Shown here in pieces: positions 1 through 64,000 of a stretch of DNA of 64,000 nucleotides; position 1 is the first letter of the stretch; every line of letters starts with the position of its first letter. Under the pieces are notes generated by a model, which ran no database searches, was not told where the DNA came from, and worked only from the letters and a program-made list of their open reading frames with translations. A program made the translations under genes and the position numbers. Source of the stretch: an uncultured Verrucomicrobiae bacterium (GTDB lineage: Bacteria; Verrucomicrobiota; Verrucomicrobiia; Chthoniobacterales; Chthoniobacteraceae); NCBI GenBank assembly GCA_963769025.1, contig CAVYKI010000012.1, positions 512,001 through 576,000 of the forward strand, written 5' to 3'.

Positions 1-85
1 CGATCCGTTCGAGAGCATCCCGTCGCCGAACCGCACGCCGTTCAAGCGCGTCACGTTCGACGTCGGCTCCTTTACGCTAAAGTAG
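1..85 (+). CDS. 3' end of an unknown gene entering the window
   Basis: Open frame with GC3-rich codons (DPFESIPSPNRTPFKRVTFDVGSFTLK*) ending TAG at 83-85. Confidence 0.4.
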   Translation, partial: DPFESIPSPNRTPFKRVTFDVGSFTLK

Positions 86-2167
86 CCGCTGCCCGGACGA
101 CGCGGCCAGCGCCGCCGCCTTGCGGCGCACCGCCTCCGCCTCGGCATTCCGGCCGAGTTCCCGGAGGATGGCGGAGAAAAAGTCGAGATACGCGGCATTC
201 CCCGGTGCGCGCGCGACCGCGACGGCCTGAGATTCCAGCGCATCGGAGAATTTGCCGAGGCTGACCTCGCATTTCGCGGCCTCGTCAAATGCGCCGGCGC
301 CGTGGATGTCGAGCCGCTGGGCATTCCGCGCGGTCGTGAGCGCCAGCGCGAAGTCGCCCATCTCGCGCTGGAGCGACGCCATGCCGATCTGCGACGGGAG
401 ATGCCACCAGTGGGCGCGCGCGTATTCCTCCACCACCGTCAGCGCGGCGCGCGGCCCCTCGGTTTCGCGGAGGACGTTTGCCTCGAAGCCACGCAGCTCC
501 CACGTGTGCGGGTTTGCGGGCTTCCACTCGCGCACGAGCGCGAGGGCCTCCGCGCTGCGGCCCTCCTTGTGCAACTGGCCCGCCGCATTCAACGCCGCAT
601 TCCACGTCCGCGGAACATCGGCGACGACGGTGGCGGCGCGACCGATGTCGAGCAACGGGCGGGCCTCGTCGGCGCGGCCCTGCTTTTGGAGGCAGAGCCC
701 GAGATTGATCCGCGCGGTCATGAAGCCTGGGTAAAATTCGAGCGTCTTTCGGTAAATCTGCTCCTGCTCGGCGAGCCGGCCCTGGCGGCCGAGTTCCTGC
801 GCGAGGTAGGCGAGGATGCGCGGCGATGCGCCGCCGCTGGCGATCGTCTTCCGGGCAAAACGCTCGCCATTTGCCCAGTCCCCGGCGCGCACGCCCGTCC
901 GCACCGCCAGCACGCCCGCAGCCACCAGCGCCAGCGCGCCGCTCCATCGCAGCGCACGGCGCGGGAGCATCGCGACCACGCCCGCCAGGAACATCAGGAA
1001 GCCGATGCTCGCGGCGTAGATCCAATGCTCGGCGACCTCGGCATTCAGCGGGATGAGATTCGAGATCGGCACAAACGCCACGAAGAACCAGACCGCGCCA
1101 AACCGCCGGAGCGAACGCCCTTCACCCCGACGCATGCAAAGCCACGAGGCCGCGACGAGCGTGGCCGCGCCGAGGATGGAAAGGTATTCGGCCGTGACGC
1201 CGTGCCACCACGCGGAGCGGCTCGCATACATGTCCGCCGCGCCCAGCGAGCGCTCCATCATCAGCCGCACCGGGGCAAACATCAGCCCGCAGTAGTCACC
1301 GAGCGCCCTCAGCGCGAGGATCGCCCGTCCGCCGAAAGGCTCCGGGCCGCCCACCGCCGCAGGAAGCCCGGCGCGATGTTCCGGCAGCGCATGCAAAACC
1401 GCATAGACGCCGACCAGCGCGATCACTCCGCCCACGGGGAGCAAGCGCCGGAGCCGGCCCGGCGAGCGTTCGAAAATAAGCGCGTGCAGACAAAAGAGCA
1501 GCGCCCATACGAGCGCGATTTCCTTCGAGCAGAGCGCCACGAGAAACAGCAGCGCCGCCGCCAGTCCGAAAGCCATCCGCCCCGCCCGCCCGGCACACTC
1601 GCGCGCGCGGATGCACAGCAGCCACGCGCCGAGCGCGAAGAGCGCCGCAAGGCTGTCCGCGCGCCCGGAGACGTAAGCCACCGCGGCATTATGCACCGGA
1701 TGCACCAGCCAGACGAGCGCCACGAGGAACGCGGCCGCAAATGCCTCCGGTCCGCCTTTCCACAATGCAGGCAGCAGCCGGCGGAGGAGCAGGAAGAGCA
1801 GCCACGCCGCAAACGCGTGAATCAGCACATTGGTGCAATGATAGCCGGTGGTGTCCTCGCCCCACAGCGCATAGTCCACCATGTAAGACAGGTTCTGGAC
1901 GGGCCGGTAGTAGGTTGAAAACGACTCGGTGAACAGATGCCGCCGGAACACCTCCACCGCGAAGACCGGACTGCGGAAGAACGGATTTTCCCCGACGAGA
2001 TAGTGATCGTCCCAGATGCGCTCCCCTTTCAGGGACGGGTAATAGGTCGCAAACGCGATCAGCACGAAGACGAGCAGCACGACCCACGGACGCAGCCACC
2101 GGGAGACGGCAGGACAGCGCGGCTCCTTCGCTGCCGCGGATTTTGGGCTGGGGCTGAGGTCTGTCAA
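77..2167 (-). CDS. TMTC-like GT-C membrane glycosyltransferase with C-terminal TPRs
   Basis: N-terminal TM then WDD acidic motif, YYRPV, HPVH..AVAYVSGR, SKE motif, AEHWIY, many TM helices, C-terminal TPR-like helices. Confidence 0.8.
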   Translation of the reverse strand: MTDLSPSPKSAAAKEPRCPAVSRWLRPWVVLLVFVLIAFATYYPSLKGERIWDDHYLVGENPFFRSPVFAVEVFRRHLFTESFSTYYRPVQNLSYMVDYALWGEDTTGYHCTNVLIHAFAAWLLFLLLRRLLPALWKGGPEAFAAAFLVALVWLVHPVHNAAVAYVSGRADSLAALFALGAWLLCIRARECAGRAGRMAFGLAAALLFLVALCSKEIALVWALLFCLHALIFERSPGRLRRLLPVGGVIALVGVYAVLHALPEHRAGLPAAVGGPEPFGGRAILALRALGDYCGLMFAPVRLMMERSLGAADMYASRSAWWHGVTAEYLSILGAATLVAASWLCMRRGEGRSLRRFGAVWFFVAFVPISNLIPLNAEVAEHWIYAASIGFLMFLAGVVAMLPRRALRWSGALALVAAGVLAVRTGVRAGDWANGERFARKTIASGGASPRILAYLAQELGRQGRLAEQEQIYRKTLEFYPGFMTARINLGLCLQKQGRADEARPLLDIGRAATVVADVPRTWNAALNAAGQLHKEGRSAEALALVREWKPANPHTWELRGFEANVLRETEGPRAALTVVEEYARAHWWHLPSQIGMASLQREMGDFALALTTARNAQRLDIHGAGAFDEAAKCEVSLGKFSDALESQAVAVARAPGNAAYLDFFSAILRELGRNAEAEAVRRKAAALAASSGQRLL

Positions 2168-2176
2168 AATCTTGCG

Positions 2177-2594
2177 CTAAGGATAATACGGTGACCAGAA
2201 ATCCCCCGGGGCGACGTCCGAGAGCGCATTGAAGGTGACCGGCGAGACCTTCGGTGCCTCATCGAGGGTGGTCATCGTGTAGGCATTGCCCAGCAAATCG
2301 TTCGGAAGACTGTGATACAGCGCGCAGCCGGTCTTGATGTAAGGCAGGAAGAAGGCAAGGTCCCCGGGCCCGATCACCGTGTTTCCGTTGCGGTTGTTCT
2401 CGATCGTGTACTGGTCGATCGCACGTTCGAGCATCCGCACCTCATCGAGGACGCGCAGCGCCTGGCTCCGCTTTCTGGCGCGCATGTAGTTAGGGATGGC
2501 GATGGTCGCAATGAGCGCAATCACGGTCACCACGATCATGATCTCGACGACCGTAAAGCCGCTTCGTCGCCGGCCCTGGGATGATGTTTTTCAT
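2177..2594 (-). CDS. Type IV pilin (divergent copy); leader out of frame by 1 nt
   Basis: G|FTVVEIMIVV prepilin motif just upstream of the ORF-track start; ATG at 2594 is out of frame by one base (A5 run); C-terminus FNALSDVAPGDFWSPY matches the neighbours. Confidence 0.8.
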
Positions 2595-2648
2595 TGGTTC
2601 ATTTGGATGCGACGCCTGGGCCGGAGCCGCGCCCGAACATGATAGCCA

Positions 2649-2664
2649 AGCAGTCCCCGTGCCT
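2649..2664 (-). promoter_or_regulatory. sigma54 -24/-12 promoter of pilin 1
   Basis: AGGCACGGGGACTGCT = GG-N10-GC. Confidence 0.65.
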
Positions 2665-2709
2665 GTCACGCGAGCTTGAGACTCAGGCGCAATCCCCCCT
2701 CAAAAGCCG

Positions 2710-2742
2710 ACACCCGGCTGTCCGCGAGGAACAGCCGGGTGT
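2710..2742 (-). terminator. Intrinsic terminator-like hairpin after pilin 2
   Basis: CACCCGGCTGTCC-GCGA-GGAACAGCCGGGTG stem; covaries with the two other copies. Confidence 0.65.
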
Positions 2743-2773
2743 GGCGAATTTTGTCAGTTAAACAGCCGGTCGC

Positions 2774-3178
2774 TTAGTTGTAGGGCGACCAGAAGCTCGC
2801 CGGGGCAACGTCCGAGAGGGCGTTGAACGTCGAGGCGTTCACCTTCGGCGCGCTGTCCACGGTGGGCAGCGTGAAGGCGGCACCGAGGATGTCGGCGTTG
2901 TTGCTCATATAGAGACGCGTGCCGGTCTTGATGTAGCGCTGGACGTCCGCCCACGCGACGGTGGCGCCGCCGGGCTTGTTGGTCTCGATCGCGTATTGGT
3001 CCACGGCCGAGTCAATGATGCGCAGGTCCGAGAGGACCTGGGTGGCCTGCGAGCGCTTGCGGCTGCGCAGGAAGTTCGGGACGGCAATCGCCGCCAGCAG
3101 TGCGATGATCGCGACAACGATCATGATTTCCACGAGCGTGAAGCCCGCTTGAGTTTTGGTGGTCAGTTTACGGAGCAT
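2774..3178 (-). CDS. Type IV pilin
   Basis: MLRKLTTKTQAG|FTLVEIMIVVAIIALLAAIAVPNF class III signal, 134 aa. Confidence 0.92.
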   Translation of the reverse strand: MLRKLTTKTQAGFTLVEIMIVVAIIALLAAIAVPNFLRSRKRSQATQVLSDLRIIDSAVDQYAIETNKPGGATVAWADVQRYIKTGTRLYMSNNADILGAAFTLPTVDSAPKVNASTFNALSDVAPASFWSPYN

Positions 3179-3248
3179 GTGATGTGTATTTCTGTTTTGG
3201 TTTATTCTCCCCCGCGGCAGTTGCACCGCGGTGGATGCTGCCTTTCTA

Positions 3249-3264
3249 AGCACGTGCGATGCCA
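3249..3264 (-). promoter_or_regulatory. sigma54 promoter of pilin 2
   Basis: TGGCATCGCACGTGCT = GG-N10-GC. Confidence 0.75.
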
Positions 3265-3345
3265 CATTTCCCGGCGGCGGAATCTAGCGTGTTAACATAT
3301 TCCATACCAGCCGTTCCTCACCACGCGCGGCACCGCGAAAGCAAA

Positions 3346-3376
3346 CACCCGGCCATCCGCGAGGAATGGCCGGGTG
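3346..3376 (-). terminator. Intrinsic terminator after pilin 3
   Basis: CACCCGGCCATTCC-TCGC-GGATGGCCGGGTG followed by TTTGCTTT on the minus strand. Confidence 0.7.
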
Positions 3377-3407
3377 CTGTGAAAGGACCGCTGAGGCGGC
3401 CAGGGTC

Positions 3408-3812
3408 TTAGTTGTAGGGCGACCAGAAGCTCGCCGGGGCAACGTCCGAGAGGGCGTTGAACGTCGAGGTGTTCACCTTCGGCGCGCTGTCCACGGTGGG
3501 CAGCGTGAAGGCGGCACCGAGGATGTCGGTGTTGTTGCTCATGTAGAGGCGCGTGCCGCTCTTGATATAGCGCTGGACGTCCGCCCACGCGACGGTGGCG
3601 CCGCCGGGCTTGTTGGTCTCGATCGCGTATTGGTCCACGGCCGAGTCGATGATGCGCAGATCCTCGAGGACCTGGGTGGCCTGCGAGCGCTTGCGGCTGC
3701 GCAGGAAGTTCGGGACGGCAATCGCCGCCAGCAGTGCGATGATCGCGACGACGATCATGATTTCCACGAGCGTGAAGCCCGCTTGCGTTTTGGTGGTCAG
3801 TTTACGGAGCAT
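3408..3812 (-). CDS. Type IV pilin (4 aa different from pilin 2)
   Basis: Same class III signal; near-identical to 2774..3178. Confidence 0.92.
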   Translation of the reverse strand: MLRKLTTKTQAGFTLVEIMIVVAIIALLAAIAVPNFLRSRKRSQATQVLEDLRIIDSAVDQYAIETNKPGGATVAWADVQRYIKSGTRLYMSNNTDILGAAFTLPTVDSAPKVNTSTFNALSDVAPASFWSPYN

Positions 3813-3879
3813 GTGATGTGTATTTCTGTTTTGGTTTGTCACCGCCGTGGCAGTGTGCCGCGGCGGATGCTGCCTGAAA

Positions 3880-3895
3880 AGCAGGCGCGATGCCA
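3880..3895 (-). promoter_or_regulatory. sigma54 promoter of pilin 3
   Basis: TGGCATCGCGCCTGCT = GG-N10-GC. Confidence 0.75.
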
Positions 3896-3953
3896 CGTTT
3901 CCCTGCATGAAACCAATGCCATTTTCGTGCGCCGCTACCTCCCGGAAAGCAAA

Positions 3954-3984
3954 CACCCGGCCATCCGCGAGGAATGGCCGGGTG
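3954..3984 (-). terminator. Intrinsic terminator after pilin 4
   Basis: Identical hairpin to 3346..3376, with T-rich tail. Confidence 0.7.
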
Positions 3985-4015
3985 CTGTGAAAGGAACCGC
4001 GTGGCGGCGGAGGCC

Positions 4016-4423
4016 TTAGTTGTAGGGCGACCAGAAATCCGCCGGGGCGACGTCCGAGAGCGCGGTGAACGTCGAGGCGTTCACCTTCGGCGTGCTGTCC
4101 ACCGTCGGGAGCGTGAAGGACGCACCGAGGATGTCGGTGTTGTTGCTCAGATAGAGCCGCGTTCCGGTCTTGATGTAACGCTGGATGTCCGCCCAATCGA
4201 CCGGGCCGAAGCCGCCGGCCTTCGAGGTTTCGATGGCGTACTGGTCCACGGCGCCGTCGATGACGCGCAGGTCCTCGAGGATCTGGGTGGCCTGCGAGCG
4301 CTTGCGGCTGCGCAGGAAGTTCGGGACGGCGATCGCCGCGAGGAGGGCGATGATCGCGACCACGATCATGATTTCCACGAGCGTGAAGCCCGCGTGTGTT
4401 TTGGTGTTCAGTTTACGAAGCAT
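4016..4423 (-). CDS. Type IV pilin
   Basis: MLRKLNTKTHAG|FTLVEIMIVV; paralogue of pilins 2 and 3. Confidence 0.92.
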   Translation of the reverse strand: MLRKLNTKTHAGFTLVEIMIVVAIIALLAAIAVPNFLRSRKRSQATQILEDLRVIDGAVDQYAIETSKAGGFGPVDWADIQRYIKTGTRLYLSNNTDILGASFTLPTVDSTPKVNASTFTALSDVAPADFWSPYN

Positions 4424-4495
4424 GGGATGATGTCAGTTTGTGTTTGTTTTAATCTCATTCGCTCACCGAAGATGGACGCGAATACCATTCCGATG

Positions 4496-4511
4496 AGCAT
4501 TCACGGTGCCA
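4496..4511 (-). promoter_or_regulatory. sigma54 promoter of pilin 4
   Basis: TGGCACCGTGAATGCT = GG-N10-GC. Confidence 0.75.
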
Positions 4512-4552
4512 TCGCCTGACCGATTCCTCGCCTCTCCGCAAACGCACCACCC

Positions 4553-6553
4553 ATGACACCAGCCCCGTCCCGCCGCCGATTCATCGATCGGCTACCCCCG
4601 TGGCTCTTCGTCTTTGTCGGCGTGTTCCTGGTGCAGTTCCTCGTCCTGAACATGATCGCCGCCTCGCGCCATTTCCTCCCGGATGGCGACGACATGAAAT
4701 TCTACAACGACTGGGCGCACCGCATCGCCGGCGGACAGCTCACGGATGGAAAGGCCTTCTACGGCCTGCCCGGCTACGCCTACGCGCTGGCGGGCATCTA
4801 TCAGGCGACCGGCGGCTACAGCCACTGGTATTCGCCCTATGTCGTCGCGCAGCTCCAGGCCGCGCTCCATGCGCTCACGGCCACTTGGATCTTCCTGCTC
4901 GGGTGCCGCGTCTTTGGCGGCGCGGGTGAAAGTGACAGGCGGCGCGGGATGGCCATCGGCGTGCTCGGCGCCGCGGCGTGGGCGTTCTTCACGCCGGCGC
5001 AGGTCTTCTCCGCCATCCTCATGCCGACGGCCTGGGTCGTGTGCGCTTTCTGGGGGACGGTCTATTGGCTGGTCGTCATCCATGAACGCGGCCGCGCCTC
5101 GTGGTGGCGGCCCTGGCTGTGGATCGGCCTCTGCGCGGGCATCACCGCGATGATGGTCGCCACCATCCTCATGCTCCTGCCGCTCGTCGTCGTGGCCATC
5201 GCGCTCACCGTCGGGCGCGGCAGTCCGCTGCGGGCCCGCCTCCTGCCCGTCGCCGGCGCCGTGCTCATCCTCCTCGGCGGCGTGTACACCGGCTGCGCCC
5301 CGGTGTGGATTCACAATCACTTCATCGCCAAGGACCGCGTCCTCCTCTCCGCGCACGACGGCCTCAATTTCTACCTCGGCAACCACGCCGGCTCGAACGG
5401 CTACACCCACATCCCCGCCGGCCTCCGCGCCTCGCAGGAGGGCCTCCTCAAGGACTCCCTCACCATCCCCGAAAAAGTCGCCGGCCGCCCCCTCAAGCGC
5501 TCCGAAGCCTCCGCCTACTGGAAAGCGAAAGGCGTCGCCTTCATCCGCGACGAGCCCGTCGCATGGATGAGACTCCTCTGGCTCAAATTTGAGAACTTCT
5601 GCAACGCCTTCCAATACGACGACCTCAGCATCCTGAAGCTCCTCCGCGACGAGCACGCCGTCCTCCCCGGCCTCCGCTTCGGCTTCGCCGCCGCCCTCGG
5701 CATCCCCGGCCTCCTCCTCTGCTGGTTCCGGTGGCCCCGCAGCCGCTGGGTCGCCGGCGGCGTCATCCTCCACCTCGCCGCGCTCCTGCCCGTCTTCATC
5801 ACCGAACGCTACCGCCTCGCCGCCGCCCCCGGCCTCCTCCTCTTCGCCGTCGCCGGCCTCTGGCTGCTCTGGGAAAATCTCACCTCGCTCCTCCTCAAGG
5901 TCTCGTCCCGTCACACCGAAGCCCCCGCTCCCGCCATCCGTTCCTCTCCACTCTCAACCCTCATCACTCAACTCCTTCTCACCGCCCTCTCCACCTGGTT
6001 CGTCTCCCGCCCCCAGACCTCCATCAGCCTCTGGTCGCTCGATTTCTACAAGGCCGGCATCCGCGCCACCGACGGCCGCAACGAAGCCATCGCCAACGGC
6101 GACCCCCGCCTCGCCGCCGCCTACCTCGCCAGCGCCCGCCGCAACCTCGAAACCGCCTACGCCTACGTCCCCGCCAATGCCGACATCACCTTCGCCCTCG
6201 GCAACGTCTGGTACTACGCCCACGACAACGCCCGCGCCAGCCTCTGCTTCCAGCGCGCCGTCCAGCTCGGCACCGCCGCCGGGCGCCCCCACGACGGCGC
6301 CCTCAACAACCTCGGCGTCATCGCCCTCACCGAAAAGCGCCCCAAGGACGCCGAAGTCCTCTTCCAGCTCTCCCTGAAAACCGAGCCCGACGACGCCAAG
6401 ACCTGGTTCCTCCTCGCCGAAGCCTGCCGCGACCAGGGCGACATCCCCCACGCCCAGCTCGCCATCGCCCAGGCCCTCCGCCTCCGCCCCGCCGACCCCG
6501 CCTTCCGGAAATTCCGCGAAACCCTCCCCGCCCCCGCCCCCACCCCGCGCTAG
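4553..6553 (+). CDS. GT-C (ArnT/PMT-like, GT39-type) membrane glycosyltransferase with C-terminal TPRs
   Basis: GDD acidic motif after TM1, PGY, WIHN..GLNFYLGN loop, FITERYR motif, TPR helices (ALNNLGVIAL). Confidence 0.75.
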   Translation: MTPAPSRRRFIDRLPPWLFVFVGVFLVQFLVLNMIAASRHFLPDGDDMKFYNDWAHRIAGGQLTDGKAFYGLPGYAYALAGIYQATGGYSHWYSPYVVAQLQAALHALTATWIFLLGCRVFGGAGESDRRRGMAIGVLGAAAWAFFTPAQVFSAILMPTAWVVCAFWGTVYWLVVIHERGRASWWRPWLWIGLCAGITAMMVATILMLLPLVVVAIALTVGRGSPLRARLLPVAGAVLILLGGVYTGCAPVWIHNHFIAKDRVLLSAHDGLNFYLGNHAGSNGYTHIPAGLRASQEGLLKDSLTIPEKVAGRPLKRSEASAYWKAKGVAFIRDEPVAWMRLLWLKFENFCNAFQYDDLSILKLLRDEHAVLPGLRFGFAAALGIPGLLLCWFRWPRSRWVAGGVILHLAALLPVFITERYRLAAAPGLLLFAVAGLWLLWENLTSLLLKVSSRHTEAPAPAIRSSPLSTLITQLLLTALSTWFVSRPQTSISLWSLDFYKAGIRATDGRNEAIANGDPRLAAAYLASARRNLETAYAYVPANADITFALGNVWYYAHDNARASLCFQRAVQLGTAAGRPHDGALNNLGVIALTEKRPKDAEVLFQLSLKTEPDDAKTWFLLAEACRDQGDIPHAQLAIAQALRLRPADPAFRKFRETLPAPAPTPR

Positions 6554-6571
6554 GGCGGTTCCTCGAAAACT

Positions 6572-6656
6572 GTAGCCGCCGACGGCAGCAGGCGGGCACT
6601 TTGAAGACCCCTGTCCCGGACCGAAAGCGCGCCCGCCTCGTTCCCTCGGCGGCTAC
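6572..6656. repeat. GTAG-type REP / palindromic element
   Basis: GTAGCCGCCGA...GGCGGGC / GCCCGCC...TCGGCGGCTAC inverted arms between convergent genes. Confidence 0.65.
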
Positions 6657-6720
6657 GAAATAAAGTCAACCGCTCCAGCGCCCCGCGGAGTGAATCACGC
6701 CCCGGACTCCCCATCCGCCC

Positions 6721-7491
6721 CTACGCCGTCGGCGGGTAACCCCCGCCGCCCGGTCCCGGCGCCGGGTCCGGCGTCTCGCCTTCCGCGAAGACATACACCA
6801 CCCCCCAGCGCACACACTTCGCCCGGCGCGAACTCGCACTCGGATCATTCCGGTAGAAAAACTCCACCGTGTCGCAGACATCCACCGCCAGCGCCTGCGC
6901 CTCCTCATACAGCGCACCCGCGTCCTCCCGCTCCAGGTCCGTCTTTTCCAGCGCCCCCTGCGCCAGCGCCAGCGCCGCCTTGAATTCCGCCATCGCATCC
7001 GCCACCTGCGCCGCGCTCGGGTTCGCCATCGGCTTATGCCCCCCGACTTCCGCCGCCGCCCGCGCAGCCTCCCCCTGCGCGATCGCATCCCCCGCCTCCT
7101 TCACCGCGTCGTAAGTGCCCAGCGGCGGCAACTCCGTCGCCGACGAATCCCGCCCGTAAAACCGCCGCGCGCTCGGCGGATACACCCCCCGCGCCACCGC
7201 CAGGTCGAACACCTGGTGAAAGTGCGACACCAGCATCGTCGCCCGCGCCGCCTTGCGCGAAAGCTCATTCGTCAGCGCCCCCTGCGCCGCCAGCGCCAGG
7301 TCCACCTGGCTGCATTCCCGTTCAAATTTCGTCAAAAACGACTCCGGCGACCCCGAATCCCGCAACTTCTCCCACTGCGCCGCCGAAATCGCCCGGTCCG
7401 CCGCATTCGGCGTATTCAGATACTTGTCCCGCGCAGTCTTCAGCGTGCGGAGGACGGCGGGAATCGAATTGGGCAGGCGGCGTGAGGGCAT
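6721..7491 (-). CDS. Hypothetical all-helical protein (256 aa)
   Basis: Clean ORF, MPSRRLPN N-terminus, Ala-rich helices, RWGVVY near the C-terminus; no motif recognised. Confidence 0.75.
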   Translation of the reverse strand: MPSRRLPNSIPAVLRTLKTARDKYLNTPNAADRAISAAQWEKLRDSGSPESFLTKFERECSQVDLALAAQGALTNELSRKAARATMLVSHFHQVFDLAVARGVYPPSARRFYGRDSSATELPPLGTYDAVKEAGDAIAQGEAARAAAEVGGHKPMANPSAAQVADAMAEFKAALALAQGALEKTDLEREDAGALYEEAQALAVDVCDTVEFFYRNDPSASSRRAKCVRWGVVYVFAEGETPDPAPGPGGGGYPPTA

Positions 7492-7530
7492 GGTGGTTGG
7501 GATTGGAGGTTTGGTTCAAAGGCTGGGGAA

Positions 7531-7956
7531 ACGGAAAATGCCCACCCGGCCAGACAGGCATTTTCCGTCCTGAAAATGGCATTCCGGCGCAGGACAGGCA
7601 TTTTCCGTCCTGAAAATGGCATCCCGGCCGACAGGACAGGCATTTTCCGTCCTGCAAATGGCATCCCAGCCGGCAGGGCAGGCATTTTCCGTCCTGTAAG
7701 AGGGCATCCTGTCCAGCCGGAGCCCCTTTCCGTCCTGCAAATGGCATCCCGGCCGACAGGACAGGCATTTTCCGACCTGCAAGAGGGCATCCTGTCCAGC
7801 CGGCGCCTCTTTCCGTCCTGCAAATGGCCAACCGGCCGGCCAAGGAGCCATTTTCCGACCTGCAAGAGGGCATCCCGCCCACAGGGACTCCATTTTCCGT
7901 CCTGCAAACGTCCGACGTGCCGCGCCGGGAGAGGCTTTCCGGCCTGCAAACATCCC
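7531..7956. repeat. Array of ~10 units of 40-42 bp plus one inverted half-copy
   Basis: Core YTTTCCGWCCTGCAA(ATG/GAG)GCATCC at 7561, 7601, 7643, 7685, 7726, 7768, 7809, 7851, 7893, 7935; inverted ACGGAAAATGCC at 7531-7542. Confidence 0.9.
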
Positions 7957-8003
7957 TCCCGCCAAGCCCAAAGCCCCTTTCACCCCGGAAAACCGCATCC
8001 CCG

Positions 8004-8031
8004 CCTTCATCCTTCTGCCTTCAGCCTTCAT
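8004..8031. repeat. Heptamer short tandem repeat (CCTTCAT/CCTTCTG/CCTTCAG)
   Basis: Four 7-mers in tandem. Confidence 0.7.
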
Positions 8032-8683
8032 CCATCGCCCCTCCCCAAGCGCCTCCCTCCGCGCAACGCCACCGCGTCGCACACATCGCCGGCCCGATAC
8101 TGGATTGCACATCGCCATCTTCTTCGGAGTTTCGCCGCTGGCGATCTAGGAAACCCATCCCGCCCCTGTCACGAACTTTTTTGCTGATTTCAAAATAAAT
8201 CCCGCCCCGCCGCCCATCGGTCTATCACGTTTCGCATTCAAAGCCCCGAAAACACCGACGTCCCCCGCCCGCCAGGCCCCGGCATTTTCCCATTTGACTC
8301 AGGAAATCTCCAAGCAACACTCCCCACCATGCCACCCCCCCTCCCGTCTAGACCGAGCCAAACCGAACCCCCACTCGGTCCAATCAGATGTTCGGCGATC
8401 GCTACGTCTCTCGTGTTGAATGACGCTCCACTCAGAGTCGGTCCCGGGTTGTTCGCTGCTCCCGAGTCGCACGGTTTGGCTGCTCGTCGCTTCACGCCCT
8501 CACCGCGCACGTCGGTTTGGCGCTCCCAGCGTTCCACCCTTTCCCCAGTCCCGGCTTTTCGTCGTTCGCCGTTTCACCCGCCTCGACAGGGCCACGGTTT
8601 TAGCCTTCTCTTTCCTTCATGCGCAGCGCGGACTCACCGTTTTGGCCAGTGGTTGCGGGACGCTTTCTCCCAATGCCCGCAAC

Positions 8684-8810
8684 GCCGAACCATGCGCTGC
8701 AGCGAACAGGCTCCGCGGTCACGGCACCTGCGGCAGACCACCACCACCTTTCCGCCCACCGGCAGGTGCCGCGCCCGCTCCGCCTGTCGCTGAGCTTGGG
8801 GTCGTTAGGC
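8684..8810 (+). mobile_element. Integron attC site 1
   Basis: GCCGAAC-CATGCGCTGCAGCGAAC...GTCGCTGAGCTTGGGGTC-GTTAGGC, long imperfect palindrome; GCCGAAC is complementary to GTTCGGC at 8390. Confidence 0.85.
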
Positions 8811-8857
8811 GCACTCGCCCCCTCGACAGCGGAGCCGCGTGGGCGTAGGGTCCATTC

Positions 8858-9046
8858 ATGAGCCAGACCCTGCAATATCTCACTGACGAGCACGGCGATC
8901 GGACTGCCGTCGTTCTGCCCATTGGCGACTACGAGAAGCTTCTGGAGGACTTGAATGACCTCGCCGTGGTTGCCGAACGCCGCGACGAACCCGTAATCTC
9001 ACACGATTCGTTCCTCGCCGAGCTCAAGCGTGATGGAACTCTTTAG
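8858..9046 (+). CDS. Type II antitoxin (cassette-borne)
   Basis: 62-aa acidic protein overlapping a RelE gene. Confidence 0.75.
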   Translation: MSQTLQYLTDEHGDRTAVVLPIGDYEKLLEDLNDLAVVAERRDEPVISHDSFLAELKRDGTL

Positions 9047-9296
9047 CATCCAGTGGCGCAACTCCACCAAGAAGGATATTCGCGGGCTGCCTCGGCACGA
9101 GGTTGCCCGCGTCTTCGAGGCGGTGAGCGAACTCGCGAGCGACCCGCTTCCGCATAATTCTCAGAAGCTTTCTGGCGCCGAGCGCACTTACCGCATCCGG
9201 GTCGGAGATTATCGCGTGATCTACGAGGTATTCAGCGACTCGCACATCGTCGAGATTCAGCGGGTCAGGCACCGGAAGGACGTCTATCGTGAATGA
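9033..9296 (+). CDS. relE: RelE/ParE family toxin
   Basis: KLSG..RTYRIRVGDYRVIYE...VRHRKDVY RelE signature. Confidence 0.9.
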   Translation: MELFSIQWRNSTKKDIRGLPRHEVARVFEAVSELASDPLPHNSQKLSGAERTYRIRVGDYRVIYEVFSDSHIVEIQRVRHRKDVYRE

Positions 9297-9303
9297 CCCG
9301 CGC

Positions 9304-9421
9304 GCCTAACATGGCGGTGGAGCTAACGACTTCCGCGCGTCATGCCGGCTGCTCCGCTCGCGGACTCGCTCCGGCAGCCGTCACGCCGCGCTCCAGTCGT
9401 AGCTCACCTTGGGCGTTAGGC
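9304..9421 (+). mobile_element. Integron attC site 2
   Basis: GCCTAAC-ATGGCGGTGGAGCTAAC...GTAGCTCACCTTGGGC-GTTAGGC. Confidence 0.88.
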
Positions 9422-9455
9422 GTTGCAATCCCGCGGACTTCCCAAACTCCTAATT

Positions 9456-9899
9456 ATGAAATCAGAATCTATCCTTGCGCGTATTGCCCGAATCGTTGGA
9501 ACCATTTGTCTTCTCCTAGGACTCTGGCCAGGTGTAGTGGTCCTTGATACTCCCGTAGATAGGTTTCTAAAAGGGGCCGTTCCGGCGCTCGCGATTCAAG
9601 GAAGTAGCAACTTCATTCCCCCGAGCCCGCCTGCAGATGATACATTCACCGAATCAATTCACTGGCTTGTTCGCATTGGCGTGCCCATCAGACCATTCTT
9701 CTCCGCCGAGTGGACTCGAGTCGTCGAAGGCAAAACAGACGGAAAGGTTCGCATCAAAACAAGGGAGAAAACATCGTCCTTAACAAGTGGCGAGCTTATG
9801 GGGCTGGTGTATTCAGCGCTCTTGATTGCCTCCGGGATTGTTCTTCTCCGACTTTTCAGACGTCAACGCGGTGACGACAATGCACAGAAAAGCGCCTAA
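9456..9899 (+). CDS. Cassette-encoded hypothetical 2-TM membrane protein
   Basis: Lower GC; stop TAA overlaps the GCCTAAC of the next attC. Confidence 0.7.
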   Translation: MKSESILARIARIVGTICLLLGLWPGVVVLDTPVDRFLKGAVPALAIQGSSNFIPPSPPADDTFTESIHWLVRIGVPIRPFFSAEWTRVVEGKTDGKVRIKTREKTSSLTSGELMGLVYSALLIASGIVLLRLFRRQRGDDNAQKSA

Positions 9900-9911
9900 C
9901 CATGCGCTGCA
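9894..9911 (+). mobile_element. Truncated attC site 3
   Basis: GCCTAACCATGCGCTGCA matches the start of attC1, then similarity ends abruptly. Confidence 0.7.
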
Positions 9912-10038
9912 TCCTCTTTGGTATCCGCAGAACTTGCGTAAGTCTGCGTTGTCATAGGAGATAGTCACTACACGGGTTTCGGCGATAGCGCAAGATTCCG
10001 TTAGTTCACCGGGCGATTTGCATGGAATCTGTCTGGAA

Positions 10039-11200
10039 TCACGTATTTCTCACCACGTCCACATTCGTTTCAAGACACGGGCGCAAGCCAAGGTCATTTG
10101 CACCAACGTGAAGCCAATCGTCGGGCTTTTGGTAAATGTCGAAACCACGGCCAATTTTTACACTCCAGCCGTTGCTCAACCGGACTTCGCGGTCGTGCAG
10201 AGTTCCAGTTTCGCGAACCTCCAAAGCCGTATCGAACTGCTTCAGACTATCGGCGATGGTGTAAAGCTTGGCGATGGCTTCATCGCGCTCGGGCTGGTTG
10301 TCGAATCTTGTGATGAGAATGATCTTTTTTGGTTTGCCGATTCGGACCGCAGTCTCGCAGAAGCGTAGGAAGTTCACGATTTGATGGTGCGCGCGGATGT
10401 AAGGATCTTCGACCACGATCTCCTCCGCACCTGGCAGGTAGTCGGCAAAAATCGTGTCGTAGCCAAACCCCGTGGCACCATAGTGAATCCGATAATGGCG
10501 CTCCTTTGGGGCCTGAGTCCCATCGTCGATGGGTGCTATTACCGCAGCGGAGGCAACGGTAGAAGGTTCCTGCTGCGGAGGAACCGATGGTCGCGCAACC
10601 TCGACCTTGCCCGCCGATTTCGCATCCTTATCGAGCGTTTTCCGAACCGGCTCCTGAGTTGCTGCTGCATTCCTGGATTCCTGAGCAATAGACGACGACG
10701 GTTTTTCCATCCGCATCCAGGTATCCGAGGTTTATCTTGGCGAATTCGTCGTCGGGCTTCCGTTTGTTGAGCTGCTCCTTTACGCGCCGGCGTCCTTCGA
10801 TTGCGTATTCCAAATACTCCCGAAACTCATCCGCTGTGCGCTCGATGCCTGGGTGGATCATTTTCAGAAATGCACACACCGTCTTGAGCACCGCTGTCTG
10901 ATCCCGTTGATCGTAGCCCGCACTGAGCTTCGCGGTCGCTTTGACCTGAGCGAAGCGATTGGTTTTCCGGGCCAGGTGATGAAATGCCTCGGCGAGATAC
11001 TCGATGATCAAACCGTATTGCCGAGTGAGATTCTCGTCCTTGTTCTTTGGGATCTCCCACCGGAACAAACGTGTGGAAGCGATCCAGGATCGCCAGATCG
11101 AAAACCGGATGCAGCGGCTTGAAGAGGTCGTGTTCGTGCGAATTGACGATCGCCTCACCGCGCACATTCTGCTCCACACGCCCGCCCTCTGCCACTTCGT
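10039..11200 (-). pseudogene. brxL: 5'-truncated BREX BrxL-like ATPase with C-terminal MIT_C (PLD-like) domain
   Basis: LDRFH..WEIPK, GLIIEYLAE, RD..AV.K, AIEGRRRVKEQL motifs; EDPYIR..HQ..N, LHDRE...GRGFDIYQK; two frameshifts. Confidence 0.75.
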
Positions 11201-12021
11201 TGCGAAACGAACGACGACTCCGCAGCGCCGAGCGCGTGGCAATCGACGCGAGCGGCAACTCTCCCGATAGCATTTGCACCAGCGCGCTCTCCGGAAACAA
11301 GCGCACGCCCATTTTCTCGAAGGCCGCGAGCCACTCCTTGCGCGGATGCACGTCGTCAGGAACGATCACGATGCAATCTTCACCGGCGAGAACCTTGTAG
11401 ATCCAGCATTGGCCGAGCGCCTTGTTCATCGCTGCCGTTGTCACGTCCGTCTTGCACTCCACCAGCGTCCCAAAGATGCGGAAGTCGGCGCGGCACAGCG
11501 CGGCTTTCACACCGGGTTCCCGCTCGTAGGCGATGCCGAAACGCGTGAACACCTCCGCGATATGATCCGCGAACGATCGCTTCGAAGCCGTAGATCCGGC
11601 TGACCCATTCGTAGCGCCGGTGATTAACCCGATTCTGCGGATACTTCACCTCCAGACGCCCTTTGAGCCGCCAATACGATTTGCGAGTGCGAAGGTCGTT
11701 CCAGATGGATTTGCGATTCCACCCGCGCTGCTGGCATGTCGTTTCCACTCCGATTCCCTTTCGTAGCTGCCAGAGACACCCTGCCATGCGCTGACGGCTC
11801 GCCTTCTCATCCCGCACCACTTGTTCCCGGCGCTCGCGTGCGATCTTCATGGGCCGTTCGTTGCCTTGATACACGCCCGCCTCGACTAAAATGGTCCGAA
11901 TGTTCGCGAGCGTGATGCCGCCGCTCATGTAACGGCCAATCGCCTTGATGCCGAATTTTTCCGCGGTGTAGAGACGGATGATCTCCGCGCGGCGCTGTGG
12001 CCCGACTTGATCTAGCTTCAT
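11200..12021 (-). CDS. Hypothetical protein with C-terminal PD-(D/E)XK nuclease-like domain (frameshift ~11570), running into the brxL remnant
   Basis: ADFRIFGTLVECK...ALGQCWIY motif; N-terminal HTH-like segment. Confidence 0.5.
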
Positions 12022-12179
12022 TCCGCGGCGCAGGCGTCAACCAGGCGCGGCGGATGCCGCGTTCATTTCAGCAGGCCGCCACGACCCGAAGAAAACCGTG
12101 AACGTCGAGCCGTGGAGAGTCCCGCGTGGGGAACACGTATCAGCCTGAGAAGCCGCGCGAGCAGGCGCAGTGGATTAGG

Positions 12180-12510
12180 TGAGGAACCGATGCTTCACTC
12201 AGCCACGGAATTCCTCAGTGGCCGACCGGAGTTGCAGCGGATACGGCGAGTCCGCGCGCTTCATCACCACGCCCTCGAAGAAATCACAGCCGAGCACGCG
12301 GTTCGCATCACGAAGCCGCTGGTAGAAAGCGAGCGCGTCAGCGTGGGAATCAGCGCGCATCGTTGGCGTCAGCACAACAGCCCCGCAAGGCACCGCGCGC
12401 GAAGTCACATGGCGATGCGCTGGCGTTCTACCAACGGCGCCGTGATGCAAACCGAATTTACCCAGCGCGATTACGGAGCGCGACGGAGGAGTGCCGGAGC
12501 TGGGTGAAGC
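12180..12510. pseudogene. Two oppositely oriented remnants of an ATP-dependent DNA-ligase-like C-terminus
   Basis: Minus: DALAFYQRLRDANR..FFEGVVMKRADSPYP..EEFRG*VKHRF. Plus: DALAFYQRRRDANR..YPARLRSATEECRSWVKH. EGxxxK and WxKxK resemble ligase motifs IV/V. Confidence 0.55.
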
Positions 12511-12606
12511 ACACGGTCACAGGCACGCTCCGCATCGAACGGGCGGGCCAGTCACCCTGACCGTCCTCGGCCAGTCGTGCGTTTGACCCGCTGGTCGTGC
12601 CGCACG

Positions 12607-12623
12607 CGGCATCGTAACTGCTT
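12607..12623 (+). promoter_or_regulatory. sigma54 promoter of the minor-pilin operon
   Basis: CGGCATCGTAACTGCTT = GG-N10-GC, ~35 bp before the ATG. Confidence 0.65.
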
Positions 12624-12656
12624 AAAAGGAAGTTCGTTTCTTCTACCCAAAAACTA

Positions 12657-13202
12657 ATGATACCTCCGAGGAAGCCGCTTTCGAAGCTGCGGGCACTCAC
12701 CCGCAGCGCAGGCTTTACGCTCATCGAAGCCGCCATTGCGGTGGCGATCGTGGCGATTGGGTTTCTGGGGGCGTTCGCGACGGTTTTGCAGGCCGGGAAG
12801 ATGGTCTCCGCGGCGGAGGAGGAGGCGCTGGTCATGAGCAGCCTCGAGCAGCGCATGGATCAGCTCCGGCTGCTGCAATGGCCGGCGCTGACGGACGGCA
12901 CGGGGATCACTTCCACCGTCTGGACGGCGCGCCCAGAAGCAATGACAGGCATCACGGTTTCGCAGGAGACCATCACGATCTCGGGGAGCGACGTGGGGAT
13001 CACCCAGATCCTCACGGCCACGTGGAATGGCACATCAAGTCCGACGACGAGCTTCTCCATCGGCACCGCGCTGAGCGGGGCGACCGCGGTGAAGGTCGTC
13101 TCCACGCTCACCTGGACGGGCCGCCGGTCGGGGCGCACGCAGACGCGCGGCATCATCACCGTAATTTCACGCGGAGGTATTTCAAAAAGTGTTCGCCCAT
13201 AA
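12657..13202 (+). CDS. PilV-like minor pilin/pseudopilin
   Basis: AG|FTLIEAAIAVAIV prepilin motif. Confidence 0.85.
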   Translation: MIPPRKPLSKLRALTRSAGFTLIEAAIAVAIVAIGFLGAFATVLQAGKMVSAAEEEALVMSSLEQRMDQLRLLQWPALTDGTGITSTVWTARPEAMTGITVSQETITISGSDVGITQILTATWNGTSSPTTSFSIGTALSGATAVKVVSTLTWTGRRSGRTQTRGIITVISRGGISKSVRP

Positions 13203-13809
13203 ATCCATCCGGCGGTCCGCCGCCTTCACGCTCGCGGAAATGCTCGTGGGCATGGCCATCTTCGGCGTCTTCATGACCGGGATCCTGACGACCTGGACTT
13301 CGGTGAGCTACTCGGGCCTGAACACCACCGCCTACGCCGCGCGGCAGAGCGACGAGATGCGCGTGCTCGACTACGTGAAGCGCGACATCCGCCGCGCGAC
13401 CTCGGTCCAGATTTACAATGGCGCAACCCTGATCACCGACACCACGACCTTCGGCACGGAACTGCGGCTCACCATCCCGGCCTACTATTCCGACACCCGG
13501 GAGGAGGATAACGCGATCGGCACGAGGACCACGGTCGCACCGTCCGTGAGCGGGACCACCGTGAGCTATGGGAGCCCGCTGACCGTCCGCTATTATGCCA
13601 CAGGAGGCGCGGCGATCCGAGCCGAGGGCGGCACCCTGCGGACCATCGCCAATGCCGCCGGGGCATTCACGCTTTCATTCAAAAAGGAGACCAGTGGCGC
13701 CATCCGCGCCCGCGTCATTTTCAACCAGCCGACGAGCGGGGCCAAGGCCCGGACGATCAGCCGCCAGGTGGATACGCTCTGCGTCCCGCGTTTCGAATAC
13801 CAGCTCTGA
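13189..13809 (+). CDS. PilW-like minor pilin/pseudopilin
   Basis: AA|FTLAEMLVGMAIF motif; overlaps the previous stop. Confidence 0.85.
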   Translation: MFAHKSIRRSAAFTLAEMLVGMAIFGVFMTGILTTWTSVSYSGLNTTAYAARQSDEMRVLDYVKRDIRRATSVQIYNGATLITDTTTFGTELRLTIPAYYSDTREEDNAIGTRTTVAPSVSGTTVSYGSPLTVRYYATGGAAIRAEGGTLRTIANAAGAFTLSFKKETSGAIRARVIFNQPTSGAKARTISRQVDTLCVPRFEYQL

Positions 13810-13821
13810 GTCCTGACCCCG

Positions 13822-15244
13822 ATGAAAACGAAAACCCTGATTCCACTTCCGTCGCGCAAGTCCGGGTCGGCGATCCTCGCCGCCCTCGGGATTCTCGCGC
13901 TGACCTCGATGCTCGTCGGCTCGGCGCTGCTGGAGGCGCGAAACCGCTACCGCACCAGCCACCATTCCTCCTGCTGGTCCCAGGCGGCTCCCGCGGCGGA
14001 GGCCGGCATCGAGCTGGCGCTCATGAGCGCCCAAGGCAACACCTGGGTCGCGAATGGCTGGTCCGCCGCGCCCGGCGCGCCGGGTGCCGCGGCCGTGACG
14101 AAGAGCTTCACGCTTTCCACCGGCGTGGCGGCGACGGGGACCATCAGCGCGGATGTTTCCGTCGATACAATCACCCTTTCAGGCAAGGCCTGGCTCCGCA
14201 TCCGCTCCACCGGCCGGGCAGACCTCTCCGGCGGCGCGGTCGCCGGCGTGGATGCGCAGGACGTGATGCTCCGCAAGCTGAGCCTGCGGCACGGACCGCG
14301 TGACTGGCGCGAGCATGGGCACGACGCCCCAGGCGACCCGGACGATCGAAGTCCTCGCCGAGCCTTCCACCAAATCCCTTTTCGTGCGACCGCTCCTGAT
14401 GCAGCAGAAATTCACCATGAGCGGCGGCTGGGTGGACAGCTTCGACTCCGACGATCCGACGAAATCGACCAGCGGCCTCTACGACGTCGCAAAACGCCAG
14501 TCGAATGGCGAAGTGGCCATCATCGACACCCAAGGCTCCTCGAACCTGGGAGGCGCCCCCGTCTATGGCAATCTGGCCTATGGCACTGGCGGAGCGCCCA
14601 CAGGCACGGGCGGCGTGACGGGCACGATCACGACTCCATTTTCCGAAACAATCCAGCCCGTGACCGCACCGACGTGGACGACCTTCAACGCCACGCCCAC
14701 CGTGATCAGCAACTCCACGACGCTGACGGGCGGCACGGAGGCCTCGCCGGCACGCTACAAAGTCACCGGGTTGACCGTGAGTGGCGGCAAAGTGCTCACC
14801 ATGGCTCCGCATGCAGTCGGCGCGGAGAGCTACATCGAGGTCTGGGTCACGGGAAGCTTCACGACCTCCGGCAGCGGCTACATCCTCCAGCAGCCCGGCG
14901 TCCACGTGACCTATCACATTCAGGGCGACGTCACGGTTTCCGGCTCGTCCTTCCAAAACCAGAGCAACCGCGCCGCCAACAACATGATCAACGTCATCAG
15001 CACGGGCGCATCATCCAGCCAAAAGGTCACCGTCTCCGGCAGCGGGACGTTCATCGGCGTGATCAATGCGCCGGCGGCCGCCTTCACCGCCTCCGGCAGC
15101 GCGACGATGAGCGGCGCGATCATCGGCAAGACCATGAACATCAGCGGCGGCGCGAACGTGCATTACGACGAGGCGCTTTCCCGCATGGGCGGAGGCAGCG
15201 GCGGCGGCTACACCGTGCGGAGTTTCGTCGAGGGCGTGAGGTAA
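13822..15244 (+). CDS. PilX-like protein with a beta-rich Gly/Thr adhesin-like domain (frameshift ~14295)
   Basis: SG|SAILAALG leader lacking E5; RIRSTG motif; VDSFDS, NAP..F..SG..GAIIG..VHYDEAL C-terminus. Confidence 0.75.
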
Positions 15245-15380
15245 CCGGACGGTCCATGGAGCGGCGGTTTGCGATCGCCACGGAAATTGCGATGGGCGGA
15301 ACGGCTCGCGGGGTGGAAACGGGCCCCAAGCGTTCCAGCCGGAAGGCACTCGAAAAGCGCCCCACCTTGAGCAGACCGTC

Positions 15381-15941
15381 TTACTTCCGGACCAAAGCCC
15401 CAAGATTCATCAACCCCACCCGCCCGGCAGGGTTCTCGGGGTCCGGCCGGATGGCGAAATCGAGGACCCGGACGAAGGAGTTCTGCTGACCGAGGTCGGC
15501 CACCGCGACGAGCATCGCGGCGATGTTGCGGCCCTCCCCATCGATCGGCATGGCCACGGACCAGTAGTCATGCTCATACCCGGGAAGCTCCGGCTCATCC
15601 CGTGTCGTATTCAGGCGGATCAAGGGCACGCTGATGCCGGAGCGGGCAAAATGATCTTTCAACAATCCCGGCATCCATACCATGGCGGAGCCCGCCGGCT
15701 GTCCGTCCTGAGCCCGATTCAGCTCGCTCCTGACCCGGTTTGCAGCCGCTTCCTCGGCGTTCATTTCGGAAATCGTTTCATGCACACCGGCCACCTTCGC
15801 CCTCAAGGCGACGAGTTCGGAGAGCGCCTCGCCTTCCCGCTGCCTGAGAGGAACGATGAATTCCGCATGGAACTCCCAGCCTGCCGCGAGCGCCAGGACT
15901 CCGATGCCTCCAAGCAACGCCCATGTCTTTGCGGTTGCCAT
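15381..15941 (-). CDS. PilO/GspM-like alignment protein
   Basis: Single N-terminal TM, coiled coil, then a ferredoxin-like alpha/beta domain; follows the PilN-like gene. Confidence 0.55.
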   Translation of the reverse strand: MATAKTWALLGGIGVLALAAGWEFHAEFIVPLRQREGEALSELVALRAKVAGVHETISEMNAEEAAANRVRSELNRAQDGQPAGSAMVWMPGLLKDHFARSGISVPLIRLNTTRDEPELPGYEHDYWSVAMPIDGEGRNIAAMLVAVADLGQQNSFVRVLDFAIRPDPENPAGRVGLMNLGALVRK

Positions 15942-15943
15942 GG

Positions 15944-17258
15944 TCAGTGCCCTCCCCCGCTTGATGCCACCGGGGGCTCCGGCGAGCCGATGGTGGCGAT
16001 CATCACAAAACCAGCCCGCTTTTCATCCGGACGCGCACCGCCCGAATCCTCTAGCCGTTCGAAACGCGTGCTCACGGTGCGCCCGTTAACGACCTTCTTC
16101 ATGCCTTCCTCCACCGACTGCCGGAACCGATCGGCCATTTGCCGAGGCACCGCCCCGCCCGCCGCACCCCGGACGCGGATTTCGCATGCATCCGGATCCG
16201 CGGTGCCGGCCCGGGCGTCCACTCCGAGGATGTCGATCCTCGCGTCCCCCGGCGGCACGATGCAGCGGAGCATCGGCGCCCAATGCGGCTTTGCGCGTTC
16301 GGCTGAAATGAGCGCGAGTTGATTCCGTTCCAGCGCATTCTGCGCCCGGACCGCGAGGGCCTTCTGCAGCTGCGGCGAAACTGCCGCCAGCTCCCCCTGG
16401 AGCGCCACGCGGTTCACCGACACCTCATTGAGCCGGGCGCGCGCATTCAGAAATTCGTTCCCAAGTCCCGCCGCAAGGAGGAGCAGGAGGGCAATCCCCG
16501 CAAGCATGTACGCCCTGAAGACACCGCCCGCACGAACCCGCGGTTCACCAACGAAAATCGCGTCCGGGAGCGCGTCTCCCGAGTCGGCATTCTGGGCGCG
16601 GGCGAGAATCTGCGCCACTTTTTCCGCGAGAGCGGGATCTTCCGGCCCCTTGGATCCGCCTGCCGGCCCTGTGCCGGATGAACGGTAAATCCGAGAAGGA
16701 ATTGGTTCGGTCGGCGTGCCATCAAGCACGCTATGGACCGTGCCTCGCAGTTCCATGACCGCAATCGAGCCGAGCAGATTTTTCGCGTCGAACGGCTTCT
16801 GTAGCACGCTGCCGCCAATACTCCTGATGAACAGTTGCGTGTCCTCGTCGTTGGAATCGGCGGACATGAACACGAACCGTTCGCAAAGATCCGGATCGAC
16901 CCGCCGTACCGACTGAAAGAACATTTCGGGCGCCAGTCCCGGCATCTTCAGATCGTAGAGGACCAAGGAAAAATCGCCGTCCATCACGCGCCTGAGGCCT
17001 TCCTGGCTGTTCTCGACCGCCACGACCTCGTACCCGTTTTCAAACAGGCAGTCCTCGATTGCCTCGCGAAAACACGGGTCAGCCTCGAGCAGCAGCACCC
17101 GTCCCTTTTCGAAAACTCCACCGCCCGCCGGGGTCAGGAAACGCTCTTCGCATGCAACCGTCCGTCCGAGCACGGTCCCGAGCCCCTCGCCAACGGGAAG
17201 CAGGTCGCGACCGGGCGTGACTGCATCGGCTAGCAGGGTATTCAGAGGTTGATTCACT
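15944..17258 (-). CDS. Receiver domain fused to TM, coiled coil and PilN-like domain
   Basis: VLLLEAD..YDLKMPG..FMS..QKPF receiver; TM; ERAKPHWAPMLR..IRVRG.A PilN-like segment; GTG start assumed. Confidence 0.65.
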
Positions 17259-17316
17259 GGTGGATTGGGCTGGCGGTTTCGGGCTGTGTTCCCGGTCCCT
17301 GTCAGCCGTCGGCAAT

Positions 17317-17333
17317 ACGCAGAAAACGTGCCG
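17317..17333 (-). promoter_or_regulatory. sigma54 promoter of the REC-PilN/PilO operon
   Basis: CGGCACGTTTTCTGCGT = GG-N10-GC. Confidence 0.6.
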
Positions 17334-17377
17334 GATTGGCGCCGAATCCAGGGAGGCTTTCGGGAGAACGGCGAGGG

Positions 17378-17655
17378 GTTATCATCATCACCGACCACAT
17401 GATGCCCGGCTGGGCTGGATGGGAATTGGTGAAGCGGCTAAACTCCCGCCGCGGAAATGGAGAACAAGCGGGAGCTTTCCGACGCCGAGGCCGGTGAGAT
17501 GAGCACGCTCTGGCGCAAGCTTGTGAGGCTCTACCACCCCGACCGGTTCGCGAATGAACCGGGGAAGCTCGAAACGTATGTGAAGCTGACCAGCGCGATC
17601 AATCATGCGCGGGACACCGGAGACCTCACCGCGCTGCGCGAGATCGCCACCCGCT
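17378..17655 (+). pseudogene. Fused fragments of a receiver domain and a DnaJ J-domain
   Basis: IIITDHMMPG..GWELVKRL followed by LWRKLVRLYHPDRF (HPD motif). Confidence 0.55.
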
Positions 17656-17810
17656 ACACGCAATACAATCTCGCCGAGTTGCTGAAAGACAGGCCGGCGG
17701 GCATTCTCGGGCGCTCAGTAGCGCGCCGGTACGCATGGGGGGCGAGTCCGTGATCGCCGCGGTTTCCCTTCACCCGCGCTATTGCTCCGAACACGCGCGG
17801 ATTGTATTTC

Positions 17811-17882
17811 CAGACTCCCTCACTCCCCGACGCCCGTCCCCGTTCTGACCGCTTCCGGTGCGGCGGGCGCGAAAGCAAATTC
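17811..17882. repeat. 72-bp direct repeat, copy 1 (copy 2 at 21551..21622)
   Basis: 71/72 identical. Confidence 0.9.
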
Positions 17883-17889
17883 CTAGCAG

Positions 17890-18122
17890 ACAGACAGACA
17901 GAGACCTTTGACTTCAATACTCCTCTCACGGCGCAACGGCTCACCATCGAGACCGATGTCAGCGGCCTGGGCGAAAGCACATGGGTCGGGATTGATAACA
18001 TCGTGATGAGCCAGTCAATCGCCGCCGTGCCCGAAGCGGCCACCGGCGTGTTCAGCGCGCTCCTGGGCCTCGCCGGCCTCGGCAGCCGCCGCCGGCATCG
18101 CCGACCCGCCTCCGTCTGCTAG
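17890..18122 (+). pseudogene. C-terminal fragment of a PEP-CTERM protein
   Basis: AVPEAATGVFSALLGLAGLGSRRRHRR sorting signal; no N-terminus. Confidence 0.65.
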
Positions 18123-18366
18123 CCTGCCTATTAGCCGGGAACCATCACCGGCCCCGCTGCTGCCGTTCCACTTCTGCCGCCATCTTCATGCGAAGGAGGC
18201 GCAGCATACGGATTCCGATGCCGCTCGCTGACTGTCCGGCTGGCGCGGTCACTGGCATGGGCGTCGTCGCCTGCACGGGTGGAGCGTGTGCTCCGTGCAT
18301 GCTTGTGCCTCCGACTGCACACGGGCACTGCGGAAACGCGCGCGGAGCGCACGTCTCACCCTCCCC

Positions 18367-18458
18367 CCGCCGCACCGTCCGCCGCTGGCTCATTCGACTG
18401 GTGTCTGCGTCCTCGTGTGTGCAGTCCTGCCCGTCGCCGCCAGCTTGCCGGATTTGCC
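18367..18458. repeat. ~92-bp imperfect direct repeat (copy 2 at 19748..19840)
   Basis: CGTCCGC.GCTGGCTCATT..CTGGTGTCTGCGTCC.CGTGTG.GCAGTC.TGCCCG.CGCCGCCAGCTT shared; weaker similarity extends ~100 bp upstream. Confidence 0.8.
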
Positions 18459-18551
18459 GAGAACGCAACTGGCTGTCCATTGTTCCGGGCGCAAGGTGCG
18501 CGGCTTTCCCATCTTGTCCCAGTGCAGACCGTCTGGTCTCCTCTGTTCCAC

Positions 18552-19647
18552 ATGAGCATTCCCTCCACACTCGCGACCGCCTTCCTGCTGCTCGCCTCCC
18601 TTCCCATGCAAGCCCCGGCTGCCGAGCCACCGGCAAAAGCCGCGCAGCCCGCCGACATCGCGCCGTGGGAAAACATCTCCGACGAGTTCTTCAAAAAGAT
18701 CGAAGTGTATGACATGCCCGCGACCTACCTGCGGCGCTGCGTGGGGATGGCCGTCGCACCCACAGGGGAAATCTTCGTCATCGCCAGCAAAGGCCACGGC
18801 GTCTGCATCAGCAAGGATCACGGCGCAACATGGACGGTAGTCCCCGGCAACAACGTCACGGGCCGCTGCGAGACCGGCTTCGGCTTTTCCATCGCCTATC
18901 CCTACGATGGGCGGCTGGCCTTCTTCTGCATCGATGGCACGGGCGGCATCACGCTCGATGGCGGCGCGACCTGGCGACCCTTCGGCAAGCTGCTCCGCAT
19001 GTTGGAATACGCCGATGCGGATTGGAGCGCCCGGAATCCGCAGACCATCTTCGGCCTGCTGCACGAGCCATACTTCACCGTGCTGAGCACGGACGGCGGC
19101 AATGTCTGGCAGCAAATCTACAAGGACACCGAAGACCCCCAAGGACTCGAAGGCCGCGCTCGGCAAATACTACGGCCTCTTGGATGCCGGCACCCTGCTC
19201 CGCGCCCAGCGCGAACCCGCCGGCATCGCCATGAGCACGGACGCAGGCAAGACTTGGACCGAGGTCGCGAAATACCAAGTCCTCGGGCGGCGCCCCGTGC
19301 ATTACGGAAAAAAGGTCTTCTGGACCACCACCGAGGGCGTCGTCGTCTCCGAGAATGGCAAGGACTGGACGCTCACCGGCAAAGGCCCCGTGAATGCCAT
19401 GTTCGGCCCCTACTTCGGCAACAGCGAACAGGAATTCATGGTCGTGTCGGACAAGGCATTCTTCATCACCCGCGACGGCGGCAAGACATGGAAGGACGTG
19501 GCCCCCACCTTCGTCCCGTCCGATGGACTTAGGAAAAGCGTCAGCCCCATCGGCGCGTTCAACTACTTCGGTTGGGACGCCAGGAACAACATCATCTACG
19601 CATCAAGCCTCGGCACCTCGGTTTACCGGCTGAAACTGCAACCCTGA
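18552..19647 (+). CDS. Secreted BNR/Asp-box beta-propeller protein (frameshift ~19138)
   Basis: Signal peptide; repeated S/T-x-D-x-G-x-T-W Asp boxes. Confidence 0.75.
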
Positions 19648-19872
19648 CGCGTGCATCGGCATCGTCGCCAGCACGGTCGGTGCGGGCTTGATGTGCCCGT
19701 GCGTGGCGGGCGCAATCTGCCTTGGCCCGACCGACGTGACCTTTCGCCGCCGCGCCGTCCGCGGCTGGCTCATTGCGGCTGGTGTCTGCGTCCCCGTGTG
19801 CGCAGTCTTGCCCGCCGCCGCCAGCTTTCTGGAATTGCCGTGAGCACAACTAGCAGTCTTACCCTACTCCCT

Positions 19873-20805
19873 TCATGGATTGGATTTCGCTTTCTTGAAT
19901 GTCCTCGCGATTGTCTTGAACGTCGGCAATTCGCCTTGCCCCACTAGCTCTGACGCAATCCCTTGGATTAGATAGTAGCCGTCTGTGTCGAACAGAACGA
20001 CCTGATACAAGATTGCCTTAGCTCCAGTGTCTGCGTCCACAGCCTCCGCGATGGACTCGAACCCATCCAAACCGTCAACAGTAACAGCTTCAGTTGTCTT
20101 GGTGCGGATGTCCTTCAGTGTGGCGGTCTTTTGCAACCGAGCTTCGGCAAATGCCTTCTTGTCCGGAACGGTCAACCCTTTGCTGGCGGATGCGCCAACC
20201 ACGAGAATGGGTGTCACGATTCCCTTGGCAGGAAACAGACCACCCTTGCTGAGCAGGATGCTGTTCCCGATGACCTTCGCGATCTTCATGTCATTCACGG
20301 GCGAGACACGGAACGTCAGGGCTTCAAATGGATCAGCAGGTGCGGTGCTGAGACGGGCATCCATCACGGTCTTTTTGAGTACATCCGACAATTCCGCCTC
20401 TGCGTCCTTGGGGAAGGTAGCTGTCACCATGTATGTCGTCTTCTCGTCTCCAAAGGCCGCCATCCACTTCAGGAAAACTACACCACGCCCCGTTTGAGAG
20501 ACAGAGATCAGAACCCCTTTGTCAGCACCGTACGATGCGTCTGCCTTGGTCAGCAAAGTCATTCCCCCTTTTGCAAGGCCAGCCGCATCGAAACCCTTGG
20601 AAACCTCTGCGAACGGAGCGGGAAATTCGGTAACCATCAATGAGGATCCCGTTTCCTCGGACATGTAGCCCGGAAAACGCTCGGCTGCCACGAAACCAGA
20701 CGGGGCAGTGACGATGACGCGGGTGCCCTTAACTGGTTTCGGAGGCTCTGCATTTGCTGAATGAACAACAACCAACAACACGACTGCTGCGATGATGAAT
20801 CTCAT
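19873..20805 (-). CDS. Secreted hypothetical protein (two PsbP/DcrB-like halves)
   Basis: Signal peptide, 310-aa clean ORF, lower GC. Confidence 0.7.
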   Translation of the reverse strand: MRFIIAAVVLLVVVHSANAEPPKPVKGTRVIVTAPSGFVAAERFPGYMSEETGSSLMVTEFPAPFAEVSKGFDAAGLAKGGMTLLTKADASYGADKGVLISVSQTGRGVVFLKWMAAFGDEKTTYMVTATFPKDAEAELSDVLKKTVMDARLSTAPADPFEALTFRVSPVNDMKIAKVIGNSILLSKGGLFPAKGIVTPILVVGASASKGLTVPDKKAFAEARLQKTATLKDIRTKTTEAVTVDGLDGFESIAEAVDADTGAKAILYQVVLFDTDGYYLIQGIASELVGQGELPTFKTIARTFKKAKSNP

Positions 20806-20872
20806 TCACTCTTCTACGCCCAACAGATGCTCGTTGTCTCTTTCATTCAGAAAGGGGCGAAGGGCTTTGGTT

Positions 20873-21549
20873 TCAAAGCACCTGCGTATGCCGCGCCTGC
20901 CTGCGGGCGGTGCGGATGGCGGCGGGCTTCAGGGGCGCGGGGGCGGCGGGCATTCCGCGGAGTTGCAGGGCTTCGCGACCGGGGGTGCGGCGCCAGTCGG
21001 CTTCCAGCGCGGCGGCGACGGTCGCGCGATCCGCGCCATTTTCCCCCGTGAGGAAATCGAAGAGGCCCTGCGCGACGGACTGGAGGGCGATCTGGTGCGT
21101 GCGCCGCAGCGTGGCGTGGAGCCAGTCGCTGAAGCGGAGGAACGCGGCGAACGGGGAAGAGCAGTGATCAGTAATCAGTGAATCAGTGATCAGTGCGGCG
21201 CGCGGCGCGACATTGGACTGCTTACTGACTCCCCCGCCCCACAGCAACGTGAGGGTCTTGGAAAAATTGCCGCTATTCGCCACCAAATCCCAGTAGCGGG
21301 CGAAGCGCCTCGTGCGCTGCATGTCGGGGAAGGCGATGTCGCGCGTAACGCATGGCGAATTCCGCGTCGTGCCGGACGATGGGCGTGCCGCGCAGGCGCT
21401 TCAGGATGCCGACCTGAATCTCCTGCGGGCCGAGCGCGACGAGGCGGTCGAAGCCGCGGCCAAAGCTTTCCATCCCCTCGCCGGGCAGGCCGACGATGAG
21501 GTCCGCATGCACATGCACGCCGGTCTCCTCGCGGAGGAAGCGGAGGTTG
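20873..21549 (-). pseudogene. C-terminal part of a B12-binding radical SAM protein (DUF4080-type)
   Basis: [17 protein letters not shown]...[29 protein letters not shown]; 5' part replaced at the 72-bp repeat. Confidence 0.7.
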
Positions 21550-21550
21550 T

Positions 21551-21622
21551 CAGACCCCCTCACTCCCCGACGCCCGTCCCCGTTCTGACCGCTTCCGGTG
21601 CGGCGGGCGCGAAAGCAAATTC
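21551..21622. repeat. 72-bp direct repeat, copy 2
   Basis: Matches 17811..17882; preceded by TGT. Confidence 0.9.
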
Positions 21623-21712
21623 TCAACATACAAGTCGGACCGAAAAATGAGCACGGCAAGGGGCCGGGCACGCGGAAGCGCACCCGGCCCGGAAAGCCGC
21701 ATGGGGTGTTGG

Positions 21713-22180
21713 TTACTTTTTGCGGAGGAATGTCCGCACGAGGGCGGTCAGCACGGCAAAGCCGAGGACTGCGGTGATGATCGAGATGCTCATGGCTGCG
21801 AGATTCGCAGCGATGGTGACAAACGATGCCGATGCGGCTGCCGCGCCTTCTAGGAGCAGAAGCACGACCGGCCCGATGGTGCATGCCGGGATGCCGGTGA
21901 GCAGCGCGAGCCTGAGGCTCAGGCGCAGCACGGCACGCAGGGTGCCACCCGGCGAAAGCCAGTGTTCGGCGCGCAGGAGCGTGTAGCGCAGGACTTCTGC
22001 GAGGCGTTCAATCACGGACAGCCGCACCAATTGCGGATCGACGCGTGGCGTTGGAATCTCCGTCGCGCCAATCCTCTGCCGGCAGCCGTGCGCGCGCGGC
22101 TGTTTCGCCCGCACGATGCGCTCCGGTGATGGCGTTGTCGCCAGTTTCCCCAGAGGCGCAGGTTCATTGGTCGGCGTCAT
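21713..22180 (-). CDS. Hypothetical membrane protein (ICE-like cluster)
   Basis: MTPTNEP start overlaps the upstream gene; hydrophobic C-terminal half. Confidence 0.55.
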
Positions 22181-22439
22181 GGCGTGCGCGGGAACCGATG
22201 GCGGCTCCGATGAGAAGCGCGAATGCCGCGCCACTGACTGCGAGCATCGCGGCAAGCTGCCAGCGCGATGCGCGGGATTCCTGTTCCTGAAGCCGCGCCT
22301 CGGCCTGCGCACGTTCCTGCGCGGCGCGTTGTTCAGCCTTCGCGGCAGCGGCATTCTGCGCGGCGGCGTGGGTGCTGTCCTCCGGTCCGCAGCCTGCGAG
22401 CAGCAGAGTGGTGGTGAGTGTGATGAGGAGCTGTTTCAT
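22164..22439 (-). CDS. Small lipoprotein-like membrane protein
   Basis: LLAGC lipobox, coiled coil, C-terminal TM; GGAGG upstream. Confidence 0.6.
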   Translation of the reverse strand: MKQLLITLTTTLLLAGCGPEDSTHAAAQNAAAAKAEQRAAQERAQAEARLQEQESRASRWQLAAMLAVSGAAFALLIGAAIGSRARHDADQ

Positions 22440-22507
22440 TGGCTCCACCTCCTTTCGCTTTGGCCGCACCGGATTGAACGGTGCGACCGGTGGTTCATAT
22501 TTGTTTG

Positions 22508-23341
22508 TTCAGTGCCACGCGCGGCATTCGTTGAAGAACTCGCAGCTCACGCATTGCAGCCCCGGCGAGGGAACGAAGTCCCGCACGTCGAGCCCGTGCA
22601 CGTAGGCTTCGATCAGCCGGAACAGCCGCGTTTGCTGCTGATCGCTCATCGGCGGCAGTGGCCGTGATGACGAGCTTGGGTGTCTTCAGTTTGACCAGGT
22701 GATGCAGCTCGATGCCGGCTTCCCGTTTGCCGGTGGCGTCGCGATAGAGCACGGCGTAGCTGCTGGTTTGCACCTCGTTGGTGTGGACGACCCTCTCCGC
22801 GTTCGGCGTCTGGCCGCTGGTCTTGTAGTCGATGATGATGCCGGCCTGCACAGATCGAGAACACCGATCAAGGTCGGCAGCCCGTGCTCGATGCAGGTCG
22901 GCTTCCACCGGCACTTCGACCGCATCGGGTTTGCAGTTCGGCCGGGATGTTCGACTCGCGGATGTAGGTTTCCACGAGCCGCCAGCCGGTCTGTCTTTTC
23001 CTCCGTCCTCTTCACCGGCCTCCCATTCGCACGGGTTCGATCGCCTGCATCCGCCCACGCCTTCGAAAACTCATCGTGGAGTTGCTTGAGCGTGAGCGGC
23101 TGCGCTTTGCCAGCGCGCCTTGTTCCATGCCTTGAGCACCGCATGAACGGCGCTGCCGACATGGAGCGCGGCCGTCTTCGGCTTTCGCGATCCCGGCGAC
23201 GTAGCGGAACCAGAACTTCAGCCGGCATTGCAGGAACAGCGTCAGCCGCGAGGCCGACACCGTCTTCTGCAAATGGTCGATGATTTCCTGCTCCGTGGGT
23301 GCCGGTGCGGCTGCTGCGACTGATGATGCGGGCGCGCTCAT
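22508..23341 (-). CDS. PD-(D/E)XK (RecB/AddB-like) nuclease, multiply frameshifted
   Basis: VSASRLTLFLQCRLKFWFRY, GVLDL..IIDYKTS, Q..SY, C-terminal CxxC..C. Confidence 0.75.
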
Positions 23342-23882
23342 GTCCGTGCGGGTTGACGGCCTGCCAGCGGACGCTGCGGCCGTTGGTTTTCTTGCCCGTC
23401 TTTTCGAGCAGCTCCTCGATGAGCTGCGACGCCTGCATCTTGTCGAGCTCCTTGACGCCGACGCCGAAGAGCTGCTGCGCCATGTCTTCGACTTCCTGCT
23501 TGTTCGAGGTTGCTCTCGTTGATGATGCGCAGGATGAACCCCTTCTGGCCATCGGTGCAGTTCCAGCGGTCGCCATTGTCGGAGCCGGAGCGCGGCGCGG
23601 CATGGTGGCCATTGCCGTTGCCGTTGCCATTGCTCGGATGGCCGTTGCTGCCGATGGCCGTGCTGCCGTTGTTCATCCCGTAGGTCGTGGCGTCGGGCAT
23701 GAAGCCGACCTGCTGGATCTCTCGTCCACTGCCGTCTGCAGCAGTGCGTAGAGCTTCGTGGATTCCTGCGCTGCAACACTCGCATCCGCGATTTCGACGG
23801 TGAGCGAGACGGCGCACGAGTGACTGCTGTAATTGGGCAGCCCGAGTTTCTTCTGGTAGGTCATTTGGAGAATGACGGCCAT
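23338..23882 (-). CDS. Hypothetical ICE/phage protein (frameshifted)
   Basis: MAVILQMTYQKKLGLPNYSSHSCAVSLTVEI...WNCTDGQKGFI...QASQLIEELLE. Confidence 0.6.
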
Positions 23883-23922
23883 GGTGTGTGGTTCCTTTCT
23901 GGTTTGGTTTTGTGGTGACAAC

Positions 23923-23953
23923 GAAAAGCCCCGCCGGAATGGGCGGGGCGTTC
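23923..23953. terminator. Hairpin / terminator
   Basis: GAAAAGCCCCGCC-GGAAT-GGGCGGGGC. Confidence 0.5.
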
Positions 23954-23981
23954 TCGTCGGTGATGTGGATTTGCAGCCGGA

Positions 23982-24190
23982 CTATGTTGGCGCCGGCGGC
24001 GGTGGTGTGTGCGGTTCCTCGCGCACGAACGCGGTTTCGCTGTCGCTGGGTTCTGCCAGCCGCTCCAGCCCTTCACGCACCAGCGAGGACGCAAATCGCG
24101 TCATCGGGATGCGCCGGACCTTCGCAGCATGGTAGAGCGCCGTGATGAGCGGGCGTTCGAGGCGGGGGCTGTAGTAGCGCGCGTGCGCCA
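23982..24190 (-). CDS. Small ribbon-helix-helix-like protein
   Basis: YYSPRLERPLITALYHAAKVRRIPMTRFASSLVREGL; GGAGG RBS. Confidence 0.55.
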
Positions 24191-24477
24191 TGCGGCCTCC
24201 TTTCGAATGCACGACACATGGGTGCCGGGCGGGTTTGAACAATGCAGCACTGCGGCAGGTTTACGCCGGTGCCGCGTGATGGATAACGGAATGACCGTGG
24301 TCCCTTGCATTTTCATATAACGCGCGATCCAGAGTTGTTTCACGGGGCACCCATTTGCGGCATTCCGGGGCGTTGTGATGAAACGCACGGACACCCTAGA
24401 ACCCGCATGTTTCCTAGAAAGCGGTTGCACGTTGTGAGCAATGGGCGGCATGTCTTCGTTACCGAATGATACCGAAT

Positions 24478-25806
24478 ATGAAGACCAAACCCAAGGCCGC
24501 CGTCGCCACTGTCCGCGTGGGCAATATCACGCTCAATCTCTACGAGACTGGTTACGCCGCCCACAACGGCAAACGCTACCAACAGTTTTCCGCAGCCTAT
24601 TCCGAGGGCGGGAAGCGTCGTCACATCAGCGCCAGCAAATTGACAGCTGCGATGGACAAGGCGCGTACGGTCGCCCAACGGCTCCACAGCGGCAGACGTG
24701 AGGTCTCACGGCTCACGACCGCAGACGAGGAAAGCTACATCGTCGCACGGCGAGAACTGGAGGGAATCGGAATCCCGTTGCTGGACGCGGTGAAGCAATT
24801 CACCGCAGCAGCGCGGGCGCTTCCCGCTGGCGCATCCCTATTCGCAGCCGCGAGGGACTACGCACGGAGGCACCCGGAGAATACGCCGAGCAGGACGGTA
24901 ACCGAAGTGATCGCCGAATTGCTCACCGCACGAAAGCAAGACAAGGCCCGCCCGAGGTATCGGAAGGATTTGCACAGCACACTGGCGGCGAACCAACCGG
25001 GCAGCACCGACAGGCGCAGGAACAGTTTTGGAAACGCATTCGGCACCACCCGCATCAGCACCGTGATGACCGCCGAGATGGACGCATGGCTGCGCGGTCG
25101 CGGAGTGGCATCACGAACCCGCATCAAACTTGTCACCGTCCTTCGCACGCTGTTCAACTTTGCCAAAGCAGCGGGCTATCTTCCCAAAGGCGTTGCAACC
25201 GAGGCCGATGGACTCACGACACCCAAGGTGCAAGGCGCGGAGATCATCGCCATCTTCACCCCGGAGGAAATGCAGAAGCTTTTGACCGGCAGCAAGGCGC
25301 ACACCGCCACCGACGAGCACAGGCTATGGCTCGCACTCGGAGGCTTTGCGGGACTCCGCACGGCTGAACTGCTACGGCTTGAGTGGGGAAAGCATGTGCA
25401 GATCGAGCGCGGCCTGATTCAAGTTTCCGGTGACATCGCGAAGACGAACGGCAGGCGCATCATCACCATGCAACCAAACTTGATGGCATGGCTGGCACGT
25501 TTTGCAGGATGCACCGGCAAGGTGTTCACGCATCGAGCCGATGAACGATGTCACCAATACGCAAAACGGATGGGAGTGGAATGGAAGGCGAACGGCTTGC
25601 GCCATTCCTTCATCAGCTACCAGTGCGCGACCGTGAAAAACCTGCCAGCCGTAGCGATGGAGGCCGGAAACAGCGTCGCGGTGATCAACAAGCATTACCG
25701 TGAATTGACGACTGAGGCCGAGGGCAAGGCTTGGTTTGACATCGTGCCGCACGTGCACTTGGTCGCGAAAGGCTCTAGGCGAATTCGATTCCCGCGAAAC
25801 AAATGA
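24478..25806 (+). CDS. int: Tyrosine recombinase / phage-type integrase
   Basis: AGLRTAE (R), AKT (K), LRHSF, AGNS, KHY catalytic pattern; N-terminal arm-binding-like region. Confidence 0.9.
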   Translation: MKTKPKAAVATVRVGNITLNLYETGYAAHNGKRYQQFSAAYSEGGKRRHISASKLTAAMDKARTVAQRLHSGRREVSRLTTADEESYIVARRELEGIGIPLLDAVKQFTAAARALPAGASLFAAARDYARRHPENTPSRTVTEVIAELLTARKQDKARPRYRKDLHSTLAANQPGSTDRRRNSFGNAFGTTRISTVMTAEMDAWLRGRGVASRTRIKLVTVLRTLFNFAKAAGYLPKGVATEADGLTTPKVQGAEIIAIFTPEEMQKLLTGSKAHTATDEHRLWLALGGFAGLRTAELLRLEWGKHVQIERGLIQVSGDIAKTNGRRIITMQPNLMAWLARFAGCTGKVFTHRADERCHQYAKRMGVEWKANGLRHSFISYQCATVKNLPAVAMEAGNSVAVINKHYRELTTEAEGKAWFDIVPHVHLVAKGSRRIRFPRNK

Positions 25807-26023
25807 CAGTAGGAAAATGATGACGGCAGCTAAAGGGGATTCAAAAACCATATGGGCGATGCACTGCAAGAGCGTGAGATGGCGCTACGCTTCGAGAACG
25901 GGATTGCGTGAGCCGAGTGCAGGGGGGGGTGGTGCAAGCATCGGTTTGTTGCGTGAGCGCAAACGCCTGCGTCCGCGAAGCGGGGCCGTCAATTTGTGCC
26001 GGGCGCCATTGCGGCATCGCCGG

Positions 26024-27217
26024 TCAGAACCTCCGCGAGATGCTCGCCGCGATGAAGAAATCCGCGAATGCCGCATCACCCGTGTGACTCACTCCCGTGA
26101 ACCCGGAGATGCGTTTGTCCTCATTGCTCTGGATGCGGTTCCGGTAGAGCGCGACGGGCGCGGTCAGCGAGACAGTCCATCCGTTTTTCATCCACGTGAT
26201 GCCGGGCTCGATGGAAATGGCGTAGCCGGGCCGCCGGAAGCCGTTACTCTCACCGAGTGCGTCTGTCGCGGGCACGCCATCAATGCGCGGGCCGAGGCTG
26301 ATCGAGAGACCCCAAGACTGCACGGGTGTCCAAGCCACGCCGAGGCGCGCGTTGTATTGATCCGCGATGGAAGTGACCGACACGATGCCCGCCGGCCCTC
26401 CCGTTACCGCCACCCCGTTTGTGTCCTTTGGATTGAACAGGTAAAATCCCTGCAGGTATCCCTGCCACTGCGGCGAGAGTTCGCGGAACGCCAGAACCTC
26501 CGCTGCAAAACCGAACCCGCCGTCGCCTGGCTGGATGGACGGATCCACCGCGCGGACTTGCGGGCCGGTCACCGTATAAAAGGTGTCCTTCGCATTGTAA
26601 TCGCCCGTGGGAAACTTCGGCCCGAGTCCGAGCGAGATGTTTCCTTTCGTATTCTTTTGAGGGTCCAGAAGCCAGTAATACGCTGTGAGCCGCATGTCCC
26701 CGAGCCCGCTGGCCGACGTCTCGTGGCGCGTGCGATTGTCATGCTCGTAGGTCGTGGAGCGGGTCGAGTAGGAAAAGGGCAGCGTGAGTCCGATGCTGAG
26801 GCGTGGGGTCGCGGTGTACAGCACGGAGAGGTCGATGAATTGCTGGTCGTTGATGGGCTGCGCATCGAGCTGCGATGGAAGTGTGAATTCGCTGTCCTCC
26901 ACGAAAAGGCGCTCGGAATGAATCCACCGGTAGTTCACCGACACCAGCCAGTCGCCAGCCTTTGGATAACCGCCTTCGTTGCCCGTCAGAAAACTCCCTC
27001 CCAAGGAACATTGCCCGCCTCCACGCACAGCGATGCAGCCTTGGCCGAACGTGGCTGGCGTGCAAGCGAGCATGCCTCCGAGAACAAGGAGGAGTGCGGA
27101 CCATCCGGGCATCCTGGGGACCGAGGAGTGGTTATTCATCCGTCGCGAGCGGTGTGGCAAGGCCGCCCGTGACGCCCGCGAAGGAAGCGCCGGTGATAGG
27201 GTCTTCGTGATTTTCAT
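26024..27217 (-). CDS. Outer-membrane beta-barrel (MetA-pathway/'transporter'-like) with N-terminal Cys pair; true start may be ~27138
   Basis: Signal peptide, QGCIAVRGGGQC, SGLGDM..PTGDY, QPGDGG, alternating beta strands, C-terminal F. Confidence 0.7.
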   Translation of the reverse strand: MKITKTLSPALPSRASRAALPHRSRRMNNHSSVPRMPGWSALLLVLGGMLACTPATFGQGCIAVRGGGQCSLGGSFLTGNEGGYPKAGDWLVSVNYRWIHSERLFVEDSEFTLPSQLDAQPINDQQFIDLSVLYTATPRLSIGLTLPFSYSTRSTTYEHDNRTRHETSASGLGDMRLTAYYWLLDPQKNTKGNISLGLGPKFPTGDYNAKDTFYTVTGPQVRAVDPSIQPGDGGFGFAAEVLAFRELSPQWQGYLQGFYLFNPKDTNGVAVTGGPAGIVSVTSIADQYNARLGVAWTPVQSWGLSISLGPRIDGVPATDALGESNGFRRPGYAISIEPGITWMKNGWTVSLTAPVALYRNRIQSNEDKRISGFTGVSHTGDAAFADFFIAASISRRF

Positions 27218-27285
27218 TTTGTGTGCTCTGATGTTGTTGGTCTTCGTTGTGTGGAACGACGCGAGTTGCGGCGCTCGGGCTATCA

Positions 27286-27311
27286 GAGCAGGCAATGAGG
27301 GCAATTATTCC
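27286..27311 (-). promoter_or_regulatory. ECF promoter motif
   Basis: GGAATAA-N15-GCTC. Confidence 0.75.
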
Positions 27312-27390
27312 ACGGCAATGCTCAGCGCCCCGTGGTGGGTGCGCTTACGACGTCACGCAGTGGTCGGATAGCGGTGAGATCTAAGGCTGG

Positions 27391-28167
27391 TTATTTCTCC
27401 GTTTGAGCTGCTTGGTTTCTTCCGGGCTGCAGCCCGGAAGCTGTGAGCTGGTTTCGGACGAGACAGGCTGTGGCTCGCAAGAGCGACGGGCAGTAATGTT
27501 CTACCCGGAGCAAAGAGGGCAGGTCGTCCACGTCCTCCATCCGCGCGAAAGTATGAACGCTCATGCCGTGCGAGCGGATGTTGCGCTGCGTCTGTTCGAA
27601 GACCGCCGGTGTGCTCCACGCGATGTCGTCGAAGACAAACGCGTGTGAGCCGCTAAGGCCGATGAGCACGTAACCGCCATCGGTTGCTGGGATGAGGACG
27701 AAACTGAAGGAGTGCAACGCGGCAGCCGCATCGCGAAGGCGTTCGGTCGTGAGTTGTGGGCAGTCGCCGCCTGCAAAGAGAATCTCCCTCGCGCCGCGAG
27801 TGATTGTGTCCGCCAAAGTCGCGCGTAGGCGTGCGCCGAGGTCGCCTTCGGCTTGGGGATGAAACGTCGTTTGATCCGGCAGCAGCGGACCTAGCCAGTC
27901 GTGCATTTCCGCTCCAGACTCGGCTGGTGTGAAGTGAACCTCCACGCGCCAATCGCAAGGGACTTCCGCTGCTTGATGCTCGACGAGGCGGCGATAGACC
28001 TGCACAGCGGCGTCGTTGCCGATGCTCGCGGCGAGGCGGGTTTTCACTGCGCCGGGACGAGGCGCTTTCAGCATCAGGCAGAGTGTCGGGGGCATGTGCA
28101 GGAGTTCTGGTTTCAAGGCGAGATCAAGCAGGTTGCGCATCATCAAGTCGATTGGCGGGGCGTTCAT
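27391..28167 (-). CDS. TIGR04282/DUF2064-type glycosyltransferase (rSAM/arsenosugar-associated)
   Basis: KAPRPGAVKTRL, QAEGDLGARL, GGDCP, PATDGGYVLIG, WST, DVDD. Confidence 0.88.
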   Translation of the reverse strand: MNAPPIDLMMRNLLDLALKPELLHMPPTLCLMLKAPRPGAVKTRLAASIGNDAAVQVYRRLVEHQAAEVPCDWRVEVHFTPAESGAEMHDWLGPLLPDQTTFHPQAEGDLGARLRATLADTITRGAREILFAGGDCPQLTTERLRDAAAALHSFSFVLIPATDGGYVLIGLSGSHAFVFDDIAWSTPAVFEQTQRNIRSHGMSVHTFARMEDVDDLPSLLRVEHYCPSLLRATACLVRNQLTASGLQPGRNQAAQTEK

Positions 28168-29477
28168 GTGCCGGGTTCAGGGATGGCTATGGTGCGCGTG
28201 GCGCATAATTCGGATCGCCCACGAGGGTGACGGTAGAGGCGCCTCGAGAGGAAGCCCGCGACGAAGGGCAGCCAGATGAGCGCGCGCTCCCACCAGGACA
28301 GCGTCCAGACTTCGCCGATGCTGATGCGGTGGCACATGATGAAGTAAAGCGTGCCGGTAATGTTCAGCGCGATGGTGCCGCGATTGCGCGTGAGCGCGGC
28401 GAAAGGCAGCAGCCAGGTGAAATACCAAGCGTGCATCATGGGCGAGAGCAGGAAAGCGGAGAACAGAAACCACTCGGCGGCATTGGCGAAGCGGCGGCAG
28501 CGGAAGATCGCGACGACCCACGCGGCGAGCAGCGGGGGAACGAAGAGGGTGTTGATCCACTCCTTGCCGGTCACCGCATCGAGCACCGCGGGGATAAGTT
28601 CCGCGCTCCGGGCGTAACGTGCGAATTCCATCGGTGCGAGGCTTGTCGTCCACTCGCCGCTCCACGAGCAGACCATGGCCCAAGAGAGCGCGAAGGGCAG
28701 TGCGCCCGCAGCCATGAGGAGCGAGGAGCGCCGGAAGCCTGCGGTTGTCGATGTCTGCCACGCCATCCACGCGACGAGCGGCAGGGCCAGCCACTTGAAG
28801 GACACGGCGGTGCCTGCGAGCGCGACGGCGAGGAATGCGCGGCGTGGATTTGCCTCCCAAACGAGCCATGAGCCGACCAGCGCGAGGACGAACAGGCTGT
28901 CGTAATGGCCGCCGCCGGCGAAGCAGTAGAGCACGAGCGGATTCCACGCATACACCAGCGCGCGCCTGGTGCCGAAGCGTCGCGCAAGCAGTCCGCAAAC
29001 GGCGAGGTCAGCAATGGCGAAGACCGCTTTCATGCCCGTGACACCCGCGCCGATCCGCGTGAGGACGGCGAAGGTCATTTCCGACAGCGGCGGATAAATC
29101 GCCGTGCAATGCGGATGGCCGATCTTCACCCAAGTCGCATCGTGCAGCAGGCTCAGTTCGGGCGCGCTTGGCGGATACACGTAAGGATTGATGCCGCCGC
29201 TGAGCGCGTGCCCTTCCCACAGATAGCGGAAAATGTCGTCGCCCGGCTCCATCGCGAGCAGCGCAAGCCGCAGGCCCGCCCCGACGATCCAAAACATCGC
29301 GACAGAAAATTTGCCAACGCGCAGCGCAGCGAGATAGCCGAGGCTCATCGTGGCCAAGCCGGTGAGAAACGGCGGCACTTCTCCGAAGTGGAGCAAATCG
29401 CCATGCGGCAGAATCCACGCCGCTCCCGTGAGCAGCAGCGCGAGCGCCGCGACTTGCCAGACCCGCACCGCGTTCAT
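28164..29477 (-). CDS. GT-C membrane glycosyltransferase (GT87/DUF2029-like)
   Basis: DDIFRYLWEG..GINPY, IYPP, YAWNPLV, GHYD, HAWY. Confidence 0.8.
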   Translation of the reverse strand: MNAVRVWQVAALALLLTGAAWILPHGDLLHFGEVPPFLTGLATMSLGYLAALRVGKFSVAMFWIVGAGLRLALLAMEPGDDIFRYLWEGHALSGGINPYVYPPSAPELSLLHDATWVKIGHPHCTAIYPPLSEMTFAVLTRIGAGVTGMKAVFAIADLAVCGLLARRFGTRRALVYAWNPLVLYCFAGGGHYDSLFVLALVGSWLVWEANPRRAFLAVALAGTAVSFKWLALPLVAWMAWQTSTTAGFRRSSLLMAAGALPFALSWAMVCSWSGEWTTSLAPMEFARYARSAELIPAVLDAVTGKEWINTLFVPPLLAAWVVAIFRCRRFANAAEWFLFSAFLLSPMMHAWYFTWLLPFAALTRNRGTIALNITGTLYFIMCHRISIGEVWTLSWWERALIWLPFVAGFLSRRLYRHPRGRSELCATRTIAIPEPGT

Positions 29478-30233
29478 GCGCCGCGCTGTCCTCCGTGCCA
29501 GAGCCGGCGCAGCCAAAGCCGCACGATGGTCGAGAGGATCACGCTGCCCGCGCGCAGCGTGCCCATGATGGCGCCGGAGATTTTCGAGCGGTCCGCCCTG
29601 CCGCCGCCGGTAGCGCACGGGCACTTCGACGATGCGCAGTTTTTCCTCCACGGCGCGCACCTGCATTTCGACGGTCCAGCCAAAGCCACGGTCGCGCATG
29701 GCGATGCGGTCGAGCGCGTCGCGGCGGATGAGGCGGAGCGGACCGAGGTCGGGGTAGCGGTGGCCCCAGCCGAGTTCGATGAGCGCGACGGCGAGCGCGT
29801 TGCCGAAATTTTGTTGCGGAGTCATCGCGGCACGATTCGCCGGCAGACCGCGGCGGTTGCCGAGCACGAGTTCCGCACCGAGCGCCCCGGGCAAAAAGCC
29901 ACTGCAATTCGCCCAAGTCATCGCTCCCATCCGCGTCGCAAAAGAGCACCCATTCCACATCGTCGTCGAAGTCGATCATCCCGCGCCAGCAGGCGGCGCC
30001 GTAGCCGCGCCGCGGTTCGCTCAACACATCCGCGCCGTGCTGCACGGCGACTTGCGCGGTGCGGTCGCGGCTGCCGTTGTCCACCACGCGGATGCGCTCC
30101 AGGCCCAGATGCCGCAAGTCCGTGAGCACGCGCGGCAGTGCGGCTTCCTCATTGAGCGCGGGGATGATGCGCACGTCCGGGCGACGATTTGATCGGCGCG
30201 GGCTTCGGGTTTGGAATGGACGACGGACAGCAT
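29474..30233 (-). CDS. GT2 glycosyltransferase (polyprenol-phosphate hexosyltransferase-like), frameshifted
   Basis: IIPALNEE, VVDNGSRDRT, GYGAAC, FCDADGSD, DLGP, GWTVEMQ, SKISG. Confidence 0.8.
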
Positions 30234-30241
30234 GACGATGC

Positions 30242-30267
30242 GAGCGGAAGTGCAGCTTGATTATTCC
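30242..30267 (-). promoter_or_regulatory. ECF promoter motif
   Basis: GGAATAA-N15-GCTC, 8 bp from the GT2 ATG. Confidence 0.75.
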
Positions 30268-30286
30268 ATCGCCGGACAAGGGGCGC

Positions 30287-30368
30287 GGAATAAAGCAGCT
30301 GCACCCGGCGTCGTGAGTCCGAGTCCGTTGTGGGAAATGCGGAGAATAAAACGGCGTCCGTGCCGCTC
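30287..30368 (+). promoter_or_regulatory. Two tandem ECF promoter variants
   Basis: GGAATAA-N15-CGTC (30287) and AGAATAA-N15-GCTC (30343). Confidence 0.6.
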
Positions 30369-30377
30369 TGATGCTGC

Positions 30378-31129
30378 ATGAACCTCGATTCGATCTTCCG
30401 CCGATGCACTGCACTGGCTTTCGCTCTGCTCCTCACTTCGTGCGCCAACGCGGCCGATCTTCCCGTGGCCGGGAACGCTGTATCGAAGGAATACGCGGGG
30501 TTGCTCAAGACTTACGTCACAGCGGGTGGGGTGCGCTATGCGGCGTGGAAGCAGAACGCTGCGGACCTGGCCGCGCTTAAAAGCGTGGCGGATTTTTATG
30601 CCGGCACGCTGCCGCCGAAGGATCGCGACGCCTCGCTGGCCTGGCACCTCAACGCCTACAATTCGTGGATTCTGCACAACATCCTCGCGAAGTATCCGAC
30701 CAAGGGGCCGCTCGTCGGGGAGCCGCTTTTTTTCACGGCAACCGGATCACCATCTCCGGGCGCAAGATGAGCTTCAACGACTTGGAGCAAAAGGTCATCC
30801 GCCCGACGTTCAAGGAACCGCGCGTGCATTTCGCGCTGAACTGCGCGAGCGCGAGCTGCCCGCCGCTCGCCTCGCGACCGTTCGATGCAGCGACGCTGAA
30901 CGACCAGCTCGACCAGCTCACACGCGCTTTCATGAACGTAAATCCGCGGGCCATTATAGGCAGTGGCGGAAGCATCGCGCTCTCGAAAATCTTCGACTGG
31001 TATAAGGACGACTTCGCCGCAGCGGGTGGCTCGGTGGCGTTCATCAACCGCTATCGCAAGGAACCGCTCCCGGCGGGTGCGAAGGTGAAGTTCATGGACT
31101 ACGACTGGTCGCTGAACGAAACGAAGTGA
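30378..31129 (+). CDS. DUF547 domain lipoprotein (frameshift in T7 run ~30730)
   Basis: LNAYN, LEQKVIR..EPRVHFALNCASASCPPL, SKIFDWY..DF, YDWSLN. Confidence 0.85.
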
Positions 31130-31146
31130 CGCCGGTTCGAGCAAAT

Positions 31147-31172
31147 GGAATAAATCGCCGCGCCAGCCGCTC
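31147..31172 (+). promoter_or_regulatory. ECF promoter motif (probable autoregulation)
   Basis: GGAATAA-N15-GCTC upstream of the sigma gene. Confidence 0.8.
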
Positions 31173-31186
31173 ACTTCGGCACGCAC

Positions 31187-31732
31187 ATGGATTTCGAAGC
31201 CATCGTCAGCCTCTATTACGAGGACCTTTACCGGTTTGCGTTCAGCCTCGCGCGCAACCGCGACGAGGCGTGCGACCTGACGCAGCAGACCTACGCCGTG
31301 TATGCGGAGAAGGGCGGACAGGTGCGCGAGCAGGCGAAGGTCAAGAGCTGGCTCTTCACCACGCTTTACCGCGAGTTCCTGCGGCTCCGCGAACGCGGAC
31401 GCCGCCTCGTGAGCATGGACGATGAGGAAACCAACGTGCCGGAGCAGATGGCCGCGTCGGACACCGAGCGGTCGGCGGAGCACGCCGGGCTGCTCGACAT
31501 CCTCGCAAGCCTCGACCAGGGGCACCGCGAAATTCTGACACTCTTTTACCTCCAGCAGCACGCTTACAAGGACATCGCCGGAATTCTCGAAGCGCCCATC
31601 GGCACGGTGATGTCGCGCCTTTCCCGAGCCAAGGAAGCGCTCCGCAAGAAACTCGACGCCGTCACCCAAGAAAAAGGAATAATTATCATCCCCATCGACT
31701 CGAATCAGAAACGCCCCGCGAAAAATGGATAA
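31187..31732 (+). CDS. ECF RNA polymerase sigma factor
   Basis: LYRFAFSL..EACDLTQ..KSWLF (region 2); YKDIA.IL..PIGTVMSRLSR (region 4). Confidence 0.92.
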   Translation: MDFEAIVSLYYEDLYRFAFSLARNRDEACDLTQQTYAVYAEKGGQVREQAKVKSWLFTTLYREFLRLRERGRRLVSMDDEETNVPEQMAASDTERSAEHAGLLDILASLDQGHREILTLFYLQQHAYKDIAGILEAPIGTVMSRLSRAKEALRKKLDAVTQEKGIIIIPIDSNQKRPAKNG

Positions 31733-32474
31733 CGACCGCGCCAAAATACTTCTCAGTGCCTACCGCTCCGACGGAGCGGATGCGAGCGACCCGGTTTTTG
31801 CCGAAGCGCTGGCGCAGGCGGAGCGCGACCCGGAGCTGACGCGCTGGTTTGCCGAGGAACGCGCGCTCGATGATCGGATGCACGCCGCGCTTCGTTCGGT
31901 CCGTCCGCCCGCGAATCTCAGGGACGCCCTGCTGCTCACGGCGAAGGTGAGCCGGATGCCTACGCCGCGCGCCTGGTGGACGCGCCCCGCGTGGCTCGCC
32001 ATCGCCGCGGCCATCGTGCTTTTCGCCGGGCTGGCCTTTGTTGCGCTGCGCCCGCATTCCACGCCTTTCACGATCGCCGGAGTGACTTCGGAAATCGGGC
32101 GTCTGCACCGCGCGGAGCGCATCTCGCTCGGCGCGATGACCAGCGACCCGGAGCAAATTCAGCGCTGGCTGAAAGAGCACGGTGGCCCGCACGATTTCAC
32201 CGCACCCACCGGGCTGACCAGCCAGATGCGCCTCGGCTGCCAGGTGCTCGACATCAACGGCAACAAAGTCTCGCTCGTTTGCTTCCAGATCGAAGGCGGG
32301 CAGTTGGTGCATCTGCTCGTCATGGATCGCCGCCGCCTCGCCGACCCGCCGGTCATCGGGAAACCGATCATGCTCCAGGAAGGTGAACTGGCCTTTGCCA
32401 CTTGGTCCGAGGGCGACCGCACCTACGTCCTGGCCAGCAAGATCGGAGCAGACGAGCTGCGCAAATTCCTGTGA
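31725..32474 (+). CDS. Membrane anti-sigma factor (DUF3379-like)
   Basis: Overlaps the sigma gene; helical N-terminus, one TM, periplasmic GC..SLVCF. Confidence 0.8.
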   Translation: MDNDRAKILLSAYRSDGADASDPVFAEALAQAERDPELTRWFAEERALDDRMHAALRSVRPPANLRDALLLTAKVSRMPTPRAWWTRPAWLAIAAAIVLFAGLAFVALRPHSTPFTIAGVTSEIGRLHRAERISLGAMTSDPEQIQRWLKEHGGPHDFTAPTGLTSQMRLGCQVLDINGNKVSLVCFQIEGGQLVHLLVMDRRRLADPPVIGKPIMLQEGELAFATWSEGDRTYVLASKIGADELRKFL

Positions 32475-32524
32475 CGCCCGGCTGGCGGGAGCGAAGGCGC
32501 GCATTTCACTCCAAGTAGCGGGAC

Positions 32525-32550
32525 GGAATAAACCCCCGCGCCGTTTGCTC
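32525..32550 (+). promoter_or_regulatory. ECF promoter motif
   Basis: GGAATAA-N15-GCTC, 9 bp from the ATG. Confidence 0.75.
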
Positions 32551-32559
32551 GGATGACCG

Positions 32560-34098
32560 ATGCTCGCGGACTTCGCTGCCGCCGTCGGCACTTTTGCCGG
32601 CGGCCTCTATCTCATCGCCTCACTCCTGCTCGTGGCCTACGTGGCCAATGGCTACGTGCTGCTCGCGCGCTGTCTGTGGACGCGCGGGCGCTCGGAGCGC
32701 GAGCGGCGGAGGCTGTTCGCGGAAGGCGCGAAAATGCTGGTGCTTGGCCGTGGCGAAGGCACGGCGATTGTGACGCAGATTCCGCTCTACAACGAGGCGA
32801 CCGTCGCCGGGCGCATCATCCGCGCGGCGGCGGCGATGGAGTGGCCGCACGGACGGCACACGGTGCAGGTCCTCGACGATTCGACGGACGAAACACGCGG
32901 CATCGTGGATGCGGTGGCTGCGCAGTTGCGCGCGGAGGGCGCGGATGTCGTGGTGGTGCGCCGCGCGGATCGTGCGGGCTTCAAGGCCGGCGCGCTCGCC
33001 CACGGGATGACGCTGTGCGAGGCGGAGTTCATCGCAATTTTCGACAGCGACTTCGTGCCGCCGCCGGACTTTCTGCTGCGTGCCGTGCCCGCGCTCGTCG
33101 CCGACCCGAAGCTCGGCTGGGCGCAGGGCCGCTGGACTCATCTCAACGCCGACGACAACGTGCTGACTCGCGCGCAAGCGGCGGGCATCGACGCGCACTT
33201 CATCATCGAGCAACAGGCGCGCGCCGCGGGCTGGTTCATGAATTTCAACGGCACCGGCGGAGTCTGGCGTCGCCGCGCGATCGAGGACGCCGGCGGCTGG
33301 AGCGACGCGACGCTGACCGAAGACCTCGACCTTTCCTACCGCGCGCAACTCCGCGGCTGGCGCGGCCTCTTTCTCCCGGAAGTCGCCGTGCCGGGCGAAG
33401 TGCCCGCCGACGCGGCGGCGTTCAAGTGCCAGCAATTCCGCTGGGCGAAAGGCTCGCTGCAAACGGCCCTGCGGCTGCTCCCCGCCGTGCTGCGCTCGGA
33501 GCGTCCGATCGTGAAGAAAATCCAGGCCGTCTTTCATCTCACGAATTACCTCATGCACCCGCTGCTCGTCCTGCTCGTGCTGATGACGCCGTGGATGGCG
33601 CTCGCCTCGCCCACGCGCGGTGCGCTTTTCGCGTCGAGCGGATGGGCGGTGTTCGTCGCCGCCACGGTGTCCGGCTTCACCTACCTCTGCGGTCAGGCGA
33701 TGCTCGGTCATCCGTGGCGCGTCGCCTTTGCGCGGCTCAACAGCCTGCTCGCCGCCGGCACCGGACCAGCGCTCACGAACGTGCGCGCGGCAATCGAGGC
33801 TCTCGTCGGCCACCGCAGCGAATTCGTGCGCACGCCAAAACAAGGCGGCTTCAAAGCGCACCGCTACCGCGCCCGCGCCATCACGCCGCCGTGGCTCGAT
33901 GCTGCGTTTGGAATTTACGCCATCGCGTCCGTCATCATCTGCATCGCGCAAGGCTGGCTGGCCGCCGTGCCGATGCTCATTTTCGCCGCCAGCGGCAGCC
34001 TGTGCATGGTGCTGAAAGGCGACGCCACTTCGCCCGAGCCTCGCGTGCATTCGGAAGGGCGAACCGTTGCAGAAATGGATGCGGCCGTCGAAGTCTGA
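32560..34098 (+). CDS. Processive GT2 (cellulose synthase/CslA-like) glycosyltransferase
   Basis: QIPLYNE, DDSTD, GFKAGAL, FDSD, TEDLD, QQFRWAKG. Confidence 0.9.
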   Translation: MLADFAAAVGTFAGGLYLIASLLLVAYVANGYVLLARCLWTRGRSERERRRLFAEGAKMLVLGRGEGTAIVTQIPLYNEATVAGRIIRAAAAMEWPHGRHTVQVLDDSTDETRGIVDAVAAQLRAEGADVVVVRRADRAGFKAGALAHGMTLCEAEFIAIFDSDFVPPPDFLLRAVPALVADPKLGWAQGRWTHLNADDNVLTRAQAAGIDAHFIIEQQARAAGWFMNFNGTGGVWRRRAIEDAGGWSDATLTEDLDLSYRAQLRGWRGLFLPEVAVPGEVPADAAAFKCQQFRWAKGSLQTALRLLPAVLRSERPIVKKIQAVFHLTNYLMHPLLVLLVLMTPWMALASPTRGALFASSGWAVFVAATVSGFTYLCGQAMLGHPWRVAFARLNSLLAAGTGPALTNVRAAIEALVGHRSEFVRTPKQGGFKAHRYRARAITPPWLDAAFGIYAIASVIICIAQGWLAAVPMLIFAASGSLCMVLKGDATSPEPRVHSEGRTVAEMDAAVEV

Positions 34099-34147
34099 GT
34101 TGTCCGATACTTTCTACTGCGAATATGACGACCAACACTGAAGCTCC

Positions 34148-34750
34148 ATGATGAAAACAATCCTGCTCACCGCGCTGTCGCTCTTCACTGCGACCTCACT
34201 TCTTGCCGAAAACCCCGCCGCAGGCCTGGCGGTCGGCGCGACCATCCCGGACGTCACGCTCCGCACCGACAAGGACAAGGCATTCAACCTGCGCCGGGAG
34301 GTGGCTGAGAAACCGGCGGTGCTCATTTTCTATCGCGGCGGATGGTGTCCATTCTGCACGCGGCATCTCTCGGCGCTCGCGAGCATCGAGAAGGATCTCA
34401 CCGCCGCCGGGTTTCAGCTCCTCGCAATCAGCACGGACGCGCCGGCGAAGCTGCGCGAAAAGCCCGACTATCAGGCGCTGACCTACACGCTGCTATCCGA
34501 CAGCACGATGGATGCGGCCAAGGCGTTTGGCATTGCCTTCAAAGTGACCGATGACGTGCTCGCCAAATACAAGGGCTTCGGCATCGATCTCGAAGCCGCC
34601 TCGGGCCAGACGCATCATCTCCTGCCGCATCCCGCCGTCTTCGTCGTCGATCAGGCGGGCATCATCCGCTTCGCGCATGTGAACCCCGATTACAAATCGC
34701 GGCTCGACCCCGCGAAAATCCTCGAAGCCGCGCGCGACGCAAAGCCGTGA
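34148..34750 (+). CDS. Secreted peroxiredoxin-like (AhpC/TSA) protein
   Basis: Signal peptide; FYRGGWCPFC. Confidence 0.85.
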   Translation: MMKTILLTALSLFTATSLLAENPAAGLAVGATIPDVTLRTDKDKAFNLRREVAEKPAVLIFYRGGWCPFCTRHLSALASIEKDLTAAGFQLLAISTDAPAKLREKPDYQALTYTLLSDSTMDAAKAFGIAFKVTDDVLAKYKGFGIDLEAASGQTHHLLPHPAVFVVDQAGIIRFAHVNPDYKSRLDPAKILEAARDAKP

Positions 34751-34775
34751 GTCGCCGCGTCTGCTCGACCGGCCC

Positions 34776-35185
34776 ATGCTCGCCCGCGCACTCAAAGTCC
34801 CGCTCATCGTCGGCACGCTGTTGAATCTCATCAACAGCGGCGACGCGCTCCTCGCCGGGCACCTGCCGCCAAGCGCGTCGCCGAGCTCATCGACCAGGGC
34901 GAACTCACCGCCACTGCCAACGACAACCTCAGCCCGATCAACGCCGAGAACATCCTCGAAGGCCACCGCCGCCTCGAATCTGGCAGAAGCATCGGCAAGC
35001 TCACCATCTCAGGGTGGAAATGAGCCCGATCTCTGACAAACCAAACAACGACCACTATGACCGCACTAACACTAACCATCGTCGCCAACATCAAGGCCGA
35101 CTCGGACAAGATCGATTTTGTGAAAGCAGAACTGCTCAAGCTTATCGATGTCACCCCCGCCGAAAAGGGCTGCATCAATCGCTCC
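34776..35185 (+). pseudogene. Three fused fragments: NrtS-like N-terminus, Zn-alcohol-dehydrogenase-family C-terminus, ABM monooxygenase N-terminus
   Basis: ALKV..IVGTLLNLINSGD; SPINAENI..HRRLESGRSIGKL; LTIVANIKA...AEKGCIN. Confidence 0.55.
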
Positions 35186-35206
35186 GCGCGCCATCCCTAT
35201 TCCACC

Positions 35207-36564
35207 ATGAATCTTCTTTCGATCACCGCTGCCTTTCTTGCCCTGTGTCTCTCAATCCGCGCCGAGGAGACCGCCGCGACGAAGCTGCTCAAGGAGCGCT
35301 CGAAGGCGCTGCTCCCCACCGTCACGCAGGTTTCCAAGTCGGTGTATTGCGCTTCCGGCTACAGCCCGGCGAATATCTCCATGATCGTCGGAACCAATGG
35401 CATCGTGATTGTGGATACCGGGATGTTTCCCGATGACGCGCGAGCGGTGATGAAGGAGTTCCGCAAGGTCACTCAATTGCCGGTCACAGGAGTCATCCTT
35501 ACCCACGGTCACGGCGATCATACGGGCGGTTTGAGTGCGTTTATGGAGGCCGGCCCGAACGGATCGAAGCCAGCCGTCTATGGTCGCTCGCCTTTCAATA
35601 CGGAGGGCGACGCGTTCAAGGCGGCGGGACTGACGATCAACGGCATCCGCGGGGCTCGGCAGGGAGGCTTCCTGCTGCCGCCGGAGAAGCGCATCAACAA
35701 CGGAATCGCCGCGGCGTCTATCCTCCGAAGGATCGGAACGCTTTCGACAGCGGCGCCGCCCAGCCGACCGATACGTTTGGCGACGGACGGAAGAAGATCG
35801 CGGTGGCAGGCTTGGAATTGGAGTTGGTCGCGGCACCCGGCGAGACTTCCGATGAGCTTTACGTGTGGTTTCCGGCGGAGCGAGTCGTCTTTACCGGCGA
35901 CAACTTCTATCGCTCATGGCCGAACATCTATGCCATCCGGGGCGCCGCCTATCGCGATGTGCTCGAGTGGATTCACAGCCTCGAGATGATGCTCGCCGAA
36001 AAACCGGCGCACGCCGTCCCGGGACATACCCTCCCCGTGGTCGGCGAGGCGGAGACGATGGAGGTGCTGGGGAACTACCGCAAAGCCATTCGCTACGTCT
36101 TCGACGCCACGATTGCCGGGATGAACAAAGGAATGACGCCCGACGAACTGGTGCACACGGTGAAACTGCCCCCGGAACTCGCGTCGCAGGATTACCTCCG
36201 CGAATTCTACGGGAACGTCGAGTGGGCGGTCCGGTCCATCTTCGCGGGAACTCTGGGATGGTTCGACGGCAATCCGACGCATCTCTTTTCGCTCCCACCA
36301 GCGGAGGAGGCAAAGCGCATGGCTGAACTCGCGGGCGGTGTTGAGCAACTCCAGGCTCGTGCGCGCAAGGCTCTGGAGGCGGGTGACGCCCAGTGGTGCG
36401 CGCAGTTGTGCGACCATCTCATCGCGCTGGACCCGAAATCGAAGGTGCCGAAATTACTAAAGGCAGATGCGCTCGAAGTGCTCGCGGAACATTTACTGAC
36501 TGCCACCGGCCGGAACTACTACCTTACCGTTGCGCAACAGCTTCGTGCCGACGCTGGCAAATAG
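35207..36564 (+). CDS. Alkyl/aryl-sulfatase (SdsA1-like MBL fold), frameshift ~35715
   Basis: THGHGDHTGG, APGET, GDNFY..PNIYAIRG, PGH, GWFDGNP, RNYYL. Confidence 0.85.
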
Positions 36565-36779
36565 GAGCCTCATTCTCGTTCTCGCCGCCGCCCGCCGGCG
36601 TTTTGCCCGGCACTACGTTCCGGACGACGACGTGCTGCTCGTGTGTGCGCGCTTTTTCTAAGCCTGCGAAGTTCGTGCGCCAGCCGCCACGATCACGCCG
36701 GCTTGGATCAGCTCGCGCTGGCGAACTGTGGATCGAGCGGTGTGTGGGCGATGTAGTTGGTGTAGTTCGACATCGTTTT

Positions 36780-36932
36780 GATCCCGACGTGCAGGCGGAG
36801 GAGGAGCGCTGCTTCGGCCGGCACCAGACTGCGGATGCGCCGCAGAAACGCGATGCGTTCACCCCGGACGAAACCGCCTACATCGCTGCGCGCGACAGCT
36901 TCTACATGGCCGCGAAGAACAGCAACGGCTGA
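36780..36932 (+). pseudogene. Pyridoxamine-5'-phosphate-oxidase-like N-terminal fragment
   Basis: FTPDETAYIAARDSFYMA. Confidence 0.45.
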
Positions 36933-36950
36933 GCCTACAACTGAGGCGGA

Positions 36951-38457
36951 TCAGCCGTTCGTCTCAATGGGTTTGTGGTGGTCTGCATGGGTCTTCACAT
37001 GGGATGTCGATGAAAGTGCGCTCAACAAAACAGCGCGAATGGTTTCTTCCGCATTGGCGTGGGCCAGCACGCTCACTTGATCCCAACCACACAGTTGGGT
37101 GGAGCCCTTGGGAACCAGCAGGTCTTTTCCCCGTGTGATCAAGGTAATTACCGAACCGGGGGGAAGCTTCAATTCGGCGATTGTCAGTCCAATCAGACTT
37201 TGAGGGCCGGGAAGTTCGACTACGATAATATCCAAGTCAGTTGCGGCCATGGTAACGAGTTCCAGCTTGAACAGGGGATTTGGACGCGCGGGAACGGTCA
37301 GGTTGAGGCAGCGTGCCAAGGCTCCCAGTCGTGCTTCCCTGCACCGCGACCGACAGGAGAACCGCGAAAAACACCAGATTGAATATCTCTTCTCCCACGG
37401 CAATGCCGGCCGCCATGGGATAGGTGGCCAGGACGATCGGCACCGCACCCCGGAGCCCCGCCCAGGAGATGAAGACCTTGTTTTTCCACCCTAAACGCAT
37501 CCCAACTGTGGCGAGCCATACCGCGAAGGGGCGAGCCACAAAGGTCAACACCAGGAAGAGCAGAATGCCTTCAAACCAAATGCCCGCCCATTGACGGGGA
37601 AAAACCTGAAGGCCCAGCAGGACGAACATGCCGATGTTGGCCATGGTGGAAAGGGCAGAAGAAAAATTCGCCACGCCCTGCTTGTGCACAAAGGAACGGT
37701 TGCCCATCACATAGCCGGCAATAAAGACCGCCAGCATTCCGCTGGATCCGATCAGTTGGGCCAGACCATAGACCAGGAGGACGATTGCCAGGGTGAGCAC
37801 GTAGTAGTGGCCGCGGTCCTGGGGTGTCAGGCAATTGAACAACCACAGGGCTCCGCGAGCCATCAGCCAGCCCAGCAAGGGCGCTGCTCCAAATTGCCAG
37901 AGAAAGGTCATGGCCATGACCGGCAGGGCTGGGCGACCGACGGTGAGTGCCTCCACCACGGCCACGGTGAGCAGGATCGCCATCGGATCGTTGGCGGCGC
38001 TTTCGATTTCGACCGTGGATGACAGTTTCTTCGACAAGGATTGCCGCCGTAGAATTGAGAAGATCGCCGCCGCGTCCGTGGAAGAGACGATGACTGCCAG
38101 CAAGATGGCCTTGTCGAACGCCCAGCCGAAAATCCCATACAGCACACCGAAGGTCGCCGCCGCAGTCAGGGCGACGCCCCAGGTGGCCAGCCCCCCGGCG
38201 GGCAACGCCACTTCCTTGAAGTCAGACCGCTTGGTGGAGAAGCCCCCGTAAAACAGAATGAAAACCAGGGCCAGGTTTGCGACCCGGTTGGTGAGGTCAA
38301 TGTCGTCAAAGTGCCAGAGATTCAAAACGTCGCTGCCGAAACAAATCCCGGCGCCAAGCGCGATCAGGATGACCGGGACACTCCAGCGGTCCAGCCACAC
38401 TGCGGCCAGGACAACGGCAATCAGGATAACTGGCCCAACAATATAGACAACGTCCAT
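36951..38457 (-). CDS. cvrA: K+/H+ antiporter (NhaP2/CvrA) with TrkA-C domain, frameshift ~37330
   Basis: SSTDAAAIF, ESAANDPMA, WAGLRGAVPIVLA, C-terminal VPKGST. Confidence 0.88.
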
Positions 38458-38519
38458 GGGTCTTCTTTAGCTGCTGCGATTCATACTCTTTGAGGATACC
38501 CGCTCTGCCGCGTCAGGCA

Positions 38520-38690
38520 TCACGCTTCTCCGACAATGCAACGCGCACCTCGCTTGTAGGTGCGATACGCATAATTCGAGGCGGAGCGCCCGGCCTTTGG
38601 CAGCAGCCCGACCCGCTCGTAATAATGTATCGTCTGCACGCCCACGCCGGCGTGCGCCGCCAGTTCGCTAACCTTCAAGAGAGATTCGAT
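38520..38690 (-). pseudogene. MerR-family HTH fragment
   Basis: VSELA..AGVGVQTIHYYERVGLLP..RSASNY. Confidence 0.65.
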
Positions 38691-40102
38691 CCTCGCTTGG
38701 GCGCGAGCAGGAGTTGGTAGAGCATGTTGTCGGCGAAGGTCGGATCTTTGGTGAGGCCGAGGTGATTCTGCTGAAGGAAGGTGACGCTCGTCCATGGAAT
38801 CGGAGACCGGATGGTGAGCTGCTGTTGATCGGCGCGACGCGTGTCGAAGAGCGCGCTGGATCGCAGCACCACGCCGTCGCCGGGCGCGTAGGTGTTGTCC
38901 CGAAGCGCTCCGTCGCGCGCGATGGACATGGCGGAGACGGTGGGCACTCCGTCGCCGGCGTAGAGGTGGAGGTAAAGACCGGAAGGAAGCTGGTGCGGGC
39001 GCTTCAGGGCTGCTCGAAAGGCCCGGCCTCGCGCCAGACCCTTGCGCAGATGCGCGGTGGCGATGGCGGCGCGACGGGCCGGGTCCGGTTCATCGGGGAT
39101 AAGCTCGGCGAGCACCGGGGCCGACGACGCGGAGGCGAGGCCCCAGCCTCGCCGCTCCCACTCGGAGGGGTCGAGGTAGTCGATCCGCTGGCCGGTTTTT
39201 TCATCCACGACAGTCTGGATTTCCGGGTCCGGCAGGAGTTGATAAATGGACGGCATCGTCCCGAGCACCGCGGCGGAGTAACGGGGCAGAATGGACGCGG
39301 GCCGATAGCCGCCGATGAGTTCCTTGAGGGTCTCAACCGAACCGCCGTTCGGCGTGCCGATGAGCAGCACTTTGTTCACGTTTCGCGCTCCGGCCCAGGT
39401 CAGCGCGGGCAGTTCGCCATTGGGGCCGGGCTCGGCTTTTCCATACATGAGCATGTAGCGCGTGAGCAGTCCGCCCATCGAGTGCGCGACGATGTCGAAT
39501 TTCACCGGTGCTCCGCTGCGTCCGAATCGTCGCAGATTTTCGGCTTCGACCGCGCGGCGCTTTTCCTCGATGAAATCGTAAAGTCGGCGCGCGTTCTCGA
39601 TGTTGTCGCGCCGCCAGTCGTAGGCGAATTGGAAGCAGGTGAAATGCACGCTGCCGTAGTCCACTTTCCGGAAGCTCGCATCGAGGTATCCGCCGGCTCC
39701 CAGCGTGCCGAGCAGCGCAGCGTAGGCGGACAAATTCACGGGAAGTCCGAGCACTCGGAGCCGCACGGAATCCAGCGCGCCCGTGGCTTTCACCTCATCC
39801 CGGAGGTCGGCAAATCGGGTGTCTCCCATCGGCAACGCGACGAGTCTGGCTCCGTCGGCGCGGCCCGGATTCGCACTGCCGCCGCCAAACGCTCCCCAGA
39901 CGATTCGTCCGCTTGCGGAATCCTCCAGGCGCGAGCCGAGGATGCCGGGAATGACGATGACCGGATTTGTCTCCGGCGTGTGATGGGAGGCGCTGCGGCT
40001 GTAGATGCCGCCGAGGTCCGGCATCGGCACGGATGCGCAGCCGCCGAGCACCAAAGCGGCAAGCGTTCCGATCCAATGGGGGCCAGTGTGATTGGCTCTC
40101 AT
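38675..40102 (-). CDS. Lipoprotein lipase/acyltransferase (LCAT-like alpha/beta hydrolase)
   Basis: LGGC lipobox, IPGILGS, YDWRRD, AHSMGG, GTPNGGS, GDGVV. Confidence 0.85.
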   Translation of the reverse strand: MRANHTGPHWIGTLAALVLGGCASVPMPDLGGIYSRSASHHTPETNPVIVIPGILGSRLEDSASGRIVWGAFGGGSANPGRADGARLVALPMGDTRFADLRDEVKATGALDSVRLRVLGLPVNLSAYAALLGTLGAGGYLDASFRKVDYGSVHFTCFQFAYDWRRDNIENARRLYDFIEEKRRAVEAENLRRFGRSGAPVKFDIVAHSMGGLLTRYMLMYGKAEPGPNGELPALTWAGARNVNKVLLIGTPNGGSVETLKELIGGYRPASILPRYSAAVLGTMPSIYQLLPDPEIQTVVDEKTGQRIDYLDPSEWERRGWGLASASSAPVLAELIPDEPDPARRAAIATAHLRKGLARGRAFRAALKRPHQLPSGLYLHLYAGDGVPTVSAMSIARDGALRDNTYAPGDGVVLRSSALFDTRRADQQQLTIRSPIPWTSVTFLQQNHLGLTKDPTFADNMLYQLLLAPKRGSNLS

Positions 40103-40218
40103 GCGTGCGCCGCAAGCAGATTCATCCGGCGCTGTGATGGGTTTCAATCCGGGGACTTTCATGGCAAACAGGTCGCTGTCGTGTCCTTCGTATTCATGGT
40201 GTTCGATTGGCAAGGTTG

Positions 40219-41390
40219 TCAGATCACTCCGGGCCGGCGCTGCATGGCGTGTTGCCGTATTGCTGGCGGTAGCCTTCGAGAAACCGCCGGTCGATCGTGT
40301 CCTTCAGCCACATGCTGGAGCGACCGTGCCACCAGAACGGCCCCCAGGTCGCCAGCCCGGTGCCGTCGCCGAGATTGAGGATGGCGAGATAGCGTTTCTG
40401 GGGCGTGTAGTTGGGTGAGCGGTTTGCCGTCGAGGCTGGCGAGCAGGTTGGCGTGGATGTGGCGGGCCTGGCGCACTCCGAAGACGCCCAGCTTGGGCAG
40501 ATCGAATCCTTCCATGCGGCGCAGTCACCGCCCGCAAACACCCGCTCGTCGGCGATCGAGTGGAGGCTCGCGGTGACCCGCAGACCTTGTCCGGGAAGCG
40601 TCGGCAAGCCGATCTTCTCCACGAGCGGATTGGCTTCGAGCCCGGTGGCAAGGACGACAAGATCGGCAACGATGCGGCTGCCGTCTTCGGCGATGAGCGC
40701 CTCCCGCTCTCGCGGACGATCCGCGTGTTTGCAGGCGGATGTTCACACCGGCGCTCGCGAGGGTGCGCTGCAGCGAGCGGGCCGCGCCGGACGGAGCCTG
40801 CTGGATCAATCGGTCGCCGGGCGTGATCAAGGTCACGGGCATGCGTGACGGAATAAGCGGGCGGCCAGTGCGGCGAGATTTGCCGCAACCTCGGAGCCGG
40901 TCGGTCCGCCGCCAATCACCGCCACGCGCGGCGTTTCGCCTGCGCGAAAGCGCGCCTCCAGATGCTCGCGGAGCTTCCACAGATTGCTGATCGGCTTGAC
41001 CGGCCACACGCTCGGGATCATTCGCCGCGCCGGGGATGGCGTCCACATTCACGCGACTGCCGACATTGAGCGACAGATAGTCGTAGGCCAGCTCGCCGCC
41101 GCCCGCCAGGCGCAGCCGTCGTGCGGTGGGTTCCAGATTTCCTCGACCCGGTCCTGGATAAATTCGCCGCCGTGCGCCTCGATCAACGCCCGCGGGTTCA
41201 CCTGATCCTCGGCGGGCTCGTAGCTGCCGCCCAGCATTCCGGTCGCCAGACCTGAATACCAAAATTCCGACGGATCGATCAGGATCACTCGCGCCCCGCG
41301 CTCGACAAACTCTTCGGCCCGCGCCGCCACATGCAAATGGACGTGGCCCGCGCCGACGAGAAAGACGGTTCGAGGCGTGCCGGGCTTCAT
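40219..41390 (-). CDS. FAD-dependent pyridine nucleotide-disulfide oxidoreductase (SelD-N/NDH-2-like), frameshifted
   Basis: LVGAGHVH, YSG, YDYLSLNVGS, VKPI, IGGGPTGSE, FAGGDC, WLKDTIDRRF. Confidence 0.78.
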
Positions 41391-41399
41391 CAACATCGG

Positions 41400-42272
41400 T
41401 CACCTCCAGAACATCAAAAAGTCCAGCACGCGATCGCGGATCATCTTCGCCCGGCTGTAGCTTTGGCCGTTGTCGGACTGGTCGTTGAGGCCCCAGTTGT
41501 AAGGCAGGTAGCTGATTTCGTATTCGCCCGCTTCAAGAAAGCTCCGATCGGCATCCGGTCCGTAGCGGGCGAGGATTTTCTTCACGCCGCCTGCCTTCTC
41601 GAAGTCAACGGCGAACCATGTGAAGATGCTGGAAATCTGCGCGGAACTTCGGTGCGGCTCGAAATGGTTGAGATCGTTGCGACCGAGCCATTCGTGAAAG
41701 GCGTTGTCGATCTGCGAGTCGAGCGCGGACGCGTTGTAGGCAGAGCGCTGCAAAGGCGGGCAACTGCGCGCGGCGCAGACGAGCACTGCGTGTGCGCGGT
41801 AGCCGAGGAGCGGGCGCAGCGTGCCATGCTCGATGTCATTGAGCGCGACTTTCTGACCGCCGACCTCGTGCCGTCTCACGCCGAACGAATCGCTCAACGA
41901 CTGGATGCTCGCGGTGGGATGGTTCTTGAGAATCCAACGGACGGTGAGCGCGTTGTAGAGATTGATGAGCGCCGCAGCCTTTTCATCGCCGGTCGCCGGC
42001 TGCGCGGGCTTCGGCTCGAACTGCCGCAGATAGTCGTCGAGCGCGCGAAGGTCTTCCGCGTTTGCTTTCCATGTGCCGTAGGCGACCAGGCCTTTCGCAT
42101 CGACATATTTTTTCAAGAGCCGGTCGTAAGACTCGTTCGCGAGGCCCGCGGGCACTTCGATGGCGGAAGGCGGCGGCCCCGTCCGGCTGCGGAGAAACGC
42201 GCGCGTGCCGATGCCGGCGACGAACACGAGGACGACCAGCGCGATCAGCTTTTTCGTTTTGGTCAGTTTCAT
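41400..42272 (-). CDS. DUF547 domain protein (second copy)
   Basis: INLYNA, IEHGTLR, HAVLVCAARSCPPL, SSIFTWF..DF, YNWGLN. Confidence 0.88.
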   Translation of the reverse strand: MKLTKTKKLIALVVLVFVAGIGTRAFLRSRTGPPPSAIEVPAGLANESYDRLLKKYVDAKGLVAYGTWKANAEDLRALDDYLRQFEPKPAQPATGDEKAAALINLYNALTVRWILKNHPTASIQSLSDSFGVRRHEVGGQKVALNDIEHGTLRPLLGYRAHAVLVCAARSCPPLQRSAYNASALDSQIDNAFHEWLGRNDLNHFEPHRSSAQISSIFTWFAVDFEKAGGVKKILARYGPDADRSFLEAGEYEISYLPYNWGLNDQSDNGQSYSRAKMIRDRVLDFLMFWR

Positions 42273-42441
42273 TCGCGGAGCTTTTCTCCTTCGCCTTTGT
42301 CGGGCGAATGGGTGGCGTCACGATTCAGTCCCGCATCCTGCTGGAGTTGCGGGGAGGAGCCTTCGCGAGGCAGACCGAACCGCATGCGCCGGTCGCGCCA
42401 GAGCAATTGCAAATCCTCGGACAAGTGGCCGGGAGCTTCGG

Positions 42442-42629
42442 CTAATTGAAAACGACGGCGACGAAACTGCCGTCGCGCATCTGCACAAGGTTCGGCCACG
42501 CGCAGACGTTATCAATCGCGATGACACGGCGCGGCGGCTCCTGCGCGGATGCGGCGGAGATGATGAATGCGAAGGCCAATGGGGAAAGCCAGCTTCGGTC
42601 GATGACGTTTCCGGGGGGATGCATGTTCA
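42442..42629 (-). pseudogene. N-terminal fragment of a secreted sialidase-like protein
   Basis: Signal peptide then IAIDNVCAWPNL..DG..VFN and a stop. Confidence 0.4.
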
Positions 42630-42978
42630 TGAAGGAGTCCCGAATCGAACGAGAGTGTGTCAAGTTCATGGCGAGGTGAGTGGCGTCTCACTCCAGCCCC
42701 GGTGCGCGCAGCTCCTTCAGCGTGCGCGCGGTCACGGGCGATCGTGGCATCGGCGCGCCGCCAATGGGTCGGGCTTTCAGCCCTCATTCCATCTCTTGCC
42801 CGGAACCAAGGGCGTTGCCCGCATAAGACGCCTACCGCCCAGTTCGGCATGGGTTGCGCCGTTGATGCACAGGTGCGGCAAGGCGCGATGCCTTTCCGTA
42901 GAGTGTCGCGACAAATAATTAGTCCGGCCCTCCTCTCCCTCAAGGGTGATTTGTGGCGGGTGCGTATGCGTTGCAGGG

Positions 42979-43857
42979 CTAAAAGTCCTCGGCCATCTGA
43001 TCGAGTTCCTTGTTGATGCGATCCTTCCCGATGTCCGAGATGCCGCTTTGGAGAAGGGTGTCGAAGGTCTCGATGGCTTTGATTTTCTTGCCAGCGGCGA
43101 GGAGGGCCCGGGCGTAGGCTTCGAGGAGTAAGCATCGGGAGTGAGTGTTCTCGATCTTGTCGAAAGCGATGCCTTCAAACAGTTTTGCGGCTTCCATCGC
43201 CCGATGATCCTGAATGAGCAGGCGCGACAGGGCGACCAGGCTCGTGTTGCGCCACGCATAAGACGCGGGCGAGATTTCAAGGGCCTGGCGGAACATCTCC
43301 TCGGCTTTGCGGGTGTCTCCCTGTTTGAGGTAATGCTGGGCTGCATCCGTGGCGGCATTCCCACGCACGACGGTCTCCGTTCCGGGCGCGGCGATCGCTT
43401 TCAATCGGTGCTCTTGCGCGGATGCGTCATCGCCACGCAGTTGGTAGATCGTGGCGAGGATCACGTGGGCCTTGCCGCGACAACTCACAGGCCATTCGTC
43501 AATCTTCTTATCACGCACTCGCGCCAGAGCTTCGTCGTAGCGTTTGAAATCTGACAACGCGCGGAGATTGGCATAGTCTCGTCGCGCGGGTTCCTTCACT
43601 TTGTCAGCGAGCGCCAGTGCGCGATCCGTGTCTTTCAGGGACCCCGAGGCAATTTCGATGGCGATGTCCAGATAGTGGAAGTTCTCGTCATCGTCGGTGG
43701 TCCGGGCCGCCATGGTTTCGAGTTTTTGAATGGCCTCATCGAAGCGCTTCTCGCCACGCAGTTGCTTCACGACCTTCAATTGCGTGAAGTCGAGTGCCGA
43801 CGCTGCTCCGAGCTGAACAAGGAACACGATGATGGTGATGGAGGTGATGCGTTTCAT
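42979..43857 (-). CDS. Secreted TPR protein
   Basis: MKRITSITIIVFLV signal; TPR-like helical repeats. Confidence 0.75.
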   Translation of the reverse strand: MKRITSITIIVFLVQLGAASALDFTQLKVVKQLRGEKRFDEAIQKLETMAARTTDDDENFHYLDIAIEIASGSLKDTDRALALADKVKEPARRDYANLRALSDFKRYDEALARVRDKKIDEWPVSCRGKAHVILATIYQLRGDDASAQEHRLKAIAAPGTETVVRGNAATDAAQHYLKQGDTRKAEEMFRQALEISPASYAWRNTSLVALSRLLIQDHRAMEAAKLFEGIAFDKIENTHSRCLLLEAYARALLAAGKKIKAIETFDTLLQSGISDIGKDRINKELDQMAEDF

Positions 43858-43867
43858 CTGCGAGCGC

Positions 43868-46498
43868 CTATTTGAAGGTTGCCTTGCCGAAGGAGGCATC
43901 GCTGGGGATGCGGGAGGCGTTGAGCTTGCCGGTCCACACGGACAACTCGCGTTCGTCCGTCTTTTTCGCGGCATCGGTGAAGTGAACACGACCGACATTG
44001 AGATACCACAGGTCGCCCTTCTTCGGCGCTGCCGTGCGGAGGGTTTCAAAGGGGATCACTGCCATGGATTCCCAGCGGTTCTTGTCGGGCCACAGCTTGG
44101 TCTCGAAGGTCCATTTACCGTTCCAGCTTTCGTCGTTCCAGCCATAGCGGGGATGCAGAACATCGGTGATGAAACCGTGCTCGGCGTCATTGAAGGAGGT
44201 CGGTTCGGGTTCATAGGCAAAGTAGAAGTAGCGGCTGCGATCCCCGGAGGGTGACACATTCACGATGATGCTTTCCTGGAGCCATAACTCAGCATCGCGT
44301 CCCCGGGCCACGAACTTCATCTTAGCTGCTGGCTGCTCGCCACTGACACGCACATAGAGATGACTGTCGTCGCACAGCACGCGAAAGGTTGTCTGTGCTT
44401 GCAGGGCCGTTGCTGCGGCTTCCACGGGACCGAGGGTGTGCTCCTCGGCACTCTTCCAGAGCGGCGAGTCCAGCGTCAATGGCCCGGACACTTTCGCGAT
44501 CTCCAGCGACTTGCTTTGCTGCGAGAGCTGCGCGGGATTGGCCCGCATCGTCGCGGTGTCCCAGTTGAAGGGAGCACGGTCCATGTAAGTCTGGAGGTAT
44601 TTCAACTCGTGTTCGTTCCTTTGAGGGAAGGCGGGGTTTTTCCATTTTGGATACTTGCCGTCGCCGTTCACCACTGCGGCCACAAACTTGTTACGGGCAT
44701 CCACGGCGTCCAGCACCTGGTTCAGCGACGCTGCGTTGTTCATGGCCTGGTGATTCCGATAGGCGTTGATTACCAGGACGGTGTGCCTGAGGAAATCGAA
44801 CTCGTAACGGACAATGTCCAAGCGCGTTTTCACCTCGGGCAGTTGCGCGTTTTTTTCGGCCTGCGCTAAGTCCTCCTCCATGGCATTGATCAGGTCTGGA
44901 GTGTATAAGGTTCCAAGCGTGAAGATCGGATCGCGATCCACCTTGGAAGTGTATTCCCTGAGGACCTCCAGGAGCGCCACCCGTTTTTGAAAGCTAGTGA
45001 AAAAACGACGCATCTGGGCTTCTGATTCCCGGAACGCGGCCTGCAGGTATTCGTTGAAAAGCTCGTCCGCACTCTTGGTGAAAGGATCAATGCCCAGCCG
45101 CAAATAGATATAGATGTTGGGACCTTCGAGCCCCCACTCGCTTGACCGCGGGACGCCATTGACCTGAACGACGTGGACGTTGTTAGTTACCAGCCGACGG
45201 TTCTGCTCGGCAATCTGGGCGACGGTCAGCCCCTTCAGGTGCAGGGCACCCCAGTTATAGAGATAGGCCGAAAATCCGCCGGGCACCTTGATGGATTTCC
45301 AAGCTTCGAACGATTTTTCGGACGAATCCATCATCTCAATGATCGTGTTCGGCGGAAACTCGTTGAAGGTCCGCGGTGGCGGAGCGGCCACCGAATAGGC
45401 TGACATCATGATTCGCTTTCCGGGGCGGTCCTTCAGCAGGCGCAGCGCCATATCGCGGTGCATGATCCAGAGCTTCTCGCCCCAAATGTTATAGGCCGAG
45501 CCGTCCGTGGGGACAGAGTCCGGAGTGACCCCATAGAGTTCGGCACATTTCGAACATTGGCACGACTTGAATCCATCGGCCTGACCCAGCTCCACAATGT
45601 CAAAACCTTCGTCGCATCGTTCGAGAATGTGTTTGTAAATCAGTTCACGCACGTCCGGATTGGAGAAACAGAGCTGCCCTGCACCATCCTTCATCGTCAA
45701 TGCGGGCTGCCGCACGCCGCCGGACAGGATGAAGTATTCCGGGTGGTCCTTTCCGTATTTGCTGATCGGGACGGCCGATGGGTGCTGATGCCCATACCGG
45801 GACCAGATGCGCTGGAATCTACCGCAATGGTTGGCCGTATAAAAGAGGTCGCGGGATTTGCTAAAGTCGTGCTCGATGAAAAACGGAGAGCCCTTTGTAT
45901 CCAATTTGCGGGGGATATGAATGATCGAGGTCGGAACAAACGCGGTTCCGTGGTTGTCCGGCGCTAGGAATCGCGCCCCCGCATAGCGGTAAACGAATTC
46001 CGCCATTCCGAACAACGTCCCTTCATAGGGGATGGTCGCATCGTCGCGCATCGTGGGGCGTTTTCCCACGAGCGTGTCCGGCGCATCATTGCCCGCGATG
46101 ATGATGTGGCGACCCACCGCCTTGTGGACATAACTCCATCCGCCAAGGGTCTTCGCGTCCACGCCATTGGCCGCTGCAAACTTGGTCGCGCCGAGGTGAA
46201 ACGCGGGCCGCGCAGCATCCGCCTCCGACTCCTTCTTCACCTCCAGCTTGATCCCATTGGCGCTGAACGCCGCCTGCAAAAGCTCCGCCGCCCGCCCCAC
46301 CGAGGCCGCCGCCGCTTCGTTCGGCATCGGATCAGGAACAACAATCTGGTATTTCGACTTCCCCCTGAACCCCAGGATCAAGTCCTCATCGTCAGAGGTG
46401 ACGGTCTCGCTGTTCGCTTTGCTCTCCTTTGCAGGATCTTCAGCGGCGAGTGGCGATGCCAGCAAGAGGACGGTGATGAGTGTGAGGGCGTGTTTCAT
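43868..46498 (-). CDS. DUF4838-type secreted protein with C-terminal CBM9-like domain
   Basis: HPEYF..LCFSNP..DG..CQCSKC; C-terminal W.SMAVIPF..L..W.LNVGR. Confidence 0.75.
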   Translation of the reverse strand: MKHALTLITVLLLASPLAAEDPAKESKANSETVTSDDEDLILGFRGKSKYQIVVPDPMPNEAAAASVGRAAELLQAAFSANGIKLEVKKESEADAARPAFHLGATKFAAANGVDAKTLGGWSYVHKAVGRHIIIAGNDAPDTLVGKRPTMRDDATIPYEGTLFGMAEFVYRYAGARFLAPDNHGTAFVPTSIIHIPRKLDTKGSPFFIEHDFSKSRDLFYTANHCGRFQRIWSRYGHQHPSAVPISKYGKDHPEYFILSGGVRQPALTMKDGAGQLCFSNPDVRELIYKHILERCDEGFDIVELGQADGFKSCQCSKCAELYGVTPDSVPTDGSAYNIWGEKLWIMHRDMALRLLKDRPGKRIMMSAYSVAAPPPRTFNEFPPNTIIEMMDSSEKSFEAWKSIKVPGGFSAYLYNWGALHLKGLTVAQIAEQNRRLVTNNVHVVQVNGVPRSSEWGLEGPNIYIYLRLGIDPFTKSADELFNEYLQAAFRESEAQMRRFFTSFQKRVALLEVLREYTSKVDRDPIFTLGTLYTPDLINAMEEDLAQAEKNAQLPEVKTRLDIVRYEFDFLRHTVLVINAYRNHQAMNNAASLNQVLDAVDARNKFVAAVVNGDGKYPKWKNPAFPQRNEHELKYLQTYMDRAPFNWDTATMRANPAQLSQQSKSLEIAKVSGPLTLDSPLWKSAEEHTLGPVEAAATALQAQTTFRVLCDDSHLYVRVSGEQPAAKMKFVARGRDAELWLQESIIVNVSPSGDRSRYFYFAYEPEPTSFNDAEHGFITDVLHPRYGWNDESWNGKWTFETKLWPDKNRWESMAVIPFETLRTAAPKKGDLWYLNVGRVHFTDAAKKTDERELSVWTGKLNASRIPSDASFGKATFK

Positions 46499-46604
46499 GA
46501 TCTTGGGGAGAAAGGTCGGTCCTTTACGTGCTCCACTTCCACGTAGAGCGCACGCAGTTTCGGCGCGTCAAGCGCCACGGCGCAGATATGGAACGAAGCG
46601 AGTT

Positions 46605-47999
46605 TCATGGAATGAACTGAAACGAAAATAAGTCCGCAGCCTTCATCGCGAAACGCAGGCGCACCGGGTGAGAGGCGTGCTTGCTCAAGTCGGCGCCGCT
46701 TTTCCAGGTGACTGCGTGCTCGGTGAAGTCTCCGGTGATGGGCTGGCAGTCGGCGAGGGAGAATCCTGGCAATGCCTTGCCATCCGCGTCTTGAAGCTCC
46801 ACGCGGGTTTCGCCGGGGCTGACGAGATTCAGCATGAGCTTCGATCCCGTGAAGGTCATCGGTTTGGTGATCACGGTGGCAGGGTCAGAGGCATGGAGTG
46901 CGACGAAGCCATCGAGGCGATAGGTGAATCGGCGCAAACGTCCCGGCACGGGACGGCGGTAGCCCTCGGTCGCATAGCAGGACAACTCGTCGGGCTTGCC
47001 TGGCAGCGAGAGCAGGCCCCAAGTCATGTAGTTGCTGCGGTTGCCACTGCGATCCTGCGGTGCGGTCTCGGGGATGATGGCGTCGTTGAAGCGGCGGAAG
47101 TTCAGTCCGTCGCGGCTGTTCATGAAGATGGGTTCAACGTGCTCACCTTTGGGGAAGAAACGCGTGGGAAATCCAATGAGAAGATGCGGCGCGCGGAAGT
47201 AGGGCTGGATGGCATTGGTGTAGAGATGCTCCTGCGGTGTGCTCTCGGGATATTGGAGAAACTGCGGTGCCTCCCAGGTAATGAGGTCCTTCGAAGTGGA
47301 CGTGCCAATGGCGCGCACGGGGGTGTTGGAGATGCGCCAGTAGGTGCGGTATTCGCCGCGATGTGCGTCGAAAAAGACGAGGTTCTGTGAGTCGAAGGTG
47401 CCCTTGCCGGTGAAAGATTTTGGCGATGCGACTGCCCAGTGAATGCCATCCGCCGACTGGTGCAGCACCAACGCGCCGCCGACCGCCTTGTAGCGCGCTT
47501 CGGGCGGACAGGCGGGATTGCTGTCTTTGAAGACCGTGAAGTTGTGCGCGCCCTTGCCGACCCAGACGATGTTGTTGGCCTTGGAACCTTCGAACTCGTG
47601 GATGCCCAGCTCGGGCTTTCGCCAAGTGATGCCGTCTCTGCTCTCAGCGTAACAGGTTACTTGAGGCGCCAGCGTCCCTTTGGAATGCGGCACCTCATTC
47701 GAGCCGCGATAATACATGCGATACAAGTCACCATCCTGGAACACGGTGAAATAGGCCGAGGTCTTCCCCTCCCAAGGCGCATCCGTAGTGAACACGACTT
47801 CATGAGGCTGCGGCCGCTGCACTTTCAAGGCAGCGCCGTCCATGCTGGCGATAAGATAATCATCCACGAACAACTCGCGCCGCGACCCGATGTCAATGGT
47901 GGCGAGTGTCGTCGTCGCTTGTGCGAGAGCGAGGGGCGAATGTTTTGCGGCAATCATTGATGCCGTAACAGTGGCGATGAATTGGCGGCGGGTCTTCAT
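46605..47999 (-). CDS. Tat-exported five-bladed beta-propeller glycoside hydrolase-like protein
   Basis: TRRQF Tat motif; RELFVDDY, YAESRDG..W.KP.LG, FDSQN, RLDGFV. Confidence 0.75.
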   Translation of the reverse strand: MKTRRQFIATVTASMIAAKHSPLALAQATTTLATIDIGSRRELFVDDYLIASMDGAALKVQRPQPHEVVFTTDAPWEGKTSAYFTVFQDGDLYRMYYRGSNEVPHSKGTLAPQVTCYAESRDGITWRKPELGIHEFEGSKANNIVWVGKGAHNFTVFKDSNPACPPEARYKAVGGALVLHQSADGIHWAVASPKSFTGKGTFDSQNLVFFDAHRGEYRTYWRISNTPVRAIGTSTSKDLITWEAPQFLQYPESTPQEHLYTNAIQPYFRAPHLLIGFPTRFFPKGEHVEPIFMNSRDGLNFRRFNDAIIPETAPQDRSGNRSNYMTWGLLSLPGKPDELSCYATEGYRRPVPGRLRRFTYRLDGFVALHASDPATVITKPMTFTGSKLMLNLVSPGETRVELQDADGKALPGFSLADCQPITGDFTEHAVTWKSGADLSKHASHPVRLRFAMKAADLFSFQFIP

Positions 48000-48123
48000 A
48001 GTGGTGAGTATTCTATTCTTTGTTCAGGTCCGCAACGTCTGTGGTTGCAAGCCCATGCCTCGCGGGAGGTAGCGAAAAGACCTGCCGGAAGTTGAATGGC
48101 ATGGTGAATCGGAGGCATTCTAG

Positions 48124-48269
48124 GGAACCGCTGATTTAATCAGCGGTTCGCATCTTCGCGTGATTTTCAGCTCTCCAAGATGGCGTAAGAAGGATTTTGA
48201 ATTCGGAGGAAGTTTTTGATGGTCGAAGCCGGGTTGAATTTTCTGGATGTCGATTAAATCAGCGGTTCC
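48124..48269. mobile_element. 146-bp IS5-family-like MITE / internally deleted IS
   Basis: Perfect 18-bp TIR GGAACCGCTGATTTAATC, flanked by CTAG/TTAG. Confidence 0.75.
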
Positions 48270-48615
48270 TTAGCGATTTTGCTTCGCAAGACTGGCCACT
48301 TCGGCGGCCTTGCGCGTGCGCGCGTCGGTGATCCATTCGAGGGCACGGGCAAGATTGGCCTCGGCCTGCTTGGTGTCCTTGGTGATGCCGTAGGCGTGGC
48401 CTCTCGCAAAATAGCCGTCGCCGCCTTCAATCTCATGTATTTCGTCGGCGCGCTGATTTGCCTCGCCGAGACCGGGCGAGCGGAGCCCGCATCGGGGCCG
48501 CCGCGAGGGAATGAGTCGTGAAGCGGCGCGCGCCCTGCGGCCTGAGTTTCATTAACGCGACCTGGAGCACGCGCTGCCGCAGCAGGGAGGAAAAGGAGGG
48601 AATGGCCGCGGAGAC

Positions 48616-48641
48616 GGAATAAACGTCAGCGCCGTTCGCTC
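48616..48641 (+). promoter_or_regulatory. ECF promoter motif
   Basis: GGAATAA-N15-GCTC, 13 bp from the ATG. Confidence 0.8.
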
Positions 48642-48654
48642 ATTTCTACACTGC

Positions 48655-49807
48655 ATGAAAACCGAAACTGCCGTCAAAGAACGTTACAGCGCCGCGGCCA
48701 AAGCGCCGGAAGCCGCGCTTTGCTGCCCGGTCGAATACGACACCCGCTATCTCAAAATCATCCCGCCCGAAGTCATCGAGAAGGACTACGGCTGCGGCGA
48801 TCCTTCGCGCTGGGTGCAGCCAGGCGAGACCGTGCTCGACCTCGGCTCGGGCACGGGAAAAATCTGTTTCATCGCCGCGCAGGTCGTCGGAGCGAAGGGC
48901 AGGGTCATCGGCGTGGATATGACGGACGACATGCTCGAAGTCGCGCGCCGCAACGCGCCCATCGTCGCCGAGCGCATCGGCTACGCGAACGTCGAGTTTC
49001 GCAAGGGCCGCATCCAGGACCTCGCGCTCGATCTGGAAATGCTCGATGCGGAATTGAAGAAGCGGCCCATCACGGATGCCGCGTCATTTCTCGCCGCCGA
49101 TGAACTCGCCGACGAACTGCGCGTGCAGCCGTCCGCTCGTCGCGAGCGAATCGCGTCGATGTCGTCGTCTCGAATTGCGTGCTCAATCTCGTCGAGCCGC
49201 GCGCGAAGCGGCAGCTCTTCGAGGAGATTTTCCGCGTGCTGAAAAAAGGCGGACGCGCCGTCATTTCCGACATCGTGGCCGACGAGGAAGTGCCCGACGC
49301 GATGCAGCAAGACCCGACGCTCTGGAGCGGCTGCATCTCCGGCGCGCTGACGGAGGAAGGCTTTCTTGCAAGCGTTCGCCGACGCGGGCTTTTACGGCAT
49401 CGAGCTGCTCAAGCGCGACACGCAGCCGTGGCAGACCGTCGAGGGCATCGAGTTCCGCTCCGTCACGGTGCAGGCGTTCAAGGGCAAACAAGGCGCGTGT
49501 TTCGAGCGCAACCAGGCGGTGATTTACCTCGGCCCGTTCCGCGAAGTGCTCGACGACGACGGCCATCGCATGGAACGCGGCGTCCGCTACGCCGTCTGCG
49601 ACAAGACCTACCAGCTCTACCGCAAGGCGCCCTACGCGCGAGTTCTTCGAGTTCATCGAACCGCTCACCGAAGTGCCGCTGGAAAACGCCGCGCCCTTCG
49701 CCTGCGAGCGCACGACGCCGCCGCCACCCGCGCGAAACCAAGGGCCTCGAATACCGACGCCACCACCGCCGCCTCGCAGTGCTGCGATGGCGGGAAGCTG
49801 CTGCTAA
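48655..49807 (+). CDS. arsM: ArsM-like SAM methyltransferase, frameshifted
   Basis: LCCP, YGCGDP, LDLGSGTG, GVDMT, SNCVLNL, WSGCISGA, AVCDKT, Cys-rich C-terminus (CC..CC). Confidence 0.72.
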
Positions 49808-49827
49808 TATCACGCCTCACTTTCACC

Positions 49828-50284
49828 ATGCAAAACCAAGACAAACTGCAACTGCTCGCCCTCGATCTCACCAAAGCCTTTCCGCGCAGCCCGCGGGAGA
49901 CGCTCGCCGGCTACGTCATCGCCGGACGCACGCTCGACAAATGCCGCGCCGTCGTCGCCGGCACGAACGGCGAGTATCACTACGACTGCCCGCTGGACCG
50001 CCAGTTCCTCGGCTTCACCGGCATCGAGGCCGGCGCGTTCAAGGAATTCGTCGCGACCGGCGCCACCGATGCGGAGGTCGCCGACTGGATCACCGCGCAC
50101 TCGAAGGTGAAGGACCGCGCGGAAATCGTGCAATGGAACAACAAGCTGCGCGCACATGCGCCCGTGCGACATGTCGCTGGAGTTGCAGCTTTTCCTCGAA
50201 GACTACATCCCGCAGTTCATCCGCAAGAACCGCCCGGTGTATGTCTGGTTCGATGTCTATGACATCGAGGAACAGCGCATCTGA
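49828..50284 (+). CDS. DUF5069 domain protein (frameshift ~50150)
   Basis: DLT..PRSPRETLAGY...RTLDKCRA..GEYHYDCPLD..FL.F.GI. Confidence 0.75.
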
Positions 50285-50301
50285 TCGGCCAGATTCTTCC
50301 C

Positions 50302-51421
50302 ATGCTCGTCACCCTGCTCTTCATCGCCGTCTGTTTCCTCGCGTTCGCAAACGGCGCGAACGACAACTTCAAAGGCGTCGCGAGCCTGTATGGCAGCGGG
50401 ACGTGCGGCTATCGGAAGGCGCTCGCCTGGGCCACGGTGACGACGCTCGCGGGCAGCGTGGCTGCGCTCTTTCTCGCGCAGGCGTTGCTGGCGAAATTCA
50501 GCGGCAAAGGGCTGGTGTCCGCGAGCCTCGTGGCGTCGCCGCATTTCCTCCTCGCCGTCGCGCTCGGCGCGGGCGGCACGGTGCTGCTGGCCGCGCGGTT
50601 CGGCTTTCCGATTTCGACCACGCACGGACTTACCGGAGCGCTCGTCGGCGCCGGACTCGCCGCGGGCGGGGCGGTGAACTTCGGGCAGTTGGGCAGCGCC
50701 TTCGTCCTGCCGCTCGTGCTCAGTCCGCTGCTCGCCGTCGTGCGTGGGCGCGGTGGTGTATCTCGGCTTTCGATTCGCGCGGCTGCGGCTCGGCGTCACG
50801 AAGGAAATGTGCGTCTGCGCGGGCGTGGAAGAGCAGGTCATCGCGCTCCCGCAGCCCGGCGGGATTTTCGCCGCGCAAATGCTGCCGACGCTCTCGATCG
50901 CCGTGGACAATCCCGCAGCCTGCGCCCAGCGCTACGCGGGCCGCGTGCTCGGCGTGAACGCGCGCAGCTTGCTCGACTCGCTGCATTTTCTCAGCGCCGG
51001 TGCGGTCAGCTTTGCGCGCGGGCTGAATGACACGCCGAAGATTGCCGCGCTGCTGCTCGTCGCCGCCGCGCTCGATTTGCGCTGGGGCCTGCTCGCCGTC
51101 GCGGTGGCGATGGCGCTCGGCGGCATCCTCGGGGCACGCCGCGTCGCGGAAACGATGAGCCACAAGCTCACGGAGATGAACCCCGGCCAGGGCTTCGCCG
51201 CGAATCTTTCCACCGCGCTGCTCGTCACCACCGCGAGCTTCCACGGCCTGCCGGTGAGCACCACGCACGTCAGCGTCGGCGCGCTGCTCGGCATGGGCGC
51301 CGTCACCGGGCAGGCGCACTGGCGTCCCGTGCTCGGCGTGCTCGCCTCGTGGGTCGTCACGCTGCCGTGCGCTGCGCTCCTCGCGGCGCTCGCGGGCTGG
51401 CTGGTGCGCTCGATTTCCTGA
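50302..51421 (+). CDS. PiT-family inorganic phosphate transporter (frameshift ~50742)
   Basis: NGANDNF, PISTTH, ARGLNDTPK, PVSTTH. Confidence 0.85.
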
Positions 51422-51425
51422 ACCT

Positions 51426-52411
51426 ATGAATCGCTTCGACGAAAAACTCTCCGCCCACGGCCTGAGCGCTCATGCGCTCGCGCTTGCAGACGCTGCAGAT
51501 CAACGTGGGCCGCAAATGCAACCAGACCTGCCGCCACTGCCACGTGGATGCCGGGCCGTGGCGCACGGAGATGATGGATGAGCCGACCGCGCATCGCATC
51601 GGCGCATGGATTCGCGAGCATCGCCCGCCCGATCGTGGACATCACCGGCGGCGCACCGGAGCTGAGCGAGTTCTTTCGTTACTTCGTCGAGACGGCGCGC
51701 GCGTGCGGCGCGCATGTCATCGACCGCAACAACCTCACGATCATCGAAGAGCGCGAACTTCGCGCTGGCTGCCGGAGTATCTCGCGGAGCACGAGGTCGA
51801 GGTCGATCGCTTCGCTGCCCTGCTACTCCGCGGAGAATGTGAACGCAGCAGCGCGGCGACGGCGTGTTCGACAAAAGCATCTCCGCGCTCTGAAGAAGCT
51901 GAACGCCGTCGGCTACGGCACGCGACTGCCGCTGAACCTCGTTTACAATCCGCTCGGCGCGACGCTGCCCGGCCCGCAGGCGGAACTGGAGGCCGATTAC
52001 AAGGAAGCGCTGCAGCGCGATTTCGGCATCGTCTTCAACCGACTTTTCACGATCACGAACCAGCCCATCGCCCGCTTCGCCGAAGATCTGCGCGCGCAAG
52101 GCAAGTGGGACGAATACCTCGAACTGCTCGTCGAACGCCTTCAATCCCGCGACCGTCGAAGGACTGATGTGCCGCTCCACGCTGAGCGTCGGCTAGCGCG
52201 GCGAAGCTCTTCGACTGCGACTTCAACCAGATGCTCGGGATGCAATTGCGCAATGGCACGCCGCTGTTCCTGTGGGATGTGACGCCGGAATACCTCGACG
52301 GCCGGCACCATCGGCACCGGCGATCCATTGCCTCGCCTGCACCGCGGCTGCGGGAGCAGTTGCACCGGGGAGACGATCGACGCCATGCAGGCGGTCGCTG
52401 CTGCGGGATGA
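51426..52411 (+). CDS. arsS: ArsS arsenosugar-type radical SAM protein (DUF3641), multiply frameshifted
   Basis: LQINVGRKCNQTCRHCHVDAGP, DITGGAPE, ASLPCY, LNLVYNP, MCR, DCDFNQML, HCLACTA..SSC. Confidence 0.85.
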
Positions 52412-52427
52412 GTGTCTCGCGCGATGT

Positions 52428-53312
52428 TCACGGGGGGCGGGCATCTATGAACGCCGAGACGGACACAGCCAGCCCAACTCCATCCAAGTGGCGAACCAAT
52501 CGCGGACTTTCGCGGCGGCTTCCTCGTCGCCGGTGTGCGATTTGGCGAAGGCGGACGCGCACGCGCCTTCGAGCGAGGCTCCGGCATTGAGCGCGGTGAG
52601 CAGCGGAACGCTTCGGGGTCGAGGCGCTTGTAATAAGACGGAGAGATTGACGCGATGGACGGCGAGGTGGATCGGCGTGCGGCTCGGGCGCGCGGCGATG
52701 CGCGGGCCGGCGGCGCGTGACGTGGCGGCGACGGCGTTGCTGAACGTGCCGGTTTCGATCGTGGCTGTCCTTGAGCTTGCGCAGCAGTTCGTCGACCGGA
52801 TGCGCGAGTTCGAGCAGCGTGAGGTAGGGCTGGAGGCCGAGGCGCAGCTGGTCCGCGGGGTTTGCGGCGAGCCTCGCCGGGTCGAGCGGCGGCCGCTCCG
52901 GCTCGTCGAAGGCGATGACGCGCGCCCATTCGACGCGCGCCATGTCGAGGGCGAGGGCGCGTGCGGCGCGGTGAGTTCGGGATGCGCGTTCGGAGGAAAG
53001 CCGGCAGAGCTGGCCCGAGGTCGCGCAGCGTCCACGACGTCGATCCGCACGCTCTCGAGATACGCGACCGCGAGCCGGTCGAACTTCCGCTCGCCGAGCA
53101 CGGCGCGCAGCCCGCGGAAGTCCTCGCCGAAACGAGCCGAGCAGCCGCCACCAGTACTGCTGGTTGTAGATCTGGAGCCGCTCGAAGGACGTGAGCCGGT
53201 CGTTCGGCTTGATGAACCGCGCCGCCACGTCCGCGGCGGGCGAGCCGTCTTTCCAGCGTCGGCTGCATGCCGTCGTCCGGCAGCGAGCGGGCGCATCACG
53301 GCGGCGGGCCAT
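52428..53312 (-). CDS. DUF2063 (BufC/HvfC-like) RiPP partner protein, frameshifted
   Basis: [35 protein letters not shown]; directly downstream of DUF692. Confidence 0.75.
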
Positions 53313-54207
53313 CAGCCGCTGGACTTCCGGCCGAGGCGATCGCGCGCGTTACGCGGCGAGCGTCGCTGGCATCGGGCAGAAATCGGTTGGCCTTGAGCGC
53401 CTCGCGATGCACTTCGTCGAAGCTCGGGAATGCGGTCGTCCCATTCGAGCAGCGTGGCGGTGCGGCCGCAGCGCTGCGATGGCGTGCGCGTAGAGCTTCC
53501 ACACGGGATCGAGCACCGGATGATCGTGCGTATCGAGGATGTAGCGCTCGAACTTCGTGTGGCCGGCGATGTGGATCTGCGCGACGCGCTCGCGCGGGCA
53601 CGGCGTCGAGGTAGTCGTACGGATCGAAGCCGTGGTTCTTCGAGGAGACGTAGATGTTGTTCACGTCGAGCAGGATTCCGCAGTCGGCGCGCTCGACGAC
53701 TTCGCTGAGGAATTCCCACTCGGTCATCTCGCGAGACGTGGAACTCCGCGTAGCTGCTCACGTTCTCCACCGCGACGGGGACTCCGAGAAAGTCCTGCAC
53801 CTCGCGGATGTTGCGCGCGGTGCGCTTCGACCGCCTCCCACGTGTAGGGCATCGGCAGCAGGTCGTGCGTGTAGCGGCCGTCGACGCTGCCCCAGCAGAG
53901 GTGGTCGGAGAGCCACGGCGTCTTCGTGCGCTTGGTCGAGCGCCTTGAGCTTGCTGCAGATGGTCGCGGTTCGGCCGCGCGGCGTTGCCGAAGTACATCG
54001 AGACGCCGTGCTGCACGACGCGGTACTGCTCGAGGATCTGGTCGAGCACGTGCGAGCGGGCGGCCCGCCATCGACCATGTAGTTTTCCGAGATGATCTCG
54101 AACCAATCGACGACCGGCTTCTTCTCGAGGATGTGCTGGTAGTGCGGGATGCGCAGGCCGATGCCGATGCCGTAGTCGGTGAAGCCGTTGAAGCGGGTGG
54201 CGGGCAT
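53312..54207 (-). CDS. DUF692 multinuclear non-heme iron oxidase (MNIO; BufB/MbnB-like), frameshifted
   Basis: [69 protein letters not shown]. Confidence 0.9.
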
Positions 54208-54313
54208 GGGGAAAATGCGATGGCGACTGCGATTGGGCGCACGGCGATCACCGATCGTGACTCGCGAGCGGGCTCCGGCGCGATGCGGAGCCAGAGCCTC
54301 GATCGGGGTCTGG

Positions 54314-54625
54314 TTACTTACAGCGTCGTGTGCGACCGGCTTGCCGTCCTTCACGGCGCAGCCGCCCTTGCCTTTGCAGGAGTTCTTGCCGGCGCAGCCG
54401 TTGTCGCCGCGTCTTGCAGCCGCCCTTGCCCTTGCAGGAGTTCTTGCCTTTGCAGTCGTGGGTTTCGCCTTTCTTTTCGTCGGCGAGGACGCCGGCCTGC
54501 TGGCTGTCGGCATTCTTCTTGAACGCCGTGCCGTTATTCGAGGCGGCATTGGCTTTGGCGGTAAAGCCGCCCATGAGGATGCCCGCGAGCGCAGCGCCAG
54601 CGAGCAGAGTCTTCGTGTTTTTCAT
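54314..54625 (-). CDS. Signal-peptide-bearing Cys-rich RiPP precursor (bufferin BufA2-like), 1-nt frameshift ~54410
   Basis: Sec signal then [13 protein letters not shown] and [13 protein letters not shown] repeats; immediately upstream of DUF692. Confidence 0.82.
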
Positions 54626-54686
54626 TTGGTGTTGTGTACTTTGGTTTTGGTTTTAAACGACGCGGAATGCGGCGTTCGGGCGATCA

Positions 54687-54712
54687 GAGCAGACAGCCTC
54701 GGGAATTATTCC
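54687..54712 (-). promoter_or_regulatory. ECF promoter motif
   Basis: GGAATAA-N15-GCTC upstream of the precursor. Confidence 0.8.
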
Positions 54713-55110
54713 ATGCCGCCACCGCAGGAATTGAATCGCGGGCTGCCAGTTCATATCGGCGTTTGAAAACCTTATTCAAATCCACCGTCATCGCCGCGTC
54801 CGTCGCGGTCCGATGACTGGCACGAATCGAGCGCGCGGCGTGCGTGAGTCAGAGTGTTCGAGAGCGTGCATTAAGAGTGAGTAAGGAATCTTTTTCGAGC
54901 GAGCGCTCGTCACCTGGGTTGGGCGACCCTCACTCCAATTCCATGAGGGGCTGTTTTTTCAACCTTACACCTTTTTCGTCCCTCACGCGGCCTGATACGC
55001 GCCAAAAACGCGGCTACAACGTGTTTTACAGTAGTTGATTACATCGGATTCAGGCTTGTGAAAACGCGCCAAAATCCGGGCTCCAAAATGTGTAAGGTTG
55101 GGCCGTCACT

Positions 55111-55473
55111 TTACACCGACTTTACACCTGCCGTGCGGATGAAGGCGACGATGCGCTCGATCATCGGCGCGGTGATCTGAAGCTCCGTGAGGCGGAGGAC
55201 GCGCCAACCGTCCAGCGCCGCTTCCAGATACTTCTCGGCGTCCGCCGCAAAGCCCTGTGGGCGATTGTGGCGGCCCTGGATGTAGATCCCGCTCTCGACC
55301 TCGATGAGCGTGCGGCTTTCAACGTGAGCGAAGTCCGCACGCCACTTGCGCTCGGCGTGAAATCGAAACTCCCGATCCAGCGCCGGGCCGCCCAGCGACT
55401 GCCAGTAGAGCAGAAAGCTACGCTCTTGCCGTGAAGGCGGATTCTTGTCGCGGAAGCGGAGGCTCATCCGCAT
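55111..55473 (-). CDS. Phage-type Vsr/DUF559-like endonuclease
   Basis: EFRFHAERKWRADFA..LIEVE.G..GRH..DAEKY..GWRVLR. Confidence 0.75.
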   Translation of the reverse strand: MRMSLRFRDKNPPSRQERSFLLYWQSLGGPALDREFRFHAERKWRADFAHVESRTLIEVESGIYIQGRHNRPQGFAADAEKYLEAALDGWRVLRLTELQITAPMIERIVAFIRTAGVKSV

Positions 55474-55756
55474 CGTACGTTGTCAAGCGAGGCGCGAATG
55501 CCATCGGCGCTCGGCGGCAGCGCAGTAAAAATGAGGCATGTCCATCAACGAAAATCATGCGGCTCAACCCGCGACGACGACGTATGTTTTCGCGTTCTGA
55601 TACACGCGCCAACCGCACGTGCAACCGAGGAGCGGATGGCCGCGGCGGTTACCGAATCGTTACCGAATTTGAAAACGAGCACTGCCTCAAAAAGAGCGGG
55701 CGCGCTGGAAGCTAGGACACATGCGGCTTCCAAGGCGCTCAGGCGTCGAAAACCGT

Positions 55757-55855
55757 GCGTTGTGATGAAGCGCGCGGACGCGTCTTATCCGGTGCAGTTG
55801 CGGACGGCGACGGATGAATTCCGGGGCTGAATGAAGCACCGTTTCCTGACGTAAA
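55757..55855 (+). pseudogene. 3' half of the ligase-like target gene, containing attR
   Basis: VVMKRADASYPVQLRTATDEFRG*MKHRF, homologous to 12180..12290. Confidence 0.6.
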
Positions 55856-56020
55856 GGGAGATTGCCTCGGGTGGTGGTCGCGACCATCGCCACTGCAACG
55901 CTCTTTCGCCTGCTCGCCGACGCCGGTAATAGGGTTTGCTACGCCGCGATGATTTCCGCCGCTCGGTGCGCGGAGGTGTCGGATTTTGCGTCGTGTCAGA
56001 CGCACGTGGAAAGGTGGAGG

Positions 56021-56269
56021 CTAACTGACCGGCCCGCAGCCCTCATGACCGCAATCACATGCGTGCCCGTCGGCGAGGCACCGGGTGACGCAGGAGCTGA
56101 AACCGGGACGATTGCGGCATGCGACCACGCACTTGATGCGGCGGGACCAAAGCTCAACGGCTTTCGTTTCGTCCGCCGCTAGTTCGTCGGCGAGTTTGGC
56201 GACATCGTAGGTCTCGGAATAAACCGGTAGTCCTTCGACCTCGACGACGTATTTGATGATGACCCTCAT
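56021..56269 (-). CDS. Small Cys-rich hypothetical protein
   Basis: MRVIIKYVVEV...CVVAC..CVTRC..CDC..C. Confidence 0.55.
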   Translation of the reverse strand: MRVIIKYVVEVEGLPVYSETYDVAKLADELAADETKAVELWSRRIKCVVACRNRPGFSSCVTRCLADGHACDCGHEGCGPVS

Positions 56270-56428
56270 GTCTTTCGACAGCGGGGCCGTAGCGGTAAAA
56301 AGTCCGACGTCAGGCATGGTTAGTTAGTAGGTTTAAGCGGGAGTTTTTATGGGTGTGAATATGTTGGAGAAGGCGGATACAAAATTACCTTCTGGAATCC
56401 ATCGGCTGAGGTCGTCTCCCATGACAGG

Positions 56429-58062
56429 TCAGCCTTTGCGGATGGCGCGGGGGACGGCGTTTTTGCTGCCGGTGAGAGTGGCGTCCTGGCTAAAGACGGT
56501 GGGCGGGAGATCGGTCGCGGTGGCGCGGCCGGTGCGTTCCACCTCGATGGTCGAGTGCTTCTTCAAAAAAGCGAGCAGCGCTTCGTGCACGGTGAGCGGC
56601 GCGATCGCCGGGTCGGCCGCTCCCTCAGGCGGCAGATCATGTCGAGCGGTTCGCCGTCGCGCTCGCAGCCGCCGATGGTGAGCTTCGCATCGTCCGCCAC
56701 GTCGGCGCCTTTGATCTGGAGCGAGACGAGCCGTTTACCGGGCGGATTCATCGCCGTGAATTTCACCTTCATCGCCTCCGAAGCGCGGGGACCCCAGCCG
56801 CCGGAGAGCTTCCACGGGTCCTTGGAGAAAACGAGTTCGAGTTCGTTCTCCAGATAGTCGCGGAGCTGCCGGCCGGTGATCGTCCCGGACTTCATGCGCG
56901 TGTCGAGCGGCAGCATGTTCCATAGATCGCCGACGGTGATCGGGCCGGCGGGCAGCGGCGGGGCGAAGCGGAAGCCATTGGTGAAGCCGAGCGTGGTGCC
57001 GGTCATCTCGGCGACGGCATCGGCGATGAAGTTGTCCATGCTCGTCTCGAGCACGTCGTAGCGCATGAGCAGCTTCGTGGTTTTGCCGACGACGGTGTTC
57101 ATCCGCTCGCGATGCGGCGCGAGCGCTTGCTCGACGAGCGCCTTCACTTTCGGGTCCTCGGGAAACTCGCTCGCGCGGATCGGGATGAGCCGGAACTCGT
57201 GGCTCGCGACGCCGCCCTTCTCGCCGAGCGTGATGTCGAGCCGGCCGAGGAATGATCCCATCGCGCCCGGTTCCACGATGAGGACTTTGCCTTCCACGAT
57301 CGGCTCGATGGTGCGCTCGTGAGTGTGGCCGGAGAAGATCACATCGAGCTCGGGAATCTCGCGCGCAAGTTGCCGCGATACCGTGAGGCCGGAGTGCGAG
57401 ACGATGCAGACGAGGTCAGCGCGCTCACGCTCGCGCGTGGCTTTGACGTAGTCGCGCAGGCCGTCCATCCGCGTGGAATCCAGGCCGCGCGTCTGCACCG
57501 GCGGCTGGCGCACGGTGGTCGTGGGATCCGCGATGCCGATGAACGCGACGCGCACGCCGTCCTTCTCGATCGTGACCGACGGCGCGAAGAGACGTTCGTT
57601 GGTCGCCTTGTCGTGGAAGTTGTAGGCCACGACTTTCGCGGTGAGCTGGCTCATCAACCACTTGAAGCGATCCGGTCCGTAAACGACCTCCCAGTTGCCC
57701 GGCACGAAGACATCGAGCCCGAGCGCATTCAGCGGCCTGAGCACCACTTCGCCCTCGCTCCACGCCGCAGGTCCGGAGCCCTGCACCGCGTCGCCGCTAT
57801 CGACCAAAAAATGCGGACCGGCCGCGCTGGCGCGCTCGCGCTCGATCGCTGTCTTCAAGCGCGCAAACCCGCCCATTTGCTGAATCTCCGGCTGCTCGCC
57901 CGGCATGTAATCGGGATGCGTCTCAAGCTGCGCGTGGGTGTCCGCCATGTGCAGGAGCGTCACGCGGCGACGTGTGCCCGGCGCGGGCGTTTGAGCGCAA
58001 ACGAGCGGTTGCGTGGCGAGAGCCGCGGCGGCGGCGGTCATGAGAAATTTCCGACGGTTCAT
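56429..58062 (-). CDS. Tat-exported SoxB-like thiosulfohydrolase / 5'-nucleotidase-family protein (frameshift ~56620)
   Basis: NRRKF Tat motif, DTHAQL, GGFARL, DSGD, GNWE, HSG, SGHTHE, GFRF, FSKDP...GGW. Confidence 0.78.
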
Positions 58063-58101
58063 GGGATGATGGGGTTGGAGGTTTGGATCAGGAAAAACGG
58101 T

Positions 58102-58160
58102 TCAATTCATCGCGATGATGAAGATGGCAACGGCGAGGACAAACCAAGCGAAGCCACACT
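58102..58160 (-). pseudogene. Possible TauE/SafE exporter C-terminal fragment
   Basis: GFAWFVLAVAIFIIAMN*. Confidence 0.35.
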
Positions 58161-58218
58161 GGAGTGGTCGGCTTTCGCGCGGCCTGCGAAGGCTCTGCCG
58201 AGCGGCGTCATGGCGCGG

Positions 58219-58518
58219 TCATTGCGGGCGCGCGGATTGATTCGGATCGGATATCTGGCGATCGCCAGAGCTGGGACTCACCCGCGAAAGTGCGGGAGGA
58301 GTCTCCCCCTTTTCATTCGGCGTGCTCCGGTCGTTCGAACTGAGCCCGAAGAGCAACCCGAGCATGCTGCCGTAGATGGCGCCCCGCCACCAAGTCGAGG
58401 TGAGCGGACAGGTGCCAGAGGTGCATTGGCCGAAATATCCGAGCGCGGCACCGAGAAGCGCGCCGATGACGACGGCTAGGATAAGCGGTCCATAAGCTTG
58501 GAGAAATGACATTTTCAT
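58219..58518 (-). CDS. DUF6132-like small membrane protein
   Basis: GYFGQCTSGTCPLTS..GAIYG. Confidence 0.7.
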   Translation of the reverse strand: MKMSFLQAYGPLILAVVIGALLGAALGYFGQCTSGTCPLTSTWWRGAIYGSMLGLLFGLSSNDRSTPNEKGETPPALSRVSPSSGDRQISDPNQSARPQ

Positions 58519-58600
58519 GGGTGAGTAGAGTTTGGGTTCTGCATCCCCTCCGCGCTGGTCACGCATTTCGCGTTGCACCGGGAACGGGATTGGTTTTAAG

Positions 58601-58614
58601 TATATGACCATATA
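58601..58614. promoter_or_regulatory. Candidate ArsR operator
   Basis: Perfect palindrome TATATG-AC-CATATA in an AT-rich gap between divergent genes. Confidence 0.6.
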
Positions 58615-58648
58615 ACCGCGTAGTTGTTCAGTCAAATTTCACGTTTTG

Positions 58649-58999
58649 ATGGCCCGCTTCAAAATCAAATCCATCGCCCTTTCGCCGGAGGCGCTCGAAC
58701 TGGTCGCCGCCCGCTTCAAGCTGCTCGCCGAACCGATGCGCCTCCGCCTCCTCCAAGCACTGCACGAGGGCGAGCTGAACGTCACTCAGCTCGTCACCGC
58801 TAGCGGCGCCACGCAGGCCAATGTTTCCAAGCATCTCGGCCTGCTCTGCGACGCCGGCATTCTCAGCCGCCGCAAAGATGGCATGCACGTCTTCTATGCG
58901 ATCGCCGACCCGATGGTCTTCGACCTTTGCAACCTCGTCTGCAGCCGCCTGCAGGCCGACCTCCAGCGCAAGGTCACGCACTTCAAAACGCCCGCCTGA
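58649..58999 (+). CDS. ArsR/SmtB family regulator
   Basis: FKLLAEPMRLRLL..GELNV..QANVSKHL..L..RRKDG..VFY; C-terminal CxxxC. Confidence 0.9.
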   Translation: MARFKIKSIALSPEALELVAARFKLLAEPMRLRLLQALHEGELNVTQLVTASGATQANVSKHLGLLCDAGILSRRKDGMHVFYAIADPMVFDLCNLVCSRLQADLQRKVTHFKTPA

Positions 59000-59010
59000 C
59001 GCGAGCGGGT

Positions 59011-59499
59011 TCATCCGCTGCCGATCAGTTCCTTGACCTTCGCGACAAAGGCCGGCGGACCGCCCGGCGTGTAACCGAGCTGACCGAGAATTTTGCCGGT
59101 GGGACTCAGGACGACGATCGTGGGGAAGCCCTCGACATTAAACTGGCGGGCGAGCGCGTCATTCGCGGCCTGCTGCTCGGGCGGGAGGGGCTGGCGCCTT
59201 GGAAAATCAACTTCCAACAGGATGAGATGCTGCGCCGCGAAATCGGCGAACTCCGGTTTGGAAAACACCTCCTTGCGCAGGCGCATGCACGGCGGGCACC
59301 AATCGGAGCCGGTGAAGTCGATGAAGAGCGGTTTGTTCTCGGCCTGCGAGCGCGCACGGGCAGTCTCGAAATCCGTGAGCCAAGGCAACGCCGCCACCGC
59401 TGCTTTCTCTTCCGGGGAAACGGAACTACGGCGTGCCTGCACGAAGATGAAGGCGATGAAGCCCAGCGTCAGGACCGCGATGACCGGGCCGCGCTTCAT
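59011..59499 (-). CDS. Exported thioredoxin-family protein
   Basis: FTGSDWCPPC, VDFP, GFPT. Confidence 0.88.
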   Translation of the reverse strand: MKRGPVIAVLTLGFIAFIFVQARRSSVSPEEKAAVAALPWLTDFETARARSQAENKPLFIDFTGSDWCPPCMRLRKEVFSKPEFADFAAQHLILLEVDFPRRQPLPPEQQAANDALARQFNVEGFPTIVVLSPTGKILGQLGYTPGGPPAFVAKVKELIGSG

Positions 59500-60203
59500 T
59501 TTGCGTTTGTCGCCGGCGCGACTTTCTCAAAGCGCAGGAAATAGTTTTCCTTGAGCAAACCAGGCTGTTCTCCGACCAGCCGGAAGCCACTTCTCACGAT
59601 CTCGCTGGTGAATACTTCCCGGCCGGCGCGCACGTGGCCAAGGACCCAGTCGGAGCTTTGTCCTTCGATGCGCTCGAAGTCGATGACCACCACCTGTCCG
59701 CCCGGTCGCAGGGCGCGATGGAGTGATTCCATGGTGCGCAATGGAAACTCGAAGTGGTGGTAAGTGTCGCAGATGAAGGCGAGGTCGATGGATGCAGCCG
59801 GGAGTTCGACGGATCGATCGGTGGCGACGACTCCCGTCACGTTTTTCACCCCCGCCTTGCGTGCGCTTTCTTCGATGTGCGCGACGAACTTCGGCGCGAT
59901 ATCCACCGCGTAAACACGCCCCTTTTCTCCGACGGCCGCCGCGAAGAGACGCGTGAAAAGTCCCGTGCCGGCCCCCACATCGGCCATCGTCATACCGGGC
60001 TTGATCCCGCAGGCCTTTACGATTGCCTCGCGGTGGGCAAACACCTCGCGGCTCTCGATCTCGAACCGCCCGATGAACTCGTCGACCGACGGATTTTTGA
60101 ACGCATCATTGATGCCCGGTTTGACGCTCTCCTCCTGCGCAAATGCCGAAGAATGAACCGCGAAGAAGGCGAGGATGAGCGGGCGGATGAGGGAGGATTT
60201 CAT
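59496..60203 (-). CDS. Exported class I SAM methyltransferase
   Basis: Signal peptide; ADVGAGTG, AVDI, CDTYHH. Confidence 0.85.
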   Translation of the reverse strand: MKSSLIRPLILAFFAVHSSAFAQEESVKPGINDAFKNPSVDEFIGRFEIESREVFAHREAIVKACGIKPGMTMADVGAGTGLFTRLFAAAVGEKGRVYAVDIAPKFVAHIEESARKAGVKNVTGVVATDRSVELPAASIDLAFICDTYHHFEFPLRTMESLHRALRPGGQVVVIDFERIEGQSSDWVLGHVRAGREVFTSEIVRSGFRLVGEQPGLLKENYFLRFEKVAPATNAK

Positions 60204-60218
60204 GGTTTTGTCAGTGAC

Positions 60219-61730
60219 CTAAAGCGGTGGAGCTTCGATGCGGCCGCGCTTCTTTATCGCGGCCTTGATCGTTTCGTATTGGCTCTCGTGCTCGGTCACG
60301 TCGCGACCTTCGAGGAAGGTGCGGTAGTTGTGGCCGCCGTGGGCGAGCATGGAGTTCGTGGCGACGGAATAGGTGCGCTGCGGATCGAGCGGCTCCTTTC
60401 CCACGGTGACCTCGTTCAGACGGCTGCCTTCGCGCGCTTTCGCATCGTAGGTGAAATGCACGCCGCCGGTTTGGATCATGCCGCCGACTTTGGTCTTCGG
60501 ATCGTCGCTGAAGGTGTTGGTCAGCGCTTGTTCAAGGATCGCGCGGATCTGCGCGCCGGTGAGCTTCATCGTCACGACTTTGCCTTCGTGCGGGAGGAGA
60601 TTACGCAGTTGCTCGGCGGTGATCGGTCCGGGCTGGAGAGCAATGCCGTAGCCGACGCCGGGAAGGAGCGCGAGGTCGCTGCCAGTCGTCTCGCGCAGCA
60701 GCTCGGCGAAGAGGTGATCGGCGGGCGATCGCTCGTCGCGTTTCCGCGCGTCCTGTCCCGCGAGGGTCTGGGCGCGAGGAATGATGACGGTAGCTTCGCC
60801 GACCACTTCATCGAGCTGCGCGCGAAACGGCTTTTCGATGCGCTTGATCAGCTCCGCCGTGGCGCGGTCGGAAGGCACGACCGCGTTGTCGAGCGCGATG
60901 AGTTGGCGCTCGTGTTTGGTGATGCGGCCGTCGGTCAGCGTGAGGTCGAGGCGTCCGACATCCGAGCCGTGCGCGCCGGCCTGGACGATAAGCGTGCGAC
61001 CGACTTGCAAGGCTTCGCTCATGCGGTTGTGGCTGTGGCCGCCGACAATCACGTCGATCTCCGGCACCGCTTCGGCGAGTTTTTTGTCCGCCCCAAGGCC
61101 GAGGTGAGTGAGCGCGATGATGAGTTGCGCGCCTTCGCGTTTCATCTCGGGGATGAAGCGCTGCGCTGCCTCCACCGCGGGACCGAACTCCACATCCTCG
61201 ACGTTCTTCTTCCCAGTAGTCAGCGGCGTGTTCGGATACGCCAGGCCGAGGATACCGACTTTCACTCCACCGACATCGCGCACGACATACGGCTTGGTGA
61301 AAAGCTTCCCAGTGGCCCGCTCGGTGACATTGGCGGCGAGCACGGGAAACTTTGCGCCGGCGATCCATTCCCGCAGCGCTGCCGACGTGAAGTCCGGCTC
61401 ATGATTCCCGATCGACAGCGCGTCGTAGCCGACCGCGTTCATCAGCTCCAGGATCGCGCGGCCCTTGGTGAGGTCGGCAATCATGGTGTCGCCCAACGCA
61501 TCGCCGGCATCGAGCAGCAGGACATTCGGCGCCTCCGCACGCACCTGCTTCACCACGGTCGCCATGCGGTCGAAGCCGCCGACCGTCTTACCGGCCAACT
61601 CGCCCTCCCAACCGCGCCACGGACGGATGTGACCGTGGAGGTCGTTAGTGTGCAGGATTGTGAGCATCTTCGTGTCCACAGCTTGCGCAGCGATTCCCGT
61701 GGCGAGCAGCGCGATGAGCAGCGCTTTCAT
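60219..61730 (-). CDS. Secreted metallophosphatase / 5'-nucleotidase (SoxB-like paralogue)
   Basis: HTNDLHG, DAGD, GNHE, THLG, GGHSH, FSDDP..VGG. Confidence 0.85.
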   Translation of the reverse strand: MKALLIALLATGIAAQAVDTKMLTILHTNDLHGHIRPWRGWEGELAGKTVGGFDRMATVVKQVRAEAPNVLLLDAGDALGDTMIADLTKGRAILELMNAVGYDALSIGNHEPDFTSAALREWIAGAKFPVLAANVTERATGKLFTKPYVVRDVGGVKVGILGLAYPNTPLTTGKKNVEDVEFGPAVEAAQRFIPEMKREGAQLIIALTHLGLGADKKLAEAVPEIDVIVGGHSHNRMSEALQVGRTLIVQAGAHGSDVGRLDLTLTDGRITKHERQLIALDNAVVPSDRATAELIKRIEKPFRAQLDEVVGEATVIIPRAQTLAGQDARKRDERSPADHLFAELLRETTGSDLALLPGVGYGIALQPGPITAEQLRNLLPHEGKVVTMKLTGAQIRAILEQALTNTFSDDPKTKVGGMIQTGGVHFTYDAKAREGSRLNEVTVGKEPLDPQRTYSVATNSMLAHGGHNYRTFLEGRDVTEHESQYETIKAAIKKRGRIEAPPL

Positions 61731-61741
61731 AACGCGGCCAT

Positions 61742-62197
61742 CTATCCGCCGATCTTGATGTAGGAAAATCCGTCGCCCTGTTTGCGGATCACTTCGCCGA
61801 CGCCGGAATCGACGGTGGTTGCCTGTTCGATGAGATCCTTCTTTTCGATCTTGTCGCGGCGCATCGTGTTTTCGCATGCGGCGAAGACGACGCCGTCCGC
61901 GTGGAGCTTCGCCAGCTTCTCCTTCATCTCGGGATGCTCCGCGGCGTTTTTGGCGATAAGCAGACCGAGGCCTTTGCCATGCGTGACGACCACGAGTTTG
62001 CCCGCCTTTGCGCCGAGCGATTTGTGCGCGTTCTCGACGTTGCGCAGGGCGCCCTGCCATTTTTCGGGGCCGTCGGAGGTGACTTCAAAGACGACTTGGT
62101 GGGTTTTGTTGGAGGCGGCTTTTTCGGATTCGGCAGTCATGGCAGTGAGAGGCAATAGGGCAAGGGCAGTGGCGAGGGTTTTGAGGAGCGTTTTCAT
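61742..62197 (-). CDS. Exported DsrE-family protein
   Basis: VVFEV..VVTHGKGL..FAACENTM..SGVGEV..Q..GFSYIK. Confidence 0.85.
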   Translation of the reverse strand: MKTLLKTLATALALLPLTAMTAESEKAASNKTHQVVFEVTSDGPEKWQGALRNVENAHKSLGAKAGKLVVVTHGKGLGLLIAKNAAEHPEMKEKLAKLHADGVVFAACENTMRRDKIEKKDLIEQATTVDSGVGEVIRKQGDGFSYIKIGG

Positions 62198-62367
62198 GGG
62201 ATGTTTTGGTTTTGGGATTTGGTGATGGAATCAGCGGAGGATGACTTCAGTTGGAGGCCGGTGATGGACCTCCATCGGGCGGAGGACCGAGCGTAAATTA
62301 GAGCTCCTCGGTGGCTCACGCGCCGCCGCACGCCCAGTCTGAGTGGTCGTGGTGGATGGGTTCGGAT

Positions 62368-64000
62368 TCATGCAGCGGGGATGAGTTGAGGTTCCGGCAC
62401 CTCTTCCAAATCGCTGGCAGCGCACCCCAAGGCTCTCATGGCGTCATCCAGACTGAGGTGGATGCACTTTCGCCCGAAGTGCTCGGGAAAACCAGCGCGC
62501 TCCAGGCGGTCCATGACCGGGCCTTTTACCGCCGCGAGATGAAAGCCGACGCCGGAGTCGCGCAGTTGCTCCACCAGTTTCTCGAGCGTCTCCAGCGCGC
62601 TGGAGTCGATGTGATTGATGGCGCTGCAATCGAGCACCAGATTCTCCAGATCCTTCTGCTCGGCGATGAGCCTCAGCAGATGATCTTCGAGGTAGCGCGC
62701 ATTCGCGAAGTAGAGGCTTTCATCCACCCGAATCGCGAGCACGCCGGGGCAGACGCGAACCTTGTGCCGGTGGACATTGCGGAAGTGCTCGGTGTGTCCA
62801 ATGCGCCCCAGCACGGCGATGTGCGGACGGCTCGAGCGCCACAGAAAAAGGACCAACGCAGTGCCGGCACCGATGGCCACGCCGAGCTCCACGCCCGCGA
62901 AAAGGACGACGAGAAACGTGAGCGCAAACGAGGTGAAATCCGCCCGGCTGTAGCGCCAAAGCTGCGGCGCGCGTTTGAGATCCACGAGGCCGAACACCGC
63001 CACGATGATGATCGCGCCGAGCGCGGTGTGTGGGATGAAGTAGAAGAGCGGCGTCAGCGCGAGGACGGTGATCAGGACAAGCGCCGCGGTGATCATCGAG
63101 GCGAGCGGAGTCTTCGCGCCGGCGGCGAAATTCACCACGGAACGGCTGAAGCCGCCGGTGACCGGGTAACCGCTGGTCAGCGCGGCGCCGAGTTGGCCAG
63201 GCCCAGCGCCACGAGTTCGCGATCGGGATGCACGTTCTGCCGGCGTTTGCTGGCGAGCGCCTTGGCGACGGAGATGCTTTCCATGAAGCCGACGAACGCG
63301 ATGGTCACGGCGGCGCCGAGCAACGGCTGGATGCGGTCCCAGGCCAGCGGCGGAAAGCTCAGCGGCGGCAGTCCCGCGGCGACGGTGCCGACGGTCTTGA
63401 TGCCGGCGGATCGATCGAGGCCGAGCGCCCAGACGAGCAGCGTCGCCGCCGCCACGACGACCAATGGACCGCTTTGCGCGAGCGGTGTGGCGATCGACTC
63501 ATCCACGCCGCGCTTGCGCAGCACAGGCCCGAGCGCTTTGCCAAAGAAGAGCAGCAGCGCGATCGCCGCGACACCCATCGCGAGCGTGACGCCATTCGTG
63601 GCTCCGAGCTGTTGGTAGATATTTGCGACGAGCTGATGCGTGTGTTCGGCGTGCGGAATCTGGATGCCGAGCAGGTGCTTGAGCTGGCTGAGGGCGATGA
63701 TGATCGCCGCCGCGCTGGTGAAGCCTTTGATCACCGGGTGACTGAGGAAATGGGTGAGCACGCCCAGTCGCGCGAAGCCCATCGCGAGCATCATGACGCC
63801 GACCAATCCGGCCAGCGTCAGCGCGGCGCTGAGCGCGGCGGCGCCTCCCTCCGGCGCGACCCGCTGAATCACTGACGCGGTCAGCAGCGAGACGATGGCC
63901 ACCGGCCCGACCGCGAGCGTCCGGCTGGAGCCGAAGACGCCATAGAGCAACAACGGCACGATGCTCGCGTAGAGGCCGATCTGCGGCGGAAGACCGGCGA
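62368..64000 (-). CDS. sulP: SulP family anion permease with STAS domain (5' end outside window; frameshift ~63180)
   Basis: GLYAS..YGVFGSSR.LAVGPVA, ESISVAK, GGFSRS.VN..GAKT, DESLYFAN, IDSSA. Confidence 0.9.

Follow-up and report, generated by a model that had tools for sequence, protein, structure and literature searches.

What kind of element lies behind the tyrosine integrase gene at this locus, and what did the integrase recognise when it inserted? Analysis of the 64-kb window (the whole stretch of DNA studied here) and of related genomes leads us to conclude, with high though not complete confidence, that positions 24375-55768 are a 31.39-kb genomic island, inserted by site-specific recombination via its own heterobivalent (lambda-type) tyrosine integrase, with a mobile-element ligase fragment as attB and a specificity derived from a tRNA T-arm ancestor. 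Coordinates are collected in Table 1.

Table 1. Features of the island and of its ligase-derived surroundings in the window.
Feature	Position	Strand	Remarks
Second ligase remnant	12178..12411	-	Residues about 130-207; unoccupied core 12260-12272
Inverted partial ligase copy	12381-12515	+	Abuts second remnant; without core
Left-flank module Q	22449..24204	-	PD-(D/E)XK exonuclease gene and 250-aa ORF; frameshift-broken in this assembly
attB-left	24336..24374	+	Last trace of ligase-like frame (..FAAFRGV); kept beside core in G002:C3, G012:C59 and G025
attL core	24370..24392	+	Overlap GTGATGA 24375-24381; C' half-site AACGCACGG 24382-24390
P' arm	24394..24477	+	24-nt inverted-repeat copy 24394-24417; arm-type sites 24458-24467, 24468-24477
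Tyrosine integrase	24466..25806	+	446 aa; likelier start ATG 24478, giving 442 aa; N-terminal arm-binding, core-binding and catalytic domains
Cargo	25807..55110	.	Glycosyltransferases, ECF sigma/anti-sigma pair, peroxiredoxin, alkyl sulfatase, Na+/H+ exchanger, DUF547, lipase-like gene, DUF4838, methyltransferases, PHO4 transporter, MbnB/DUF692-like enzyme
orfX'	55111..55473	-	120 aa; phage family of unknown function; phrog_503 4e-27
P arm	55648..55761	+	Arm-type sites 55648-55657, 55659-55668; 24-nt repeat copy 55712-55735; C half-site CCGTGCGTT 55753-55761
3' remnant of ligase-like gene	55756..55854	+	Residues 176-207 of 207-aa family
attR core	55757..55779	+	Overlap GTGATGA 55762-55768; B' half-site AGCGCGCGG 55769-55777

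Boundaries of the island

The island ends in a 13-bp exact repeat, GCGTTGTGATGAA (13/13; attL 24370-24382, attR 55757-55769), which remains identical at 21/23 positions when extended to ...CGGAC. With at most one mismatch allowed, three copies of this 13-mer were found in the window, where 0.07 were expected, and 0/100 shuffles reached three; the third lies on the minus strand, in the ligase remnant (12260-12272). Joining the right end of the island to the left end yields an attP of CCGTGCGTT, GTGATGA and AACGCACGG, in which the half-sites form a perfect 9-bp inverted pair flanking 7 bp; the original prediction of such a palindrome, and of a 31.4-kb element with a reconstructable lambda-type att site, was thereby borne out.

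Empty sites were found in two genomes of the same genus (G012:C59 and G002:C3), in which the left flank of the window, at 81-87% identity over 1.3-1.7 kb, is directly joined to the ligase 3' remnant and so represents the reconstructed attB. In G012:C59, the flank passes through GGGGCGTTGTGATGAAGCGC[A/G]CGG into the remnant, with 82.8% identity to the attR flank of the window over 58 bp; on the right side, the match of the empty sites to the window covers only about 58 bp. Judged against these sites, the insertion appears to have been precise. Module Q, which makes up the left flank, occurs in several copies in relatives and adjoins the empty attB in two; in the intact G002 and G012 copies, its exonuclease matches PDDEXK_1 (1e-27), and there is also a match to the phrog_69 exonuclease.

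A sister integrase with 71% identity was found in G025. Its element measures 8.06 kb, has the core in common with the island but carries other cargo, and is delimited by an exact 23-bp repeat (GGGCGTTGTGATGAAACGCACGG), with ligase-derived sequence on either flank. The metagenome contig L068 shows a G025-type element with right and left ends united at this core; the attP junction that had been proposed as a check therefore exists for the sister element. A truncated copy in G026:C366 retains the core, 26 integrase codons and a P' arm bearing TTACCGAAT sites, beside a different left flank. Direct repeats and empty sites, as expected of an integrative island, were thus both found; no excised or empty form of the island of this genome itself was seen. 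None of the public runs searched holds the window (best share of sampled words 0.19), and public-run contigs that are 85-95% alike part from it at 24366-24368 and at 25753.

In GC content, the segment (0.57-0.675) resembles the genome (0.64), and the integrase is the only mobility gene found in it, as would be expected of ordinary chromosome that happens to lie between chance repeats. We nevertheless regard this explanation as scarcely credible, since it is at odds with the 13-mer count and is contradicted by the empty sites, the sister element with the same core, the conserved arm geometry described below and the joined form.

Arm-type sites and the integrase

The attP core is flanked by the predicted 24-bp inverted repeat, for which a manual count confirmed agreement at 20/24 positions and an 18-mer search recovered both copies. 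Arm-type repeats follow at both ends: GTTACCGAAT at 55648 and 55659, beginning 113 and 102 bases ahead of the overlap start, and GTTACCGAAT / GATACCGAAT at 24458 and 24468, beginning 84 and 94 bases past it. Across the window, this 10-mer shows weak enrichment (7 occurrences, 2.6 expected; 1/100 shuffles reaches 7), and the repeats carry weight not through this count but because their paired positions match the offsets in five related elements, which upholds the prediction of paired arm repeats. In G025, L068, G012 and L069, the corresponding sites begin 115 and 104 bases ahead of the overlap start on one side and 85 and then 95-107 bases past it on the other. Paired repeats at fixed offsets were thus present in six elements, regardless of arm sequence; the P'-arm pattern itself was found in only 2/151 family genomes.

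The integrase matched Pfam PF00589 (32.3 bits against a cut-off of 27.1; E 1e-7) and the phrog_1 integrase (6.5e-20). Its AF2 model (pLDDT 89.6) matched Brujita Int (1.2e-8) and Tn1549 Int (1.5e-8) in Foldseek and aligned with residues 75-356 of lambda Int at a TM of 0.70, normalised to the target. The N-terminal domain was modelled at a pLDDT of about 90 as strands 10-14, 17-27, 33-43 and 46-52 followed by a helix at 55-77; the Pfam scan gave no arm-binding model for this domain, and the integrase profile found no match among PDB sequences. The catalytic pentad of tyrosine integrases is R-K-H-R-H, with a Tyr nucleophile (PMC8138268). In an alignment of 31 homologues, R294, R375 and Y407 (numbered from ATG 24478) were invariant and K322 nearly so; in this alignment, rather than on a solved structure, the HxxR His position is N372 and the last His position is probably N398. 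The fold, the arm domain and the arm repeats agree with the predicted lambda-type, arm-binding tyrosine integrase with a 7-bp overlap.

Target site in a ligase-like gene

The predicted target comprises the V-M-K codons within motif IV of a 207-aa ligase-like gene of a PolA/PrimPol provirus-like element. This family carries PK[LFIV][ND][GD]WR, EG[VIL]V[MA]K and [WC..]xKHR[FW], which we take to be motif I (KxDG), motif IV (EGxxxK) and motif V of ligases, and its length leaves no room for an OB domain. It matched the phrog_114 ATP-dependent DNA ligase (2.2e-7) and, as a profile against PDB, M. tuberculosis LigD (E 2.5e-4); PF01068 matched 9/10 members, all below cut-off (best E 0.0039), and is carried by Atlas neighbours of the family. 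The AF2 model of the protein (pLDDT 49.6) was too poor for use. GTGATGA was invariant across all full-length ligase genes inspected. As anticipated, the translation of the reconstructed attB (FRGVVMKRADASYPVQLRTATDEFRG) matched that of the remnant at 12.2 kb (FEGVVMKRADSPYPLQLRSATEEFRG), with 81.6% DNA identity over 98 bp (12175-12272 vs 55854-55757). Both sides of the insertion are degraded: at attL, the frame is interrupted by a stop 14 codons before the core, and the 3' remnant has a TGA at 55828-55830, where the family mostly has Trp.

Every occupied site (this genome, G025, G026:C366 and L072) and both empty ones are decayed ligase fragments. All full-length ligase matches, 18/18 in 101 relatives and 10/10 in viral contigs, were uninterrupted; no insertion in an intact gene was found among them. 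The true landing site may therefore be a decayed ligase-derived pad with the left half-site CGGGGCGTT, travelling with mobile debris such as the exonuclease module Q or earlier islands, an account to which we give a little less than an even chance. A roughly 10-codon deletion upstream of the core, common to this genome and G025, favours it, as does the left half-site, which by manual count agrees with the attP half-site CCGTGCGTT at 7/9 positions in the fragments and 5/9 in the consensus ligase. Intact ligase genes, with the left half-site GAGGGCGTG, would then be poor or unused targets and the link to the catalytic motif merely historical, a corollary that we likewise hold to be somewhat less probable than its opposite. 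However, insertion cuts off motif V and would itself make such a fragment from a working gene, so that decay after insertion predicts the same picture. Moreover, the intact ligase gene G139:C113 already has GGGCGTTGTGATGAAGCGCGCGG. In run X2, the core is preceded in loose ends by ..TTCTTCGA, which encodes FFEGVVMK, the reading of intact genes, albeit with a consensus agreement of only 0.7.

Relatives at tRNA genes

The next integrase relatives, at 62% identity and below, use tRNA T-arms. The G012:C101 element lies in tRNA-Leu(GAG) with a 22-bp repeat, G105 and G149 have tRNA T-arm-like cores, and a tRNA gene was found within 1.5 kb at 14/31 related integrase loci. Since the tRNA-Leu core, GGGGCGGG-ACTTGAA-CCCGCACGG, has its outer bases in common with the ligase core, the lineage looks re-aimed from tRNA. 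Mimicry of the tRNA-Leu(GAG) T-arm thus looks the best reading of the ligase site, and descent from tRNA T-arm-targeting ancestors that of the integrase lineage. The prediction that the integrase targets a catalytic motif of another mobile element's gene accordingly stands for the V-M-K stretch of motif IV and for the provirus-like gene family; all sites found are in decayed fragments, and mimicry of a T-arm is a better reading than choice by catalytic role.

The two halves of the integrase appear to vary separately. N-terminal identity tracks arm type (this genome-L069 54%, L072-G012 58%, G025-L068 99%; other pairs 18-39%) and C-terminal identity tracks core type (ligase group 81-85%, tRNA-Leu group 81%, between groups 62-73%), and the N- and C-terminal trees conflict with strong support. 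Three arm-repeat types were distinguished by sequence comparison, each paired with one N-terminal domain type. At the level of these comparisons, the arm sites keep fixed offsets and change together with the N-terminal domain. A bolder scenario, which we consider rather doubtful, is that a tRNA-Leu integrase lineage was re-aimed at the V-M-K codons, because this stretch reproduces the T-arm in its outer bases and geometry. The islands would then be hyperparasites that disable the provirus ligase, ride its cargo region and leave fragments as pads, the arm domain and repeats being swapped as a cassette at a shared pad.

Cargo and excisionase

The cargo was annotated by a Pfam scan of 132 ORFs of at least 110 aa from 20 to 60.3 kb; it showed no genes for conjugation, replication or capsids, and no relaxase, coupling protein or mating-pore families were found among these ORFs. 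The protein of orfX' shares 55% identity with that of an ORF in the provirus-like element that carries the ligase, and a second copy lies elsewhere in the genome (C12:587235-587561). The assembly is rich in frameshift errors, several cargo genes as well as rpoB and rpoC appearing split, and fine detail is uncertain for this reason.

In four smaller relatives (L068, G025, G012 and L070), an excisionase-like ORF of 80 aa lies directly downstream of the integrase (phrog_66 8e-5; TIGR01764 0.002, below cut-off). No homologue was found in the island or in the whole genome (best tblastn E 0.16). The island may therefore be a fixed relic, inserted by the integrase and now only vertically inherited, excision having been lost with an excisionase-like partner that is missing or was never present. 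Its size, 31 kb vs 7-10 kb for the relatives seen joined, is in line with this possibility, which is a serious one although we lean slightly against it. Against it are the full-length integrase ORF and the presence of four arm sites and both half-sites; in addition, an unrelated directionality factor would go unrecognised, frameshift errors could hide a small gene, and the excisionase-like ORF is likewise absent from L072, the nearest relative by C-terminal identity. The integrase ORF and both ends, originally described as intact, are indeed complete as ORF and DNA sites, a statement qualified by the absent excisionase-like gene and the frameshift-rich assembly.

Proposed mechanism and comparison with known systems

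In the mechanism that we propose, the C-terminal domains of the integrase would bind the two inverted 9-bp half-sites around GTGATGA, and its N-terminal domain would bind the two pairs of TTACCGAAT arm repeats, about 113 and 102 bp away on one side and 84 and 94 bp on the other. Strand exchange, with putative cleavage positions in the overlap, would join the circular attP (CCGTGCGTT-GTGATGA-AACGCACGG) and attB (GGGGCGTT-GTGATGA-AGCGCGCGG), the latter here presumably a decayed 3' fragment of the ligase-like gene beside the exonuclease module. Specificity may come from the outer half-site bases of the tRNA-Leu(GAG) T-arm, which the ligase site carries and by which it would act as a mimic.

Arm-binding-domain (heterobivalent) tyrosine integrases, of which lambda Int is the model, belong to phages, ICEs and genomic islands (PMC8138268). 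Like this class, the present system has a three-part protein, in which an N-terminal beta-strand-plus-helix domain precedes the core-binding and catalytic domains, core half-sites inverted about an overlap of 7 bp, arm-type repeats on both sides and, in the integrase's relatives, an excisionase-like partner gene. Unlike it, the integrase has Asn at two positions usually His and lacks an arm-binding Pfam match and a PDB profile match, and it targets protein-coding sequence within a gene of a mobile element. Of the islands at tRNA 3' ends, the nearest ones belong to relatives of this integrase (G012:C101 and the 6.95-kb element of contigs L069/L070); they have the same attP layout, arm offsets and C' half-site (AACGCACG) at 62% integrase identity, but differ in the overlap (ACTTGAA vs GTGATGA), the inner half-site bases and the tRNA target.

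Streptococcal integrative mobilizable elements (IMEs) insert into and disrupt conserved ICE genes (traG, maff2, snf2), and tandem accretion at shared sites has been described for them (PMC5357655). The island resembles them in that one mobile element aims at another's conserved gene. In contrast to these elements of Firmicutes, with serine integrases aimed at conjugation genes (PMC5357655), it has a tyrosine integrase with arm sites, a Verrucomicrobiota-like host genome, a replication-type ligase gene as target and no mobilisation genes seen. Among the papers listed by a full-text literature search for an integrase aimed at a ligase gene, none was relevant. The novelty lies in the target and its origin, the mechanism being standard.

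Verrucomicrobiota-like genomes thus provide a documented case in which one mobile element inserts, in a targeted way, into the gene family of another; in those parts of the literature compared, only the serine integrases of streptococcal elements are described as behaving in this way. The elements also form a natural series for how tyrosine integrases change target, with one attP geometry, two core types and three arm-domain/arm-site types. Should the swaps work as the sequences imply, core and arm specificity would be separately testable and recombinable in a plasmid assay.

The Island Ends Carry a Reconstructable Attachment Site

Direct reading of the window (C12:512001-576000 of the source genome G000; 5.34 Mb, 13 contigs, 64% GC) confirmed the core repeat, the inverted pair, the 24-nt inverted repeat and the arm repeats that the original prediction had described at the ends of the island. 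The 13-mer GCGTTGTGATGAA was present at both ends, and when the two core copies were extended to ...CGGAC they were identical at 21 of 23 positions. With at most one mismatch allowed, the window held three copies of the 13-mer where 0.07 would be expected, a count that was reached in none of 100 shuffles. Joining the right end of the island (P arm) to its left end (P' arm) gave CCGTGCGTT / GTGATGA / AACGCACGG, in which a perfect 9-bp inverted pair encloses 7 bp. Both copies of the 24-nt inverted repeat were found by an 18-mer search, and each island end carried two copies of GTTACCGAAT, one of the four having the variant form GATACCGAAT. The Rfam scan of the window returned no family at threshold. 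When GTGATGAAACGCACGG was looked up in viral contigs, 12 loci were obtained, none with an integrase or ligase match, and these were treated as chance occurrences.

The integrase lies at the left end, and an ATG at 24478 agrees better with the starts of its homologues. In the AF2 model (pLDDT 89.6), four strands and one helix form the N-terminal part, and the fold after them matches the integrases of Tn1549, Brujita and lambda as well as XerA; this architecture fits arm-binding integrases as described in PMC8138268. A profile built from three integrases gave no match to PDB sequences at E 0.01. Scanning the genome collection with the integrase alone yielded five loci at 31-35% identity, and since none of them was near a ligase or the core, the scan was uninformative on specificity. 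No ligase match was found within 1.5 kb on each side of 29 integrase homologues, the majority of which were tRNA-linked.

Features of the window and of its surroundings on the same contig
Feature	Position	Observation
Prepilin-type (N_methyl) genes	2773-4456	Tandem duplication, 87-88% identity over 0.4-1.07 kb
tRNA-Glu call	4927-5022	ARAGORN, 96 nt, inside 666-aa TPR ORF; no tRNA there by Rfam
Lower-GC stretch	9400-12020	GC 0.55-0.57; MIT_C/phospholipase-D-like ORF and BrxL-like ATPase fragment; adjoins 12.2-kb ligase remnant
Head-to-head ligase 3' fragments	12178-12515	Two fragments
Third 13-mer copy	12260-12272	Minus strand, inside ligase remnant
Direct repeat of ~70 bp	17811-17882 and 21551-21622	98.6% identical, 3.74 kb apart
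Left flank module	22449-24204	Exonuclease and 250-aa ORF; several copies in relatives
attL core	24370-24392	GCGTTGTGATGAA at 24370-24382
24-nt inverted repeat	55712-55735 and 24394-24417	20/24 match (manual count)
Integrase ORF	24466-25806	446 aa; Pfam PF00589 above cut-off
MbnB/TglH/ChrH-family (DUF692) enzyme gene	53299-54625	In four frames
33-bp tandem duplicate	54358-54448	Within DUF692 gene region
attR core	55757-55779	GCGTTGTGATGAA at 55757-55769
Helicase-PolA half of provirus-like element	C12:586925-595661	19 kb right of attR, outside the window

The Target Belongs to a Ligase-Like Family of a Provirus-Like Element

The reading frame over the joined island flanks was FRGVVMKRADASYPVQLRTATDEFRG, and that of the remnant at 12.2 kb was FEGVVMKRADSPYPLQLRSATEEFRG. 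The remnant, used as query, matched 337 longer proteins; among the 120 listed, most were 207 aa long and 83-98% identical over the matched part, and some sources gave matched proteins the name ATP-dependent DNA ligase. The family motifs are PK[LF]NGWR close to the N-terminus, an EGVVMK stretch, and a C-terminal ..KHRF. It matched phrog_114 (ATP-dependent DNA ligase) at 2.2e-7, its profile matched the ligase domain of M. tuberculosis LigD in the PDB at E 2.5e-4, and nine of ten members matched Pfam PF01068, below the cut-off of that family; its Atlas neighbours were viral proteins of ~200 aa, many of them bearing PF01068. The AF2 model of the ligase-like protein (10 sequences) was too poor (pLDDT 49.6) and was discarded. 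We hold the ligase-like identity with moderate confidence; a protein of 207 aa has room for a nucleotidyltransferase domain at most.

The ligase-like gene is mobile. Among 101 related genomes, 20 carried it, frequently more than once each; the matches comprised 18 of full length along with numerous fragments. The G000 assembly held no full-length gene, only three fragments. The fragment-type attB reads GGGGCGTT-GTGATGA-AGCGCGCGG and the consensus ligase type GAGGGCGTG-GTGATGA-AGCGCGCGG. Full-length copies lay within a conserved gene block of the relatives, which runs from a PIF1-like helicase, a 1486-aa PrimPol-PolA fusion, small ORFs including a phrog_503 member and a variable stretch to the ligase, DUF6573, two AAA ATPases, a tyrosine integrase (~33% identity to that of the island) and a PrimPol/D5-like protein. 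This block was also seen on 10 IMG/VR viral contigs; the variable stretch, from the ligase 3' end to the phrog_503 ORF, spans ~1 to ~8 kb. G000 holds the helicase-PolA half only, and the other half was not found in that genome.

The ~70-bp direct repeat was also seen ~140 bp downstream of the ligase 3' end, or of a remnant of it, in G025 (a related genome), on contigs L072 and L065 and on viral contig L075, which makes it a candidate boundary or recombination site for the variable region of the ligase-carrying element. As for the head-to-head fragments, the minus-strand one has an intact, unoccupied core, and it is precisely the 17 codons around the core that are missing from the plus-strand one. 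Both ligase remnants of G000 carry a TGA (12199-12201 region and 55828-55830) at a position that is Trp in 24 of 33 distinct family copies and F, M, L or C in the other non-stop ones; recoding seems a less likely cause than descent of the two remnants from a common ancestor. The lower-GC stretch beside the 12.2-kb remnant may be a relic of a defence island, and the tRNA-Glu call further left is probably false.

Empty Sites and Sister Elements Define a Precise Insertion

The left flank module recurred in related genome G012 (contig C59) at 84-87% identity and there led into ..TTCGGGGCGTTGTGATGAAGCGCACGG, which was directly followed by a ligase 3' remnant matching the attR flank (55757-55814, 82.8%). 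The same left flank was found in G002:C3, followed by GCATTCCGGGGCGTTGTGATGAAGCGCGCGGA. Both loci are empty attB sites, and the window is such a site carrying an insertion of 31.39 kb at the core. To the right of the core, similarity to the empty sites was confined to the ligase remnant. We also considered that the odd left flank had been produced by an integrase-mediated inversion between the inverted 12.2-kb remnant and attL; this was set aside because G025, G002 and G012 have the same flank with no such partner.

The integrase of G025 is 71% identical to that of G000, and its element (8.06 kb, unrelated cargo, different genomic context) is bounded by GGGCGTTGTGATGAAACGCACGG (23/23). The left flank of this element, ALAFYLRLRRFRGVVMK, is the ligase frame with ~10 codons gone, and on its right lies the 3' end of a ligase gene with a frameshift. 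On metagenome contig L068 (9087 bp), the right and left arms of the G025 element meet at this core, with no foreign flank in the 8518 bp examined. A truncated copy of an element close to the island, in G026:C366, retains the core, 26 integrase codons and, between them, the P' arm with GTTACCGAAT / GATACCGAAT; its left flank differs from that of the window. In three public runs from two studies, contigs with 85-95% similarity to the window matched it from 24366 or 24368 to 25753 and were unlike it beyond both limits; their left continuations differed from one another, one being the G026 flank. The window itself was in none of the public sequencing runs (best share of sampled words 0.19); those aligned to it contained only relatives.

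Relatives Using tRNA Genes and the Probable Origin of Specificity

An integrase of G012 (contig C101, 62% identity) belongs to a 9.85-kb element whose ends carry the 22-bp repeat GTACTCGGGGCGGGACTTGAA, the 3' end of tRNA-Leu(GAG). Two metagenome contigs from two samples, L069 and L070, were 100% identical and circularly permuted, indicating a circle or a tandem array of ~6.95 kb; their junction, GGGGCGGG-ACTTGAA-AACGCACGC with TTACCGAAT repeats on both sides, is a tRNA-Leu-type attP. A tRNA-Leu-like core accompanied the integrase of G105 (42%) and another T-arm-like core that of G149 (48%), and a tRNA gene was at most 1.5 kb away at 14 of 31 related integrase loci. Placed in register, the tRNA-Leu core (GGGGCGGG, ACTTGAA, CCCGCACGG) and the ligase-type core (GGGGCGTT, GTGATGA, A[A/G]CGC[A/G]CGG) share their outer bases and the 7-bp spacing, whereas the overlap and two adjoining bases per side differ.

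In a midpoint-rooted tree of the C-terminal 340 residues, which included five more distant homologues, the four ligase-type integrases formed a clade (100/100) with the two tRNA-Leu ones as sister, and G149 and G105 branched outside both groups. We take this to mean that the integrase was probably re-aimed from a tRNA T-arm to a look-alike stretch of the ligase; the direction is drawn from the midpoint rooting and from how often integrases of the wider family are linked to tRNA genes.

Arm Type and Core Type Follow Different Integrase Domains

Counted from the first base of the overlap, the two P-arm repeats of G025, L068, G012 and L069 begin 115 and 104 bases before it and the P'-arm repeats 85 and then 95-107 bases after it. 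The offsets were 113, 102, 84 and 94 in G000, and 113, 102, 83 and 104 in L072, whose arms are those of two different elements. Three arm types were distinguished: type A, TTACCGAAT, in G000, L069 and the old arm in L072; type B, TTCATACA, in G025 and L068; and type C, GCTATGCA, in G012 and the P' arm of L072. Contig L072 is itself an accretion, with an attR-like site and ligase remnant at 1734 and, at 3700, a hybrid junction of a P arm with GTTACCGAAT repeats, the core, and a P' arm with GCTATG-type repeats and integrase. It was set aside as proof of the attP of the window, because its junction, a type-A P arm joined to a type-C P' arm, marks an accretion hybrid rather than a circle.

The N-terminal ~95 residues of the integrases track the repeat type (G000-L069 54%, L072-G012 58%, G025-L068 99%, other pairs 18-39%), whereas identity over the rest of the protein goes with the core type (81-85% among the ligase-type integrases, 81% for the tRNA-Leu ones, 62-73% between the two groups). 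The N-terminal tree grouped G000 with L069 (98/99), L072 with G012 (98/97) and L068 with G025 (96/91), in conflict with the C-terminal tree. We infer that each integrase domain binds its own type of site.

Mobility and Assembly Quality

Directly 3' of the integrase in L068, G025, G012 and L070 was an excisionase-like ORF of 80 aa (phrog_66, 8e-5; below cut-off, TIGR01764 at 0.002 and Pfam HTH_17 at 0.008), of which no homologue was found in the G000 genome or L072. Genes for conjugation, replication or capsids are absent from the island, which with its 31 kb is three to four times as large as the relatives observed in joined form. We judge the odds of present-day excision to be about even, or below that.

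Frameshifted island genes were discarded as a sign of decay. In G000, rpoB domain 6 is spread across four open frames and the longest rpoC open frame is 666 aa (C3:126485-129413 as an example); since these genes are broken likewise, split genes of the window should not be taken as pseudogenes. The PolA homologue is in eight pieces, and the genome scores 83% complete despite its mere 13 contigs. The assembly looks like an unpolished long-read one. The split island genes (alkyl sulfatase, PHO4, the MbnB-like enzyme and a methyltransferase) are thus most likely assembly errors and not decay. The DUF692 gene may represent a RiPP-type operon carried as island cargo. Single-base homopolymer details at the att sites are uncertain in G000, and the copies in G025, G002 and G012 agree with them.

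Comparison with Known Systems

The original prediction, that the integrase targets a conserved catalytic motif of a gene carried by another mobile element, was upheld in part: the island is real and precisely inserted, its mechanism is standard and the same as that of arm-binding tyrosine integrases, and its target is unusual and informative, being the ligase-like family or its fragments. In PMC5357655, streptococcal elements accrete at a common site and their serine integrases insert into conserved genes of other mobile elements (traG, maff2 and snf2). The present elements resemble these, as described there, in the accretion habit and in targeting a gene of another mobile element, but the streptococcal enzymes are serine integrases. 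A full-text literature search found, among the papers listed, no relevant one on an integrase targeting a ligase gene, and a search of the broader topic brought up general works only. What is new is a target in the ligase-like family of a PolA/PrimPol provirus-like element, or in its fragments, together with a visible connection to a tRNA-Leu T-arm ancestor site and a clean three-by-two combination of arm and core modules.

Follow-up and report, generated by a model that had tools for sequence, protein, structure and literature searches.

Gene content of the integrated element

The window analysed here, a stretch of 64,000 nucleotides, contains an integrated mobile element of about 31.4 kb, which extends from about 24.39 to 55.78 kb, is bounded by attL and attR and encodes a tyrosine integrase. 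A preliminary description of this DNA had proposed an att-bounded element, and both ends were confirmed by the empty site of a same-genus genome (G012, locus L108), which matches the window up to position 24391 and resumes at 55757, with a shared core of about 22 nt. The features of the element are listed by position, strand and content.

24370-24392: attL, left copy of an imperfect direct repeat, GCGTTGTGATGAA[A/G]CGC[A/G]CGGAC
24466-25806 (+): tyrosine integrase, 446 aa; Pfam Phage_integrase 32.3 bits (cut-off 27.1), weak XerD-like NCBIfam matches
26024-27139 (-): beta-barrel-type outer-membrane protein, secreted, 371 aa; signal peptide, C-terminal Phe
27135-27285 (-): short ORF and 68-nt leader, a copy of the bufA leader and signal peptide
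27391-28167 (-): TIGR04282/DUF2064 protein; TIGR04282 167.8 bits (cut-off 134), DUF2064 96.7 bits
28164-30233 (-): GT2, then GT87-like membrane domain; GT2 matches in two frames, frame break near 29881
30378-31129 (+): DUF547 protein in two frames; DUF547 59.1 bits on the second frame
31187-31732 (+): ECF sigma factor, 181 aa; Sigma70_r2, Sigma70_r4_2, TIGR02937 70.5 bits (cut-off 42.9)
31725-32474 (+): anti-sigma factor, 249 aa; N-terminal anti-sigma domain, one TM helix, periplasmic RseB-C-terminal-like domain
32560-34098 (+): processive-type GT2, 512 aa; Glyco_tranf_2_3 102.1 bits, CelA/PgaC-like, under equivalog cut-offs
34148-34750 (+): AhpC/TSA peroxiredoxin, SelL-related-like; AhpC-TSA 87.6 bits, SelL_rel_redox 46 bits (below the cut-off of 120)
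34800-48600: cargo without a detected sigma-type site, assigned by profile matches
48655-52400 (+): ArsM-like methyltransferase, DUF5069, PiT-type phosphate transporter and ArsS radical-SAM, each over 2-3 frames
52450-54180 (-): BufB (MNIO) and BufC (DUF2063) in many frames; MbnB_TglH_ChrH / NF050167 fragments in 4 frames
54317-54624 (-): BufA2-like precursor; signal peptide and two 13-residue repeats, frame broken between the repeats
55757-55779: attR, right copy of the direct repeat

The targets named in the preliminary description were the beta-barrel, the TIGR04282 protein (which passes its cut-off), DUF547 and sigma/anti-sigma, all of which were found, together with the processive GT2 and peroxiredoxin, the ArsM-like/DUF5069/PiT/ArsS genes and the precursor/MNIO pair, all recovered by profile search. 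DUF2063 gave no profile match in the window, but a same-genus copy that aligns to it and is intact does contain this domain; there BufB and BufC reach 352 bits (MbnB) and 59 bits (DUF2063). Same-genus BufA2-like precursors are also intact, and orthologs reach 38-39 bits with the BufA2 profile NF050166, short of its cut-off of 60. Intact orthologs of ArsS reach 403 and 430 bits (cut-off 300), those of the ArsM-like protein 321-332 bits, under every equivalog cut-off, and orthologous membrane proteins of 430-441 aa match GT87 weakly. Pfam and NCBIfam profile searches gave no match for the island copy of the beta-barrel; it has 4848 homologs at E<=1e-10 among the 8000 candidates scored, several of them with PF13557 and named 'transporter'. 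The cargo between 34800 and 48600 comprises an alkyl sulfatase, a Kef-type K+/H+ antiporter, an LCAT-like lipase, FAD oxidoreductase fragments, a second DUF547, TPR and DUF4838 proteins and a 464-aa protein.

A motif confined to the element

The motif GGAATAA-N15-GCTC occurs six times in the window, where 0.03 matches are expected and 0 of 100 dinucleotide shuffles reach six, and in the whole assembly (5,336,811 bases, 5.34 Mb) the same six island sites are its only exact matches. The exact sites lie at the coordinates and on the strands reported previously, and both variants then noted, at 30343 and 30287, are present. Spacers of 12-20 nt other than 15 gave 0-1 match each in the whole assembly. 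Eight one-mismatch classes (positions 1, 2, 6 and 7 of the -35 and all four -10 positions) gave 12 matches genome-wide, all but two of them (30343 and 31676) outside the island. The PWM scores given with the sites derive from 43 sites of other genomes, the window being left out of training.

27286-27311 (-): site 1, GGAATAA-N15-GCTC, PWM 26.9; 68 nt from GCTC to ATG
30242-30267 (-): site 2, exact motif, PWM 26.1; 8 nt to the ATG at 30233
30287-30312 (+): variant site, GGAATAA-N15-CGTC
30343-30368 (+): site 3, AGAATAA-N15-GCTC; 9 nt to the ATG at 30378
31147-31172 (+): site 4, exact motif ahead of the sigma gene; 14 nt to ATG
31676-31701 (+): site 5, GGAATAA-N15-ACTC within the sigma gene 3' end; 23 nt to the anti-sigma ATG
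32525-32550 (+): site 6, exact motif, PWM 26.9; 9 nt to the ATG at 32560
48616-48641 (+): site 7, exact motif, PWM 28.7; 13 nt to the ATG at 48655
54687-54712 (-): site 8, exact motif, PWM 28.5; 61-nt leader

All nine sites (six exact and the variants 30343, 31676 and 30287) thus lie within the integrase-bearing insertion. The eight nCTC-type sites are also the top eight of the genome by PWM, and the earlier claim that the motif lies inside the element holds for both kinds of search. Seven of them score 26.1-34.5; the eighth, 30343, scores 19.7, barely above the best site outside the island (19.4). The top score of the genome (34.5) belongs to the site at 31676, which was absent from the earlier list. 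ORF positions bear out that the sites of that list (six exact, 30343 and 30287) are intergenic and aimed at the next gene. The predicted promoter consensus is GGAATAA(A)-N15-nCTCnnAT. A scan of the 13.8 kb of cargo for PWM scores above 12 bits and for off-spacing motifs found nothing except a weak site at 42925(-).

Several sites had been said to lie 8-14 bp from an ATG, and we found gaps of 8, 9, 9, 13 and 14 nt at 30242, 30343, 32525, 48616 and 31147, respectively, any single one of which could be one base off because the assembly holds many 1-nt indel errors. In these five cases the A of the ATG is 9-15 nt past CTC. Those promoter strings of S. meliloti in PMC6180224 that close with a lower-case start site place the start of transcription 9-10 nt past the -10 tetramer, and in Neisseria transcription starts 6 nt past the 8-nt -10 motif (PMC2893595). 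The ATGs would therefore lie at or just past the expected start, and most mRNAs are probably leaderless or nearly so, as judged from start-codon position. The bufferin and barrel genes instead have CA-rich leaders of 61-68 nt. None of the sequencing runs recorded as RNA contains this DNA.

Two sets of sites resemble each other beyond the motif. The sites at 27311(-) and 54712(-) lie within a duplicated block of about 200 nt (80% column identity between the site-1 block and 54530-54731(-)) that spans promoter, leader and about 25 codons, and sites 32525 and 48616 have similar spacers (86% over 29 nt, repeat family D2). Such likeness would be expected if one promoter cassette had recently been copied and pasted, some copies perhaps being non-functional passengers. 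We consider this highly improbable: the sites have unrelated flanks except in the bufA-derived block, and in other families orthologous genes carry the motif with unrelated spacers, whose information content is 0.0-0.4 bit per position. Moreover, promoter duplication does not argue against function, since module duplication is one way in which regulons grow.

The sigma/anti-sigma pair and its orthologs

The anti-sigma factor was modelled with a pLDDT of 91.3, and its N-terminal domain superposes on the anti-sigma domains of PupR, MucA and RsiW (Z 5.1-5.4); DUF3379 scores 32.1 bits, under its cut-off of 33.2. In its periplasmic domain C172 and C186 are invariant in the alignment and one His is nearly invariant. 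The model of the sigma/anti-sigma complex scored 0.84 (best control 0.00), passing a mark that 116 of 157 solved complexes also attained, as did 2 of 215 mismatched pairs; this pass may reflect likeness to solved complexes because this type of pair is textbook. The runs share at least 89% of contacts, with a partner pLDDT of at least 83. An anti-sigma homolog adjoins the sigma gene in 30 of 30 loci, one of which (L082) comes from an unpublished genome (G194). The closest sigma orthologs (50-60% identity) are found in other families, the best same-genus matches reaching only about 47-50%.

The surroundings of sigma orthologs at 18 loci in other genomes of this order, 260,165 bp in all, hold 43 copies of GGAATAA-N15-NCTC (shuffle mean 0.36, maximum 3 in 50 shuffles). 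The motif stands 8-14 nt ahead of the sigma ATG in the island as well as at orthologous loci in several families, in agreement with the earlier reading of it as the promoter used by the ECF sigma of the island. The site in the 3' end of the sigma gene is kept in most of the closest orthologs despite changed encoded residues, and its counterpart is intergenic in L064, L066 and L067. More distant orthologs lack the motif but retain the KIVPF-like C-terminal peptide that this site overlaps, so the conservation of the site may be partly at the protein level. Elsewhere the motif also precedes genes for DUF547 (intact orthologs in L086, L088, L089 and L095), GT87-like proteins, processive GT2, DoxX, BufA2-like precursors, FAD oxidoreductase, DUF3179, peroxiredoxin and MsrAB. 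The link between bufferin and arsenic genes suggested previously recurs, with the motif ahead of an ArsM-like gene in G038 and of ArsM-like and ArsS genes in G219 (ArsS 430 bits, cut-off 300).

Genome-wide, all five matches in G163 are on the sigma contig and 7 of 10 in G219 are no more than 17 kb from the sigma gene, while matches in G151 and G167 are mostly scattered and background-like (10 and 7, against 3 and 5 control hits). A comparison covering 127 of 300 genomes gave 2.15 hits/Mb (reversed-pattern control 0.57) for the 16 genomes with a sigma ortholog at E<=1e-50. The 111 genomes without one still exceed their control (1.15 against 0.53 hits/Mb), so the motif or a like one is not exclusive to the island sigma. 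Another reader is therefore conceivable, be it another ECF sigma of the genome or a DNA-binding protein, the island sigma then being merely among the targets. A first look found 23 sigma-like candidates in the island's genome (G000), so other ECF sigmas probably exist there, and Table 1 of PMC6180224 gives several S. meliloti ECF26 sigmas with a GGAATA-type -35 that cross-activate each other's promoters. We nevertheless regard another reader as unlikely. The genome has a single homolog of the island sigma at E<=1e-25, the sigma gene and the sites travel together on one mobile element with no site elsewhere in the genome, and the site ahead of the sigma ATG is conserved in families with little else in common. 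The anatomy, too, is that of a sigma-type promoter and not of an operator: two blocks at a fixed 15-nt spacing, in one orientation and at a fixed distance from the ATG. The sigma, the membrane anti-sigma and all promoters predicted for this sigma anywhere in the genome reside on the element.

Frame breaks and the predicted circuit

Most island genes look frameshifted (ArsM-like 3 frames, ArsS at least 2, PiT 2, BufB 4, precursor 2, GT2 2, DUF547 2), and comparison of the bufferin operon with six relatives shows 20 insertions and 5 deletions unique to this copy, with no length divisible by 3; ORF coverage in the window also dips below the genome median. Read as decay, this would make the regulon a relic of pseudogenes whose promoters drive nothing useful. 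However, the essential rpoB (9 frame pieces) and rpoC are split in the same way in the same assembly, and marker completeness is only 83% for a genome of 13 contigs. The indels in the bufferin operon are mostly 1-nt insertions (17, plus 2 of 2 nt; one-nt deletions number 2), whereas real bacterial gene decay is said, after Mira, Ochman and Moran in 2001, to be deletion-biased. At the GT2 frame break at 29881, contigs of 3 of 4 sequencing runs have two extra letters that are missing here, and in the six exact sites none of the 66 motif positions is damaged. We attribute the frame breaks to assembly error, a defect that is genome-wide, so that the broken genes of the island need not be dead; a relic appears quite improbable.

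We judge it very probable that the island is an autoregulated ECF sigma/anti-sigma regulon of seven units on a mobile element. In the resting state the anti-sigma would use its N-terminal domain to keep the sigma at the membrane, and a periplasmic signal acting on the RseB-C-terminal-like domain with its invariant Cys pair and nearly invariant His would release it. The free sigma would read the island sites and transcribe its own operon, giving positive feedback, and the anti-sigma gene would probably also be transcribed from the site embedded in the sigma gene end, giving negative feedback. The remaining outputs would be the DUF547 protein, the GT2/GT87-like/TIGR04282 operon, the processive GT2 with the peroxiredoxin, the ArsM-like/DUF5069/PiT/ArsS operon, and the outer-membrane barrel together with the BufA2-like/BufB/BufC operon. 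Our best guess for the signal is stress by a thiol-reactive metal, metalloid or oxidant, and for the product a periplasmic chelator peptide with organo-arsenic or glycolipid envelope chemistry. One predicted switch, brought by a 31 kb element, would thereby govern envelope glycosyltransferases and arsenic-sugar-type enzymes as well as the operon for a copper-binding peptide.

Bufferin operons under ECF control are already known from Caulobacter and Neisseria. For promoters of the ECF26 sigmas of S. meliloti, PMC6180224 and PMC6527743 give a -35 of GGAATA and a -10 of GT/CGTC, mapped by 5'-RACE, with CGTC as the ECF26-type -10 in the latter. At 8 of the 9 island sites the -10 differs, being CTC and not GT/CGTC, whereas the GGAATA -35 is common to both and the -10 at site 30287 is CGTC; by their sequence, the predicted promoters are of an ECF26-like type, a class with characterised relatives.

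Integrative element and promoter motif

The att-bounded element proposed in the preliminary description was compared with other genomes of the same genus. In one of these (G012), the homolog of window positions 24035-24391 runs straight into the homolog of 55757-55814, and at this empty site the two homologous segments overlap by a core of ~22 nt, which the window carries twice (24370-24392 and 55757-55779). The ~31.4 kb between the two copies are therefore an insertion; the integrase gene, which begins 74 nt inside the left core copy, the flanking direct repeats and the empty site in a relative were all found, and the proposed boundaries stand. Neither a tRNA (ARAGORN) nor an Rfam RNA (gathering thresholds, whole window) was detected at the att target. 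The 96-nt tRNA-Glu(ctc) reported by ARAGORN at 4927-5022 lies inside a 666-aa ORF for a TPR protein and is probably a false positive. Outside the island, an element of ~72 nt (21551-21622 and 17811-17882) recurs many times per genome throughout the genus (88-100% identity); it has no tRNA (ARAGORN) or Rfam match and may represent either a short mobile repeat or a small RNA of no known type. Right of the island, positions 56563-63959 carry two SoxB/5'-nucleotidase-like genes, an ArsR-family regulator, a thioredoxin-like protein, a methyltransferase and a sulfate permease (split in two frames), a chromosomal neighbourhood that is sulfur- or metalloid-flavoured.

Genes and gene blocks of the island, called with Pfam and NCBIfam scans
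24466-25806, + strand: integrase (Pfam/NCBIfam scan)
27139-26024, - strand: secreted outer-membrane-type protein
28167-27391, - strand: TIGR04282 protein, passing the family cut-off
30233-28164, - strand: GT2 joined to a GT87-like membrane domain
30378-31129, + strand: DUF547 protein
31187-31732, + strand: ECF sigma factor
31725-32474, + strand: anti-sigma factor
32560-34098, + strand: processive GT2
34148-34750, + strand: peroxiredoxin
34.8-48.6 kb: cargo block without a detected site
48655 to ~52400, + strand: ArsM-like protein, DUF5069 protein, PiT, ArsS
54624 to ~52450, - strand: BufA2-like precursor, BufB, BufC

Six exact matches to GGAATAA-N15-GCTC had been listed for this DNA, and all were recovered at 27286(-), 30242(-), 31147(+), 32525(+), 48616(+) and 54687(-), compared with 0.03 expected in the window; none of 100 shuffles of the window reached six. 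These are also the only matches in the whole source assembly (G000; 5,336,811 bases in 13 contigs, with the window at C12:512001-576000). Spacers of 12-20 nt other than 15 gave 0-1 match each over the same assembly. When one mismatch was allowed, three more window matches appeared: 30343(+) (AGAATAA-N15-GCTC), 31676(+) (GGAATAA-N15-ACTC) and 10683(-), the last of which lies outside the island, scored below 12 bits with the weight matrix described below and was dismissed as chance. Eight one-mismatch classes scanned across G000 together gave 12 matches, with only 30343 and 31676 in the island. A second variant, announced for 30287(+), is present as GGAATAA-N15-CGTC. All nine sites (the six exact ones, 30343, 31676 and 30287) are located within the att-bounded element, as had been claimed. 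An island scan for sites hidden by indels (spacers of 13-17 nt plus one mismatch) gave just one weak candidate, 42925(-), which is ~630 nt away from the start of the following gene and was left out of the site count.

A weight matrix was built from 43 sites near sigma orthologs in other genomes, excluding the window. Its top eight sites in the whole of G000 are the eight nCTC-type island sites, seven of them at 26.1-34.5 bits and the eighth (30343) at 19.7 bits, barely above the best site outside the island at 19.4 bits. The matrix reveals an extended -10 element, giving the consensus GGAATAA(A)-N15-nCTCnnAT. The 19.4-bit match, C3:184125(-) (GGAAAAA...CTTCTCAT), lies ~6 kb from a resident arsenic-type cluster of the same genome. 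This cluster (TIGR04282, ArsS, DUF5069 and ArsM genes, C3:190111-194935) is free of the motif, and G000 therefore has two differently regulated copies of the set; the resident proteins are 62-81% identical to the island copies, except for TIGR04282 with only 32%. G000 also encodes a 75%-identical paralog of the island outer-membrane protein and no paralog of the sigma factor, the anti-sigma factor, the DUF547 protein or the peroxiredoxin.

Many island genes are spread over two to four reading frames, which could be taken as decay into pseudogenes. An ORF-coverage statistic served as a first hint only, being too crude for frameshift density at 64% GC. The bufferin operon was then compared with six same-genus copies: the window copy has 20 unique insertions (17 of 1 nt, two of 2 nt and one of 11 nt) and five unique deletions (two of 1 nt), and in the relatives unique insertions number 0-5 and unique deletions 0-8, with the highest deletion count in the most divergent one. 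Real bacterial pseudogenes are deletion-biased. In the same assembly rpoB is broken into nine frame pieces and rpoC is split as well (C3:124523-132440), and marker completeness is 83% despite only 13 contigs. At 29881, the exact frame break of the GT2 gene, contigs from three of four public sequencing runs have two extra letters; these contigs are short, come from related organisms and say little elsewhere. Among the public runs searched for this DNA, none of RNA type was listed, and no run contained more than 9% of the sampled words. Since essential genes, which cannot be dead, are split as well and the insertion bias is opposite to pseudogene decay, the pseudogene reading was dropped and the island frameshifts are read as long-read assembly errors, by which the intactness of the island genes is neither proven nor disproven. 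It follows that any frameshift or pseudogene call in G000 is suspect and that single-base distances need care.

Sigma factor, anti-sigma factor and predicted transcripts

The sigma factor (181 aa) matches Sigma70_r2 (25.6 bits, cut-off 24), Sigma70_r4_2 (45.1 bits, cut-off 25.7) and TIGR02937 (70.5 bits, cut-off 42.9). It has only the sigma2 and sigma4 regions, as expected of an ECF (group 4) sigma factor, and the nearest solved chains are ECF sigmas; none of the NCBIfam ECF subfamilies reached its cut-off on this protein. The anti-sigma gene overlaps the sigma stop codon, and a homolog of it adjoins the sigma gene in all 30 loci inspected, one of them from an unpublished genome (G194). In the anti-sigma factor a helical domain at the N-terminus is followed by a single membrane helix and then by a C-terminal domain; the protein is of the membrane-bound type, and no ZAS motif was found in its sequence. 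Three of its residues, C172, C186 and W227, do not vary among 25 aligned sequences, and H196 hardly does.

No meaningful match was obtained when the sequence of the anti-sigma factor was searched against solved structures, and a literature search for DUF3379 returned no related paper. In the structure model (pLDDT 91.3), residues 2-56 superpose on the anti-sigma domains of PupR (Z 5.4), MucA (Z 5.2) and RsiW (Z 5.1). The fold of residues 147-249 matches the RseB C-terminal domain (Z 8.1, rmsd 2.8 Å over 90 residues; Foldseek E 1.6e-3), and the periplasmic domain likewise matches that of MucB (Z 8.0, rmsd 2.9 Å over 88 residues); a Z near 8 is middling by the calibration of the tool, and the RseB and MucB matches, which are mutually related, stand 2 units above the next. 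The complex model of the sigma factor with anti-sigma residues 1-85 scored 0.84, compared with 0.00 for the best of three controls, a mark reached by 116 of 157 solved complexes and by 2 of 215 mismatched pairs. At least 89% of contacts are shared between the runs, partner pLDDT is at least 83, and the contacts fall on sigma2 and sigma4. Because sigma/anti-sigma complexes are well represented among solved structures, the score indicates a likeness of the model to such complexes and not binding by this copy.

The site at 31676-31701, inside the sigma gene, has the highest matrix score in G000. Read in this frame, the 26 nt encode GI[IKN]x[IVTL][PS]x[DSPHL]S in the closest orthologs, with GGAATA and CTC retained despite the changing residues; in three genomes (G240, G175 and G151) the equivalent site lies beyond the sigma stop codon. 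The varying residues, the kept promoter elements and the placement after the stop codon argue for selection on the DNA. A KIVPF-like tail that persists in more distant orthologs lacking the motif argues against it. On balance, we lean towards the site being the promoter of the anti-sigma gene.

In the accessible parts of the sources, promoters of S. meliloti ECF26 sigmas were mapped by 5'-RACE, and those of the tabulated strings whose last letter is a lower-case start put it 9-10 nt beyond the -10 tetramer (PMC6180224); the Neisseria start lies 6 nt after an 8-nt -10 motif (PMC2893595). When both systems are aligned with nCTCnnAT, we infer by analogy a start at about the 10th nt after CTC. In the window and the ortholog loci taken together, the most frequent gap between CTC and the start codon is 8-11 nt. 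Where the gap seems to be 2 nt, a second in-frame ATG is often present at 8-11 nt, and the first ATG of these cases is merely the 'AT' of the -10 element. The short distances between site and ATG described earlier were confirmed: the A of the ATG is nt 9 after CTC at 30242, nt 10 at 30343 and 32525, nt 14 at 48616 and nt 15 at 31147. The first three transcripts would be leaderless and the last two nearly so.

Long leaders are found instead at the bufferin precursor (61 nt) and the outer-membrane gene (68 nt). RNAalifold on six leader ranges, one of which (L019) is coding sequence, gave no consensus pairs; single leaders fold into a small 5' hairpin with an unpaired, CA-rich stretch behind it (z-scores -0.6 to -3.2). 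The DNA ahead of the outer-membrane gene matches that of the bufferin precursor at ~80% identity over promoter, leader and the first ~25 codons, and the duplicated copy ends in a stop codon overlapping the ATG of the outer-membrane gene, which looks like regulon growth by copying of a promoter-leader module.

Recurrence of the motif and its target genes

An initial locus search with the sigma protein gave two loci at 49% identity. The closest relatives (50-60% identity) belong to other families of the order, and the best same-genus matches are lower (~47-50%), so that the sigma gene looks imported. The motif, claimed to precede the ECF sigma gene, does so here and also lies 8-14 nt before the sigma start codon in ortholog loci from other families. 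Over 18 sigma-ortholog loci (260,165 bp), GGAATAA-N15-NCTC matched 43 times, compared with a mean of 0.36 and a maximum of 3 in 50 shuffles, and the check in related genomes thus bears out an enrichment around sigma orthologs. All five genome-wide matches of G163 are on the sigma contig, and 7 of the 10 in G219 lie no more than 17 kb from the sigma gene; in G151 and G167 the majority of matches resemble scattered background. For a wider count, genomes were grouped by strength of the sigma homolog, independently of the motif, with 127 of 300 genomes covered. The 16 genomes with an ortholog at E ≤ 1e-50 gave 127 matches compared with 34 for a reversed-pattern control (2.15 vs 0.57 per Mb), and the 111 others gave 472 compared with 217 (1.15 vs 0.53 per Mb). 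Because the latter exceed the control too, and with 127 of 300 genomes counted, co-occurrence of motif and sigma factor is only moderately supported.

The families found directly behind the motif in other genomes are listed by genome.

Genes directly behind the motif in other genomes
DUF547: G219, G163, G093, G291
GT87-like membrane proteins: G219, G093
Processive GT2: G291
DoxX and BufA2-like precursors: G151, G175, G167, G176
FAD oxidoreductase heading a 4Fe-4S/rhodanese unit: G219, G163
DUF3179: G093, G026, G038
Peroxiredoxin: G038
MsrAB: G277
ArsM-like methyltransferase: G038, G219
ArsS: G219
Small Cys-rich ORFs: G219, G176

The coupling of bufferin and arsenic-type genes under one motif, first claimed for this DNA, therefore recurs in other genomes (ArsM-like and ArsS genes in G038 and G219) and is not peculiar to the island. 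The Cys-rich ORFs (L086:7506-7685(-) in G219 and L087:2367-2555(-) in G176; 60 and 63 aa) have no family match and precede a GT2 gene and thioredoxin/peroxiredoxin genes.

The bufferin precursor of the window has a signal peptide and two CxxxxxCxxxxxC repeats and is frame-broken; intact same-genus precursors have six Cys, and orthologs from other families score 38-39 bits on NF050166 (BufA2; cut-off 60). BufB appears as four NF050167 fragments (64, 55.7, 38 and 45 bits), none of which alone is at the cut-off of 310; the same-genus BufB aligned to the window is intact (MbnB_TglH_ChrH, 352 bits), and the ortholog adjoining the sigma gene in G277 passes NF050167 with 346 bits. As to the claimed DUF2063 target, none of the window ORFs matches the family, and a same-genus gene aligned to 52494-53390 does (59 bits, cut-off 27.2). 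In G151, G175 and G240 a BufA2-like precursor gene lies directly beside the sigma/anti-sigma pair.

In the window, ArsS is spread over two frames, whose fragments score 61.7 and 182.9 bits on TIGR04167 (cut-off 300). Orthologs that are preceded by the motif (G219, 430 bits) or follow the ArsM-like gene in the same operon (G038, 403 bits) pass this model. TIGR04282 passes its cut-off of 134 both in the window (167.8 bits) and in a locus from another genome (L095, 171.1 bits). Intact ArsM-like orthologs fail the arsenosugar-type model NF038099 (129-139 bits vs 400) and the arsinothricin-type ArsM model (321-332 bits vs 500), and the window GT2 is not a member of TIGR04283 (34.6 bits vs 182). The label 'arsenosugar-type' is carried solely by ArsS and TIGR04282, the pathway being assigned from family names.

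Other arrangements were also observed. Same-genus bufferin operons at five loci (L012, L014, L015, L016 and L017) have a different conserved sequence ~100-150 nt before the precursor ATG (TGAAT/TGAAC, ~17 nt, CGACTAA), possibly a promoter read by a different ECF sigma, and G002 (locus L019) has a GGAATAA-like element with a shorter spacer. A 2455-nt contig of one public sequencing run (X4) matches both sides of window positions 32505-32516 with 1578 other letters in between, and the match picks up again 9 nt ahead of GGAATAA in the GT2 promoter, as if this promoter and its gene were a movable unit.

Interpretation and relation to known systems

Taken together, the sequence evidence supports a predicted autoregulated ECF sigma/anti-sigma regulon of ECF26-like promoter type which is carried whole on an integrative element and couples a BufA2-type bufferin operon with ArsS, ArsM-like and TIGR04282 genes, glycosyltransferases, DUF547 and redox-repair enzymes. 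A more far-reaching reading, which we consider rather unlikely, is a portable, self-contained stress module with an integrase-borne sensor, a feedback sigma and a fully leaderless metal(loid) regulon. Here, the fused RseB-like periplasmic domain of the anti-sigma factor would sense a thiol-reactive metalloid or metal via the invariant Cys pair, the sigma factor would have built-in positive and negative feedback, regulon products would convert arsenic to an envelope or export product bound to sugar or lipid, and the BufA2-type peptide would buffer metal in the periplasm. If this reading is true, soil and sediment bacteria that are not photosynthetic would carry out arsenosugar-type chemistry as an inducible response to envelope stress, which could pass from genome to genome in one piece.

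As a rule, the members of an ECF sigma regulon are inferred one gene at a time. The present regulon is readable as a whole from sequence, with nine sites here and the same target families across several families of the order, and is therefore directly testable. Poorly understood families (DUF547, TIGR04282, DUF5069, DUF3179 and GT87-like proteins) gain a common regulatory context with the better known bufferin metallophores and ArsS/ArsM-type organo-arsenic enzymes. With the sigma factor, the sensor and all predicted promoters travelling on one integrative element, the island would be a clean case of one-step regulon acquisition, and its predicted leaderless design is of interest for translation in the host lineage, which is probably verrucomicrobial to judge by the source names of homologs. 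ECF control of bufferins would be extended to BufA2-type precursors and to a second anti-sigma family.

The Caulobacter SigF promoter, GTAACC-N16-CGAA, is unlike the island motif. The combination of genes had not been recognised as a described one. ECF control of bufferin operons is already established in Caulobacter vibrioides, where the SigF/NrsF pair turns on buf1 and buf2 upon copper according to the available text of PMC11626156, and a literature search turned up no publication that connects arsenosugar genes with an ECF sigma, apart from co-mentions in reviews. In the portions available (PMC11626156), the Caulobacter targets are signal-peptide Cys-rich RiPP precursors with MNIO (BufB), DUF2063 (BufC) and DoxX partners, to which the regulon predicted here would correspond, whereas NrsF belongs to a different family from the island anti-sigma factor (PMC12452194, in part). 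In the section available of a 2025 survey, sigma/anti-sigma genes occur in Buf1 and not in Buf2 clusters, unlike here, where a BufA2-like precursor is the target (PMC12452194).

The promoter class is closest to ECF26. In the accessible parts of PMC6180224 and PMC6527743, the ECF26 sigmas (RpoE1, RpoE4 and RpoE6 of S. meliloti, SigE of Starkeya novella) are autoregulated, as is predicted for the island sigma, and have 5'-RACE-mapped promoters with a -35 GGAATA(A) and ~15-16 nt to the -10. GGAATAA is present in eight of the nine window sites and, by construction of the search, in 43 of 43 ortholog-locus sites. The ECF26 -10 is GT/CGTC in these sources, whereas eight of nine window sites read nCTC(nnAT) and only 30287 reads CGTC (PMC6180224, PMC6527743); the remaining -10 positions (T/n, n, A, T) align with GTCTnAT of the S. 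meliloti strings as printed in PMC6180224, and the anti-sigma model and alignment match the ECF26 architecture described there. A lipoprotein gene upstream of the sigma gene is said in the same excerpts to be conserved in the ECF26 group (PMC6180224, PMC6527743). Unlike the island regulon, ECF26 regulons as described in these parts are small and chromosomal, target sulfite oxidation genes and have sulfite as the signal. 'ECF26-like' is used here by promoter type.

The Neisseria sigmaE/MseR system (NMB2140-2145 plus msrAB), as covered in the available parts of PMC2893595 and PMC3240639, is an autoregulated ECF operon with a DoxX-like gene that controls MsrAB; no glycosyltransferase or arsenic-type targets are reported in those parts. 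Here, the motif similarly precedes MsrAB in G277 and DoxX in G151 and G175. The other genes of the Neisseria operon are presumably DUF692 and DUF2063. They are called hypothetical in the same text (PMC2893595, PMC3240639). MseR is described there as a cytoplasmic zinc-binding (ZAS) anti-sigma factor, whereas that of the island is membrane-bound and without a ZAS motif, and the reported Neisseria promoter, GTMAGBWTT-N12-13-CGTCTAAH, is unlike the island motif.

With arsenosugar gene sets (ArsM plus ArsS, with TIGR04282 and TIGR04283 partners), TIGR04282 of the window and ArsS of the orthologs are shared, whereas the island-type methyltransferase and GT2 fail the ArsM equivalogs and TIGR04283. 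Experimental arsenosugar work has been done in cyanobacteria. The sigmaE/RseA/RseB system of E. coli and AlgU/MucA/MucB of P. aeruginosa are envelope-stress ECF systems with a single-pass anti-sigma factor, as predicted here. In these systems, the RseB fold belongs to a protein of its own, which binds the anti-sigma factor, whereas in the island it is predicted to be fused to the anti-sigma factor and to carry the invariant Cys pair.
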